Virus record (IMG/VR): IMGVR_UViG_3300033076_000387 | Span: 1-33,280 of that record | Direction: 5' to 3' (one strand) | Length of the DNA stretch: 33,280 bases | Source of the DNA: a virus | Lineage: Duplodnaviria > Caudoviricetes | Shown: positions 1-33,280 of the stretch, piece after piece | How positions within the stretch are numbered: position 1 is the stretch's first letter | Layout: every line of letters starts with the position of its first letter | Position numbers and translations under genes: made by a program | The notes under the pieces: model-generated | Database searches by the model: none | The model's input: only the letters and a program-made list of their open reading frames with translations | What the model was told of the DNA's origin: nothing

Positions 1-1866
1 CATCCAAATTGTGCCTGGAGTGTTTACATCATTGGTAATTTCAATTGTATTTACACGCCAAGAGTTTTGATTGATCTGTGTCCATGGATAATCAGTGTTG
101 GTGTACATTTGAATACCTGTTCTAACTTGTGGGGCTTGACCCACGCTGTTGCAACCTTCAATATTGATATTAACTGCACCAATAAGTGTTGTGTCTACTG
201 CGGGATCAATTGGAATGTTGTCATCTTTCAAGTTAACAACTTCAGGCAGAATACGATGTACTAATAACTTACCGGAATAGTCTTTTAAAAGTTTAATGTT
301 ATCGCGACGGAACTTACTGTTGATAGCAAGTCCTTTAATGAATTCATAACCATGGTCTTTCATAACAACTTTGTCATTTAGTGCGCCACGAGCATAGACC
401 ATTGTTCTACTTGCTTTGTTATAACTCCATTCAAGCGTGTCAGGATCTTGTGACCACACTGGACTTTCACAAGCAAAGGTTGCTTTGTTAACATCGCGAG
501 GTGCGTTCCAGCAGTCCAAGTCATAACGGTATGCTAACATTTTGTTTGGCACGCCACCTTCCGGAGCATCGGCATCAGGATAATAAATCTCAATTTGATT
601 CTTCTCTGTGTTAGTCTGCATGTGAATACGATCCACATAGCGAGGATCTAACTGGTCAAAGAACCAATGGCGCACACGCTGGTTACCAATACCTTGGAAG
701 CTTTGTCCGTTGAAGACCCAAATGTCACGAGCATCAATACCATAAACAGTGTTGTCTGTATTGGCCCAGCAGTTTTGTGTTAACAAGCCACGACCCTGGT
801 TAAACAATCTAACGCCCAGAATAGGTACATTGGTAGTTGTGTAGTTTAATGGTGTAAGCACAACTGTGTCCCAATATGAACACAAATATAATTGTCCGTT
901 AGCAGGGAAAGCATCTAGAACTTCTCCACGCAATGGAACTTCAAATTCGTTTGCGACATTAAGAATTGTTGGTTCCCATGTTAGCGGAACTTCGTTAAGG
1001 CCGAAGTTTTGACTCCAGCGTACAGTAACAGGATATTGTGTTGTAACATCATCTAAGTCAGTAGCAAATAAATTACCTGCTACAAGAATGTTACCTACAT
1101 TGGGCGTAGAGTAAATCCGGATGAAACCTGCTGTTAAGTTTTTCCAGTTTGGATTATAGTTCCAAGTATATTTTGCTGCTACTGATCCACCGCCAGGATA
1201 AGCACTACCAGGAGTTGCTGTATAGTTAATTGTTGTAGTTGTTGAACTTACAACTGTAAATGTTCCATCAAAGTAATTGTTAACACCGCTAATAACAATT
1301 TGTTCTCCAGCCGCATAAGGAGCTGTGGCGTATGGTGTTGCTAATGTAATTTGTTGTGTTGTGGCGTTGACATAAGCAATGTTAGAAATGTTACTTGGAA
1401 TCAATTGCTTATACATTACCAACTTAGCGCCTGGTTCATCAGGTAAGAAGAATGGTGCGTTGAATGTATCATTGAAGATTGGAATAGTACCGTTCCAAGC
1501 TTCTGTAATATTGATTTCTTGACTATAGTTAGAACCACTGTAGCCAGAACCTGCTACTGGGGTGATGTCGGTCCAAGATGATTCGCCCGCTGTAATCATC
1601 CACCAATGACCTTCATCTGTAGCTACGATAAGATAGAATTTTCCACTTTGTCTAAAGCCGCCTGAAATATAAGTTGGAGTACCTGTAATAGTGGCAAGAA
1701 TCTCAGTGTCGCCATTAACGCTACGAATGCCGCGAACATCTGTTTCAACATTCTCACCGGCATTGTATTCATTAGGACCCAATGCACTTGCGGGCACATC
1801 AGGCGTAAAGCTCATTTTACTGAAAGGGATTATTACTTCATCGTAAGATTTTTTAATTTGTGGCAT
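1..1866 (-). CDS. Tail hub / DNA-stabilisation protein (P22 gp10 / T7 gp12 position), 3'-truncated at window edge
   Basis: Missing from the ORF track. My manual translation from ATG 1866 (MPQIKKSYDEVIIPFSKMSFTPDVPASALGPNEYNAGENVETD...) stays open for 622 codons to base 1 (...PGTIWM). Has beta-propeller-like Trp/Gly motifs (VRWSQNFG, DIWVFNG), SD AGGA and an upstream TAAATA. Family assignment rests on size, motifs and synteny. Confidence 0.75.
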   Translation of the reverse strand, partial: MPQIKKSYDEVIIPFSKMSFTPDVPASALGPNEYNAGENVETDVRGIRSVNGDTEILATITGTPTYISGGFRQSGKFYLIVATDEGHWWMITAGESSWTDITPVAGSGYSGSNYSQEINITEAWNGTIPIFNDTFNAPFFLPDEPGAKLVMYKQLIPSNISNIAYVNATTQQITLATPYATAPYAAGEQIVISGVNNYFDGTFTVVSSTTTTINYTATPGSAYPGGGSVAAKYTWNYNPNWKNLTAGFIRIYSTPNVGNILVAGNLFATDLDDVTTQYPVTVRWSQNFGLNEVPLTWEPTILNVANEFEVPLRGEVLDAFPANGQLYLCSYWDTVVLTPLNYTTTNVPILGVRLFNQGRGLLTQNCWANTDNTVYGIDARDIWVFNGQSFQGIGNQRVRHWFFDQLDPRYVDRIHMQTNTEKNQIEIYYPDADAPEGGVPNKMLAYRYDLDCWNAPRDVNKATFACESPVWSQDPDTLEWSYNKASRTMVYARGALNDKVVMKDHGYEFIKGLAINSKFRRDNIKLLKDYSGKLLVHRILPEVVNLKDDNIPIDPAVDTTLIGAVNINIEGCNSVGQAPQVRTGIQMYTNTDYPWTQINQNSWRVNTIEITNDVNTPGTIWM

Positions 1867-1899
1867 AAGGATATGTTTCCTGTTGTATCCTTATATTTA
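1865..1899 (-). promoter_or_regulatory. TAAATA late-type promoter with hairpin over the hub-gene start
   Basis: TATTTA at 1894-1899. Inverted repeat ATAAGGATA (1865-1873) / TATCCTTAT (1886-1894) overlaps the start codon, with the SD in the loop. Confidence 0.6.
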
Positions 1900-1905
1900 G
1901 TGATA

Positions 1906-2139
1906 TTAAAATCCTAAGGCTATGCGTAACTTTTCAATCTCATGTTCATCACAAAGTATTTGAGTTCTAGTCCAACCGGTTTCAGGAATCCAGCGTTCAA
2001 TTAAGATCTCAAACTCTCCCTTGTTCCATTCCCTGCGTAAGACATGCATCTTGTAATCATCTCTGTTGACGATATTAGGTTCAGGCTTTTCTTTCTTTTC
2101 TGGCGTTTGTCCTGGGTGCGGTGTTACATATTTTTGCAT
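1906..2139 (-). CDS. Hypothetical protein (77 aa)
   Basis: SD AGGA, co-oriented with neighbours. Confidence 0.75.
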   Translation of the reverse strand: MQKYVTPHPGQTPEKKEKPEPNIVNRDDYKMHVLRREWNKGEFEILIERWIPETGWTRTQILCDEHEIEKLRIALGF

Positions 2140-2179
2140 TGTGTTTTCCTATAATTATGTGATACTTTATGATTTTTAT

Positions 2180-2449
2180 TCAAACGCCATACTCTGTATA
2201 GCTAAAATCATCGCAGTTGAATCTTTTGTTCAATCTACGAACTGCTGCCCTTGCAGATCCTTCATGCAAGTAAGTCATCTTGTAGTATTTCTTTGCGATC
2301 CCTCCCAATATTGGGGTAATGCTTCTAATGCCAATTGGTCGTTTTTTGTATAGTATGATATAGGTTGTTTCAGCTTGTGTTATTTCCCAAACAACTCCTT
2401 TTTCATCTTCTGCTCTATCTAAGATAATTGGTTCGGGTCTTGCCATCAT
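2180..2449 (-). CDS. Hypothetical protein (MARPEP...AVRRLNKRF), possibly a family conserved in large phages
   Basis: SD GGAG; ATGA overlap with the upstream ORF. Confidence 0.75.
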   Translation of the reverse strand: MMARPEPIILDRAEDEKGVVWEITQAETTYIILYKKRPIGIRSITPILGGIAKKYYKMTYLHEGSARAAVRRLNKRFNCDDFSYTEYGV

Positions 2450-2715
2450 TCTTCTCCATATTTTAAAGCAAACATCAGTCTGGCTTGAGCATCATCTGGC
2501 CAGATTGCTTGGGCAAAGTCTTTTGCTGTTTTATAAGTTTTTCCATCCAGCATCCATTTAGGTGGTTGATAAGCATTTTGCATATTATGCGCTTGTGCTA
2601 ATTGTGCTTGATGCAGCCATTGTGGGGCATTTTGTAGTTGACTGGGATGTGTTTGATACATGCCTTGTCCGGTTAGGGCTGCTTGTCCCATGGCTCCAAA
2701 TATACTGTTTAACAT
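2446..2715 (-). CDS. Gln-rich hypothetical protein
   Basis: Start moved to ATG 2715, which follows SD GGAGA and abuts the upstream stop. Confidence 0.7.
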   Translation of the reverse strand: MLNSIFGAMGQAALTGQGMYQTHPSQLQNAPQWLHQAQLAQAHNMQNAYQPPKWMLDGKTYKTAKDFAQAIWPDDAQARLMFALKYGEE

Positions 2716-2716
2716 A

Positions 2717-2938
2717 TTATATCTCCCAATTAATTTCAAATACTCTGTAGTGTTGATCTTTTAGTGCTTCTAACATTTGAATGTGTTGTACTTCCTCTTT
2801 ACTTGCCCAATATCCGCCTAGAACTTTATGCGTATTATAAGTGGGTTTGAGTTCGCTAAAGTTTCCTTCATTGTTCAATTTAATCAACATATAGCAAGTT
2901 ATATGTGTGGGTGCCGTGAGTTCTTTAATTTCAGTCAT
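2717..2938 (-). CDS. Hypothetical protein (73 aa)
   Basis: ATGA translational coupling to 2935..3537. Confidence 0.7.
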   Translation of the reverse strand: MTEIKELTAPTHITCYMLIKLNNEGNFSELKPTYNTHKVLGGYWASKEEVQHIQMLEALKDQHYRVFEINWEI

Positions 2939-3537
2939 AGTGGTGTTGCCTTTAAATATTTTTGTATTTGGGGGAATTTAATTTGTGCGAGCAAATAGTT
3001 TTCTTTGCTAATCTTAAACCAACGGTATTCTAATTCCAAATTGGTGCCAGTATCATATGCGTATTCTTGGACTAATTGTCTTAGTTCAAAACGATCTTCT
3101 ACTTCAAGCATAGCAAATACATGTTCGCTTATTGTGCAAAGATATTTCTCTTTAATGCGTTTGCTGGGTCTATTTGCCAATTTGATTGAGCGAGAGGTTC
3201 TACTGCGTTTTGGAATAGCAGTCATATGATCGGGATTACAACATTCTTTATTGCCGCATGTCATACGCACTTCAATTTTTTCCAGTACTGCATCTGGATA
3301 ATGTTCTGCGTATATAAGTCTATTGGCTTGGGTCATTTGTTGGTGATTATTTTTATATGCACCAAACAAATTTCCTTGGCGTCCTTTTGCTCCAATCCAT
3401 TTGTGGCAATTTTCTTGTAAAGAGCCTTTAGTTATTTTCTCATTGAGCTTATCTGTATTCCAAGACCAATTGCTATTTGTATGTGTTATTACTTTTCTTG
3501 GTCCTGGACTATATCCTGGTTTTCTTCCTCTTGGCAT
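2935..3537 (-). CDS. Degenerate HNH / Zn-binding-loop homing-endonuclease-like protein, probably nuclease-dead DNA binder
   Basis: CHKWIGAK...ANRLIY...VRMTCGNKECCNPDHM aligns by eye with CWNWIG...AHRFSY...VCHKCDNPKCVNPEHL of 5747..6262. SD AGGAG; TAAATA at 3558-3563. Confidence 0.65.
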   Translation of the reverse strand: MPRGRKPGYSPGPRKVITHTNSNWSWNTDKLNEKITKGSLQENCHKWIGAKGRQGNLFGAYKNNHQQMTQANRLIYAEHYPDAVLEKIEVRMTCGNKECCNPDHMTAIPKRSRTSRSIKLANRPSKRIKEKYLCTISEHVFAMLEVEDRFELRQLVQEYAYDTGTNLELEYRWFKISKENYLLAQIKFPQIQKYLKATPL

Positions 3538-3592
3538 TGCTTATTTCTCCTATACTTTATTTACCAGTGCTATTCATAGTAGCCATCTATTG

Positions 3593-3814
3593 CTACTTGC
3601 TTGTTATTCCCAATTGTTCTAAATAATGTTGTTGATCTGGGTTAATCCATGTAAACCAGTGGTCGTGTTGACAGCAATATAATCCTTTGTATAAAGGATT
3701 TTTAGTACTGTTATGTATAATCAAATCACAATGTTTGTGTTTGGGATTTCTACTTACTAATTTAAAAATATTAACTTTTGTGGGTTTTATTTTTACCCAA
3801 TCATCACTTGCCAT
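3593..3814 (-). CDS. Small His/Cys-rich putative Zn-binding protein
   Basis: HKHC...LYCCQHDHWFTW pattern. Confidence 0.65.
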   Translation of the reverse strand: MASDDWVKIKPTKVNIFKLVSRNPKHKHCDLIIHNSTKNPLYKGLYCCQHDHWFTWINPDQQHYLEQLGITSK

Positions 3815-3832
3815 TTCATTGCCTTTTTAAAA

Positions 3833-3876
3833 AGATGCGCTACACTATATGTTGTTTGTGTGTTTGTTGTATCAAC
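3833..3876. repeat. 44-bp perfect direct repeat, copy 1
   Basis: AGATGCGCTACACTATATGTTGTTTGTGTGTTTGTTGTATCAAC, identical to 4594-4637. Confidence 0.97.
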
Positions 3877-4913
3877 TCGTGTTCAAATTTTATATCAAAT
3901 CCAGTTCTGGTCCTTACAAATTCATTGAGTGCAATTTCATCAATTAAATTCTCGCAAGCCCAACCATCATGTTCTAAAAAATGTCTGTTGTTTGTTTCTC
4001 TTAAAAATTCAACTATTGAATCCAAAACAACTCGTTCTAAATCCCTATAAATCGCAGTTTTTTGTTTTCCTGAAATAGGTAAAGTTCTAGTAATGCCATT
4101 CTTATCTTTTTTAGTTCTTTTTTGGCATTGGGGTTTGATGCAACTCCACATGACTTTAATATCTTGTTTGAGTCCAATAATAAATTCGTGTTGTTGTAAA
4201 AACTTGATCTTTGCCAGATCTCCGTCTAATTCTAAAAAACTAGTACTTTGGCTATATGCACTTATTTGACCTCCTTGGAATAATCCATTTATAAGTCGTT
4301 TAATTACTTGTTCATCTGTTTCTGCTTGAATGGCTAATTGCTGTCTAATTGCTGTTCTGTTTTTGATGTAATCATTGATTTTGAACATATATTCGTCATT
4401 GCCCAATTGCTGACTATATTGTAATAACAATGTTGGGCAAGCGCATACTATATCATAATTGTGTTTGAATCCGGAATCAGCTAGTACTTGTTGTTTTTCT
4501 TGGCGTCTGTGATTTTGGAGCCAATGCCAACGACGACTACTTGAATCTTTGTAATTAATCCCTGTTTCTACTTCTTTTTGGAACTTATTGCTGAGATGCG
4601 CTACACTATATGTTGTTTGTGTGTTTGTTGTATCAACATTTTCCTCAAGGAATTTTAGTCCAGTTCCATTCAAGCGATACTTTTTTGTTATTTTCAAATC
4701 TTTGTTATATCTCTCATCCACACAAATCAATAACAAATCACGCAAATATCTACCTAGTTCATGTCGTTGACTGCCAAAGTTATCTTTGTGATGTATCCAT
4801 CTCGTGCCCAGTGCTTGTGGTCTGTCCTCACGCAAATACTTCTTACAAAAAGTAATGGCTTTGACAATTCGTTGTTGACATCTCTTATCACTAAAATTTG
4901 GTTGATATGTCAT
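3840..4913 (-). CDS. Minimal family-A polymerase-like protein (putative N-terminal winged-HTH plus Pol palm/fingers); candidate replication initiator or primase
   Basis: Motif A-like YDIVCACPTLL, motif B-like R..K.LINGLFQG and motif C-like FLEHDG in correct order. No exonuclease domains; only 357 aa. Confidence 0.6.
   Translation of the reverse strand: MTYQPNFSDKRCQQRIVKAITFCKKYLREDRPQALGTRWIHHKDNFGSQRHELGRYLRDLLLICVDERYNKDLKITKKYRLNGTGLKFLEENVDTTNTQTTYSVAHLSNKFQKEVETGINYKDSSSRRWHWLQNHRRQEKQQVLADSGFKHNYDIVCACPTLLLQYSQQLGNDEYMFKINDYIKNRTAIRQQLAIQAETDEQVIKRLINGLFQGGQISAYSQSTSFLELDGDLAKIKFLQQHEFIIGLKQDIKVMWSCIKPQCQKRTKKDKNGITRTLPISGKQKTAIYRDLERVVLDSIVEFLRETNNRHFLEHDGWACENLIDEIALNEFVRTRTGFDIKFEHELIQQTHKQHIV
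4594..4637. repeat. 44-bp perfect direct repeat, copy 2 (intragenic, inter-domain linker)
   Basis: Identical to 3833-3876; 761 bp offset, so it is read in a different frame. Confidence 0.97.
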
Positions 4914-5185
4914 ATGAATTCCTTTGCTTTATTGTCAAAGAGATCAACATATCTGCCTTGCAGTTTTTCCATAAAAACAAATTTATTGGCTGATTCAAGA
5001 TGAGTATAAAAACGCCTTTTGTATTCAATGGAATTCATATTATGGTCAAACATATAAGATTGCACAATATAATTTTGATTGAAACGAGTAGAATGAAATT
5101 TGAGTCGCTTGCGTGGGTTCTCTTTCATCAAAGCAAATTTTTCTTTGAGTTGTTCATATAAAATATCAACATTGGATTGCATCAT
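4910..5185 (-). CDS. Hypothetical protein (91 aa)
   Basis: SD GAGGA; ATGA overlap with the Pol-like gene. Confidence 0.75.
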   Translation of the reverse strand: MMQSNVDILYEQLKEKFALMKENPRKRLKFHSTRFNQNYIVQSYMFDHNMNSIEYKRRFYTHLESANKFVFMEKLQGRYVDLFDNKAKEFI

Positions 5186-5191
5186 CAGTCC

Positions 5192-5611
5192 TCAAAATAA
5201 ATCATTAAATGTTGTATTATGTTGGGGACGCAAATTGCCTAATTTGTATTCCCATTTAGTTTCGGCTCTAATTGCACTGGCTAACTCTTGTTGTATAACG
5301 CCATTTTTACCAGTGGTCCAATCAACTAGATTGCTGTCAACTAAATCCTTAATTGGGCAACGCATCATTTCGCCATGCTTTTTGTCATAGCCGCGGTGTT
5401 TGTTATACTTGGGATACGAACCCATGGGATGTGTTCTATTAAACAAGTACTGGATTTCTCCAACTGTAAAATAACCCTTTTCATTAAAATTGTCCAGGGC
5501 TCGTTTAAGTGCGGGCCAACCATTCTTATCCAAATCTGCGTCATACATATTTTTGAATCTGGTTTGGCAACTATCCAGCCATTGTGCTACTTTATAGGTA
5601 GGTGTTGTCAT
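5192..5611 (-). CDS. Hypothetical protein, first gene of the replication-type operon
   Basis: Strong SD AAGGAG directly after a consensus promoter. Confidence 0.8.
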   Translation of the reverse strand: MTTPTYKVAQWLDSCQTRFKNMYDADLDKNGWPALKRALDNFNEKGYFTVGEIQYLFNRTHPMGSYPKYNKHRGYDKKHGEMMRCPIKDLVDSNLVDWTTGKNGVIQQELASAIRAETKWEYKLGNLRPQHNTTFNDLF

Positions 5612-5628
5612 TGTGTGCTCCTTGTGTT

Positions 5629-5657
5629 ATTGTATATTTACTTATGCCTAATGTCAA
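5629..5657 (-). promoter_or_regulatory. Sigma70 promoter TTGACA-17-TACAAT with TAAATA embedded in its spacer
   Basis: Minus strand reads TTGACA ttaggcataagTAAATA TACAAT. Confidence 0.8.
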
Positions 5658-5712
5658 ATAACTTGGGCAAATAGGTAAATTTTCGGGGAAATGAAAAAGG
5701 TAAAAGAAAGAG

Positions 5713-5740
5713 TTGCACTTTTTCTTTCAGGTATTATAAT
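5713..5740 (+). promoter_or_regulatory. Sigma70-like promoter TTGCAC-16-TATAAT for a leaderless HNH mRNA
   Basis: TATAAT lies 6 nt before ATG 5747; no SD. Confidence 0.6.
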
Positions 5741-5746
5741 AAACAC

Positions 5747-6262
5747 ATGATTACACAAGAACTTTTAGATAAATTTAATACCAAATATAAAATTGACCCA
5801 GAAACTAATTGTTGGAATTGGATTGGTGGAACTCGCATTAAGAAATGGGGATATGGAGGTTTCAAGGTAAAAGGTTTTAACTGGCTTGCACATAGGTTTA
5901 GTTACTATGCATATAAAGGCGATCCTGGCAAATTATTAGTTTGTCATAAATGCGATAATCCTAAATGTGTAAATCCTGAACATTTATTTTTAGGAACTCA
6001 AAAAGATAATGTTGATGATATGATGTCTAAAGATAGACATGGTAGTGGTGGAAATTCGGGTTCTGGATTAAAAGGGACAGATAATCCTTCGGTTAAACTT
6101 ACAGAAGATAATGTTCTTGAAATACGAAGAATTGGAAGGATTGGAACTTCCGGACGAGGTGGTCGTGGGGGAAATACTGAAGAATTAGCAAAACAATTTG
6201 GAGTTAGTAAAGTTTCAATCGCTAATATCTTACACAGAAGAACTTGGAAGCATATAAAGTAA
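5747..6262 (+). CDS. HNH endonuclease (HNH_3 / Zn-loop type) with C-terminal HTH
   Basis: CWNWIG, AHRFSY, VCHKCDNPKCVNPEHLFLGTQKDN; C-terminal LAKQFGVSKVSIANILHRRTWKH. Confidence 0.92.
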   Translation: MITQELLDKFNTKYKIDPETNCWNWIGGTRIKKWGYGGFKVKGFNWLAHRFSYYAYKGDPGKLLVCHKCDNPKCVNPEHLFLGTQKDNVDDMMSKDRHGSGGNSGSGLKGTDNPSVKLTEDNVLEIRRIGRIGTSGRGGRGGNTEELAKQFGVSKVSIANILHRRTWKHIK

Positions 6263-6374
6263 AAAGGATACCTGACATTGCATCAGGTATCCTAGTGTAG
6301 GGGATCGGGAGATTTATAACTAGACAGAAAACACAATATTGGCAACACAAGGATAATGTCTAATTACGCCCTAC
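6260..6374 (-). ncRNA. Putative antisense small RNA C
   Basis: TAAATA 6380-6385. Nested stems TGTAGGG/CCCTACA and TAGACA/TGTCTA. Complement of AAGGAtaATGTCT. Ends in a terminator. Confidence 0.5.
6261..6293 (-). terminator. Intrinsic terminator
   Basis: 11-bp stem AGGATACCTGA/TCAGGTATCCT plus U-tract on the minus strand. Confidence 0.85.
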
Positions 6375-6382
6375 AAAATTAT

Positions 6383-6610
6383 TTATTCTTCTAATTCGTC
6401 TAACTCATCCTCAAGCTCTTTAAGTCTGCGTTTCTTCTTTTCCACTTCTTGGATAAGATTAAATTCTCGGCGGAGTTGATGTAATGCTTCTCCAACCTCA
6501 TTACCAGTTGGATAGCGACTATAGAATTCTTTGAGAATGGGTAGCAATTCTGCTACGCCTTCTGGGTTAGCTTCTTTAATGTAGAATTCAAATTTGAATT
6601 CAGGTTTCAT
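6383..6610 (-). CDS. Hypothetical protein with C-terminal coiled coil
   Basis: SD GGA; ATGA overlap with the upstream ORF. Confidence 0.75.
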   Translation of the reverse strand: MKPEFKFEFYIKEANPEGVAELLPILKEFYSRYPTGNEVGEALHQLRREFNLIQEVEKKKRRLKELEDELDELEE

Positions 6611-6819
6611 TTTGTTTTCTTTCCAAACATGTTATCACATACCATGGAAAAATGTTCTGCACGATTTTTTGGTTCAATTAGAATCCAAGTTAAGATCAAT
6701 GCAAAAACAAATGCACAAGCGTTAGTCACAGCTTTGAATACTTTGATGATTAACCAAAGACAAACGCCGATGAATATGGGCCAAAAAATAATGTTACCAA
6801 TAACATCTGCTGAAAACAT
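6607..6819 (-). CDS. Small membrane protein (two hydrophobic segments)
   Basis: SD AAGGAG, own sigma70 promoter. Confidence 0.75.
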   Translation of the reverse strand: MFSADVIGNIIFWPIFIGVCLWLIIKVFKAVTNACAFVFALILTWILIEPKNRAEHFSMVCDNMFGKKTK

Positions 6820-6845
6820 TGTGCTCTCCTTGTTGCGATATATGT

Positions 6846-6874
6846 ATTATGCTATAGATTGAGGTTTGTGTCTA
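6846..6874 (-). promoter_or_regulatory. Sigma70 promoter TAGACA-17-CATAAT
   Basis: Exact 17-bp spacing upstream of ATG 6819. Confidence 0.7.
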
Positions 6875-6885
6875 TTTGTTTTGGA

Positions 6886-6903
6886 TGTTGTGTTTTTACA
6901 ACA
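6886..6903. promoter_or_regulatory. Operator-like palindrome TGTTGT-N6-ACAACA
   Basis: Inverted repeat 11 bp upstream of the -35 box. Confidence 0.45.
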
Positions 6904-6942
6904 CTAATACTAAAAGCTGATGCTCATATTTTAGTACTATAG

Positions 6943-7023
6943 AAAAACCCCCGAACCTTGCGGAACGAGGGTATTCTAATTTTAGGATTACTTAAAGGGA
7001 ACAAATGTCGTCAAACTATTTGT
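6943..7023 (-). ncRNA. Putative antisense small RNA B
   Basis: TAAATA 7029-7034. Complement of AAAGGGAacaaATGTCG. 3' hairpin ACCCUCG-UU-CC-GCAA-GG-UU-CGGGGGU plus U-tract. Confidence 0.55.
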
Positions 7024-7045
7024 AAAAGTATTTATGCTAATTGTC

Positions 7046-7135
7046 AAAAGAAAACCCCTGAACCTTTTGGGAACAGGGGAATTCATTACCGAGGATTTTC
7101 ATGTCATGCTACTCATAGGCCAATACTTGTAGCAC
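7046..7135 (-). ncRNA. Putative antisense small RNA A
   Basis: TAAATA 7139-7144. 5' stem UGCUAC/GUAGCA. Complement of GAGGAttttcATGTCA. 3' hairpin CCCCUG-UU-CC-CAAAA-GG-UU-CAGGGG plus U-tract. Confidence 0.55.
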
Positions 7136-7147
7136 TTGTATTTAGTC

Positions 7148-7176
7148 AAAAAAGTCCCCGATGCCTAGTCGGGGAC
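7148..7176 (-). terminator. Intrinsic terminator ending the head/fibre operon
   Basis: GTCCCCGA/TCGGGGAC stem plus U6. Confidence 0.9.
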
Positions 7177-7205
7177 AAAGCTATATTAACACATTAAAAT
7201 ATGAC

Positions 7206-7712
7206 TCAGTGATTTTCACTAAAGTCATCAAAGACCTCGGCTCTTGCCGGGCCTAGTCGCTCCAACAACATCGTGTCGTCTTCGCTAAAATATTTACTGG
7301 ATAGGTTCGTAAAATATCCCATAGCAAATAAACGCTCGTTTAGTGTTAGGTCAGGTTGATTCTTTCTTGCATATAACATTGGTCTGCGTTTACGCAAATT
7401 AACATTTCTGCTACTGCACCAATACACTTCAAATTGTTGTTTTTCTAACCAAGTTAGAAATTCTGTTCGTTGTTCAACTGGAACGCAATACACGCTCCAC
7501 CACATGTTATCTTTTTGTTTGTAAAAAACTTGATCTTTTACAAATTGACATTCAATTGGCTTTGTTCCACATACAGCATAATTATAATCATCTGGTTCTG
7601 GTACGGCATATTCAGTTTCATATGCCGTGGGTCTAACCCAACTGATATGTTTACTAATTGCGATTCGTGGATCGTCTAACTTCTTTGTCTTTTTCAATCT
7701 TGGCGTTTTCAT
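7206..7712 (-). CDS. Hypothetical protein
   Basis: Likely start is ATG 7712 (MKTPRLKK), 5 nt after the variant motif CTAAATT. Confidence 0.7.
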   Translation of the reverse strand: MKTPRLKKTKKLDDPRIAISKHISWVRPTAYETEYAVPEPDDYNYAVCGTKPIECQFVKDQVFYKQKDNMWWSVYCVPVEQRTEFLTWLEKQQFEVYWCSSRNVNLRKRRPMLYARKNQPDLTLNERLFAMGYFTNLSSKYFSEDDTMLLERLGPARAEVFDDFSENH

Positions 7713-7744
7713 ATTATAATTTAGCCCGACGAATCGGGCCAAAA

Positions 7745-8017
7745 TTACTTATGAAGTAGGTATCCTGCTAAACCAATTAAAGCTGCACATACCGTACCAA
7801 TGGTTGCAATTATCTGTATGGTTCTGGCGTTGCTTTGCTTTTCCAAAAGGAGTTTAATATCATTGAACCCCGATTGCATTTCGCTTTTAATAGAAGAGAC
7901 TGTAGTCTCCACTTTAGTGAGGCGTTGTTCAAGACCATCAATCTTCTCCTGGATACCTTGGTATCTAATCGCACATATCTCTACATGCGTGGCTAAGTCC
8001 TTTTCTTCTTGGCTCAT
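7745..8017 (-). CDS. Coiled-coil protein with C-terminal TM helix (XhlA/holin-like)
   Basis: LATHVEICAIRY..I..K...LE.RL pattern, hydrophobic C-terminus, located after the fibre genes. Confidence 0.65.
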   Translation of the reverse strand: MSQEEKDLATHVEICAIRYQGIQEKIDGLEQRLTKVETTVSSIKSEMQSGFNDIKLLLEKQSNARTIQIIATIGTVCAALIGLAGYLLHK

Positions 8018-10806
8018 TATGCCCCCACTGGTATTAATGTTACGAACAATGCCGCTGTTGCCGGACCAAATGCTGTTGAACTAAAGTATGGGAATGTTAC
8101 ATTTAAGTCATCAACTGCATAAGCTAATTCCCAATAATCAGTTGTGTTTGCACTACTAATCATATTATCCCAACCAGCAATAGTTGATCCTGCCTTTGGA
8201 ATAGTAATACGACCCATGCTTGATGGAACATCAGTACCATTCTTTCTCCACCAGATATATGCTGTATGTTCAGTGCCATTATCAGCATTATCTACTTGAA
8301 GACTGAATTGTAATTTATACATACCAGCAGCACCAGGAATAATGCGACTTGTGCTTGCCACGCTGGCAATGTTAGCAAAGTCTATTAAACCACTTGCACC
8401 TTGTATTGGAAACACATAAGCAGTATTTGTGGCAGCAGGAGTTACAGTAGCGTCCCATTGCCATTGTCCATATACGCGGTTATATGTAAGATTGTTACCA
8501 GTTAAACCTGTTCCAGTTGTATCTTGGAAAGCAATAGTATTACTCTTTAAAGTTGCAGCCGCAGTAGTTAAAGTTAAGCCATCAATGGTTGTATTATAAA
8601 CACCGTCTTTGCTATAACCTAAAACAGTCTTAGTTCCAGTTGCAGAACCACTCCAGTTTTCTGTAGCAACAACTTGTAGTTTACCTGCGTTAACTTGGTT
8701 CAATGCCGCAGTGTCACTGAATGCAGTAACAGTAAATTGACCTAAACCATAACCTGTTTGTGGTACCACATAAGTTGCCGCACCAGAACTTGTTTTCCAG
8801 CGACTGTTCATTTCAAATGTAGTTCCTGAACCGCTTAGTGTAGCACTGTCCATTAAACCGTTTGCTTTGAAACCAGGAGTAACAGTATTAGACCAATCAT
8901 TGTTTGTTTGAACAATTGGATTTCCTAATGCTAATAAAGTAGTACCGGCAGTATTTTTATAGTTTTGGATATCCGCAGTCATTGTAGTTGCTGCCGGAGC
9001 CATAGATAACAATGTAGTGTTAGTGCCACCTACAACAGTGGTTGGCCAAGTTTTGAAAAGATAATGAGCAGTACTTGTAGTTGCACCTTGAGCTAACCAA
9101 GTATGTTGTTCTGGACTTATTGTTCCAACACTTACACGACTTGCGCTTGTTAAAGGTTGGTTCATTGGTTGACCACGGAATAATAAACCAGAACCAGCAG
9201 TTACTACATAACTTGCACAGCTTACACCAGTTGGGCTTGATCCAGTAATTGGAGCAGCGTTTAATGTATAAGTTCCAGTGCCACCTGTTCCAGTGCCAAG
9301 TGCAGTAATTTGATAGTTATTACCAGAACTAAATGTAGCACCAGAAATAACACGAACTTCTTGACCAACTGCTAATGTTCCGCTTGCTACTGCGGTAACA
9401 GTCATTGTAGTTGAACCGCTTGTAAATGATGCAGTAAATGTAGCACTTGTTGCTGGAGTAAAGTTCCAAGCTTGGGTTGTCACAGCAGAAATAGCTGTAG
9501 GAGCAACAGTAAAATAATCATTAGACCATTGCGGGCTTCCAGTTGTTGGTCCACCATTACCGTGCCAGCCAATAGTTCCTATAGTGCCACCAGCAGTTAA
9601 TGCAAGTTCACCACCTACATTACCACGAGTACCTTCAAATTGTAAAGTTGGGTTAGGTCCGCTTGCACTTGTTCCGCCTACTGTGTTTTGTCCGTATTCA
9701 CGAATAACTGCACTTGCACGACCGCCAGTTGATGTTCTTGCCGCGTTACTTGCCAACACACCAGTAAACGGTTGATAGTTGTTTGTAACTGCGGCTTTAA
9801 CACGACTTGTATCATTAGCATTACCAGAACCCCAAACACGAGTTGGACCTGCTAAGAAGTTTTCAGTTGTGTTCTTAACTGCACCAGTTACAGTAAGGTT
9901 ACCGGAAGTATCAAATTGAGCCAATTGTGTATTAGCAACACCTCCATTATAGAATGTTAATGTATCTGCGGCACCTGTGCTAATACGACCATTGCCTGTA
10001 GCATAGTCCATAACGATGCCATCTGTGAATGTAGCATCCATTGTGCCTTTAGCATAAACACCTTTAGTAGCAATTAAATTTCCGCCAACGCTTACGCTGT
10101 CAGCAACTAAGTCATTGTTAATTGTAGTTGTGCCGGTATTAGCGCCAATGCTAACAGTTGTAGCGGCTTCACCTAATTTTACAGTTGTTGCTGTTGTATT
10201 GAATACTGTTGCAGTTGTTTGGTTAGTGATAATATCACCGCCATTAACGCCAAGATCACCTGCTACTGTAACATCTGCTCCACTTAATGTTAGAGCAGTT
10301 GCTGTGCTTGATTTGATGTCATTACCAGTAACAGTTAAATCACCTGCTATAGTTGCATCAGCACCACTAACACTGATTGCTACTGTGCCACCATTACTGC
10401 GAATATCACCACCATTTAGTGTAATGTCATCTGTAACTGTAATCCCAGCGCCAAAGACAGCACCACCATTGCTGTATAATATTGTAGGGGTTGCACCACC
10501 GTAACCAGCAGTAATATTGCCAGTAGCATTAACATTACCAATACTGACATTATCAGCAACTAAGTCATTGTTAATTGTTGTTGTGCCAGTATTTGCACCA
10601 ATGCTTACTGTTGTGCCTGCTCCGGCAATGTTCACAGTAGTGGCATTAGTGTTAACTACATTAGCAGTTAAACTGCTGGTTGTAATATCGCCACCATTTA
10701 CAGCAATATCGCCGTTGGTTACAATATCACCAGTTGTTCCATCAACTGTTGCGGCTGTATCACCGACCGCCAAGCCAAACTTGACTTTAAATTTTTCGTT
10801 ACTCAT
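8017..10806 (-). CDS. Tail fibre / receptor-binding protein (929 aa)
   Basis: T/G/A-rich beta repeats (GDL.V.G.DI); C-terminal C1q/BclA-like head (GMYKLQFSLQV...IWWRKNG.DV). Confidence 0.8.
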   Translation of the reverse strand: MSNEKFKVKFGLAVGDTAATVDGTTGDIVTNGDIAVNGGDITTSSLTANVVNTNATTVNIAGAGTTVSIGANTGTTTINNDLVADNVSIGNVNATGNITAGYGGATPTILYSNGGAVFGAGITVTDDITLNGGDIRSNGGTVAISVSGADATIAGDLTVTGNDIKSSTATALTLSGADVTVAGDLGVNGGDIITNQTTATVFNTTATTVKLGEAATTVSIGANTGTTTINNDLVADSVSVGGNLIATKGVYAKGTMDATFTDGIVMDYATGNGRISTGAADTLTFYNGGVANTQLAQFDTSGNLTVTGAVKNTTENFLAGPTRVWGSGNANDTSRVKAAVTNNYQPFTGVLASNAARTSTGGRASAVIREYGQNTVGGTSASGPNPTLQFEGTRGNVGGELALTAGGTIGTIGWHGNGGPTTGSPQWSNDYFTVAPTAISAVTTQAWNFTPATSATFTASFTSGSTTMTVTAVASGTLAVGQEVRVISGATFSSGNNYQITALGTGTGGTGTYTLNAAPITGSSPTGVSCASYVVTAGSGLLFRGQPMNQPLTSASRVSVGTISPEQHTWLAQGATTSTAHYLFKTWPTTVVGGTNTTLLSMAPAATTMTADIQNYKNTAGTTLLALGNPIVQTNNDWSNTVTPGFKANGLMDSATLSGSGTTFEMNSRWKTSSGAATYVVPQTGYGLGQFTVTAFSDTAALNQVNAGKLQVVATENWSGSATGTKTVLGYSKDGVYNTTIDGLTLTTAAATLKSNTIAFQDTTGTGLTGNNLTYNRVYGQWQWDATVTPAATNTAYVFPIQGASGLIDFANIASVASTSRIIPGAAGMYKLQFSLQVDNADNGTEHTAYIWWRKNGTDVPSSMGRITIPKAGSTIAGWDNMISSANTTDYWELAYAVDDLNVTFPYFSSTAFGPATAALFVTLIPVGA

Positions 10807-10825
10807 AGTTCACACAATCCCTATT

Positions 10826-12766
10826 TTAATATAAGCTTGTTCTAACAACATTGAATGTTGTGTTATTAGCACTTGCTGGAGTTGCAAGCAATCTCACATT
10901 GCCTGCACTTACATCCACTGTAAAGTTCGCCAATGCAGCAGATGTGTAAAGTTCGCCATATGTGGTTAACATGGCAGTTGCACCATTTCTAAGTGCTGTA
11001 AAGTTAACAGTATGTAATGCATTTGTGACATTGTCTTTAATTGTCACGCTACCATTCATAGAATCTCTTCCTGTAAAAGTAATAGATACTGGAGATGTAG
11101 AAGTTGTAATTGTTTGTATTGTTGATATTACTGCTTGAGAACCAACAGCAATACTTGCATCAGTTGCTGTTAAATGAACTTGTAAATCATTATTAATTCC
11201 TGTTACGCCAGTAGTAGCACCAATGCTTACGGTTGTTGCAGCATTAGCAATATTAACAGTTGTAGCATTAGCATTGAATACATTAGCAGTTGTTGCTGTG
11301 GTTGTAATATCACCGCCGTTAACTGCCAAATCATTGGCAATAGTTACATCATTAGCAATAGATAAATTACCTGTAGAAGTTAACACTAATTGAGGTGAAG
11401 AAAGTGAACCACCATTTTCCATTAAGAAAATTCTGTAATTAAAATCTTCACTACCTGGAGTAATATCCGTTGAAACAACATCAGCAATAGCGGCTTGCTT
11501 AAAAGTATTAACAGCAGTTTCAACTTGATATTCTATACCAGCACCAAACCCAACAGCAGGAGTTCCTGTGCTATCTGTTTTTAATGTTACTGCTCTGGTA
11601 CTTGTATTAGTATTTGCAGTTGTTCTAGTAATAGTTGTTGGATCAGTTGATAAATCACTTGTAATGTTAACTTTTGAACCACTCAATGGTATAATTACTA
11701 AATCACCTGAACCAGTAGAAATTGTTTGGTTATTAACAATGCCAATGTTTACATTACCGGCAATTAAACCAGGAGTTGTAACATCAAAGTTAAATTCAAA
11801 ACCATCTGTTGTTTCATTCCAAATTAAGGTAGCATCTGTTTCTGTGCCACGATTAACTGAAATAGTAGCATTATTTGCAGGAGTTCCTGCGCTATTTGTT
11901 AAGAATTCAAATGAATTACCATTGATCGCTAATCCATTACTATCAACATAAAGTTGTTCAAAAATTGTAGTGGATGTATTACTAAAATTTCCAATAGGAT
12001 CGGTTTGTATCAAGAATGCATTATTACCACCACTATCATATTCACTTGTTAAACGATGATTATATTTTCTTGTGACATAATCACTGGTTGTGACACCAAA
12101 CAATTCGGCAGACGAATCACCATCAACAATACTAGATCCTATATCTTTTAAAATTTCAATTGAACTAATAGATGCGGGATCACTGTTAACAAATTTTAAA
12201 CGGCCGGTTTCTCTATCAGTAAATTTTACAAATGGACTTGCAGTCCATGCACTACTTTCCCAAACTAATACTTGACCATCCGCTGTACCATCCGGAATAT
12301 TATCTGCTACTGTGCTAATTGTAATAGTGTTAGCATCTGTGCGAACAATGCTCATGTTTGAACCAGCAGCCAATTTGACATTGTCATTGCCACCACCACT
12401 ATCATGTAATGTTAGATATGCACCACCAGTTGTTGTGTTTGCTTCTAAACTATAAGCTGCACCTGGAATAGCTGTAACATCGGTCCAATACAAATTACCA
12501 GAACCATCTGTAACAAGAACCTGATCTGTTGTTCCATCCGGTAATGGGAATGTATAGTTAGGTAGTGTTAATGTGCTTTGTAATGTTACGCCGCCAATTA
12601 AAAGACTTGTGCCTTGAACAGTTAAGTTTCCGGATACATTCAAGTTACCTGTGACTGCACCAGCACCTGCATTAGGTACTGTTAATCCGCTAGCATTGTA
12701 AAGTGTTGTAAAGTTACTTGAACTTACATCACCCACTGTTGCGGTTGTTTCATATAAACTTGGCAT
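10826..12766 (-). CDS. Tail fibre protein (646 aa)
   Basis: Fibre motifs LPDGTTDQVLVTDGSGNLYW and GQVLVWESSAW; shares a repeat module with the downstream fibre. Confidence 0.8.
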   Translation of the reverse strand: MPSLYETTATVGDVSSSNFTTLYNASGLTVPNAGAGAVTGNLNVSGNLTVQGTSLLIGGVTLQSTLTLPNYTFPLPDGTTDQVLVTDGSGNLYWTDVTAIPGAAYSLEANTTTGGAYLTLHDSGGGNDNVKLAAGSNMSIVRTDANTITISTVADNIPDGTADGQVLVWESSAWTASPFVKFTDRETGRLKFVNSDPASISSIEILKDIGSSIVDGDSSAELFGVTTSDYVTRKYNHRLTSEYDSGGNNAFLIQTDPIGNFSNTSTTIFEQLYVDSNGLAINGNSFEFLTNSAGTPANNATISVNRGTETDATLIWNETTDGFEFNFDVTTPGLIAGNVNIGIVNNQTISTGSGDLVIIPLSGSKVNITSDLSTDPTTITRTTANTNTSTRAVTLKTDSTGTPAVGFGAGIEYQVETAVNTFKQAAIADVVSTDITPGSEDFNYRIFLMENGGSLSSPQLVLTSTGNLSIANDVTIANDLAVNGGDITTTATTANVFNANATTVNIANAATTVSIGATTGVTGINNDLQVHLTATDASIAVGSQAVISTIQTITTSTSPVSITFTGRDSMNGSVTIKDNVTNALHTVNFTALRNGATAMLTTYGELYTSAALANFTVDVSAGNVRLLATPASANNTTFNVVRTSLY

Positions 12767-12776
12767 GTTTTATTCC

Positions 12777-13979
12777 TTACTTAATATTGTATTGGCGATA
12801 CTGTCTTGGTTGCCATACACTTGTTAATCTTGTGTGTCCGCCACTCCATTTGCCAAGGTTGTTTTGGTCTTCAACAGTAGACCATGCTTGTTGGAATTTA
12901 CCTTCATAAGTTGCGGCATCAGTTTCATTGTGACGCTTTAGGTAATATTCACGCAATGTGCTGTAGATATAACCTTCTGGCCATGTTTGTAAAACTGGAT
13001 TTGTTTGTGTATCTAAGTTTGTTAACTTGATATCTGTGATAGAACCAGTGGTTGGAATTGTTCCACCTGTTACTATAACTGTAATACTTGTTTCACTATC
13101 AACACTTAAAATTTCAATTGTTCCGCCATTATTGATAGTGCCGGTGCCATTTGTTGCTGTTAAAATTTGACCTGTACTTAAACCAGCAGTTGTTACCATA
13201 TCTGTAATTTCAACAGTCCATGGACTACCTGTACCTGTAACTGTGCTAACTGTGCCAGTTGTGGAAACTAAAATATCTGCTACAGGAGCAAACAACAAAG
13301 GCCATGCTTTGTAGTAATACATGTTAATTAAATCACCTTCTGCTGTGTATGGAAGGAATTTATAACTTTGACCAACTTCACTGAACTTGCCACGAATAAC
13401 TGCGGGCACATTGACTGGTTGCAAATATAACTGAGCAATCATGCTTTGTGTAATAATATCTCTATCACCAATACGGTCATAAACGATCCAAGGACCTGTT
13501 TGGCTTTGTTGACTTGCTGGAGGCGGAGTTAAGAATGTTAATGTGCCACTTACTGTGCCTGTATTTGGAACACTTAAAGTAATCACTAAATTGTTTACAA
13601 CAGTAACTTCTGCACCTTCACCAATTCCTGTTCCTGTTACTAACATACCTACTGAAATAGGACGCTGTGCAGATTCTGTTAAAGTAACAGTGCTTTCTCC
13701 CATTACACCAGTTGCTGCCGCTGTAGTAATGTATTGAGTACCTTGTTTAAAGAACAAGATTGGTTTGTTCATATCACCTGGAATTGGAATAGATCCATGT
13801 GCATCAACAACACCAATGTATTGCGGATCATATGGATCGCTACGCAATGCAGGTAGTTCAATATTACGCATACTCAATTCACCTAAGAATATGCATTGTT
13901 TAATTTCTGCTGTATTTGTACTGCCTGTAAAATCTTTAATATAATCAACTAAGGCATCTGCTGTTGGAATAGTAAACAT
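12777..13979 (-). CDS. Head-tail adaptor protein with two inserted beta domains
   Basis: Adaptor-like termini (LVDYIKDFT...FLGE..M; TNPVL..WPE.YIYSTL) and position after the capsid gene. Confidence 0.65.
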   Translation of the reverse strand: MFTIPTADALVDYIKDFTGSTNTAEIKQCIFLGELSMRNIELPALRSDPYDPQYIGVVDAHGSIPIPGDMNKPILFFKQGTQYITTAAATGVMGESTVTLTESAQRPISVGMLVTGTGIGEGAEVTVVNNLVITLSVPNTGTVSGTLTFLTPPPASQQSQTGPWIVYDRIGDRDIITQSMIAQLYLQPVNVPAVIRGKFSEVGQSYKFLPYTAEGDLINMYYYKAWPLLFAPVADILVSTTGTVSTVTGTGSPWTVEITDMVTTAGLSTGQILTATNGTGTINNGGTIEILSVDSETSITVIVTGGTIPTTGSITDIKLTNLDTQTNPVLQTWPEGYIYSTLREYYLKRHNETDAATYEGKFQQAWSTVEDQNNLGKWSGGHTRLTSVWQPRQYRQYNIK

Positions 13980-13982
13980 GTT

Positions 13983-14564
13983 TTAGTTTCCTTGAAAGAA
14001 GCGTTTTTCCCCACGCTTTGTTGGGTATGGCACATCAACAGGGATAGGCAGTTTGCCACCTGGATAGCAAACATATTGAGGATATTCTGTTTCAACAACT
14101 CTATAAAATTGTGCCTTTAGAGTTCTGTCATGTTTGATAGTGCTCCACGGTATACCACCAAAATAATCATCACTGATTCTAATAGCAACTACATTAGGTA
14201 GATCCATCCACTTATATGTTAGTTTGCCATCTTCACCAATTGGAGCTAATGGATCCGGAATTCCTTTTTCGGCGGCGTGTCTATAATTACGACATGCTTC
14301 AGCAACTGCTTTAGCATTTAACTGTTCGCGTTTGATGTAAAATTTGCCATCTTCGCGTCCAGTAGTAACAATGATATTGCCACTTTTGTTGGTTTCAGTG
14401 CGTGTCCAATCACCTTTCATTTTATTATAAAGGTCATTGTTTTTCAATAATTTATCTGCAACACCATTGTGGCTTGTTACCATGCCTCCATGGTCTTGTC
14501 TATAGTAATCCCAGTTCTTTTCTGGATCACCTTCTAGGTATTCGGGTTGGTTATTATCGTTCAT
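13983..14564 (-). CDS. Hypothetical head-module protein (leaderless)
   Basis: TAAATA 14570-14575, then 5 nt, then ATG; no SD. Confidence 0.8.
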   Translation of the reverse strand: MNDNNQPEYLEGDPEKNWDYYRQDHGGMVTSHNGVADKLLKNNDLYNKMKGDWTRTETNKSGNIIVTTGREDGKFYIKREQLNAKAVAEACRNYRHAAEKGIPDPLAPIGEDGKLTYKWMDLPNVVAIRISDDYFGGIPWSTIKHDRTLKAQFYRVVETEYPQYVCYPGGKLPIPVDVPYPTKRGEKRFFQGN

Positions 14565-14605
14565 AGTAGTATTTAGCGATTTAATATCAGCGTAGATAGC
14601 AATAC

Positions 14606-14631
14606 AAAAGGCTCCCTAAGGAGCCTTTTTT
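14606..14631. terminator. Bidirectional intrinsic terminator after the capsid gene
   Basis: AAAAGGCTCC-CTAA-GGAGCCTTTTTT. Confidence 0.9.
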
Positions 14632-14655
14632 GGTTACTTAAATTCTTATTAAGAA

Positions 14656-15828
14656 TTACGGTGTAACATCGCCAGCGCCGAAGTTTACACGGCTTACTAG
14701 TGCTGCAGGACGAGCACCAGGTAGGCTTGCTTGAGCAGTTGTACCTGCTTCAATGTTAGCTAATACGCCAACACCAGCTGGGTTACGAACCACCAAAGTG
14801 CCTTCCATGATGAACTGGTCTAAAGAAGCGTCAGCATTGCTGAATACTTCGTTGTTAGGACCTAGGTCACGCAAGCTACCCCACTGAACAACATCTTCGT
14901 TCAAGAAGTAAATGCTGTTAGCGTTTACTTGGTCCATGATCCAAGAATCAAAGACTTCGTATGTGTAAGAAAAGTCACCTTCGTAAGTGCTGATTGTGTC
15001 ACCACGAGCACTGTCAACACGGTTAATACCACGAGACTGAGCAATGTTGTCGCTGATAGAAGTGCGTAGACTTGTAGGAGCAACAATAGTGCGGATCTTA
15101 GCGTTGTAACGCTGTTCAGCAACAGTTACTAACTGCTTGTATAAAGCTGGGCTGAAATACTGGTTAGTAAATGTACCGTTGTAGTAGTAGTTACCGTTAG
15201 CATAAATGCGTAGAGCATTGCTGATTTGTGTAGAACTGTCAGTATCTTCGTTGTTATAGAATGTATCTAAACCACTTAGTGTGCCAGAAGTTGTGTTGAA
15301 GGACCATGTGCCTGCGAAAGAGGCCAATGAACCCATACGACGACCTGTTTGGCCGCTTGGTAGACCAGAAGCAGTTCCGCTTTGACCGGCATACTTAGTA
15401 CCGATCTGGTCATTACGAACTAATTGTAGTTCAACGTCAAACATCAATTCAATTAACTGTTTAACTTCTTGGTAAGCTTGTGGGTCACCACCAGCTTGCA
15501 TAACAGCACGAGCAGTACCGCTAGAAGCGATTGTTGTGCTGAAAATTTGTGTGTAGTTACCTAAGTTGTAACGGCTATTGCTTTCTGCGTTAGCAGTAGA
15601 AACAGCAGCACCTTCAACTTGAGCTTGCACAGCAGGAGTGCGATAAATGTCATCACTCCATAAAGGTAAAGTAGAGTTAACTTTACGCTTTTTAGACATA
15701 GCCATGTTTAGAACAGGCGTATCATCTTTAACACGGTTAGACACATCTAGGTCTAGGTCTTTGACAACGATATCGCTACCATATGCTGTAGTACCGTTAC
15801 CAATTTGACTGGTTGTAATTTCTGCCAT
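14656..15828 (-). CDS. Major capsid protein (SU10_MCP/DUF5309-like)
   Basis: DTP.L.M, W..D, VEG, LGNYTQIF, ELMFDVE, RRMG.L, EGTLVVRNP motifs. SD AAGGAG, biased codon usage, downstream terminator. Confidence 0.88.
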   Translation of the reverse strand: MAEITTSQIGNGTTAYGSDIVVKDLDLDVSNRVKDDTPVLNMAMSKKRKVNSTLPLWSDDIYRTPAVQAQVEGAAVSTANAESNSRYNLGNYTQIFSTTIASSGTARAVMQAGGDPQAYQEVKQLIELMFDVELQLVRNDQIGTKYAGQSGTASGLPSGQTGRRMGSLASFAGTWSFNTTSGTLSGLDTFYNNEDTDSSTQISNALRIYANGNYYYNGTFTNQYFSPALYKQLVTVAEQRYNAKIRTIVAPTSLRTSISDNIAQSRGINRVDSARGDTISTYEGDFSYTYEVFDSWIMDQVNANSIYFLNEDVVQWGSLRDLGPNNEVFSNADASLDQFIMEGTLVVRNPAGVGVLANIEAGTTAQASLPGARPAALVSRVNFGAGDVTP

Positions 15829-15848
15829 TATAGGCTCCTTAAATTAAA

Positions 15849-17024
15849 TTATCTTCCACCTCGGCCCGCTCGCAATCTTTGCAACTGAGCAACTAAGAGG
15901 TTGTCTCCGGCTTTTTTATCACCGGCCTTGGCTTGTTCACGAAGTTTAGCAATGTTATCGTCTTGACCTTTTTGGGTATTTGTTGACCCTTTGCGTTGAG
16001 TAAGAGTTGCAATGCTTGCTCCGGCTGATTTAGTTGTGGGTTTATCGCGATAACGCAAACCATCACGCACTAAACTCAACAGTGCCTCATCACTACTTAT
16101 CAAATCAATATTGTCCACGCCAGGAATAATCTGTGCTTTAGCTTCTTTCCAAACTTTACCTAACTTGTCACGCACTTCATTGTAGACATATTCGTTTTTC
16201 AATTCTTTGTCTGTAAATGATTTACGAGCAACTTCTAAGCGTTCCGCAACTTGTTGGCTACGGATTTGTTTGAATTGTTCTACCGCTGGTTGCAACTGGC
16301 CTATTACAGCTTGTTGCTGTCTAATGTACTGCTCATTTTGCTGCATACTAGCTTGTATGCGGGCAGCTTGTGCAGGATCAGTAGTTCTTGCCAACTGTTG
16401 CTGAAATGTTACTTGATAATTTTGTGTTTTAACAATTTCATCATAAGCTTGTTTCAACTTAGGTTGAACGGTAAATTCCATTGCTAAAGTAAGACCTTCT
16501 TGTCTAGCGCGAGCTTCATTGACATATTCATCAAACTCTGCACGCTCAATCTTGAGTTGTCTTGCTTCTTCATGTATTGCTGATCCTTGACCTAAAATTG
16601 CTGCGGCTTTCTTAGCATCAATTACGACTTCTTTGCCATTCTTCATAAACTTGAATTTGGCATTAGGGTTTGTTTCTGCAAACTCTATAAAGTCAATAAG
16701 TTCGTCTGCTGTAGAATCATTACTTTCTTGGCTTACAGGTTCCTCTTGGGATTCCTGGGCGTCTGTTTCTTGATTGCCACTTGCATATTCTTCGGTGTTT
16801 GTATCACCAACTTCGGCACCAGCTTCGCTGGGAGCCACAGGGGTTGAAGTTTCTGCCGATTCTTCTTCACCTGTCGCAGTTTGCTCGGCTTGCTGTCTAA
16901 TTAGGTTACGCTCTGTATGCTCTCGCATGGCGGCCATTTTAGCTGCAATACTGTCCAAACTAGGGACTGCATTTGAGTCAGTGGCCGCAGCTGGTTGGCT
17001 GTTAGGACTGATATCTGTTGTCAT
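15849..17024 (-). CDS. Capsid scaffolding protein
   Basis: Acidic N-terminus, NGKEVVI motif, coiled coil, basic C-terminus; lies between portal and capsid genes. Confidence 0.78.
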   Translation of the reverse strand: MTTDISPNSQPAAATDSNAVPSLDSIAAKMAAMREHTERNLIRQQAEQTATGEEESAETSTPVAPSEAGAEVGDTNTEEYASGNQETDAQESQEEPVSQESNDSTADELIDFIEFAETNPNAKFKFMKNGKEVVIDAKKAAAILGQGSAIHEEARQLKIERAEFDEYVNEARARQEGLTLAMEFTVQPKLKQAYDEIVKTQNYQVTFQQQLARTTDPAQAARIQASMQQNEQYIRQQQAVIGQLQPAVEQFKQIRSQQVAERLEVARKSFTDKELKNEYVYNEVRDKLGKVWKEAKAQIIPGVDNIDLISSDEALLSLVRDGLRYRDKPTTKSAGASIATLTQRKGSTNTQKGQDDNIAKLREQAKAGDKKAGDNLLVAQLQRLRAGRGGR

Positions 17025-17037
17025 TTAATTTTCTTTC

Positions 17038-17379
17038 TTAATTAGTATCGGGTGCTGTTGCATTACCAATACGGTTTTTTATGTAAACAGCTCTTTTTAA
17101 GCTGCTTACAAAATTGTCAATGCCAGTAAGTTCGTTACTTAACGCAACTCTACGGGCATTGTCTACTAGCTCATGACCTCTAATTGACGCAAGTTCATCA
17201 GCTAGATTGAATTTAAAATGGTGCACAAACATTGCAAAATCTCTATTCTTCAATAATGCCTCTGCTTGTGAACCATAATGCTTAATACGATCTTGTTGAG
17301 CAGTAGTTAATTTACTAATCTGCGACATGTCATATGTTAAGCGACTGTTAAAAAAATCAATTGTTTCTTCGTTTATCAT
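17038..17379 (-). CDS. Small helical protein between portal and scaffold
   Basis: G.QAEALL.N..F pattern; TAAATA overlaps the portal stop (17401-17406). Confidence 0.75.
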   Translation of the reverse strand: MINEETIDFFNSRLTYDMSQISKLTTAQQDRIKHYGSQAEALLKNRDFAMFVHHFKFNLADELASIRGHELVDNARRVALSNELTGIDNFVSSLKRAVYIKNRIGNATAPDTN

Positions 17380-17403
17380 TGCTTTACTATTCTATACTAT
17401 TAT

Positions 17404-19677
17404 TTAGTGTCCGTAGTCTTGTGAGTGGCCAGTTGCAATAGACATATAGTTTAATTGCGTGTCCGGATCTTGACCTTGAATCTCTGCTTGTATTTGCTGA
17501 GTTCTTGCTTGATCTAAACCTGCACTTGCAAGATCCTTTTGATCTTTTGGACTTGGCTGCTTACCTTGTTGTGCTTGTTGTGCTTGTTGAATCATTTGCT
17601 TAACTTCATCATCGCTTGGCAAGTATGTGTCACAATCCTTAACACCTAATGTATATAATGTATCAGCAAATGGCTTCTTAACTTTCTTATACATTTCTGG
17701 TGTTAATGTATTAGCACCAACCATACCAGTAACAATTTGATATAAATCTTGTTGGCACTTTTGAATGATCTGTAAACGAGCAAGACTGTTTTCTTCACTC
17801 TTCATACCGATAGCAAGTTCAAGTTGAATTTGTTTGCGGTCACAGAAGTTCATGTCATCCCAAGCTTTGAAGTCTAAGAATTCAGGCTTCTTATCTGGGT
17901 GTGCATCTGCTGCCAAACGCTTAACGCCATAATCATCACCATATTGAATCAATGTGCGCCATACAAGCCATAATGCTTCTCTTAAACCTTCTGCTGCATT
18001 GCGAATTGTGTTGTCTTGAATGATTTGATTAGGAGTTAATGCAAGTTGTAATTTGATGCCGCTATTGCCTGCTGCCATAACTTCTGGATTGAATACATCT
18101 TGTGGAGTAGTCATACCAACCATGGCCATTGTATCTTGTTGGATACGATTCATAGCAACTTCTAAGAATTGCAAATTACCACTTGGAGGAGGAATTTGAT
18201 ACACATCTTTTGCTGGATCAAATTTGCTATCTAAAATAAAGATAGCGGCTTCACCATCCTGCAACATTTCAAAGTCCAAGCGATCTGGTTTAACGCCAAT
18301 ACGGGGAGTGGCAGTTAACAGACCCAATTGAATTTCGGCACGAGCTGCGGAGGTATTATATTCCTGCATAGGAATGACCGATTCAGCAATACTCATGCCG
18401 TAGAAGTTACCTGGCAATGGTTTTGGACACATATTTGCAACTGGAATAAATTCTACTTCACGGGCGCTGATGATATAACTGCCACTGTAAATTAATTCAA
18501 TTAGTTCTAGTTCGCCATCGCCATCAATGTCGTATTTGTTCCATACTGTGACGATAGAAACTTGTCTGCTATCTGGATCAGCACTTGCCGCACTGCTTAC
18601 TGGAATACCCATAACAGGTACAGAATCGCGAGCGTGGATTGCTAAGTTGTTTAGAACGGAACCTGCTTGATAAGCACCGTTCATGTTGTATTCTGCGTAT
18701 TGTTCAAACTTTTCTAGATCAATACCAGGATAAAGTTCTGTTGCTTCTTGAATGGTCATTGGATCATAGTAACCGCAGAAAGGTTGATCCTTCATTTCTG
18801 GAACTGTTGGATCACAAATCCAATAGTGTTGTGCAATAGGATGGAACTTGATGTTTAGTCCATAACCTGTTAGTTTATATTTTGCTTTGTAGATTGTATT
18901 ACGACGAATAGCTTCATCTAAAATTTCCATCTGGCCGCTTGTAAATTGGCCCATCAATGTTGCAGTATCGTCGCCTTCAACATCTTCTGGCAATTCTTTA
19001 AAGCTATCAAGCGTTTTATTAATTTGCTCCATGGCAAAGTCTTGTTGATTTTCGCCAAGTAATGTTTTAACTTCTTCCATTACTTTCATCATATCAACGC
19101 CTGACTTGCGTTTGCCTTGACGCAATGTTGTTAAACCAGATTCAGCTGCTTGAACTTCAAAAGCTTTTAGTTGTTCAAGTGTACCTTCTGTTTCAACATA
19201 ACGAGTAACAGGTTCGCGCACCGGCTTAATCATCATCATGCCGTTTTTGTGCATGTTGGCATCCATGATCCAACGCTCTAAAATAAAATGCGGATCATTC
19301 ATTTGATTAACAATTTTGCTAACCATTGTTGTTGCTTGGCGTGCCGCGTATTCATCATCACTGCCATCCGGAACAAACTCAAAGTTGATTTCGCCATTAG
19401 GCATAAGTCCCTTGGCAATAACTGCGGTTGCGTAATCAACTACTGGTTTGACGCTTGGGTGGATGTAGTCAATACCATTAACTGGGGCTGTTGAATCAGT
19501 AACAGCCAAACATAGATAGTGATAATCACTGGCCCTGTTAACAGCATTTTTTGTTCCTAAATAGCGTAAGTAGGATGCCATTTTGACATCCATTTGGTTC
19601 TTCATACGAACGAATGTTGCATTTTGCTTAACATTCTGGTTAATATCCTGAACCGGTATTTGTTTAATATCTAACAT
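17404..19677 (-). CDS. Portal protein (P22-like)
   Basis: 757 aa after the terminase genes; DDEYAARQAT, YDIDGDGELE and P.P.NFYG.SI motifs; Gln-rich C-terminal barrel. Confidence 0.88.
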   Translation of the reverse strand: MLDIKQIPVQDINQNVKQNATFVRMKNQMDVKMASYLRYLGTKNAVNRASDYHYLCLAVTDSTAPVNGIDYIHPSVKPVVDYATAVIAKGLMPNGEINFEFVPDGSDDEYAARQATTMVSKIVNQMNDPHFILERWIMDANMHKNGMMMIKPVREPVTRYVETEGTLEQLKAFEVQAAESGLTTLRQGKRKSGVDMMKVMEEVKTLLGENQQDFAMEQINKTLDSFKELPEDVEGDDTATLMGQFTSGQMEILDEAIRRNTIYKAKYKLTGYGLNIKFHPIAQHYWICDPTVPEMKDQPFCGYYDPMTIQEATELYPGIDLEKFEQYAEYNMNGAYQAGSVLNNLAIHARDSVPVMGIPVSSAASADPDSRQVSIVTVWNKYDIDGDGELELIELIYSGSYIISAREVEFIPVANMCPKPLPGNFYGMSIAESVIPMQEYNTSAARAEIQLGLLTATPRIGVKPDRLDFEMLQDGEAAIFILDSKFDPAKDVYQIPPPSGNLQFLEVAMNRIQQDTMAMVGMTTPQDVFNPEVMAAGNSGIKLQLALTPNQIIQDNTIRNAAEGLREALWLVWRTLIQYGDDYGVKRLAADAHPDKKPEFLDFKAWDDMNFCDRKQIQLELAIGMKSEENSLARLQIIQKCQQDLYQIVTGMVGANTLTPEMYKKVKKPFADTLYTLGVKDCDTYLPSDDEVKQMIQQAQQAQQGKQPSPKDQKDLASAGLDQARTQQIQAEIQGQDPDTQLNYMSIATGHSQDYGH

Positions 19678-19703
19678 AGTGGAATATGCCCTTTTATATT
19701 CTA

Positions 19704-19841
19704 TTATTTAGCGTCTTTTTTATCAGGCTGTTGCGGCTTAGATTCCTTAGATTCCTTGAGATCTTTCTTGCCAAATATTACATCCCAGTTATCTCGTATC
19801 TTTTGTGTATCTTCTTTGCGTCTTGCGCTACCTTTACCCAT
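19704..19841 (-). CDS. Small basic protein MGKGSARRK...NWDVIFGKK (45 aa)
   Basis: Manual translation, below the track cut-off; SD GAGGT; fills the gap. Confidence 0.7.
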   Translation of the reverse strand: MGKGSARRKEDTQKIRDNWDVIFGKKDLKESKESKPQQPDKKDAK

Positions 19842-19844
19842 ATA

Positions 19845-20033
19845 TTACCTCTTTGCTAATACTTTCTTTGCGATGTCTGCACCGCTGACCACGCCTGCAT
19901 AAGCCAATAACATAGTCCAATCTATTGTGTTGATATTGTGTATGATTACATAAGTGCAGGTTGCATAGCAAACTGCTGTCCAAAAGCGTGTCATGCTAAA
20001 CTCGCCGGCGCTGTCTTTGAAGAATGCAACCAT
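19845..20033 (-). CDS. Holin-like small membrane protein
   Basis: F.D..GEFSMTRFW plus two TM segments and a basic tail. Confidence 0.6.
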   Translation of the reverse strand: MVAFFKDSAGEFSMTRFWTAVCYATCTYVIIHNINTIDWTMLLAYAGVVSGADIAKKVLAKR

Positions 20034-20263
20034 TAAAATTCTCCTGGCATAATAATTTGAGGACGAGTTAATTCATCCTGTAAGTTACAAGCATGGCATT
20101 TAATACCAATGGTATCTTCTTCATCCATCTCAATAATAGTATGAGGGGTATCCGCTGTCATTGCAGCAAGTTCAAATGCTTTTGCATGTTTTTCACATAG
20201 TATCATTGTGTTTTCTTCAATAGCACAAATGAACATTGGTTCTATTTCAATTGCTTGGGTCAT
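20033..20263 (-). CDS. Small Cys/His (Zn-finger-like) protein
   Basis: C...CEKH...CHAC pattern. Confidence 0.7.
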   Translation of the reverse strand: MTQAIEIEPMFICAIEENTMILCEKHAKAFELAAMTADTPHTIIEMDEEDTIGIKCHACNLQDELTRPQIIMPGEF

Positions 20264-21869
20264 ATGTTTGTTTCCAACTTGATTTATTACTATAATCTCG
20301 TGTTATATATCTATCTCTTTGAGCCATCATACGCTGCTGTGGTGTGCGGTTATCCCAGGGCTCACATATCCCTTGGAGACAAGCCAATAAAGCATAACGA
20401 GCACTATCAATAGCGTCATCTGGATCACTAAATCTTCCTTTTTCATCTACGAAATAATTCTGTGCTTCACTTAAAAATACTGTGCAGTTTTCATTAACCA
20501 TTAAGTTGCCAACTTCCAGCATTTGTCTCATTTGGTTAATACCATATGATTTGTGGTTTGTTTGTCGCCCTTGTGAATCAGGTGGATTCATAATGGCTTT
20601 CTCATATACATTTAGTTCATATGATTCAAATAATTCCCTAATGCTTTCAGTACTCATTGTGTATCTGCCAGCAGTAGATGCATCGCTAGGTAGAACAATA
20701 GGACAGCCAAAAACCTCAGGACGAAGGAGATGATTAATATACTGTGTGGGCACAGCTTCTTCAACACCTTGCACAACAATTTGTCTATGTAAAAAAGCCA
20801 TTCGTTCATTTGGTTCCCAATACATTAGGCTAATAACAGTTTTGTCATTTACAAGACCCAAGTCAAGTGCAATAACTCTCTGTATTTGTGGCATACGGGT
20901 AAAATCATATTCACCTGTTTTGTATGTGGGCCAATTAGCAAGTTGAAACACTGCACCTTTACCCATAACTGGTTTACCAGCAATACGAGCTTCTCTTTCG
21001 TGTGGCAAGTAATCCTTTTCTAATTGTCGTCTTGTACTCATTAACAAAAATGGCTGACCCCATGGATCATATTCAGGAACATCATCCCAAGATACACGAA
21101 TAAATTCATATCCTTCTTCATGGTTCCAAAACTTGCTTACAAGTCCATTAAGACCTTTTAACGGAGTAAAAGAACAAAGAACTTTACCTTGAGTTGTAGC
21201 AGTTCGCGTAACCACTTCACTGAAAAAGTCATCTGGTGGCTGCTCGTCAAATACTGCCAAATTAAGTTTGAAACCTTGTAGTTGTCTAACTTCCTGTGTG
21301 TAGTTAGCAAATAGTAGATAACTTTTAGCACCGCTGACATGCTTGATCTCAACACCGATACAGTTAGCACCATCATTACGCATAGTGTCAACAACAATGC
21401 AATCACGGGGGATAGCGCCAGTGCCCAAATTCTCTGTAATTTTAACATCTTGTGTTCCTAATAATTCATTTTGTAATACAAGTGCAACCTGACTCCATCC
21501 TTCACCTGCTACCATACAAGTAATAGGAGTTGTAAATCTATGTCCTTCCCACCAATCTGGATATTGTCCAGTCAAATGCATGGCTGTTTCAAAACAAGTT
21601 GAAACTGTTTTGCCAATACGGTTTGCAGCCAGCACACCACGGCGTTCATTTTTTGGATTACTGCCAGTTCTAAAGAACTTGCGCTGATGTTCAAATGGTC
21701 TAAAGTATTTGAGTTGATTGAATTGCATATCTTCAGCAACGCTAATTGCCAAATCCTGCAATTGATTTTTAAGAGGCCCAGGAATAGTTTTAAGAGCATC
21801 AATAGTAAGTTGATGCTCATCAACAACATAACGCAGGGCACGATTCATTAATATATCTGTGCCAAGCAT
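20247..21869 (-). CDS. terL: Terminase large subunit (P22 gp2-like)
   Basis: Walker A AANRIGKT, Walker B AVFDEQPP, coupling motif FTP, nuclease motifs IALDLG and DDAIDSARY. Confidence 0.95.
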   Translation of the reverse strand: MLGTDILMNRALRYVVDEHQLTIDALKTIPGPLKNQLQDLAISVAEDMQFNQLKYFRPFEHQRKFFRTGSNPKNERRGVLAANRIGKTVSTCFETAMHLTGQYPDWWEGHRFTTPITCMVAGEGWSQVALVLQNELLGTQDVKITENLGTGAIPRDCIVVDTMRNDGANCIGVEIKHVSGAKSYLLFANYTQEVRQLQGFKLNLAVFDEQPPDDFFSEVVTRTATTQGKVLCSFTPLKGLNGLVSKFWNHEEGYEFIRVSWDDVPEYDPWGQPFLLMSTRRQLEKDYLPHEREARIAGKPVMGKGAVFQLANWPTYKTGEYDFTRMPQIQRVIALDLGLVNDKTVISLMYWEPNERMAFLHRQIVVQGVEEAVPTQYINHLLRPEVFGCPIVLPSDASTAGRYTMSTESIRELFESYELNVYEKAIMNPPDSQGRQTNHKSYGINQMRQMLEVGNLMVNENCTVFLSEAQNYFVDEKGRFSDPDDAIDSARYALLACLQGICEPWDNRTPQQRMMAQRDRYITRDYSNKSSWKQTYDPSN

Positions 21870-21876
21870 AATAACC

Positions 21877-22107
21877 TCAATTAAGTTTTGATGGAGATTC
21901 TGCTAGTTTATATTCAATCCAGTCTCGTAATATTTGTAGATTTTCGGTTGTAAGCAACATATGAAATTCAATGTCTTCTTGATCGTCTTCATTTAGACGC
22001 AATGCAACATGACATATATCATCTTCAATCCAATTACCACCAATATCAATTGCACTATCTTCACCAGCAGCTATATTTGTTAACACCATTTGGTCACGCA
22101 GTTTCAT
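21877..22107 (-). CDS. Acidic hypothetical protein
   Basis: Start moved to ATG 22107 after SD GGAG. Confidence 0.65.
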   Translation of the reverse strand: MKLRDQMVLTNIAAGEDSAIDIGGNWIEDDICHVALRLNEDDQEDIEFHMLLTTENLQILRDWIEYKLAESPSKLN

Positions 22108-22420
22108 GTTCATCTCCAGGAATAGGATTATCTTTATTAATTTGCGAAAGATAAAATAAAGCTTCACTTAGATCTCTTATCTCACTAGCAGTACTAACCC
22201 ATGTTTCAGGATCAGCTAAGTCAGTAGGTTTAGAAGCCAGTATTGCTTGTAAGCGTTCAGCAGTTAAACGCATTACATGTTCTACTTGACCAGGGAAGCG
22301 TGTTTTAAACGCATCCCTGTGTGCTTTATTCACCTTTTGCAAGATCAATGTATCACGGACTCTACGCTGTTCTTGCGCTTGGTCAATGATGCCATTTCTT
22401 ACTTCAGGTGTTGTGCTCAT
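22094..22420 (-). CDS. Hypothetical protein
   Basis: Start moved to ATG 22420 (ATGA overlap with upstream stop). Confidence 0.75.
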   Translation of the reverse strand: MSTTPEVRNGIIDQAQEQRRVRDTLILQKVNKAHRDAFKTRFPGQVEHVMRLTAERLQAILASKPTDLADPETWVSTASEIRDLSEALFYLSQINKDNPIPGDEHETA

Positions 22421-23235
22421 TTGTCTAAGTCCCAAACATTCATTGCTACATTGTCAGTTAAACTTACAAACTCACGGTCAACCCAAATGTCCCATTGGTT
22501 GCTGTTATTAACTTTAAATGTTTGCATTAGTGCGCGAAGTTTACGACCTTGTGGAGTTAATGTGCCATCATCACGAACAACTGTTTGTTCACCAGTGCGT
22601 GGATCAACCCATTTAATAACTTCCGGACGCTCACGGCCATATTTGTCTAGTTTCATACCATGTGGGCGTTGGTCAACTGGACCAAGAACTTCATAACTGA
22701 TTTCACCTGTCTTATATTTGCGGAAGATAACTGAAATCTTCTTGTCTTGCATACGGCTTTCATAATCACTGTGTGGAATGCTGTTGCTTACAAACAAGTT
22801 TTGAACTTGACTGCGATCAGGCAAATGCTTGTCGCGAGCAGGTGCTTCTTTTAAATCTTCAACTGGAACTAGTTCGGTGCGGTCAATGTATGGATTATCA
22901 CTGCCAATAAATTTAGGATCAATATCAGCACCATTTAGCACATCCATAGCAACTTGATACTTGAGTTTGTTTGCACGACCTTTTAGGTTAAGCACAACGC
23001 CTGTTTCATCAAAGACAAAACGCTCTAATTCTTTTGCTGTAGGGAAGTCGGTCATCAAGCCTTCCATGTCATATTCAGCATTGCTGACAGATTTTGGTGC
23101 TTGTGGTTTAGTTGGAGATTTGGCAGCGATTTGTTCTGCTACTTCTTTAATGTCCTCTGCTGTGACATCAGCTGGATTATCCATCCATGGATTATCTACT
23201 TGTGCTGTAGATGGTGGGGTTAATTTCTTACTCAT
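22417..23235 (-). CDS. Hypothetical protein (~272 aa)
   Basis: Start moved to ATG 23235 after SD AAGGA; TAAATA 23282-23287. Confidence 0.8.
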   Translation of the reverse strand: MSKKLTPPSTAQVDNPWMDNPADVTAEDIKEVAEQIAAKSPTKPQAPKSVSNAEYDMEGLMTDFPTAKELERFVFDETGVVLNLKGRANKLKYQVAMDVLNGADIDPKFIGSDNPYIDRTELVPVEDLKEAPARDKHLPDRSQVQNLFVSNSIPHSDYESRMQDKKISVIFRKYKTGEISYEVLGPVDQRPHGMKLDKYGRERPEVIKWVDPRTGEQTVVRDDGTLTPQGRKLRALMQTFKVNNSNQWDIWVDREFVSLTDNVAMNVWDLDK

Positions 23236-23258
23236 TGCTTTTCCTTTTCTATACAATT

Positions 23259-23282
23259 AAGGGAGAACTATGTCTCCCTTTT
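23259..23282. terminator. Hairpin AAGGGAGA/TCTCCCTT, terminator-like
   Basis: 8-bp stem, intergenic, directly after TAAATA on the minus strand. Confidence 0.55.
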
Positions 23283-23284
23283 AT

Positions 23285-23422
23285 TTAGTATCCGCTTGTC
23301 GCTCCTAAGGCCCCTGTACGACTGTTAGTAGTCTTTCTAGTTGCCTTAGGCTTAACTGGCTTCATTGGTTTAGGAGGTTTAATTTTTTTAACCTCTTTTA
23401 CTTTTAATATTTTAGCGGCCAT
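23285..23422 (-). CDS. Lys/Pro-rich 45-aa basic protein (MAAKILKVKEVKKIKPPKP...)
   Basis: Manual translation; fills the gap. Confidence 0.55.
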   Translation of the reverse strand: MAAKILKVKEVKKIKPPKPMKPVKPKATRKTTNSRTGALGATSGY

Positions 23423-23996
23423 AATATGCTCTTAAGTTATAACTAGTCTTTGGAGGACGATAGTTAGTTGGAGTAGGTTTTAATCCATCACCTGGTCTAT
23501 TAGCTGTTGGATTTAAAGGCGTGCCTTGTCCTGCCATAGGAGTTCCTTGTAACAAATTTGCACCTGTTGGAGGAGCAATAACTTGTTTAGGAGCTGGTCC
23601 AGCAGTTTGTGGCAACACACTTGCTTGTCCGCCTGCAGATTTGCCAAAACTCATACTTCCCATATCTGGTATCATTCCACCAGTATTTTGCTGGGGCATT
23701 TGCATCCCCGGCATTGGAGGTTGAAACGGACTTTGCTGTCCAAAGATAGGACTTGCAATTTGTTGTTGAGTTTGTTGGGCTATTGGATTAATCCCTGGAA
23801 GTTGAATCATATCATTAAATCCATTTTGTATATCTGGATTTGCTGATTGAAATTGAGCAACTGCTGGATAAGTTGCTGTGCCCATCTGTCCATTACCCAT
23901 CAAGTTTCCGCCAGTGCCTTGGTCAGCAGGTTGGCCGAAGCCAACATCTGCATTTGTACCATTTGATGGTAAACCTTGACTAGGATAGAAACTCAT
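23412..23996 (-). CDS. Pro/Gly/Gln-rich low-complexity protein
   Basis: ORF in operon, SD AAGG. Confidence 0.7.
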   Translation of the reverse strand: MSFYPSQGLPSNGTNADVGFGQPADQGTGGNLMGNGQMGTATYPAVAQFQSANPDIQNGFNDMIQLPGINPIAQQTQQQIASPIFGQQSPFQPPMPGMQMPQQNTGGMIPDMGSMSFGKSAGGQASVLPQTAGPAPKQVIAPPTGANLLQGTPMAGQGTPLNPTANRPGDGLKPTPTNYRPPKTSYNLRAYYGR

Positions 23997-23998
23997 GA

Positions 23999-24298
23999 TT
24001 AACCTTTAGTTGTTGGACGCTTATATTTTGCTGGCAACTTACTTCCATTAGCAGTTGGGTTAGCAGCCTTACCTGTTTTGTCATGTAGACTTTCAAGTGC
24101 AGGATTAACTGTGCCTGCTTGACCGCGTCCACGCATTTCAAGTGCGCCAGTAATCATGTTAGCAATAGTAGCACGCTCGCTGTTCACTGTAGATTTCTCT
24201 TTCATGAAAGTTGAACGCTTGCTGCCTGTTGCAACATTACCTGTTGTAGGACCACGCTTTTGGTTTATTGGTTTGTTACCCATTGGATTTGTGCTCAT
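23999..24298 (-). CDS. Basic low-complexity protein
   Basis: ATGA overlap; RGPTTGN motif. Confidence 0.7.
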   Translation of the reverse strand: MSTNPMGNKPINQKRGPTTGNVATGSKRSTFMKEKSTVNSERATIANMITGALEMRGRGQAGTVNPALESLHDKTGKAANPTANGSKLPAKYKRPTTKG

Positions 24299-24639
24299 TG
24301 TTGATTACCTTTCGTAGGACCGCGACCGACATTGATCTTAGAATCTGCACCAGGCTTTTTAACTTGTGTGCCGCCTGCGCCACGAACTTGTGCGCCGCCA
24401 TTGATATAATCAGGATTCTTGATCTTAACATTTGCTGGTAATGCGCGAGTTGGGGGTTCACGATGTGCTCCTTGCATAGCATCATAATCTTGGTTACCTT
24501 TAGTAGGACCGCGACCAAAATTAACTTCACGACCATCATTAGAATGACCGCTCCATTGATTCTTAGCATATTTGTCACTACCGCGGCTAAATCCTGGAGA
24601 AGCAGCGCCGGTAGCTGGATTTACTTTTTCAAATTTCAT
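24295..24639 (-). CDS. Gly-rich basic protein with duplicated N.GRGPTKGNQ motif
   Basis: SD AAGGA; internal repeat. Confidence 0.72.
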   Translation of the reverse strand: MKFEKVNPATGAASPGFSRGSDKYAKNQWSGHSNDGREVNFGRGPTKGNQDYDAMQGAHREPPTRALPANVKIKNPDYINGGAQVRGAGGTQVKKPGADSKINVGRGPTKGNQQ

Positions 24640-24788
24640 TTTGTTTTTCCTTTAGGGGATTTTTTAGCCGCTGCTCTCTTAGTAGAGTACGCTATGGCTA
24701 CGGCTTGCTTTGGAGGCTTACCAGCAGCGATTTCTTTCTTAACATTCTTAGCGAATGCTTTTTTGCTTGTTGATTTAATTAACGGCAT
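24636..24788 (-). CDS. Small basic protein MPLIKSTSKKAF..NVK.EIAAGKP.KQAVAIAY (50 aa)
   Basis: Manual translation; a motif type I recognise from phage packaging modules; ATGA overlap. Confidence 0.75.
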   Translation of the reverse strand: MPLIKSTSKKAFAKNVKKEIAAGKPPKQAVAIAYSTKRAAAKKSPKGKTK

Positions 24789-24792
24789 AATA

Positions 24793-25143
24793 TTACTTAT
24801 CTTCGTTTATTCCAGTGAGTTTAGCCAGAGCTTCTGCGAAGGCTACTTTCTTAGCTTCAATTGCGTCTTCACTATCGGTGACCTCAATCTTGGCTAAACT
24901 GTTCATTACTTTGTTAAGGATCAAATTATGATACTTTAACAATAATTCTTTGTTATGACTGTCACGGGCTTCCATAAAGTCTTGGATTAATAATGCTTCA
25001 TAATCCTGTCCTTTTGATTGCTGATAAACTTGATCTAACAAGCCCCCAACAGTTATTAAATTCTTTGCGCCTTTTGGACGACCCGCTCCTGGGCGATAAC
25101 CTCCACGGCCTTTTTTCTTTGCTATATCTTCAGTCTTTTCCAT
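24793..25143 (-). CDS. Putative terminase small subunit (leaderless)
   Basis: RGGYRPGAGRPKGAKN N-terminal motif; first gene of the packaging operon; TAAATA + 5 nt + ATG. Confidence 0.7.
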   Translation of the reverse strand: MEKTEDIAKKKGRGGYRPGAGRPKGAKNLITVGGLLDQVYQQSKGQDYEALLIQDFMEARDSHNKELLLKYHNLILNKVMNSLAKIEVTDSEDAIEAKKVAFAEALAKLTGINEDK

Positions 25144-25148
25144 ACAAA

Positions 25149-25188
25149 TATTTATGATAAATTTTATGCGATTGCTCCAGGTTAAATA
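25149..25188. promoter_or_regulatory. Divergent pair of TAAATA motifs
   Basis: Minus-strand TAAATA 25149-25154 faces TerS; plus-strand TAAATA 25183-25188 faces the GNAT. Confidence 0.65.
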
Positions 25189-25210
25189 TCATGCACTGAA
25201 AGGAACTGCA

Positions 25211-25702
25211 ATGAACTTTACTTGGACTCCCGCAACTGGTAATGATGTGGCCGACATCGTTGCCATGGCACAACAACATTTCCAAACTGAGATTGATACA
25301 ATCTTCAATCCCGATCCTGTTGCTTACAGTAGAAATATTACATTCGCTGTAATCAACCAATTCTATCTCCCAGGCACAGATCTCTTATCTGTTTGCAGAG
25401 ACGAAAATAATCGTCTGCTTGCTTATACCTGGGCCAAATCTAATGACAGAGCACCTTGGAGCGATGACCCTATGGTCGTTGTTCGCATGGCACATGTGGC
25501 ATTAGATTTATCTTCTAAAACCCGTATCCGTTTAATATTAGACATGTTAGAGCTTTGGGAAAACTTTGCTCAATTCTCTAAAATGCCTATTATCTGTAGT
25601 ACTACTATGCGACGCGAACAAGATGCTTTTTTAAAACTTCATGCTCGCGTTGGTTATGATATCCGCGGTTCGTATGCTTACAAACGAATCACTCTAAAGT
25701 AA
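25211..25702 (+). CDS. GNAT-fold acetyltransferase-like protein
   Basis: W.PAT..DV.DIV.MA start, LLAYTWA strand, LHARVGY end. Start moved to 25211 (SD AAGGA). Confidence 0.65.
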   Translation: MNFTWTPATGNDVADIVAMAQQHFQTEIDTIFNPDPVAYSRNITFAVINQFYLPGTDLLSVCRDENNRLLAYTWAKSNDRAPWSDDPMVVVRMAHVALDLSSKTRIRLILDMLELWENFAQFSKMPIICSTTMRREQDAFLKLHARVGYDIRGSYAYKRITLK

Positions 25703-26123
25703 CTCTCAACATCCAGCACAACTTGCCCAGGGCCAATACGCGGTCTTGGGCGTAGTTAGCAATCTCATCGTGCTCTTCTAATTCTGCAACTTCAATCAAT
25801 TCTTCATAACATTCTTTGAGATGTTTAACATCATCATAGACTGCTGTAATCATTTCTAATGCCGAACCATTCATGGGCATAGGAGGAATATGACTATCAT
25901 CTAACATAGCTTGTGGATCATCGGGCATGAACTCATATATGGTTCTTAGCAATTCACCAATAGTGTCAATTTGACCTTGCAAGTCTTCATATACCTTACC
26001 CAATAGTTCATGATCCGCAGTAAAGTTGCGTCCCACAATGTTAACATGGGCGATGTGGCTGCGAATATACGCAACAAAGTTGTCATTAAAGACTTGTGTT
26101 AGTTGTTCTGCTGTTGTCATCAT
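25689..26123 (-). CDS. dps: Dps / ferritin-like protein
   Basis: HVNIVGRNF..DHELL...YE....IDTIGELLR and terminal K..WML motifs. Confidence 0.88.
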   Translation of the reverse strand: MMTTAEQLTQVFNDNFVAYIRSHIAHVNIVGRNFTADHELLGKVYEDLQGQIDTIGELLRTIYEFMPDDPQAMLDDSHIPPMPMNGSALEMITAVYDDVKHLKECYEELIEVAELEEHDEIANYAQDRVLALGKLCWMLRVTLE

Positions 26124-26124
26124 A

Positions 26125-26889
26125 TTATCTGTATTGTGCTAATTCTTGCTGTGTCCAAGGACGACCTGTTCTTGGATTAATCTCTTGACCAGCGAACGGC
26201 CCTGTTGTAGGGAAGTTATAATTTTGTCCAATGTTACCTGGTGTTAACATTGCGGCTACACCTAATCCACCTTTGGCAATATTGCCTAATACTTTATTAG
26301 CTGCCATTTGACGAATCATAGCTGTAGTTTTATCTAATAAACTTGCTTCTCCGGCAGCGGCTGCTTGTGGCGCTGCCGCTGTTGGTGCTACAGGAGCAGT
26401 TGGAGTTGCACCTATTGGTACTACTGGGCGAGCAACTTGTGGAACAGTTTGTGTTGGAACATTGTAAGTTGCTGTCGGGCTTATTGGTCCCATTGGACGA
26501 GCAACTTGAGCACCTGTTTGCATTGCTTGTCTAGCGGCTGCTCGTTGTGCAATACCTTGTTCACTGGCCATCTTAGCATCAGCTAAAGCTTGTGCGGCAT
26601 CGGCACTTGATTTCCAAGCACCATATAACTTGCTACCACCAAGTGCGGCTGCGGCAGCACCGGCTGCAGGAACAATATAAGGGGCAGCACCCAAACCTAC
26701 TGTTGTTGCCACAGTTTCAGCACTTGTGCCTACTTCAGGAATTCTTGTTGCAGGTGCTGGAGGTTCTCCAACATCCGCTACTACTGGAGTTGGAGCTTTT
26801 CTTTGCTTTTGTGCTTCAGCTTGAAGAAACGCATTTATTTCATCATCTGTATAACCTTCAGCTTTTGCGGCTTCACGATCAAATGCCAT
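26125..26889 (-). CDS. Ala/Pro-rich putative ejection / internal virion protein
   Basis: AK.EGYTDDEIN.FL N-terminal motif; position in the ejection cluster. Confidence 0.6.
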   Translation of the reverse strand: MAFDREAAKAEGYTDDEINAFLQAEAQKQRKAPTPVVADVGEPPAPATRIPEVGTSAETVATTVGLGAAPYIVPAAGAAAAALGGSKLYGAWKSSADAAQALADAKMASEQGIAQRAAARQAMQTGAQVARPMGPISPTATYNVPTQTVPQVARPVVPIGATPTAPVAPTAAAPQAAAAGEASLLDKTTAMIRQMAANKVLGNIAKGGLGVAAMLTPGNIGQNYNFPTTGPFAGQEINPRTGRPWTQQELAQYR

Positions 26890-26898
26890 ATTAATTCC

Positions 26899-29385
26899 TT
26901 ATCTATTAAAATCGCCTAAAGGCTTACGGGCTGCTTTTCTAGCAAACTCTGTGCCAAAATCCCAACTACGAGTTTCTGGATTATATTCAGGTACTGGATA
27001 ATGCTTGAACGCATCAACAACAGCACCTGGATTCTTGCCATCCGGATTGTATTTGGCAATGTATGCGGCACGAGCAGCATAAATGCCATCATATTGTTTA
27101 TCCAGCTTAGCCTTCTCTGCACTCCATGCACGATTAAACTCTTCAGTAGTTTTAAGTTCTGGATGAGCAGACTTAAATTCACCACGGTATGCGGCTGTGT
27201 CTTTTGTAAATTGGTCTCTTGTCATTAAACTTAAACCAGAATACAATGGTTGGCGTGTAATGTCCACATTAGCCTGTGCGTTAATCTTATGTTCAGCTTC
27301 ACTGATAGCGCCTGGACCTGCGTTAGCTTTTAATGTTAACGGATTGATCTGTGCGTTTAGACCGATTTGACGATATAGAACTTCTTTTTGTCTATCAGTT
27401 AAATTCAATGCTGCGACACGCTGACTTAAATCAGCTTGGTCTTTAAAGTTACCAGTAATCAAATCACGGATAATATTTCCAACTTCGCCTTTGCCACCTT
27501 GTAACAAGCCAGCAAGTTCAGGATTGTTTAGAATACCATCTGGACCTTTAATTTGTTCTCTACGGATACGGGCAATTTGTGCGCCTGCATCAGCTTTTGG
27601 CGTAATATCTTCTGCGCCATACTTAACAAATTCTTCTTGTTGCTTCTTATTGATAGCAACGCCAGTTTGCATACCAGCGATAGGTTGTGTAACTGCGCTT
27701 GGAACTTGTCCTGGAGCAACTGGGCCGCCTGCAGGAGCTTGTGTGGCTGCGCCAGCTGGCATAGCGCCTGGAGCAACTGGACGAACTGCGCCACCTGCTG
27801 TTGGAGCTTGTCCTGGGAATCCAGCAACACCTGGAACTGCCGCAGGTTGTGCCAAATCATAACCATATGCTGTGCGGAATTGTTGACGCTCTTCTGGACT
27901 CTTGAATGGACCATTGATAGAAACATATTCTTTTTCTGCTTCCAATACATTTTGTCCGTGTTTCTTGGCCAAGTCAATAACAAGACCACGATCCATCTTA
28001 CGCAATGCACCAGCTTCTTCTAGTTTAGTTAATCCGCTTGTTGGGCCTGTATAACGAGCACCACTTGCTGCATCAACCAAGCGTGTGCGGCCTTGCTCAT
28101 CACTTTGAGCACGGAGAATCTGTCCATTAGGACCTTGGAAGAATGTGCCGCTTGTTGTAACTTTAGCGCCACCTGTTGTGTAAGCGATTAAATCATTTGT
28201 AGCAATTTCTTTTCCGTCTGCTGTATAACCTTTTAATGGCAAACCTTTGGCATTGACTTGAATCATTGCTTGCTTACCACTTTCATCACTACCTTGAACC
28301 CACTTGTTACCAAAGCCTAACTTGATAGCTTCTTCACCTGCAAGTTGTGGACTGATAAAGCCCAATAAAATCATCTTTAACCAAGAACCTTCTTGGCTTT
28401 GTAATTCTCTAGCAATGGTATTGCCGGCCTTTTTATCGCCTGTAGCTGCGGCCGCTGCCAATGCTGTTGCTTGCTGTTCTGCTTCTTTCTTTTTGACTTC
28501 TTGTGTCATTAATTCATAAGCACGGTCACCGGCACGCTCACGGATCCAAGCAGGAGCAGTTTCATCATTACGCAACTTTAACAAGTTCATTGGATTATCT
28601 TGATCTTGTTGGTAAGTGTTAATGAATTGTTCGCTGGTTCTAACAGGAGCTTGTGCAGGCTTGCCAAGTGCATATGGACTTTCGGCTTGTGCTGCAATTT
28701 CAGGAGCAACTGGTTGTGTTGCTCCACTTGCAGGAGCCATTGTACCACCTAGGCGTTGGTCAACGATCTTACGAACATTTTCTTCTCCACCATTTGCTGC
28801 GGCAGCTTGTGGGCTGATTGTGCCATTTTGTAGATAATCAGCAAGACCTTTTGCGCCCAAAAAGTGAGCAGCACTTAAAGTCTGTGGATTTACTTCCACG
28901 CCATAATGTTGTAGATACTTTGCGTTGTTTTGTGTGACAGCATTTTGTCCAGCTTGCATTTGTTCTGGAGTTGCTTGTGTAATATCAGCTGGTAAGCTTG
29001 GATTTAATCTACGAGCATCTTGCCATGCACCTTGAGTAATGCCATATTGTCCATATGCTGTGCTTTTTTCTGGAGCATGATAACCAATATTAGGACGAGA
29101 GCCACTTTCTGCTTGTGCAATTTGTGCATTATAAGCAGCCATATCTGGTACTACAGGAGCAACAGGTTGCGCTACAGGCATTTGTTGTACTGGCTTAACT
29201 GCAACAGGTTGTATTGCAGGAGCCATTTCTTCTTTGGTGGTGCGTTCTACAGTTCCATCACCGTATGTTTTAATTTCTTGAGTCTTAACTGCGGTATTGG
29301 CAAACTCTTCTTCACGCTTTCTGCGTTCTTCTTCAGTTTCCCAATCACCTAAGTAATTGCCCAGTGCGTCATATTGTGCAGCCAT
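26899..29385 (-). CDS. Ejection / internal virion protein with lysozyme-like (transglycosylase) domain
   Basis: IAQAESG...STAYGQYGITQGAW...AAHFLG near the N-terminus. Confidence 0.75.
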   Translation of the reverse strand: MAAQYDALGNYLGDWETEEERRKREEEFANTAVKTQEIKTYGDGTVERTTKEEMAPAIQPVAVKPVQQMPVAQPVAPVVPDMAAYNAQIAQAESGSRPNIGYHAPEKSTAYGQYGITQGAWQDARRLNPSLPADITQATPEQMQAGQNAVTQNNAKYLQHYGVEVNPQTLSAAHFLGAKGLADYLQNGTISPQAAAANGGEENVRKIVDQRLGGTMAPASGATQPVAPEIAAQAESPYALGKPAQAPVRTSEQFINTYQQDQDNPMNLLKLRNDETAPAWIRERAGDRAYELMTQEVKKKEAEQQATALAAAAATGDKKAGNTIARELQSQEGSWLKMILLGFISPQLAGEEAIKLGFGNKWVQGSDESGKQAMIQVNAKGLPLKGYTADGKEIATNDLIAYTTGGAKVTTSGTFFQGPNGQILRAQSDEQGRTRLVDAASGARYTGPTSGLTKLEEAGALRKMDRGLVIDLAKKHGQNVLEAEKEYVSINGPFKSPEERQQFRTAYGYDLAQPAAVPGVAGFPGQAPTAGGAVRPVAPGAMPAGAATQAPAGGPVAPGQVPSAVTQPIAGMQTGVAINKKQQEEFVKYGAEDITPKADAGAQIARIRREQIKGPDGILNNPELAGLLQGGKGEVGNIIRDLITGNFKDQADLSQRVAALNLTDRQKEVLYRQIGLNAQINPLTLKANAGPGAISEAEHKINAQANVDITRQPLYSGLSLMTRDQFTKDTAAYRGEFKSAHPELKTTEEFNRAWSAEKAKLDKQYDGIYAARAAYIAKYNPDGKNPGAVVDAFKHYPVPEYNPETRSWDFGTEFARKAARKPLGDFNR

Positions 29386-29394
29386 CTTTATTCC

Positions 29395-30117
29395 TTAAAA
29401 TTTGATACCAAAGTCCAAGCCTGCTTTGTAGCCGCTGGTAGAAGAACCTTGTGTGCCGCGGAAGTCTGGATTATAACTTGCCGCAGGTGTTCCAAAGATT
29501 ACGCTGGCATATTGGTTGTATAGTTGTTGCGGTGTCATTGCAGCACTTACACCTTGACCGGCAGCACCTAAAGCTTGTCCAATACCGCCTTGACCTAGTT
29601 GAGCAAGTTGACTTGCAACGCCTGCTCTTTGTCCAGCAATATCACGCTGTACTTGTGCGGCTGTTTGCATTTGTGCGGCTTGTGTGGCATTTGCTAATTG
29701 TCTATCTGCAAGTGCTTGGCGTGCTGAACCTAACATTCCTGTGCCACCAAACTGTGCTCTTTGGTTTGCAACATTTTGTGCATACTGAGCTTCAGCTGGA
29801 GCGAGAGCAGCACGGATTTGATTTGCTTCATAATCAGGATTGAACAAACTTTCCAAGCCTGTAATACCTGTGCGTAACGCTGATTCGCCGGTACCACCTA
29901 ATGCTTCTTGTGCTTGGCGTGCTGTGCCTGCAAGATTTTGTGCGGCATTTAATACACCGCCTGCGTTTGTATTATAAACATCAGTAGCGCCTTTAACCGC
30001 TTGTTCATATGTTGGCTTAATTGTGCCAGTGAAGAACTGCGTTTGGGCTGCGATTTGATCTTTCTGCTCCTGCGTTAAGCTAGGAGTTGTTGTTGAAGAA
30101 CTTTTACCAAAACTCAT
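29395..30117 (-). CDS. DNA ejection / pilot protein (P22 gp7-like)
   Basis: GKSSSTTT start, Ala/Gln helices, GMLGSARQA motif; TAAATA 30139-30144. Confidence 0.65.
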   Translation of the reverse strand: MSFGKSSSTTTPSLTQEQKDQIAAQTQFFTGTIKPTYEQAVKGATDVYNTNAGGVLNAAQNLAGTARQAQEALGGTGESALRTGITGLESLFNPDYEANQIRAALAPAEAQYAQNVANQRAQFGGTGMLGSARQALADRQLANATQAAQMQTAAQVQRDIAGQRAGVASQLAQLGQGGIGQALGAAGQGVSAAMTPQQLYNQYASVIFGTPAASYNPDFRGTQGSSTSGYKAGLDFGIKF

Positions 30118-30156
30118 TATATTATTCCTTAATGTTAATATTTAGCGTAATTAAAT

Positions 30157-31932
30157 TCAAGGAGCTACAGGTCCCGCGGCATACGCATTGGCTGCTTCTA
30201 CAGCCGCTTGATTATATGGTGTCACTCTCACTGCACTTGCACCAGGTTCAGGAGTAACATAATGACCTTGTGCCGCTAATATCATTTCTTCTGGAGTTAA
30301 TTCTTTAGCAACATGTTGTAAACCCCATGGCGTTACAGGAGCGGCTGCTTGATTATATAACTGTGCATTAAATGTTGGACCAGACTGGAAAGGATGTGAA
30401 CCCCAGAAGTATTGACTTTGTTCTGGAGCATTTGTATTGTAAAACGCTGTTGGCTGTATCCATCCTGGATTTAAACCAAAGCGTGTTTGTAATCCAGCTA
30501 CAGGGCCAGTGCCGCCAGGCGGCGTAGTTGGAGTAGTTGGAGTTGTTGGAGTAGTTGGATTGTTTGGAGTAACAACAGGGAATACAACAGGAGTTGTAGG
30601 ATCAGTCCAACCGCCAGGATTATATGGATCAACGACTTCTGTTGGTACCGTAGGAACTTCAGTTACTGGTAAAGTCGTATCAATTGGAGTTACAGTAACA
30701 TCAGTAGGATTGCTTGGATCGCGTGGAGCAACAATTTCAAGTTCGCCTAAATCTGTGACATCACCGCCTGTGCCTGATCCTGTGTAAGTGCCGGAACCGC
30801 TGGTATGAGTTGCACCATTAGTATCTGTCCAAACGCTAGAACCATCTGGATTAATTGTGAGCCAAGTGCCATCATCATATGTATAAGTTACGCCACCGGC
30901 TCCGCCTGCTTGCGCTGTGCCGCCGCCATGGTTAACAGTTTGTCCTGTAGCATCTGTATAACTTGTTGTGCCATCAGGATTAGTTGTAAATGTTGAACCA
31001 TCATCAAATGTATATGTGCTTGGAGTTACTGGTCCAGTAACTGCGCCTGTATTTTCATCTACTGGAGCAACTGGTCCTGGTTCAGTGCCAACTTCCCATG
31101 CGTTAGCGGCAGCATTCCACTTTGCTGTGCCATTGTCAATTTGTTCTAATGTAGCTAACTGTGAACCTGCTGTTAACTTACTTGTATCTGCATATTGCGG
31201 AGCTTCTGCTGTGCCAGCTGCGCCTGCAATTTCAACACGGAATGGTTCACCACCACTTTGATCTGTTAAAGTATTAATTAAGCCAGGATCAACATTCTTC
31301 ATCAAGTCTGCTGTTTGTTGTGCATCTAGAATTGTTAGTTGTCCGTTAGGATTGAACTGTTCAATTAAGCCTGTTGAAGGATTGTATTCAAACACTGGAG
31401 CTTGTTGTCCTGGAGCAGGCGTAGATCCAATTGCGGCACCATCCGGGGCTCTTGTGATTGTGCTGCCATCATCATAGTGATAAACTTGATTACCTGTGCC
31501 ATCATTGTAAATGCCAATAACAGTACTTGTACCAGCACCCATTACGCCACCGGTTAAGGCACCTTTTACAATGTCTCCGCCAGTTAAGGCAGCACTTGTT
31601 GCACCTGCTGCTGCACCACCTGCGGCACTTGATAATACACTGCCGGCACCTGCTTCAGCGGCAGCGGCTGCACCTGCACCGCCTGCGAAACCTGCTGCGC
31701 CACCTAGCAATGCACCTTCTAGAACATCACCACCATTTGCGGCTGCATTTGCTGCGCCACCTAATGCACCTGCTGCTACAGGAGGAATGCCCAGTGCCAT
31801 ACCGCCAATACTAACGATAGCACCAATTGGGTTATCTACTACTGATTCAACTGCATTACCAATTGCATCTCCAACATCACTTACGACATCGCCGACTGCA
31901 TCTAATACATCTCCAACGAATCCACCACACAT
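30157..31932 (-). CDS. Gly/Ala/Thr-rich virion-associated (ejection-type) protein
   Basis: MCGG start, glycine zippers, three Y.(Y/F)DDG(S/T) repeats, PT linker. Confidence 0.65.
   Translation of the reverse strand: MCGGFVGDVLDAVGDVVSDVGDAIGNAVESVVDNPIGAIVSIGGMALGIPPVAAGALGGAANAAANGGDVLEGALLGGAAGFAGGAGAAAAAEAGAGSVLSSAAGGAAAGATSAALTGGDIVKGALTGGVMGAGTSTVIGIYNDGTGNQVYHYDDGSTITRAPDGAAIGSTPAPGQQAPVFEYNPSTGLIEQFNPNGQLTILDAQQTADLMKNVDPGLINTLTDQSGGEPFRVEIAGAAGTAEAPQYADTSKLTAGSQLATLEQIDNGTAKWNAAANAWEVGTEPGPVAPVDENTGAVTGPVTPSTYTFDDGSTFTTNPDGTTSYTDATGQTVNHGGGTAQAGGAGGVTYTYDDGTWLTINPDGSSVWTDTNGATHTSGSGTYTGSGTGGDVTDLGELEIVAPRDPSNPTDVTVTPIDTTLPVTEVPTVPTEVVDPYNPGGWTDPTTPVVFPVVTPNNPTTPTTPTTPTTPPGGTGPVAGLQTRFGLNPGWIQPTAFYNTNAPEQSQYFWGSHPFQSGPTFNAQLYNQAAAPVTPWGLQHVAKELTPEEMILAAQGHYVTPEPGASAVRVTPYNQAAVEAANAYAAGPVAP
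30524..30559. repeat. 9-bp tandem repeat GTAGTTGGA x4 encoding (PTT)n
   Basis: Directly visible, one mismatch. Confidence 0.85.
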
Positions 31933-31933
31933 A

Positions 31934-32374
31934 TTAAATTTCCTTTACAGCATTGAAGCCGCGTATTTTATATCCAAGTCTGCGATAGTATTCGGCTACC
32001 GCGTCTACATTGTCTCCGGTTGTTTGTCCAAGCCATAACTCTTTTGCTTTATTTGATCTTGCCCATGATTCTAATTCTTCAATTAGAGCCTTAGCAACAT
32101 CATGGCGACGATACGCCGGAATAACAAACACACCTATATCAGTTACACGCAGAACATCATTAAAAACATTTTCATGTAGGATGCCGCATGTATAACCTAT
32201 TAACTTACCATCCAGCAAGGCTAACATTACTAATGATTTTGGACTTGTCACAAGTGCTCTTATCTTTGGCACTGTGGCAACTCCTAATCCTGTGTGCGTT
32301 AACATGATATCTGTTAACGCTTTAATTGCTGCTATATCTTCTTCTACTGCTGGTCTATACACTATTTGGGTCAT
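31934..32374 (-). CDS. GNAT acetyltransferase
   Basis: YRPAVEEDI, VFVIPAYRRHDVAKALI and YYRRLGY motifs. Start ATG 32374, 6 nt after TAAATA 32381-32386. Confidence 0.88.
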   Translation of the reverse strand: MTQIVYRPAVEEDIAAIKALTDIMLTHTGLGVATVPKIRALVTSPKSLVMLALLDGKLIGYTCGILHENVFNDVLRVTDIGVFVIPAYRRHDVAKALIEELESWARSNKAKELWLGQTTGDNVDAVAEYYRRLGYKIRGFNAVKEI

Positions 32375-32383
32375 ATGCAATAT

Positions 32384-33277
32384 TTATGGCTTGACTACCT
32401 GAGCTGAGAAGCTTCTCAAGCCTAATACGCTATTAGTTAGCAATTGACTGCCTGCATTATCATTGAAAATTATTTCCAAAATATACCAATAGTAAGCACC
32501 TTTGAAAGTTGTTTGTCCCAAGCCTGGCTGGTCTACCACGCTGATGAATAGAGTTTCAACATCATTGGTAACGCCTGCTATAGGAGTATTAACTAAGATT
32601 TGCTTGCTTACAACTGTTTTGTCAAAGAAAAATACAGAACCCAAATTGCCGGGCACAGTTGAAGTTTCGGCAATATATCTATTAATCTGCACTGTGTAAT
32701 AAAAACTTCCTGGATAGCGGCTTGGATCTGTGTAGATCAAATTGTTTAACTGAGCATTTACTACAACACGATCCTGGGCACCATTAACTGTAACTTTAGC
32801 GTTGCAATCAGTACTGATAGTTGTATCATTACTGTTTAGATCAATTGTGCCGCCTGTGCTGGGCGCAACTAATGGATATTCATCTATAGAACGAGCAATA
32901 ACATAAGCGCCGGTGCATTCCACTACGCCTATAGGACTGTAATAACCATCATAGCTGGGATCAGTAACGCCTGTGACATTAATAGGTTGACCGTTAATGA
33001 AAGGAGGTTGAACGAATGGAATTAAAAAAGTAAATTTCCAAGTGCGACTATCTAACATCTCACTAGTGCTTAAGGCAATAGGAGCAACATACAGTGAAAC
33101 ATTGGGTAATATATTTCCATTGTATTGTGTAAATGGCACACGATAGTTGCCTGTTAAGTCACCGGTGATATCGCTGTTAAAACCAGCAAGATCCTGACCT
33201 ATACTGCCAGGACCACTTAACACATAGTTAAGACCATCTAATACGCCTTGACCATCACTGACTGGAAATTGTGCCAT
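32384..33277 (-). CDS. Beta-rich virion structural protein
   Basis: 297 aa ORF in the tail module; ATG overlaps an upstream TAA. Confidence 0.65.
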   Translation of the reverse strand: MAQFPVSDGQGVLDGLNYVLSGPGSIGQDLAGFNSDITGDLTGNYRVPFTQYNGNILPNVSLYVAPIALSTSEMLDSRTWKFTFLIPFVQPPFINGQPINVTGVTDPSYDGYYSPIGVVECTGAYVIARSIDEYPLVAPSTGGTIDLNSNDTTISTDCNAKVTVNGAQDRVVVNAQLNNLIYTDPSRYPGSFYYTVQINRYIAETSTVPGNLGSVFFFDKTVVSKQILVNTPIAGVTNDVETLFISVVDQPGLGQTTFKGAYYWYILEIIFNDNAGSQLLTNSVLGLRSFSAQVVKP

Positions 33278-33280
33278 TAT

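Follow-up and report, generated by a model that had tools for sequence, protein, structure and literature searches.

The described systems closest to the phage clade analysed here are MiniFlayer, the Vibrio PLE and the virophages. Virophages (Sputnik, Zamilon, mavirus) make their own capsid and have a late promoter motif in common with their giant helper; the Lavidaviridae possess a double jelly-roll capsid and a eukaryotic host. According to the part of their description consulted (PMC10690885), MiniFlayer and MulchRoom are satellite viruses of Streptomyces phages with their own capsid and packaging genes and a large virulent helper; both lack primases and are described as replication-dependent, and MiniFlayer is without an integrase, and its tail fibre is podovirus-like. 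The same part describes capsid-forming PICIs, which are integrated, encode head and packaging genes and use the helper's tails. The PLE down-regulates structural genes of its helper ICP1 by the domesticated nuclease CapR and the trans-acting small RNA SviR (PMC8096241; 10.1101/2022.04.08.487710, both in excerpt).

The stretch of DNA analysed (33,280 nt, in the following the window) is an entire IMG/VR record and the near-complete genome of a podophage. Its clade comprises at least 559 contigs in IMG/VR from aquatic metagenomes. A sister podophage clade, that of MW202484, has the same core genes in the same order (identity about 50% for the terminase and 61% for the capsid) and, judged from these genomes, likely resembles the autonomous ancestor. 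The 44 window ORFs were annotated against Pfam and PHROGs (E 0.05). The features of the window are:

1..1866, minus: tail/virion structural protein (phrog_3287, E 7e-24), cut at the contig join, which removes ~14 C-terminal codons
1894..1899, minus: TAAATA ahead of the tail gene, near the same gene family in 18/20 clade genomes
2180..2449, minus: 89-aa protein whose homologs are conserved in T4-related jumbo phages
2935..3537, minus: HNH-derived protein with Met in place of the catalytic His; TAAATA (3558-3563) precedes it
3840..4913, minus: polymerase-A-fold protein (357 aa) without exonuclease, likely a primase/replication initiator (AF2, structure matches)
5192..5657, minus: sigma70-type promoter TTGACA-17-TACAAT (5657-5629, overlapped by a TAAATA), followed by the first gene of a putative early operon
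5747..6262, plus: intact-looking HNH homing endonuclease, His kept at the catalytic position
6262..6385, minus: small-RNA cassette 3 with TAAATA, long stem and terminator (fold z -5.5)
6943..7034, minus: small-RNA cassette 2, predicted to pair with jumbo capsid starts of the MSELFE subtype
7048..7144, minus: small-RNA cassette 1, predicted to pair with jumbo capsid starts of the MSELLNGR subtype
7745..8017, minus: small membrane protein with coiled coil and membrane anchor, holin-like at best; homolog in jumbo G028
8017..13979, minus: two proteins resembling tail fibres and a virion protein resembling an adaptor (weak PHROGs matches, composition)
14570..14575, minus: TAAATA 5 nt ahead of the ATG of a 193-aa gene (leaderless geometry), 20/20 genomes
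14656..17406, minus: TAAATA (17401-17406), 113-aa gene, scaffold-like gene and major capsid (motif count, Pfam)
17404..19710, minus: TAAATA (19705-19710) and portal (17404-19677); motif ahead of the portal in 20/21 genomes
19845..20033: small membrane protein, weak holin-like match
20247..23287, minus: TAAATA (23282-23287), conserved 272-aa and 108-aa genes, large terminase (20247-21869)
24793..25154, minus: TAAATA 5 nt ahead of a possible small terminase, named from position and size alone
25183..25702, plus: TAAATA and a conserved 163-aa gene, also in the sister clade
25689..26123, minus: Dps/ferritin-like gene, 21/21 clade genomes; jumbo homologs
26125..33277, minus: putative internal virion or ejection proteins, a GNAT, a tail protein; two TAAATA copies (30139-30144, 32381-32386)

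Capsid and packaging genes of its own are found in the clade as in MiniFlayer and MulchRoom; its dependence on a helper is suggested indirectly, by the genomes. It differs from both in a full podovirus-type gene set, a size of 33-40 kb, another proposed class of helper and the proposed sharing of a late promoter, which does not appear in the part of PMC10690885 consulted. The lack of a primase is not shared either, as the window has the polymerase-A-fold protein and 10/20 relatives carry primase/helicase genes. The original prediction had presented a satellite with its own capsid as the reverse of classical ones (P4, PICI, PLE); MiniFlayer, as described in that part, is a precedent. A capsid tblastn search of 50,697 phage records gave 5 matches, with MiniFlayer and MulchRoom not among them at this level of sequence comparison. 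Capsid-forming PICIs, in the same partial account, resemble the clade in their own head and packaging genes and differ from it in integration and the use of helper tails. Two traits of PLE, PICI and P4-like satellites, chromosomal residence by an integrase and the taking of helper particle parts, were not found: no integrase was detected, and capsid, portal, terminase and tail-type genes are the phage's own. The altered HNH and the small RNAs of the window recall CapR and SviR of the PLE; the RNAs are predicted by pairing to act on helper capsid genes, and the HNH may act on the helper too. Unlike the PLE, which is chromosomal and hijacks virion parts of its helper, the clade has its own particle and several RNAs on the presumed helper's late motif. 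CapR had been taken as HNH-derived; it is described as related to T5orf172/GIY-YIG-type homing endonucleases instead (PMC8096241, in excerpt), so that its likeness to the HNH of the clade is functional only. The clade has an own capsid, a late motif shared with a proposed giant helper and a polymerase-A-fold primase domain in common with the virophages. However, virophages have eukaryotic hosts and an unrelated capsid lineage and use the helper's whole transcription factory, whereas the window has an SU10-type phage capsid, a portal and a terminase; this is analogy, not kinship. A literature search, with subscription papers outside its coverage, returned no account of the clade or of a full-virion phage on a helper's late promoter.

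Comparison of the end junction with relatives revealed that a single gene pair is split between the two ends of the window. In 4 relatives, 14 extra codons lie past the stop of the window's ORF, directly followed by the gene starting at 33277; hence, ~40-45 nt are absent from the window. CheckV completeness is 93% (91-100% for most full-length relatives), and terminal repeats are present in 8/25 relatives, with genome sizes of 33.9-39.5 kb. These repeats and the end-junction comparison exclude the window being a fragment of a larger genome. Each item of the variable region at 1.9-7.7 kb occurs in at most 9/20 relatives. No integrase was detected in the 44 ORFs of the window or in a set of 149 representative accessory proteins (Pfam, PHROGs), and no flanked prophage in a scan of GTDB genomes. 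The sole clade match there, a contig of 3.2 kb binned with an actinomycete, is too short to be relied on as host evidence. The head, tail and packaging genes claimed from the sequence were recovered as an SU10-type major capsid (14656-15828), portal, large terminase and virion structural matches, one at 12777-13979; the tail is presumably complete. The claimed lack of sigma factor, RNAP, SSB, helicase, integrase and repressor likewise held among the 44 ORFs at E 0.05.

Structural operons had been described as headed by TAAATA. The window has 19 copies, 15 of them on the coding strand, and 14/19 are located directly ahead of a gene or small RNA, as read by eye. In 80 clade loci, 370 upstream copies were counted versus 21.3 expected, with at least two in 77/80 loci, whereas 46 sister loci had 13 versus 9.6 expected and at least two in 1/46. 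The same virion operons carry the motif across the clade: its position is kept at the portal (20/21 genomes), the 193-aa gene (20/20) and a 240-aa gene (21/21). No -35 conservation was found in 255 TAAATA flanks, and position -1 is C in 45% and A in 36%. Clade and jumbo phages show the same spacing peak, exactly 5 nt from TAAATA to ATG (53/241 and 47/220); no such case was found in the 46 sister loci. Hairpins of the small RNAs start 3-5 nt past the motif. T4 late promoters lack a -35 element and have just a short motif of the -10 type some 5 nt ahead of the start. The clade motif fits this gp55-type layout; the exact T4 octamer TATAAATA is absent from the window and occurs 0-5 times per relative. 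An archaeal TATA box was rejected for two reasons: RNAs and leaderless genes begin ~5 nt past the motif, and the SD sites and intrinsic terminators are bacterial.

In the jumbo phages, TAAATA is the top gene-upstream hexamer of 70 loci around homologs of the 89-aa gene, and 75/146 copies in jumbo G028 are upstream of genes versus 5.6 expected. A gp55-like sigma was found by six-frame search in 6/6 large genomes, 0/23 clade and 0/7 sister genomes. For jumbo CBB, ATAAATA ahead of structural genes and a gp55-like sigma are described in the part of PMC5259590 consulted. PA5oct is weakly enriched for the motif (10/89 upstream within 40 kb), and other motifs are reported for it in the available part of its own paper (PMC7318152). 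The 89-aa family occurs in 11/21 clade genomes, 0/8 sisters and 10/10 jumbo contigs, the latter picked via this gene; its 15 matches in 50,697 GenBank phage records are all jumbos of 285-490 kb. Accessory genes are also common to sisters and jumbos, so such overlap by itself counts for little. Jumbo capsid relatives were present in 4/4 runs tested, all of them positive for the window's phage, and the weight of this co-occurrence is limited by the very common jumbos of this group (about 8,800 stretches). The postulated T4-like/jumbo helper is supported by the shared TAAATA with the same spacing peak and by the gp55-like sigma, and it can be narrowed to the PA5oct/Atu_ph07-like group; the expected co-occurrence was seen against that background.

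The three anti-RBS small-RNA cassettes, too, are present as claimed. They start at 7144, 7034 and 6385 (minus), consist of TAAATA, 81-114 nt and a hairpin/T-run, and each contains the reverse complement of SD-spacer-ATG, as do 12/19 cassettes versus 2.6 by shuffling. A duplex scan and ungapped scoring of 1,169 starts from 10 jumbo contigs gave no clear target; the capsid signal emerged solely after 80 more capsid loci had been added. For RNA 7034, the pairing score with 21/22 MSELFE capsid starts exceeds that with every one of the 1,162 jumbo gene starts used as background. For RNA 7144, 14/14 MSELLNGR starts are in the top 1%, with one background start outscoring its best capsid match. Both crosswise pairings (7034 on MSELLNGR, 7144 on MSELFE) fail. 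Each subtype is one lineage and was fetched with patterns composed after the match was seen, hence the coding part of the subtype pairing is circular. For the same circularity, the 48/62 pattern matches that are capsid starts were left out of the evidence. The CCC of RNA 7034 faces the RBS, where GGG is found in 14/15 MSELFE starts versus 0/61 other capsid starts. Family-wide, 4/25 segments reached p ≤ 0.05 for capsid starts and 3, 2 and 2 for three other head genes (1.25 expected each). Exact complements of RNA 7034 (25 nt) and RNA 7144 (18 nt) were not found in IMG/VR, nor was a target for RNA 6385 in pairing searches of jumbo gene starts, nor an own-genome target with a 13-nt exact match among the matches listed. 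A blastn search of 6258-7210 against GenBank phages gave 12 matches (chance level) and an Rfam search of the window none. From the pairing scores, two of the three RNAs are predicted to pair each with the start of a different jumbo major-capsid subtype.

One intact and one dead HNH had been noted, which agrees with the catalytic residue, whose role is that in His-Me finger nucleases: His in 5747-6262 and Met in 2935-3537. In the subfamily of the latter, His is missing in 5/8 members and kept in 3/8; this protein likely binds DNA rather than cutting it. The former gene is missing in a fraction of the population, as seen from the joint 5699-6293 in two runs.

The supposed lack of a primase is probably wrong. 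AF2 gave a pLDDT of 92.7 for the 357-aa protein (33 in a single-sequence prediction), and the model matches the palm/fingers domain of the Klenow fragment (VIA-align: Z 11.8, rmsd 4.5, 228 aligned). Its best named viral matches are virophage primase-helicases; T7 RNA polymerase is also matched (Z 9.6). D154, K205 and H315-D316 are invariant across 69 sequences of the family, with which a PDB sequence search gave no match. Polymerase-A palm and fingers, catalytic Asp, HD motif and the absence of an exonuclease are features of a TVpol-like primase/polymerase, to which we liken the protein; on this model it is likely a primase/replication initiator. No full polymerase is present in the window, and a replication initiator was found in 8/8 sisters. 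A sigma70 scan gave 26 sites versus 24.6 in shuffles, of which the site at 5657-5629 has 11/12 matches. As relatives place primase and helicase in the early operon, replication is probably initiated by the phage itself and elongated by machinery of the host or helper. Thus, of the proposed borrowed replication, the lack of a full polymerase stands, while initiation is likely partly self-encoded.

An autonomous phage might instead read TAAATA with its own unrecognised late activator, a core or virion-carried protein. Several core proteins are without family match, one of the ~10 universal core proteins without assigned function could be delivered with the virion as a private activator, the 357-aa fold is also found in single-subunit RNA polymerases, and a sigma70-type early operon is present. 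However, the 357-aa gene is found in just 3/21 clade genomes and one variant joint bypasses it; core genes are mostly inside TAAATA operons, and several are common to sisters without the motif. Endolysin loss, the identical 5-nt geometry and RNAs matching jumbo capsid starts would be left unexplained, and we consider this explanation unlikely.

Concerning lysis, an endolysin is present in 1/21 clade genomes (M15 type, in one relative) versus 8/8 sisters, and none was detected among the 44 window ORFs (Pfam and PHROGs, E 0.05). The claim of a missing endolysin is therefore upheld; a complete absence of lysis genes is doubtful, since the small membrane proteins at 7745-8017 and 19845-20033 have weak holin-like matches. 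PDB sequence searches with the 272-aa, 168-aa and 89-aa families and a lysozyme-like stretch of an 828-aa protein gave no match. Having matched nothing, the 168-aa gene beside a holin-like gene stays a candidate and may encode a novel lysin. Hardly more credible than a private activator, if as much, is a facultative exploiter that manages an inefficient cycle by itself (late genes leakily expressed, lysis weak and holin-type or release passive) and is strongly boosted by a competing jumbo. Own replication-initiation genes in many members, the holin-like genes, the one member with an endolysin and sigma70-like sites ahead of 7 core genes across 21 genomes would fit, but TAAATA has no -35 partner and does not match the sigma70 -10 box, and the endolysin is missing in 20/21. 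Least probable is independent use of a host sigma reading TAAATA by clade and jumbos. The sole hint of a host is the small actinomycete-bin contig, and jumbos have a dedicated gp55-like sigma, the window's early promoter is canonical sigma70, and the motif is absent from the sister clade with the same genome plan.

Parasitism of giant phages is likely because the podophage has its own particle, a jumbo promoter motif without recognisable reader, and RNAs predicted against jumbo capsids. We put the probability at about three in four that it parasitizes T4-related jumbos, whose late sigma would activate its virion genes and whose capsid mRNA its small RNAs would block. Every test run left standing the prediction that it builds its own particle, with late transcription and (probably) lysis being borrowed. 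The podophage itself supplies the genes for head, packaging and tail. After entry, host sigma70 polymerase could transcribe the small early operon including the polymerase-A-fold protein. The virion operons would be silent until a co-infecting jumbo gives host RNA polymerase its gp55-like sigma as reader of TAAATA. The same signal is predicted to fire the three small RNAs, two of which would cover the RBS and first codons of capsid mRNAs of two jumbo subtypes, so that fewer helper heads are made. Further interference may come from the HNH with the altered catalytic site and from the 89-aa jumbo homolog, and the jumbo's endolysin would open the cell. Encounter with the helper might be by chance co-infection, from an episomal waiting state or by travelling on the helper.

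On balance, we lean towards a wider reading: a large, widespread clade of tailed phages, once autonomous podophages, would have given up late regulator and lysin, placed all virion operons under the jumbo late sigma and acquired antisense RNA arrays, each RNA silencing the capsid gene of another jumbo lineage. It would be a true bacterial counterpart of the virophages, detectable from promoters alone. The sister clade, without TAAATA enrichment or 89-aa jumbo homolog and with an endolysin in 8/8 genomes, offers a before/after comparison for an autonomous phage turning parasite. Satellites are usually recognised by missing virion genes; since members of this clade look like complete phages, and are currently counted as ordinary ones, gene-content screens would overlook them. 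The RNA arrays offer a sequence-based assignment of parasites to helpers, and with PA5oct and Atu_ph07 cultured jumbos of the proposed helper group exist, so that the promoter claim is open to direct test. If true, abundant aquatic jumbos carry viral parasites of their own, a point relevant to modelling phage-host dynamics and to explaining why phages of this kind never form plaques by themselves.

The window is an entire record, a 33.3-kb genome encoding SU10-type capsid and portal, a large terminase and tail-type genes. It was regarded as essentially complete because its ends split one gene pair with only ~14 codons missing, judged from relatives. With the capsid as query, 559 related IMG/VR stretches were found; 25 long relatives were examined, of which 8 had terminal repeats (sizes 33.9-39.5 kb) and 20 were fetched for comparison, giving 21 genomes with the window. 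Runs holding this phage include wastewater, sediment and freshwater metagenomes. A 22-kb contig (L287) of the sister clade, the related podophages around MW202484, was binned with Dechloromonas, which hints weakly at betaproteobacterial hosts. The following window features are referred to below or were noted in passing:

2180-2449: 89-aa gene
3840-4913: ORF with a polymerase-A-like predicted fold
5699-6293: stretch with the plus-strand HNH gene
7034 and 7144 (starts), minus strand: small-RNA cassettes RNA 7034 and RNA 7144
7206-7712: 168-aa gene with a conserved PEPDNYN motif, present in 10/21 genomes where it adjoins a holin-like gene; only 12 homologs found, no family matched
23999-24639: pair of short paralogs rich in Gly, Pro and Lys and kept across the clade, which could be DNA-condensing core proteins
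25689-26123: Dps/ferritin-like gene within the virion gene block, in 21/21 clade genomes, with homologs in jumbo phages

TAAATA occurs 19 times in the window, 14 times ahead of a gene or small RNA. In the 21 genomes it ranks first among intergenic hexamers: of its 406 coding-strand copies, 185 fall within 3.9% of the sequence, and no -35 conservation was found near it. That structural operons start at TAAATA, as originally noted, was borne out: its position is kept ahead of the portal (20/21), a 193-aa gene (20/20) and a 240-aa gene (21/21), and capsid and terminase sit within TAAATA-led operons. Upstream copies numbered 370 against 21.3 expected at 80 clade loci, whereas 46 loci of the sister clade, which has the same gene order and a ~50% identical terminase, gave 13 against 9.6; hence the motif is specific to this clade rather than an effect of AT content.

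Searches of the 44 window ORFs turned up no sigma factor, RNA polymerase, integrase or repressor, in agreement with the original observation. The relatives' remaining proteins, represented by 149 sequences (a single one for each cluster up to 700 aa, plus singletons of 75-700 aa), likewise yielded none of these and gave a single weak resolvase-type HTH match. A private reader of TAAATA would have to be a universal core protein, including a virion-delivered activator, because variable-region sequence of the window is present in at most 9 of 20 relatives (six-frame comparison); the universal core proteins are mostly encoded behind TAAATA themselves.

A reader supplied by T4-related jumbo phages is suggested by several observations. 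The 89-aa gene, present in 11/21 clade genomes, matches 15 of 50,697 GenBank phage records, every one a jumbo phage (PA5oct and kin, Atu_ph07, Phosso, SCTP-2), and the IMG/VR contigs that carry a homolog include some with T4-type capsids and lengths of up to 543 kb. When the late motifs were compared, as had been proposed, TAAATA was also the top upstream hexamer in jumbo contigs with 89-aa homologs, with a spacing peak of exactly 5 nt to the ATG in both clade and jumbos (53/241 and 47/220) and a second hump near 19-28 nt. The late sigma family was found in 6/6 large genomes, 0/23 clade genomes and 0/7 sister genomes; G028, a large T4-related jumbo contig, encodes a late sigma, polymerase, primase, helicase, SSB, endolysin and holin. 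Jumbo phage CBB is reported to have an ATAAATA motif ahead of structural genes and a gp55-like sigma (PMC5259590), and group 2 jumbos are said to recruit the host polymerase via their own sigmas (PMC7824862). Against the link, the PA5oct paper names other motifs (PMC7318152), and TAAATA was weakly enriched in the 40 kb of PA5oct examined. Jumbo capsid relatives were present in 4/4 tested runs containing the window's phage, which is consistent with a jumbo helper but uncontrolled.

In G028 and related contigs, about one fifth of TAAATA-led genes begin exactly 5 nt past the motif, implying that leaderless late mRNAs are widespread there. Further clade genes with jumbo homologs are L090:8216-8533 and L107:18638-18874 (relatives G012 and G008); such genes include one for a holin that shares 48% identity with a holin of G028. 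A ~100-aa protein (L231:1335-1628 in G028) is conserved across PA5oct/Atu_ph07-like jumbos and had no PHROG or PDB match.

Endolysins were found in 1/21 clade genomes versus 8/8 sisters examined, and the GH19 family alone in 0/22 versus 9/20; in another relative, a putative virion protein contains a weak match to an endolysin family.

Replication is partly self-encoded. The ORF at 3840-4913 gave a confident fold prediction with a 69-sequence alignment, matching polymerase-A enzymes (Z 11.8) and also virophage primase-helicases; catalytic motifs are retained and its operon has a near-consensus sigma70 promoter. The gene is present in 3/21 genomes; 10/20 relatives have primase and/or helicase genes in its stead, and 8 have nothing recognisable. 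The cassette seems exchangeable inside one population: contigs of run X2 skip 3569-5195, joining across the stretch with other sequence between, and those of X1 and X5 carry different sequence past 3569. An exact 44-nt direct repeat (3833-3876 and 4594-4637), with one copy inside the polymerase-A-fold gene and one at its end, is a possible origin of replication; among the gene's homologs, that of G013 has a shorter repeat with similar spacing and that of G025 none.

The plus-strand HNH gene is a polymorphic homing endonuclease insertion. A strain variant lacking it was seen among contigs, and other strains have a short hairpin-like stretch in its place. In the second HNH protein the catalytic His is replaced by Met, and 5/8 of its subfamily are altered likewise or similarly, which suggests that it may be a domesticated DNA binder.

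For the small RNAs, 19 cassettes (TAAATA, ~40-110 nt, terminator; two short cassettes excluded) were tested, and a complement to an SD-ATG start was found in 12, versus 2.6 expected. Using head-gene starts from 80 jumbo loci as targets, the strongest of 110 RNA/head-gene pairs was RNA 7034 with capsid. In coding-only windows, the mean and best score were matched by 3/400 and 1/400 shuffles for RNA 7144 and by 5/400 and 35/400 for RNA 7034. Each of the two is predicted to pair with one jumbo capsid subtype and not with the other; an unusual CCC of RNA 7034 lies opposite a GGG present in 14/15 own-subtype starts and 0/61 others, the GGG not having been used in picking the subtype, which is one lineage. 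The family-wide signal was modest (capsid starts scored with 4/25 segments and other head genes with 2-3). From predicted pairing, targeting of jumbo capsid genes is probable.

No description of this clade was found in a literature search. The phage would work in the manner of virophages and MiniFlayer (PMC10690885), with interference resembling that of PLE (PMC8096241 and the SviR preprint), but membership in each fails on the tested features. The genomic evidence for a probable parasitism of jumbo phages by the clade is strong and converging. With a probability of roughly three in four, the phage would enter and begin replication from early genes read by the host, would complete its cycle only once a T4-related jumbo phage supplies late sigma and lysis, and its small RNAs would meanwhile lower helper capsid synthesis.

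What the first reader, a model, noticed from the sequence alone, without database searches (positions are those of the whole stretch)
3840..4913. 357-aa minimal family-A polymerase-like protein as the only replication gene
Motifs A, B and C are present, but there are no exonuclease domains and no adjacent helicase. A basic ~90-aa N-terminal domain ending ...KITKKYRLN looks like a winged helix. It recalls the TV-Pol group related to PolA/T7 RNAP, proposed as primase-polymerases. It may be an origin-specific primase that hands over to a helper or host replisome. An alternative is a tiny RNA polymerase reading TAAATA, which would make the phage transcriptionally autonomous and be equally novel.
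Basis: partly seen in the sequence, partly recalled or inferred. Interest (0 to 1): 0.72.

Follow-up and report, generated by a model that had tools for sequence, protein, structure and literature searches.

The report
Phage starter polymerase with twin sites
Many small uncultured phages carry a stripped-down DNA-polymerase-like protein whose gene holds two copies of a short DNA site that changes in step with the protein, so it likely binds that site and lays the primer that starts genome copying by borrowed machinery.

Summary
The 357-aa ORF (4913-3840, minus strand) is real. Residues 100-354 fold like a family-A polymerase, closest to TV-Pols. The catalytic Arg, Asp, Lys and His-Asp are invariant in 213 of 213 homologues. 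There is no exonuclease, and the residues Pol I uses to exclude ribonucleotides are lost.

The 44-bp repeat (4594-4637, 3833-3876) is a conserved site. It sits in the gene's linker and at its 3' end in 35 of 66 loci, and a frozen profile found it again in held-out loci (62 hits beside the gene, 1 elsewhere). One base of the site changes with residue 69 in the predicted wing (Trp with T 13 of 13; Tyr with G 48 of 51), on several branches.

In capsid relatives the same slot holds a primase plus helicase instead (helicase in 0 of 23 versus 9 of 17 genomes).

Best reading: an origin-binding primase-initiator handing over to a host or helper replisome. An RNA polymerase for TAAATA is rejected, because TAAATA is as common in relatives without the gene. 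TAAATA has T4-late geometry, yet 0 of 49 near-complete genomes encode gp55, so T4-like helper dependence is possible. No activity has been measured.

The parts
3840..4913 (-). 357-aa protein: N-terminal winged-helix-like domain plus minimal family-A (TV-Pol-like) polymerase domain
   Evidence: family of 1664 clusters at 50% identity, E<=0.001
4638..4913 (-). N-terminal domain, aa 1-92; residue Y69 (4709-4707) in the predicted wing covaries with one base of the site
3852..4616 (-). polymerase domain, aa 100-354: R127, Q133, D154, R190, K205, Y289, E293, H315, D316; no exonuclease
4594..4637 (-). site copy 1 in the interdomain linker (core TAGTGT at 4608-4603, G-poor tract 5' of it); candidate origin/priming site
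3833..3876 (-). site copy 2, identical over 44 bp, across the stop codon and read in another frame
3593..3814 (-). 73-aa zinc-finger-like ORF, a frequent but not obligate neighbour; function unknown
   Evidence: about 45 of 113 loci; 12 of 28 genomes with the gene versus 3 of 21 without, p=0.06
4910..5185 (-). 91-aa ORF upstream; part of the 3570-5194 block that is exchanged in co-occurring strains
   Evidence: joint 3569 to 5195; loose ends at 3569 and 5192-5195; one neighbour homologue only
5629..5657 (-). sigma70-type promoter match (TTGACA-17-TACAAT, 11 of 12) overlapping a TAAATA box at 5640-5635, ahead of the three-gene run ending in the polymerase-like gene
   Evidence: single consensus match, and the number of sites in the region equals chance (9 versus 10.3)

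Best explanation
The protein is a minimal family-A polymerase that likely works as an origin-binding primase-initiator: its N-terminal domain would bind a 22-bp site present twice, in and just behind its own gene, and its palm would make a short primer that a host or helper replisome is inferred to extend. Shown: the fold; invariant catalytic residues; loss of the exonuclease and of the Pol I sugar gate; the twin site with consensus (CCC/ATA)TA[G/T]TGT-N3-[A/G][C/G][A/T](AG/TC)T and a G-poor tract of about 20 nt on its 5' side; covariation of residue 69 with the G/T base; and mutual replacement with primase-helicase pairs in one genome slot. Inferred: direct binding, local melting, de novo priming (probably with ribonucleotides, possibly on the G-poor strand), and hand-over. 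Why there are two copies, usually direct and sometimes inverted, is not explained.
For: (1) Active site: R127, D154, R190, K205, Y289, E293, H315 and D316 in 213 of 213 sequences. The E710 place is Ala in 183, Cys in 20, Glu in 2; the F762 place is Asn in 156, Thr in 45. CcPol, which chooses dNTPs, keeps both residues (PMC7581432 passage). (2) Nearest named viral folds are virophage helicase/primase/polymerase proteins. (3) Slot replacement: of 10 capsid relatives read in full, G060, G061, G062, G063 and G065 have a primase plus a DUF5906/VapE ATPase in this slot, G069 has the ATPase at its record end, and G053 has another standalone TV-Pol-like gene. DUF5906 occurs in 0 of 23 genomes with the gene and 9 of 17 without (Fisher p 9e-5; genomes not independent). 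The 3570-5194 block is swapped among co-occurring strains. (4) Site: linker-to-3'-end repeat in 35 of 66 dereplicated loci versus 0 of 66 control maxima. Held-out loci: 62 hits in 89 kb beside the gene versus 1 in 164 kb elsewhere, and repeats in 22 of 47. No hit in 10 control genomes. An island member keeps three copies (L209). (5) Covariation: residue 69 is the top of 357 columns (z 23.6, next 9.5, shuffles not corrected for kinship); Trp with T 13 of 13, Tyr with G 48 of 51, Phe mixed, and Trp+T falls at about seven separate places on a 75-row tree. (6) Precedent for the job: ColE2 Rep and RepB' (PMC4538821 passages).
Against: No activity was measured. The site was not detected in 19 of 66 and 15 of 47 loci, including copies in T4-like and jumbo phage contigs that have their own replication genes. 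Three of 10 capsid relatives (G050, G054, G055) have neither this gene nor a recognised primase, so the slot can be empty or hold unknown proteins. Motif B lacks the canonical Arg and Tyr, so the chemistry may differ. No plasmid uses it as sole Rep: the window protein had no match in 72,556 plasmids, and the two distant plasmid relatives have a separate RepA. Three Tyr rows carry T, and Phe is mixed 4 G, 6 T, 1 C. Direct orientation primes one strand only, unlike RSF1010. Third-position skew showed no switch at the site.
Confidence: 0.62

Rival explanations
1. A site-specific mini RNA polymerase: the site is its promoter, and it makes a longer RNA (an R-loop between the copies, or an antisense regulator of its own gene) rather than a short primer.
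For: The sugar gate is small, like T7 RNAP G542. T7 RNAP scores Z 9.2. The site has promoter-like length, and the outer copy often ends in a T run. The opposite strand reads TACA[C/A]T, a -10-like hexamer.
Against: DNA polymerases outrank RNA polymerases (Z 11.9 versus 9.2). The motif-B Tyr (T7 Y639) is absent. The site lies only at this gene, never before other genes. Slot replacement is with primases.
Confidence: 0.14
2. A self-priming replicase that copies the whole genome itself by strand displacement from the site.
For: Complete catalytic set. Iyer 2008 proposed both primase and polymerase activity for TV-Pols. No other polymerase in 11 genomes.
Against: No proofreading domain, helicase or recognised SSB for a 28-37 kb genome; the E710, F762 and Y766 equivalents are lost; relatives with no polymerase-like gene at all exist.
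Confidence: 0.1
3. A selfish cassette that copies or spreads itself through the twin site and is dispensable for phage replication.
For: Found across unrelated virion modules, between core genes of T4-like phages and beside integrases or recombinases in bacterial contigs. Swapped among strains and flanked by homing endonucleases.
Against: It excludes the primase-helicase pair rather than adding to it. One copy per genome. No joint for a circle or deletion between the copies in four runs' contigs (contigs drop rare forms).
Confidence: 0.1
4. A tiny RNA polymerase that reads the TAAATA boxes and makes the phage transcriptionally autonomous.
For: TAAATA is the top upstream hexamer in the 11 genomes with the gene (61 observed, 5.6 expected), and none encodes a gp55-like sigma.
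Against: TAAATA is more frequent in 10 relatives lacking the gene (105 of 324 versus 61 of 335). Island members have 0-5 TAAATA per strand in 8-17 kb. The residue-base covariation points to a different site.
Confidence: 0.02

Closest known systems
TV-Pol family (Iyer, Abhiman, Aravind 2008, PMC2579912), including virophage TVpol-helicases
   Same: Minimal family-A core without nuclease; beta-hairpin Arg and two Asp; mobile elements and small viruses; displaces prim-pol modules. The family profile hits resolvase-linked 500-aa plasmid proteins at E 4e-31 and 6e-28 (Z=1).
   Different: No D5 helicase fused or adjacent; a 92-aa winged-helix-like domain instead of the larger helical N-domain; no RxxxK; a conserved twin DNA site, which the parts of the paper I read do not describe for TV-Pols.
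CcPol-MP / PolA-SSB primases (PMC7581432, PMC10061031)
   Same: A family-A domain used as a primase in a mobile element.
   Different: CcPol needs a separate OB-fold protein, keeps E710 and F762, uses dNTPs and works with a helicase. Here the gate residues are lost, the DNA-binding domain is fused, and there is no helicase.
ColE2 Rep and RSF1010 RepB' (PMC4538821 passages)
   Same: The job: origin-specific primer synthesis extended by a borrowed polymerase; RSF1010 has two recognition sites.
   Different: Those are AEP-fold plasmid enzymes; this is a family-A fold in phages, with the site inside the gene and mostly direct copies.
T7-type single-subunit RNA polymerases
   Same: Same superfamily, small residue at the sugar gate, a roughly 22-bp cognate site.
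   Different: 357 versus 883 aa; no motif-B Tyr; the site occurs only at its own gene; the family profile does not hit T7 RNAP.
T4-type late promoters read by gp55 (PMC2984593, PMC3184105 passages)
   Same: TAAATA core; the start codon peaks 11 nt from the first T (26 cases in 21 genomes), as expected for leaderless transcripts from a -11 to -6 box (T4 numbering recalled).
   Different: No gp55-like gene in 49 near-complete genomes; the preceding bases are mostly AC or GC, not TA. Independent of the polymerase-like gene.

Membership tests
Family-A polymerase superfamily | Right-hand fold with RRM palm, thumb and fingers | tested here: met
   (Klenow Z 11.9, rmsd 4.5, 228 aligned)
Family-A polymerase superfamily | Motif A Asp and motif C His-Asp | tested here: met
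   D154, H315, D316 in 213 of 213
DNA Pol I-type DNA polymerases | 3'-5' exonuclease domain; motif B RxxxK...YG; steric gate E710 | tested here: not met
   no exonuclease; Arg and Tyr absent; gate is Ala or Cys
TV-Pol | Thumb coiled coil, beta-hairpin Arg, two palm Asp, no nuclease | tested here: met
   R127, D154, D316 invariant; virophage proteins are the nearest named folds
TV-Pol | Fingers with conserved Asp and RxxxK | tested here: not met
   K205 invariant; position 201 variable; position 200 is Asp in 80 of 213; an invariant Arg lies at 190 instead
TV-Pol | Linked to a D5 helicase, or to a resolvase/integrase | tested here: inconclusive
   no DUF5906 in 23 genomes; integrase or recombinase neighbours for the 5 distant bacterial-contig members scanned, not for the phage members
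TV-Pol | Sequence match to members named by Iyer 2008 | tested here: inconclusive
   the paper's supplement was unreadable; the link is to unnamed plasmid proteins of the described architecture
PolA-SSB (CcPol-MP) primases | Adjacent OB-fold partner, helicase, E710/F762 kept | tested here: not met
   gate lost; no helicase; the commonest neighbour is zinc-finger-like; the 91-aa neighbour was not folded
Origin-specific primases (ColE2 Rep, RepB') | AEP fold | tested here: not met
   the fold is family A
Origin-specific primases (ColE2 Rep, RepB') | Cognate cis site specific to the protein | tested here: met
   twin site and residue-base covariation; comparative evidence, binding not measured
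Origin-specific primases (ColE2 Rep, RepB') | De novo primer synthesis at the site | not testable with these tools
   needs an in vitro assay
Winged-helix domain | Three-helix bundle with beta-hairpin wing | tested here: inconclusive
   topology fits; Atlas matches under the bar; domain-only model poor, pLDDT 48; no relevant PDB sequence hit
T7-like RNA polymerases | Cognate promoter upstream of transcribed genes; motif B Tyr | tested here: not met
   site only at own gene; Tyr absent; TAAATA independent of the gene

The most novel reading that the evidence does not exclude
These are virophage-like parasites of T4-type phages: small phages with their own virion genes that borrow a co-infecting T4-like phage's gp55 to read their TAAATA promoters and its replisome to copy their DNA. 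This winged-helix TV-Pol is the one-protein starter that primes at its twin site and hands over, the bacterial counterpart of the TVpol of Sputnik-type virophages. In favour: no gp55-like sigma in 49 near-complete genomes, T4-late promoter geometry, and the same gene family inside T4-like genomes next to gp55.
Probability: 0.28. Interest if true: 0.92.

Novelty: new variant of a known kind. Interest (0 to 1): 0.76.

Why it matters
It would be a one-gene phage replicon built on the family-A fold, doing the job that ColE2 Rep does with an unrelated fold. It makes the 2008 proposal that TV-Pols are primases directly testable: the protein is small, it comes with a defined 44-bp substrate, and the data predict a specificity switch (residue 69 Tyr with G, Trp with T). 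The family is large (1664 clusters) and has no Pfam or PHROG match and no cultured phage hit. If the TAAATA promoters need a T4-like helper, an abundant group of small aquatic phages would be parasites of other phages.

Tried and rejected
Searches with no match: Pfam, PHROGs and PDB sequence searches of the protein or its alignment. No cultured phage hit with the window protein or the L208 member. No plasmid hit with the window protein. Rfam found nothing in 3000-7500.

N-terminal domain: the domain-only model was too poor to search; its profile hit only spectrin, taken as chance.

Sigma searches: PF04542 and TIGR02394 are not valid tests for gp55; TIGR02394 missed G045, which has one. with phrog_234 replaces them.

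Site structure: a conserved hairpin was rejected by inspection, since many variants cannot pair; no folding was run. A resemblance to T7/SP6 promoter cores or the tRNA D-arm is recalled and untested. An archaeal TATA box was rejected because there is no preceding TT. Codon constraint cannot explain the site, because the second copy is in another frame or outside the ORF in 21 of 30 loci. Skew analysis was uninformative. The orientation tally mixed 'inverted' with 'absent' and was not used.

Other: no RNA holder was listed. A window-flank pattern scan found nothing. Complex prediction of the protein with the 73-aa neighbour was not available. The 73-aa family has no PDB or consistent PHROG match.

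Literature: no description of this family or site turned up in nine searches of an open-access library; subscription papers are not covered.

Full report
The observation. The window is a phage record of 33,280 bases, linear and 93% complete, with SU10-type capsid and portal and a terminase. The ORF at 4913-3840 on the minus strand encodes 357 aa with no Pfam, PHROG or PDB sequence match. It has 68 full-length homologues in one search and 1664 clusters at E<=0.001 in a profile search. The AlphaFold model (pLDDT 92) matches family-A polymerases over residues 100-354. In the viral library the best named matches are virophage helicase/primase/polymerase proteins, after uncharacterised phage proteins.

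Active site. In 213 aligned sequences R127, D154, R190, K205, Y289, E293, H315 and D316 are invariant. By motif spacing against E. coli Pol I, R127 corresponds to R668, D154 to D705, K205 to K758 and H315/D316 to H881/D882. The E710 place is Ala or Cys, the F762 place Asn or Thr, the Y766 place variable, and R754 has no equivalent at -4. These assignments rest on spacing, not on a superposition. CcPol keeps E710 and F762 (PMC7581432 passage), so this family likely selects sugars differently. The family profile hits two resolvase-linked 500-aa plasmid proteins of TV-Pol architecture over the polymerase domain, but not Pol I or T7 RNAP.

The twin site. The 44-bp exact repeat lies in the interdomain linker and across the stop codon. 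It far exceeds shuffles and is seen in public assemblies, of which one may be the window's source. From the 78 viral loci plus the window, 68 remained at under 90% identity and 66 had enough flank. Of these, 35 have a linker-to-3'-end repeat (32 direct, 4 inverted, one both) against 0 control maxima. A profile trained on these loci hit 47 of 66. Frozen and applied to 47 held-out loci (from 81, after removing near-copies and short flanks), it gave 62 hits in 89 kb beside the gene and 1 in 164 kb elsewhere; 15 of 47 had none. It does not hit 10 control genomes. Copies within a genome stay alike for about 20 nt 5' of the core, a tract with 3% G against 21% overall, and the second copy is in another frame or outside the ORF in 21 of 30 loci. 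Two adjacent bases switch together between AG and TC (137 of 141 sites), even within a genome, which suggests shape or minor-groove reading (inference from recalled principles). The window's ATA-type site marks one clade of 16 (113 rows).

Protein-site covariation. Among 75 loci with a site hit, the G/T base of TA[G/T]TGT covaries best with residue 69 in the predicted wing, about 100 bp away from the site (z 23.6, next 9.5; shuffles ignore kinship). Trp goes with T in 13 of 13, Tyr with G in 48 of 51, and Phe is mixed. Trp+T rows fall at about seven separate places on a FastTree tree, and starred branches force at least 7 changes of the site label. This is the strongest sign that the N-terminal domain reads the site. 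No formal independent-pairs test was run.

Context. In 10 complete genomes with terminal repeats plus the window, this is the only gene shared by all 11, across at least three unrelated virion modules. Pfam scans covered all 178 cluster representatives of 70-720 aa; 25 longer ORFs and clusters already scanned through the window were left out. They found no primase, polymerase or replicative helicase. Exceptions: a weak DEAD hit in G036, an AAA protein in G031 with a homologue in G012, and a DnaT_2 hit inside the virion genes of G031. Of 21 near-complete capsid relatives only one had a weak match. Ten read in full show the same slot filled by a primase plus a DUF5906/VapE ATPase in five, the ATPase at a record end in one, another standalone TV-Pol-like gene in one, and nothing recognised in three; that DUF5906/VapE are superfamily-3 helicases is recalled. 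DUF5906 is in 0 of 23 genomes with the gene and 9 of 17 without. Contigs of public runs show the 3570-5194 block replaced in co-occurring strains. Distant members lie beside integrases in bacterial contigs, and one keeps three copies of the site. Others lie in T4-like or jumbo phage contigs without a detected site. A 73-aa zinc-finger-like ORF is the commonest neighbour, in about 45 of 113 loci, but its genome-wide association is weak (p 0.06, with a profile built from these loci).

TAAATA. It is the top upstream hexamer, with start codons peaking 11 nt away, like T4-type late promoters (PMC2984593 and PMC3184105 passages). It is more frequent in relatives without the gene, so this protein is not its reader. 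A gp55-like sigma is absent from 49 of 49 near-complete genomes and present in 3 of 5 partial larger records used as controls. A helper phage is one explanation; an unrecognised phage factor or an unusual host sigma is not excluded. Earlier scan notes split on this point. A sigma70-type match precedes the gene's operon, so it could be expressed without a helper.

Verdict. Most likely an origin-binding primase-initiator on the family-A fold (0.62). It works like ColE2 Rep or RepB' (PMC4538821 passages) and is akin to TV-Pols (PMC2579912, parts 1-2 of 3 read; its supplement was unreadable and may hold alignments bearing on membership) and to CcPol (PMC10061031, part 1 of 5; PMC7581432, passages). 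It fails the RxxxK, helicase-link and SSB-partner features, so I file it as a new variant, not a plain member. PMC11348598 (passages) and 10.1101/2024.09.03.610885 (term search, no hits) did not describe it; PMC6015842 was seen only as a listing. Binding, priming, nucleotide choice, direction and the partner replisome are all inferred.

Noticed in passing
window 48-32386, minus strand (15 TAAATA boxes); G003-G071: T4-late-type TAAATA boxes with leaderless geometry precede many genes in all 21 genomes read, yet none of 49 near-complete genomes encodes a gp55-like sigma; possible dependence on a T4-like helper.
   Followed up: partly
L074:9986-11116, L072, L265:5899-7083, L066:2906-3955: The same gene family sits between core genes of T4-like phages (near gp55 and gp46/47) and of a jumbo phage, without a detected site; suggests gene exchange with the small phages.
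   Followed up: partly
L040:4263-4919: A larger, 59% GC relative with the same terminase family encodes its own gp55-like sigma and has no TAAATA in the 16.6-kb locus.
   Followed up: no
L195:15521-17263 (G053): A second standalone TV-Pol-like protein (581 aa, different N-terminus, no helicase) fills the same slot.
   Followed up: partly
L184:13420-14262 (G055), L197:5908-6570 (G054), L205:4408-5214: Unknown 221-281 aa ORFs occupy the replication slot in relatives with no recognised primase; candidate further initiators.
   Followed up: no
window 5747-6262: The HNH endonuclease gene is absent in some co-occurring strains (joint 5699 to 6293): a mobile homing endonuclease.
   Followed up: partly
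window 25154-25702 (+): A 182-aa unknown gene, the one conserved plus-strand gene, with its own TAAATA box; present in 12 of 14 genomes with this capsid type.
   Followed up: no
window 25689-26123 and 31934-32380: Ferritin/Dps-like protein (14 of 14 genomes of this type) and a GNAT acetyltransferase within the virion gene block.
   Followed up: no
L208-L212: Distant members lie in islands with tyrosine integrases or serine recombinases (Janthinobacterium isolate and four MAG contigs); L210 and L211 have a different short repeat pair behind the gene.
   Followed up: partly
L011, L048, L053, L233, L290 (just downstream of the gene): A small FGK[Y/H]KG-motif protein replaces, or is fused to, the zinc-finger neighbour.
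   Followed up: no

Follow-up and report, generated by a model that had tools for sequence, protein, structure and literature searches.

The window, that is, the whole stretch of DNA analysed here, corresponds to a viral record of 33,280 bases with podovirus-like gene content. It has genes for a terminase, a portal and a capsid protein, for tail and fibre proteins and for a Dps-like protein, and it carries two HNH genes. Among the 42 ORFs scanned, none matched a sigma factor, helicase, integrase or polymerase family. The 357-aa product of the minus-strand ORF at 3840–4913 matches no family; its predicted fold is PolA-like (TM 0.57, a lead only), similar to the palm of DNA polymerase A and to domains that occur in fusion with D5-type helicases, and the ORF is a candidate primase-polymerase gene. 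The minus strand at 2180–2449 encodes an 89-aa protein that occurs in many relatives and is homologous to a small conserved protein of RaK2-like jumbo phages (E 3e-8); a possible role is that of a decoy or regulator of a helper function. In the segment 25154–26123, the Dps/ferritin-like gene, which is shared with the jumbo contig G042, is convergent with a plus-strand ORF that has a TAAATA near its start, at 25183.

Three short units, referred to as A, B and C, lie on the minus strand between 6260 and 7144. The features of this region are the following:

7139–7144, minus strand: TAAATA, predicted late-type promoter of unit A, its role suggested by promoter comparison
7046–7133, minus strand: unit A, predicted RNA of ~88 nt, folding z −2.7
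7029–7034, minus strand: TAAATA, predicted promoter of unit B, kept where near strains swap the middle of B
6941–7023, minus strand: unit B, predicted RNA of ~83 nt, folding z −2.2
6383–6874, minus strand: two small ORFs (6607–6819 and 6383–6610) between units B and C, with a sigma-70-like promoter at 6874–6846
6380–6385, minus strand: TAAATA, predicted promoter of unit C; it shares bases with the stop codon of ORF 6383–6610
6260–6374, minus strand: unit C, predicted long-type RNA of ~115 nt, folding z −5.3
5699–6293, plus strand: HNH endonuclease insertion (ORF 5747–6262), near strains having the empty allele

Structure of the three units

The first-pass annotation had described three minus-strand units, each running from TAAATA to a terminator. 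Its coordinates all hold by sequence, motif scan and folding, and the three units are real. The terminator hairpins, each followed by a T-run, come from the terminator scan for B and C and from folding for A. The RNA 5′ ends are inferred to lie at the sixth base after TAAATA (about 7133, 7023 and 6374). With this start, the first base of each predicted RNA is a purine and opens the 5′ stem, and all three RNAs are more stable than their shuffles, as reflected in the z values above. Covariance models of Rfam 15 run over the whole window gave no match at gathering score; the six sub-threshold matches do not fall on the three units.

The TAAATA of unit A lies directly behind the terminator of the tail-fibre operon (7154–7176). 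The predicted RNA has a 5′ hairpin, an unpaired anti-AUG (7101–7103) and anti-SD (7091–7095), and the terminator at 7055–7079. Unit B is predicted to form a hairpin carrying the anti-start (7005–7007), with an unpaired anti-SD at 6996–7000, a second anti-SD patch at 6983–6987 and a terminator (6948–6971) that is near-identical to one in the relative L003. Unit C is predicted to have a GUAG..CUAC closing stem, an unpaired anti-SD at 6348–6355, a hairpin with a GCC loop (6341–6343) and the terminator at 6265–6293. A fourth TAAATA is located in the 3′ end of ORF 7206–7742; the corresponding minus-strand segment (7154–7296) contains hairpins up to the terminator 7154–7176, and an anti-SD is absent.

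Read on the plus strand, the units show an SD followed by ATG TC at 7091–7106, 6996–7010 and 6349–6361, with stop codons after 5, 6 and 12 codons, exactly as first described. Units A and B each follow the arrangement of an SD, a gap of 3–12 nt and an ATG (p ~0.04 singly). Unit C departs from it, its gap being 2 nt and its anti-AUG adjoining the long closing stem. The initial view that each unit is antisense to an SD + AUG start is retained for A and B but not for C, the ATG of which is atypical. Unit C is best read as one continuous guide that comprises the sequence upstream of the SD and the SD itself. A minor strain (run X3) has A changed to G at position 6356, which converts the plus-strand ATG of unit C into GTG.

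The HNH gene is a mobile insertion by which the original terminator of unit C was replaced. The empty allele in the near strains X4 and X6 has a different, 23-nt hairpin, and the insertion either brought in or created the new terminator of C. The two small ORFs between units B and C are separate from the RNAs. Sigma-70-like promoters on the minus strand at 5629–5657 and 6846–6874 (11 and 10 of 12) front small-gene blocks, and the former overlaps a TAAATA at 5640. Early control by the host and late control by the helper may coincide at these blocks.

A conserved RNA family in related genomes

Units of the same type are present in relatives, and further ones were added by scans. Two scaffolds can be distinguished. 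The short scaffold, that of A and B, leads from a 5′ hairpin through an unpaired anti-SD to the terminator. In the long scaffold, that of C, the GUAG..CUAC closing stem encloses one or two modules; every module consists of a small hairpin, the loop of which is GCCA or UUGCAU, beside an unpaired UCCU patch. The long-type RNAs of the genomes G006, G007, G010 and G011 carry tandem anti-SD patches, mostly without CAU, which implies G-U pairing to AUG or another kind of target.

Strong evidence for an antisense bias comes from the unfiltered ORF-free TAAATA-to-terminator units of this genome and its relatives, all of which were kept. Antisense SD + ATG is found in 17 of these 32 units; shuffling gave 2.8 on average and no more than 8 in 500 trials. 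The same pattern in sense orientation occurs in 3 of the 32, a number reached by 83 of 500 shuffles, and is not enriched. At the family level, the anti-SD/anti-start bias lies far above chance.

Folding of 47 modules predicts mean unpaired probabilities of 0.73 for the loop, 0.28 for the spacer and 0.85 for the anti-SD. In the closing stem of ten two-module RNAs, 6 of 13 pairs are compensatory and 90.8% of the cells are paired. This pairing was equalled by none of 500 shuffles and slid controls gave 31–62%, the RNAs being related, so that the counts do not represent independent events. Among 38 family members, a set from which four candidate units without the family fold had been removed beforehand, a T occupies position +5 in 32 and a G position +6 in 23, and pairing begins between +4 and +6 in 33. 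The strand preference by folding energy is weak, the promoter strand being favoured in 24 of 38. A presence rule assigns units to 17 of 24 near-complete genomes and none to the other seven; as its motifs had been noted beforehand and it recovers only unit A in this window, it is descriptive. The ATGTC string, originally noted as shared, is present at all three sites but is not a rule of the family. It marks one of several guide classes, and the AUG-GC and AUG-CAA classes outnumber it among the collected modules, a set enriched by our own scans.

The same RNA stands behind different upstream genes across relatives, and in near strains the similarity to unit C ends exactly at its TAAATA. Unit B is absent from one near strain. 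Two other runs have a B slot in which the promoter side is kept and the middle is replaced by a different sequence; one of these contigs also keeps the terminator, and the loose end of the other reads SD + ATG TCT. Modules are lost, swapped and moved whole between strains. The anti-SD and the loop are conserved, the stem spacer shows compensated variation, and the unpaired bases 5′ of the UUGCAU loop are invariant. The conserved scaffold with variable middles for which a check of relatives had been suggested was found, in the form of two scaffolds, a covarying stem and swapped guides. The conserved, modular RNA family is real. The proposed designation of the locus as a modular silencing array is borne out with respect to discrete modules and a fixed scaffold, but an exact RBS target of A or B was not found in the collections scanned.

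The putative TAAATA promoter and the probable helper

The TAAATA motif is biased towards the coding strand, both in the window (15 sites against 4 on the other strand) and in 80 related loci (611 against 171). An ORF start is found no more than 80 nt away from 9 of 19 TAAATA sites in the window genome, from 305 of 590 in 26 relatives, where the corresponding figure for a control hexamer is 119 of 899, and from 104 of 272 in the jumbo contig G046. In the autonomous relative MW202484, which shares 61% capsid identity and carries cro, Erf, SSB and RusA genes, this applies to only 1 of 17 sites. For the RaK2-like phage CBB, the genes of which include one for a gp55-like sigma factor, ATAAATA was predicted to be the late promoter (PMC5259590). 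(A)TAAATA stands upstream of the structural operons of the window genome, the arrangement expected of putative RaK2-like late units. The activation by late transcription that the first-pass annotation had proposed is supported to the extent that TAAATA is, by sequence bias and by the CBB motif, a putative jumbo late-type promoter.

The jumbo contigs G041/G042 and G046 fall into the RaK2/Atu_ph07 group, and their TAAATA sites are biased in the same way; one of the G046 genes is for a late sigma factor. Six core proteins of G046, including this sigma factor, gave no tblastn match in 27 satellite genomes. Satellite proteins that match jumbo phages are the small protein encoded at 2180–2449, the Dps-like protein and 61-residue pieces of tail fibres (62–64% identity). 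Since TAAATA precedes the operons, no sigma factor is recognisable and genes are shared with jumbo phages, the window genome is likely to be a virion-encoding satellite of RaK2-like jumbo phages, on which it would depend as helpers.

Search for targets

The first-pass annotation had found no matching starts in the window for A or B and had placed their targets in trans. The first part of this claim is corroborated by complement and rank tests, which covered start regions and exact matches only and by which the own genome is not a preferred target. The longest complements are 9–13 nt, none of them centred on a start site, and the ranks of own starts are not better than the ranks found with 26 other satellites (mean rank 0.61 for 33 modules).

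In IMG/VR, JGI metagenomes and GTDB, no exact complement of a guide was found beyond the loci of the RNAs. Individual scans gave no match for a 23-mer of unit B or an 18-mer of unit A, six chance matches with no ORF longer than 11 aa for a 16-mer of unit B, and two GTDB matches with no real ORF for a 19-mer of unit B. The UUGCAU module of the relatives gave 19 matches, of which nine are family loci and none is a jumbo gene start; a further scan gave three matches, all of them family loci, and GTDB gave none. Comparison of the region with cultured phages by blastn returned short chance matches only, and when the contigs of four runs were compared with the units, no foreign contig with a guide-length match was among the matches listed. 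Start-anchored matching of 40 modules to 1.17 Mb of jumbo sequence gave a best-start score of 0.712, no higher than the 0.719 obtained with shuffled spacers, and units A and B had no match above background in the jumbo set. The exact RBS target of 12–20 nt for A or B for which a check had been suggested was therefore not found in the IMG/VR, JGI and GTDB scans or by jumbo scoring.

Several candidate targets were rejected. The portal gives the best anchored match for unit A, yet only 15 of 19 positions agree, and none of about 35 jumbo portal starts with ATG TCA TGG has the spacer of A. An origin of the anti-SD patch from a neck-gene end reading Asp-Asn-stop was discarded, as 120 of 120 homologues end in ADL or ADF. 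For the GACAU class, the sheath start of G041 takes ranks from 10 to 1992 among 2587, with 466 for A and 336 for B. An SSB start is compatible with the GCC loop but not specific to it: 117 of 120 homologues start with MAS or MAT, and the best mean rank is in G046. The SSB-leader hairpin ranks 48–317 of 680 as a target of the UUGCAU module for nine of ten modules. This hairpin, of 12 bp, lies in the leader of the G046 SSB gene (L356), where it follows TAAATA immediately and so stands at the 5′ terminus of the predicted mRNA; it is itself a candidate autoregulatory site.

All target leads arose post hoc, after the exact scans. The UUGCAU module of the relatives, which none of the units in the window contains, is predicted to form a duplex of about 14 bases with the leader of the G041 tail-sheath gene, just behind TAAATA. 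This leader ranks first of 2587 windows for 6 of 13 UUGCAU modules and among the top four for 10 of 13, and the pairing energy is −19.2 kcal/mol, compared with −15.5 for the best of 22 column permutations. The lead concerns one jumbo phage and homologous modules, and the query was extended after the motif had been seen. For the GCC-loop module, the start of folE in G042 ranks first for 8 of 21 modules; FolE would presumably serve 7-deazaguanine modification of DNA. The folE lead is circular because G042 was found with the GCC-loop pattern. The choice of G041/G042 had been made with the other module of these RNAs, and the independent part of the folE and sheath leads is that the best match of the other module lies in the same phage (230 of 2587 windows). 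Finally, a segment of 30 nt in unit C finds its best predicted partner in the head-protease start at the jumbo locus L267 (−29.5 kcal/mol, rank 1 of 1211), and an orthologue of this protease ranks third for C. This lead is weak because shuffles reach it, 1 of 68 in energy and 5 of 68 in z-score, after about 31 sliding queries. Jumbo mRNAs are predicted targets at the level of leads, with the protease start as a weak one for C.

Proposed function and alternative explanations

We consider it probable that the units encode trans-acting antisense sRNAs of a virion-encoding satellite, which are transcribed with a jumbo sigma factor and block the translation of jumbo mRNAs. The late sigma factor of a co-infecting RaK2-like jumbo phage would fire the unit promoters along with the structural operons of the satellite. 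Transcription would start at +6 after TAAATA, and the paired 5′ end may protect the RNA. The unpaired anti-SD and the loop of the hairpin would serve as nucleation sites before strand invasion, and pairing with the 5′ leader, Shine-Dalgarno sequence and start codon of jumbo mRNAs would block initiation. The satellite would presumably benefit in that ribosomes are diverted and helper virion assembly is slowed while it builds its own particles. A wider reading, which we put forward tentatively and regard as somewhat doubtful, is that a hitherto undescribed virophage-like podovirus clade parasitises RaK2-like jumbo phages with a programmable, protein-free, multi-target RNA battery, the guides of which are swapped as helpers change. 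The battery would combine a fixed promoter–closed-loop–terminator scaffold with guides against tail-sheath, head-protease and folE mRNAs and would fire only with the late sigma factor of the helper.

The conservation of the anti-SD and the loop next to a compensated stem spacer would also suit generic RBS decoys. Such RNAs would recognise only the SD, the AUG and codon 2, as a bipartite mimic of the 16S tail and the initiator anticodon, and would damp classes of mRNAs or titrate an RNA-binding protein. The lack of a spacer-specific match in the jumbo set and of an exact long target in the three collections points in the same direction. However, the invariant bases 5′ of the UUGCAU loop fit one specific leader, and guides are swapped between strains. 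In addition, the own capsid gene starts with SD + AUG GC, so that generic decoys would strike it, and we judge this explanation unlikely. It is quite improbable that the RNAs are directed against host mRNAs, for example those of defence or lysis-control genes, and are on only during helper infection. SD-type RBSs are common to host and phage and host starts lay outside the scanned set, but two exact GTDB scans gave no gene start and the best-scoring leads sit in jumbo late leaders.

The clean reading of SD + ATG on the plus strand, where one class, partly selected by the scan pattern, is always Met-Ala-stop, could be taken as a sign of ribosome-binding minigenes or micro-peptides. A plus-strand product is nevertheless highly unlikely: no TAAATA lies upstream on that strand, the promoter and the T-run are on the minus strand, the peptides differ in length and frame, with indels of 1 nt behind codon 2, and the ATG of unit C is GTG in the minor strain. 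Antisense systems that act on the element's own genes exist, as in P1 C4 and P4 CI, and the RNAs might in the same way repress own early genes; given that own complements are 9–13 nt and off start sites and that own starts have a mean rank of 0.61, we attach very little probability to self-regulation. The region is mosaic and 7 of the 24 near-complete genomes have no unit by the presence rule, as would be expected of orphan promoters and terminators left in a variable region after gene loss. Covariation, the strand-specific anti-SD/anti-start enrichment and the exact module boundaries speak against such non-functional relics, which we regard as scarcely probable.

Comparison with known systems

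No earlier description of this RNA family was met in the literature searched, which included few subscription journals, and SviR is the only helper-acting satellite sRNA encountered there. C4 of P1/P7 and CI of P4 are short structured phage RNAs with unpaired guide segments that act on the immunity transcripts of their own element. Unlike them, the units have no preferred complementary targets in the own genome, as regards start regions and exact matches.

The virophages Sputnik and Mavirus are described as small capsid-encoding parasites with a giant-virus late promoter upstream of their genes (PMC6723459). They belong to a eukaryotic system and offer an analogy only, with no anti-RBS RNAs in the portions of that account cited here. 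MiniFlayer and Mulch are Streptomyces phage satellites that encode encapsidation machinery and lack key replication genes (PMC10690885), and the window element resembles them in both respects. They differ in their hosts and helpers and in that their helper dependence was shown experimentally, whereas it is inferred here; the abstract mentions neither a shared late promoter nor antisense RNAs. The prevalence of satellites of large phages is considered unclear in a review (PMC13359090), and our finding points to a large clade of likely jumbo-phage satellites, with 559 capsid relatives in IMG/VR. In this clade, a modular antisense scaffold shows guide turnover between strains; guides could serve to pair satellites with helpers, and the scaffold could serve as a compact, infection-triggered silencing design.

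The closest parallel by description, not by sequence, is SviR of the Vibrio cholerae satellite PLE, a satellite sRNA with a helper-activated promoter that is induced by helper infection, ends at an intrinsic terminator, pairs at the RBS of the morphogenesis gene gp120 of ICP1 and lowers its translation (10.1101/2022.04.08.487710). The units would work like SviR, and membership is not claimed. SviR is presented as a single RNA that also regulates genes of PLE itself, whereas here each genome has several RNAs that share a closed-loop scaffold and differ in their exchangeable guides, and the search of start regions and exact matches gave no target in the own genome. Furthermore, PLE hijacks virion parts of its helper, whereas the element in the window encodes its own capsid, portal, terminase and tail.
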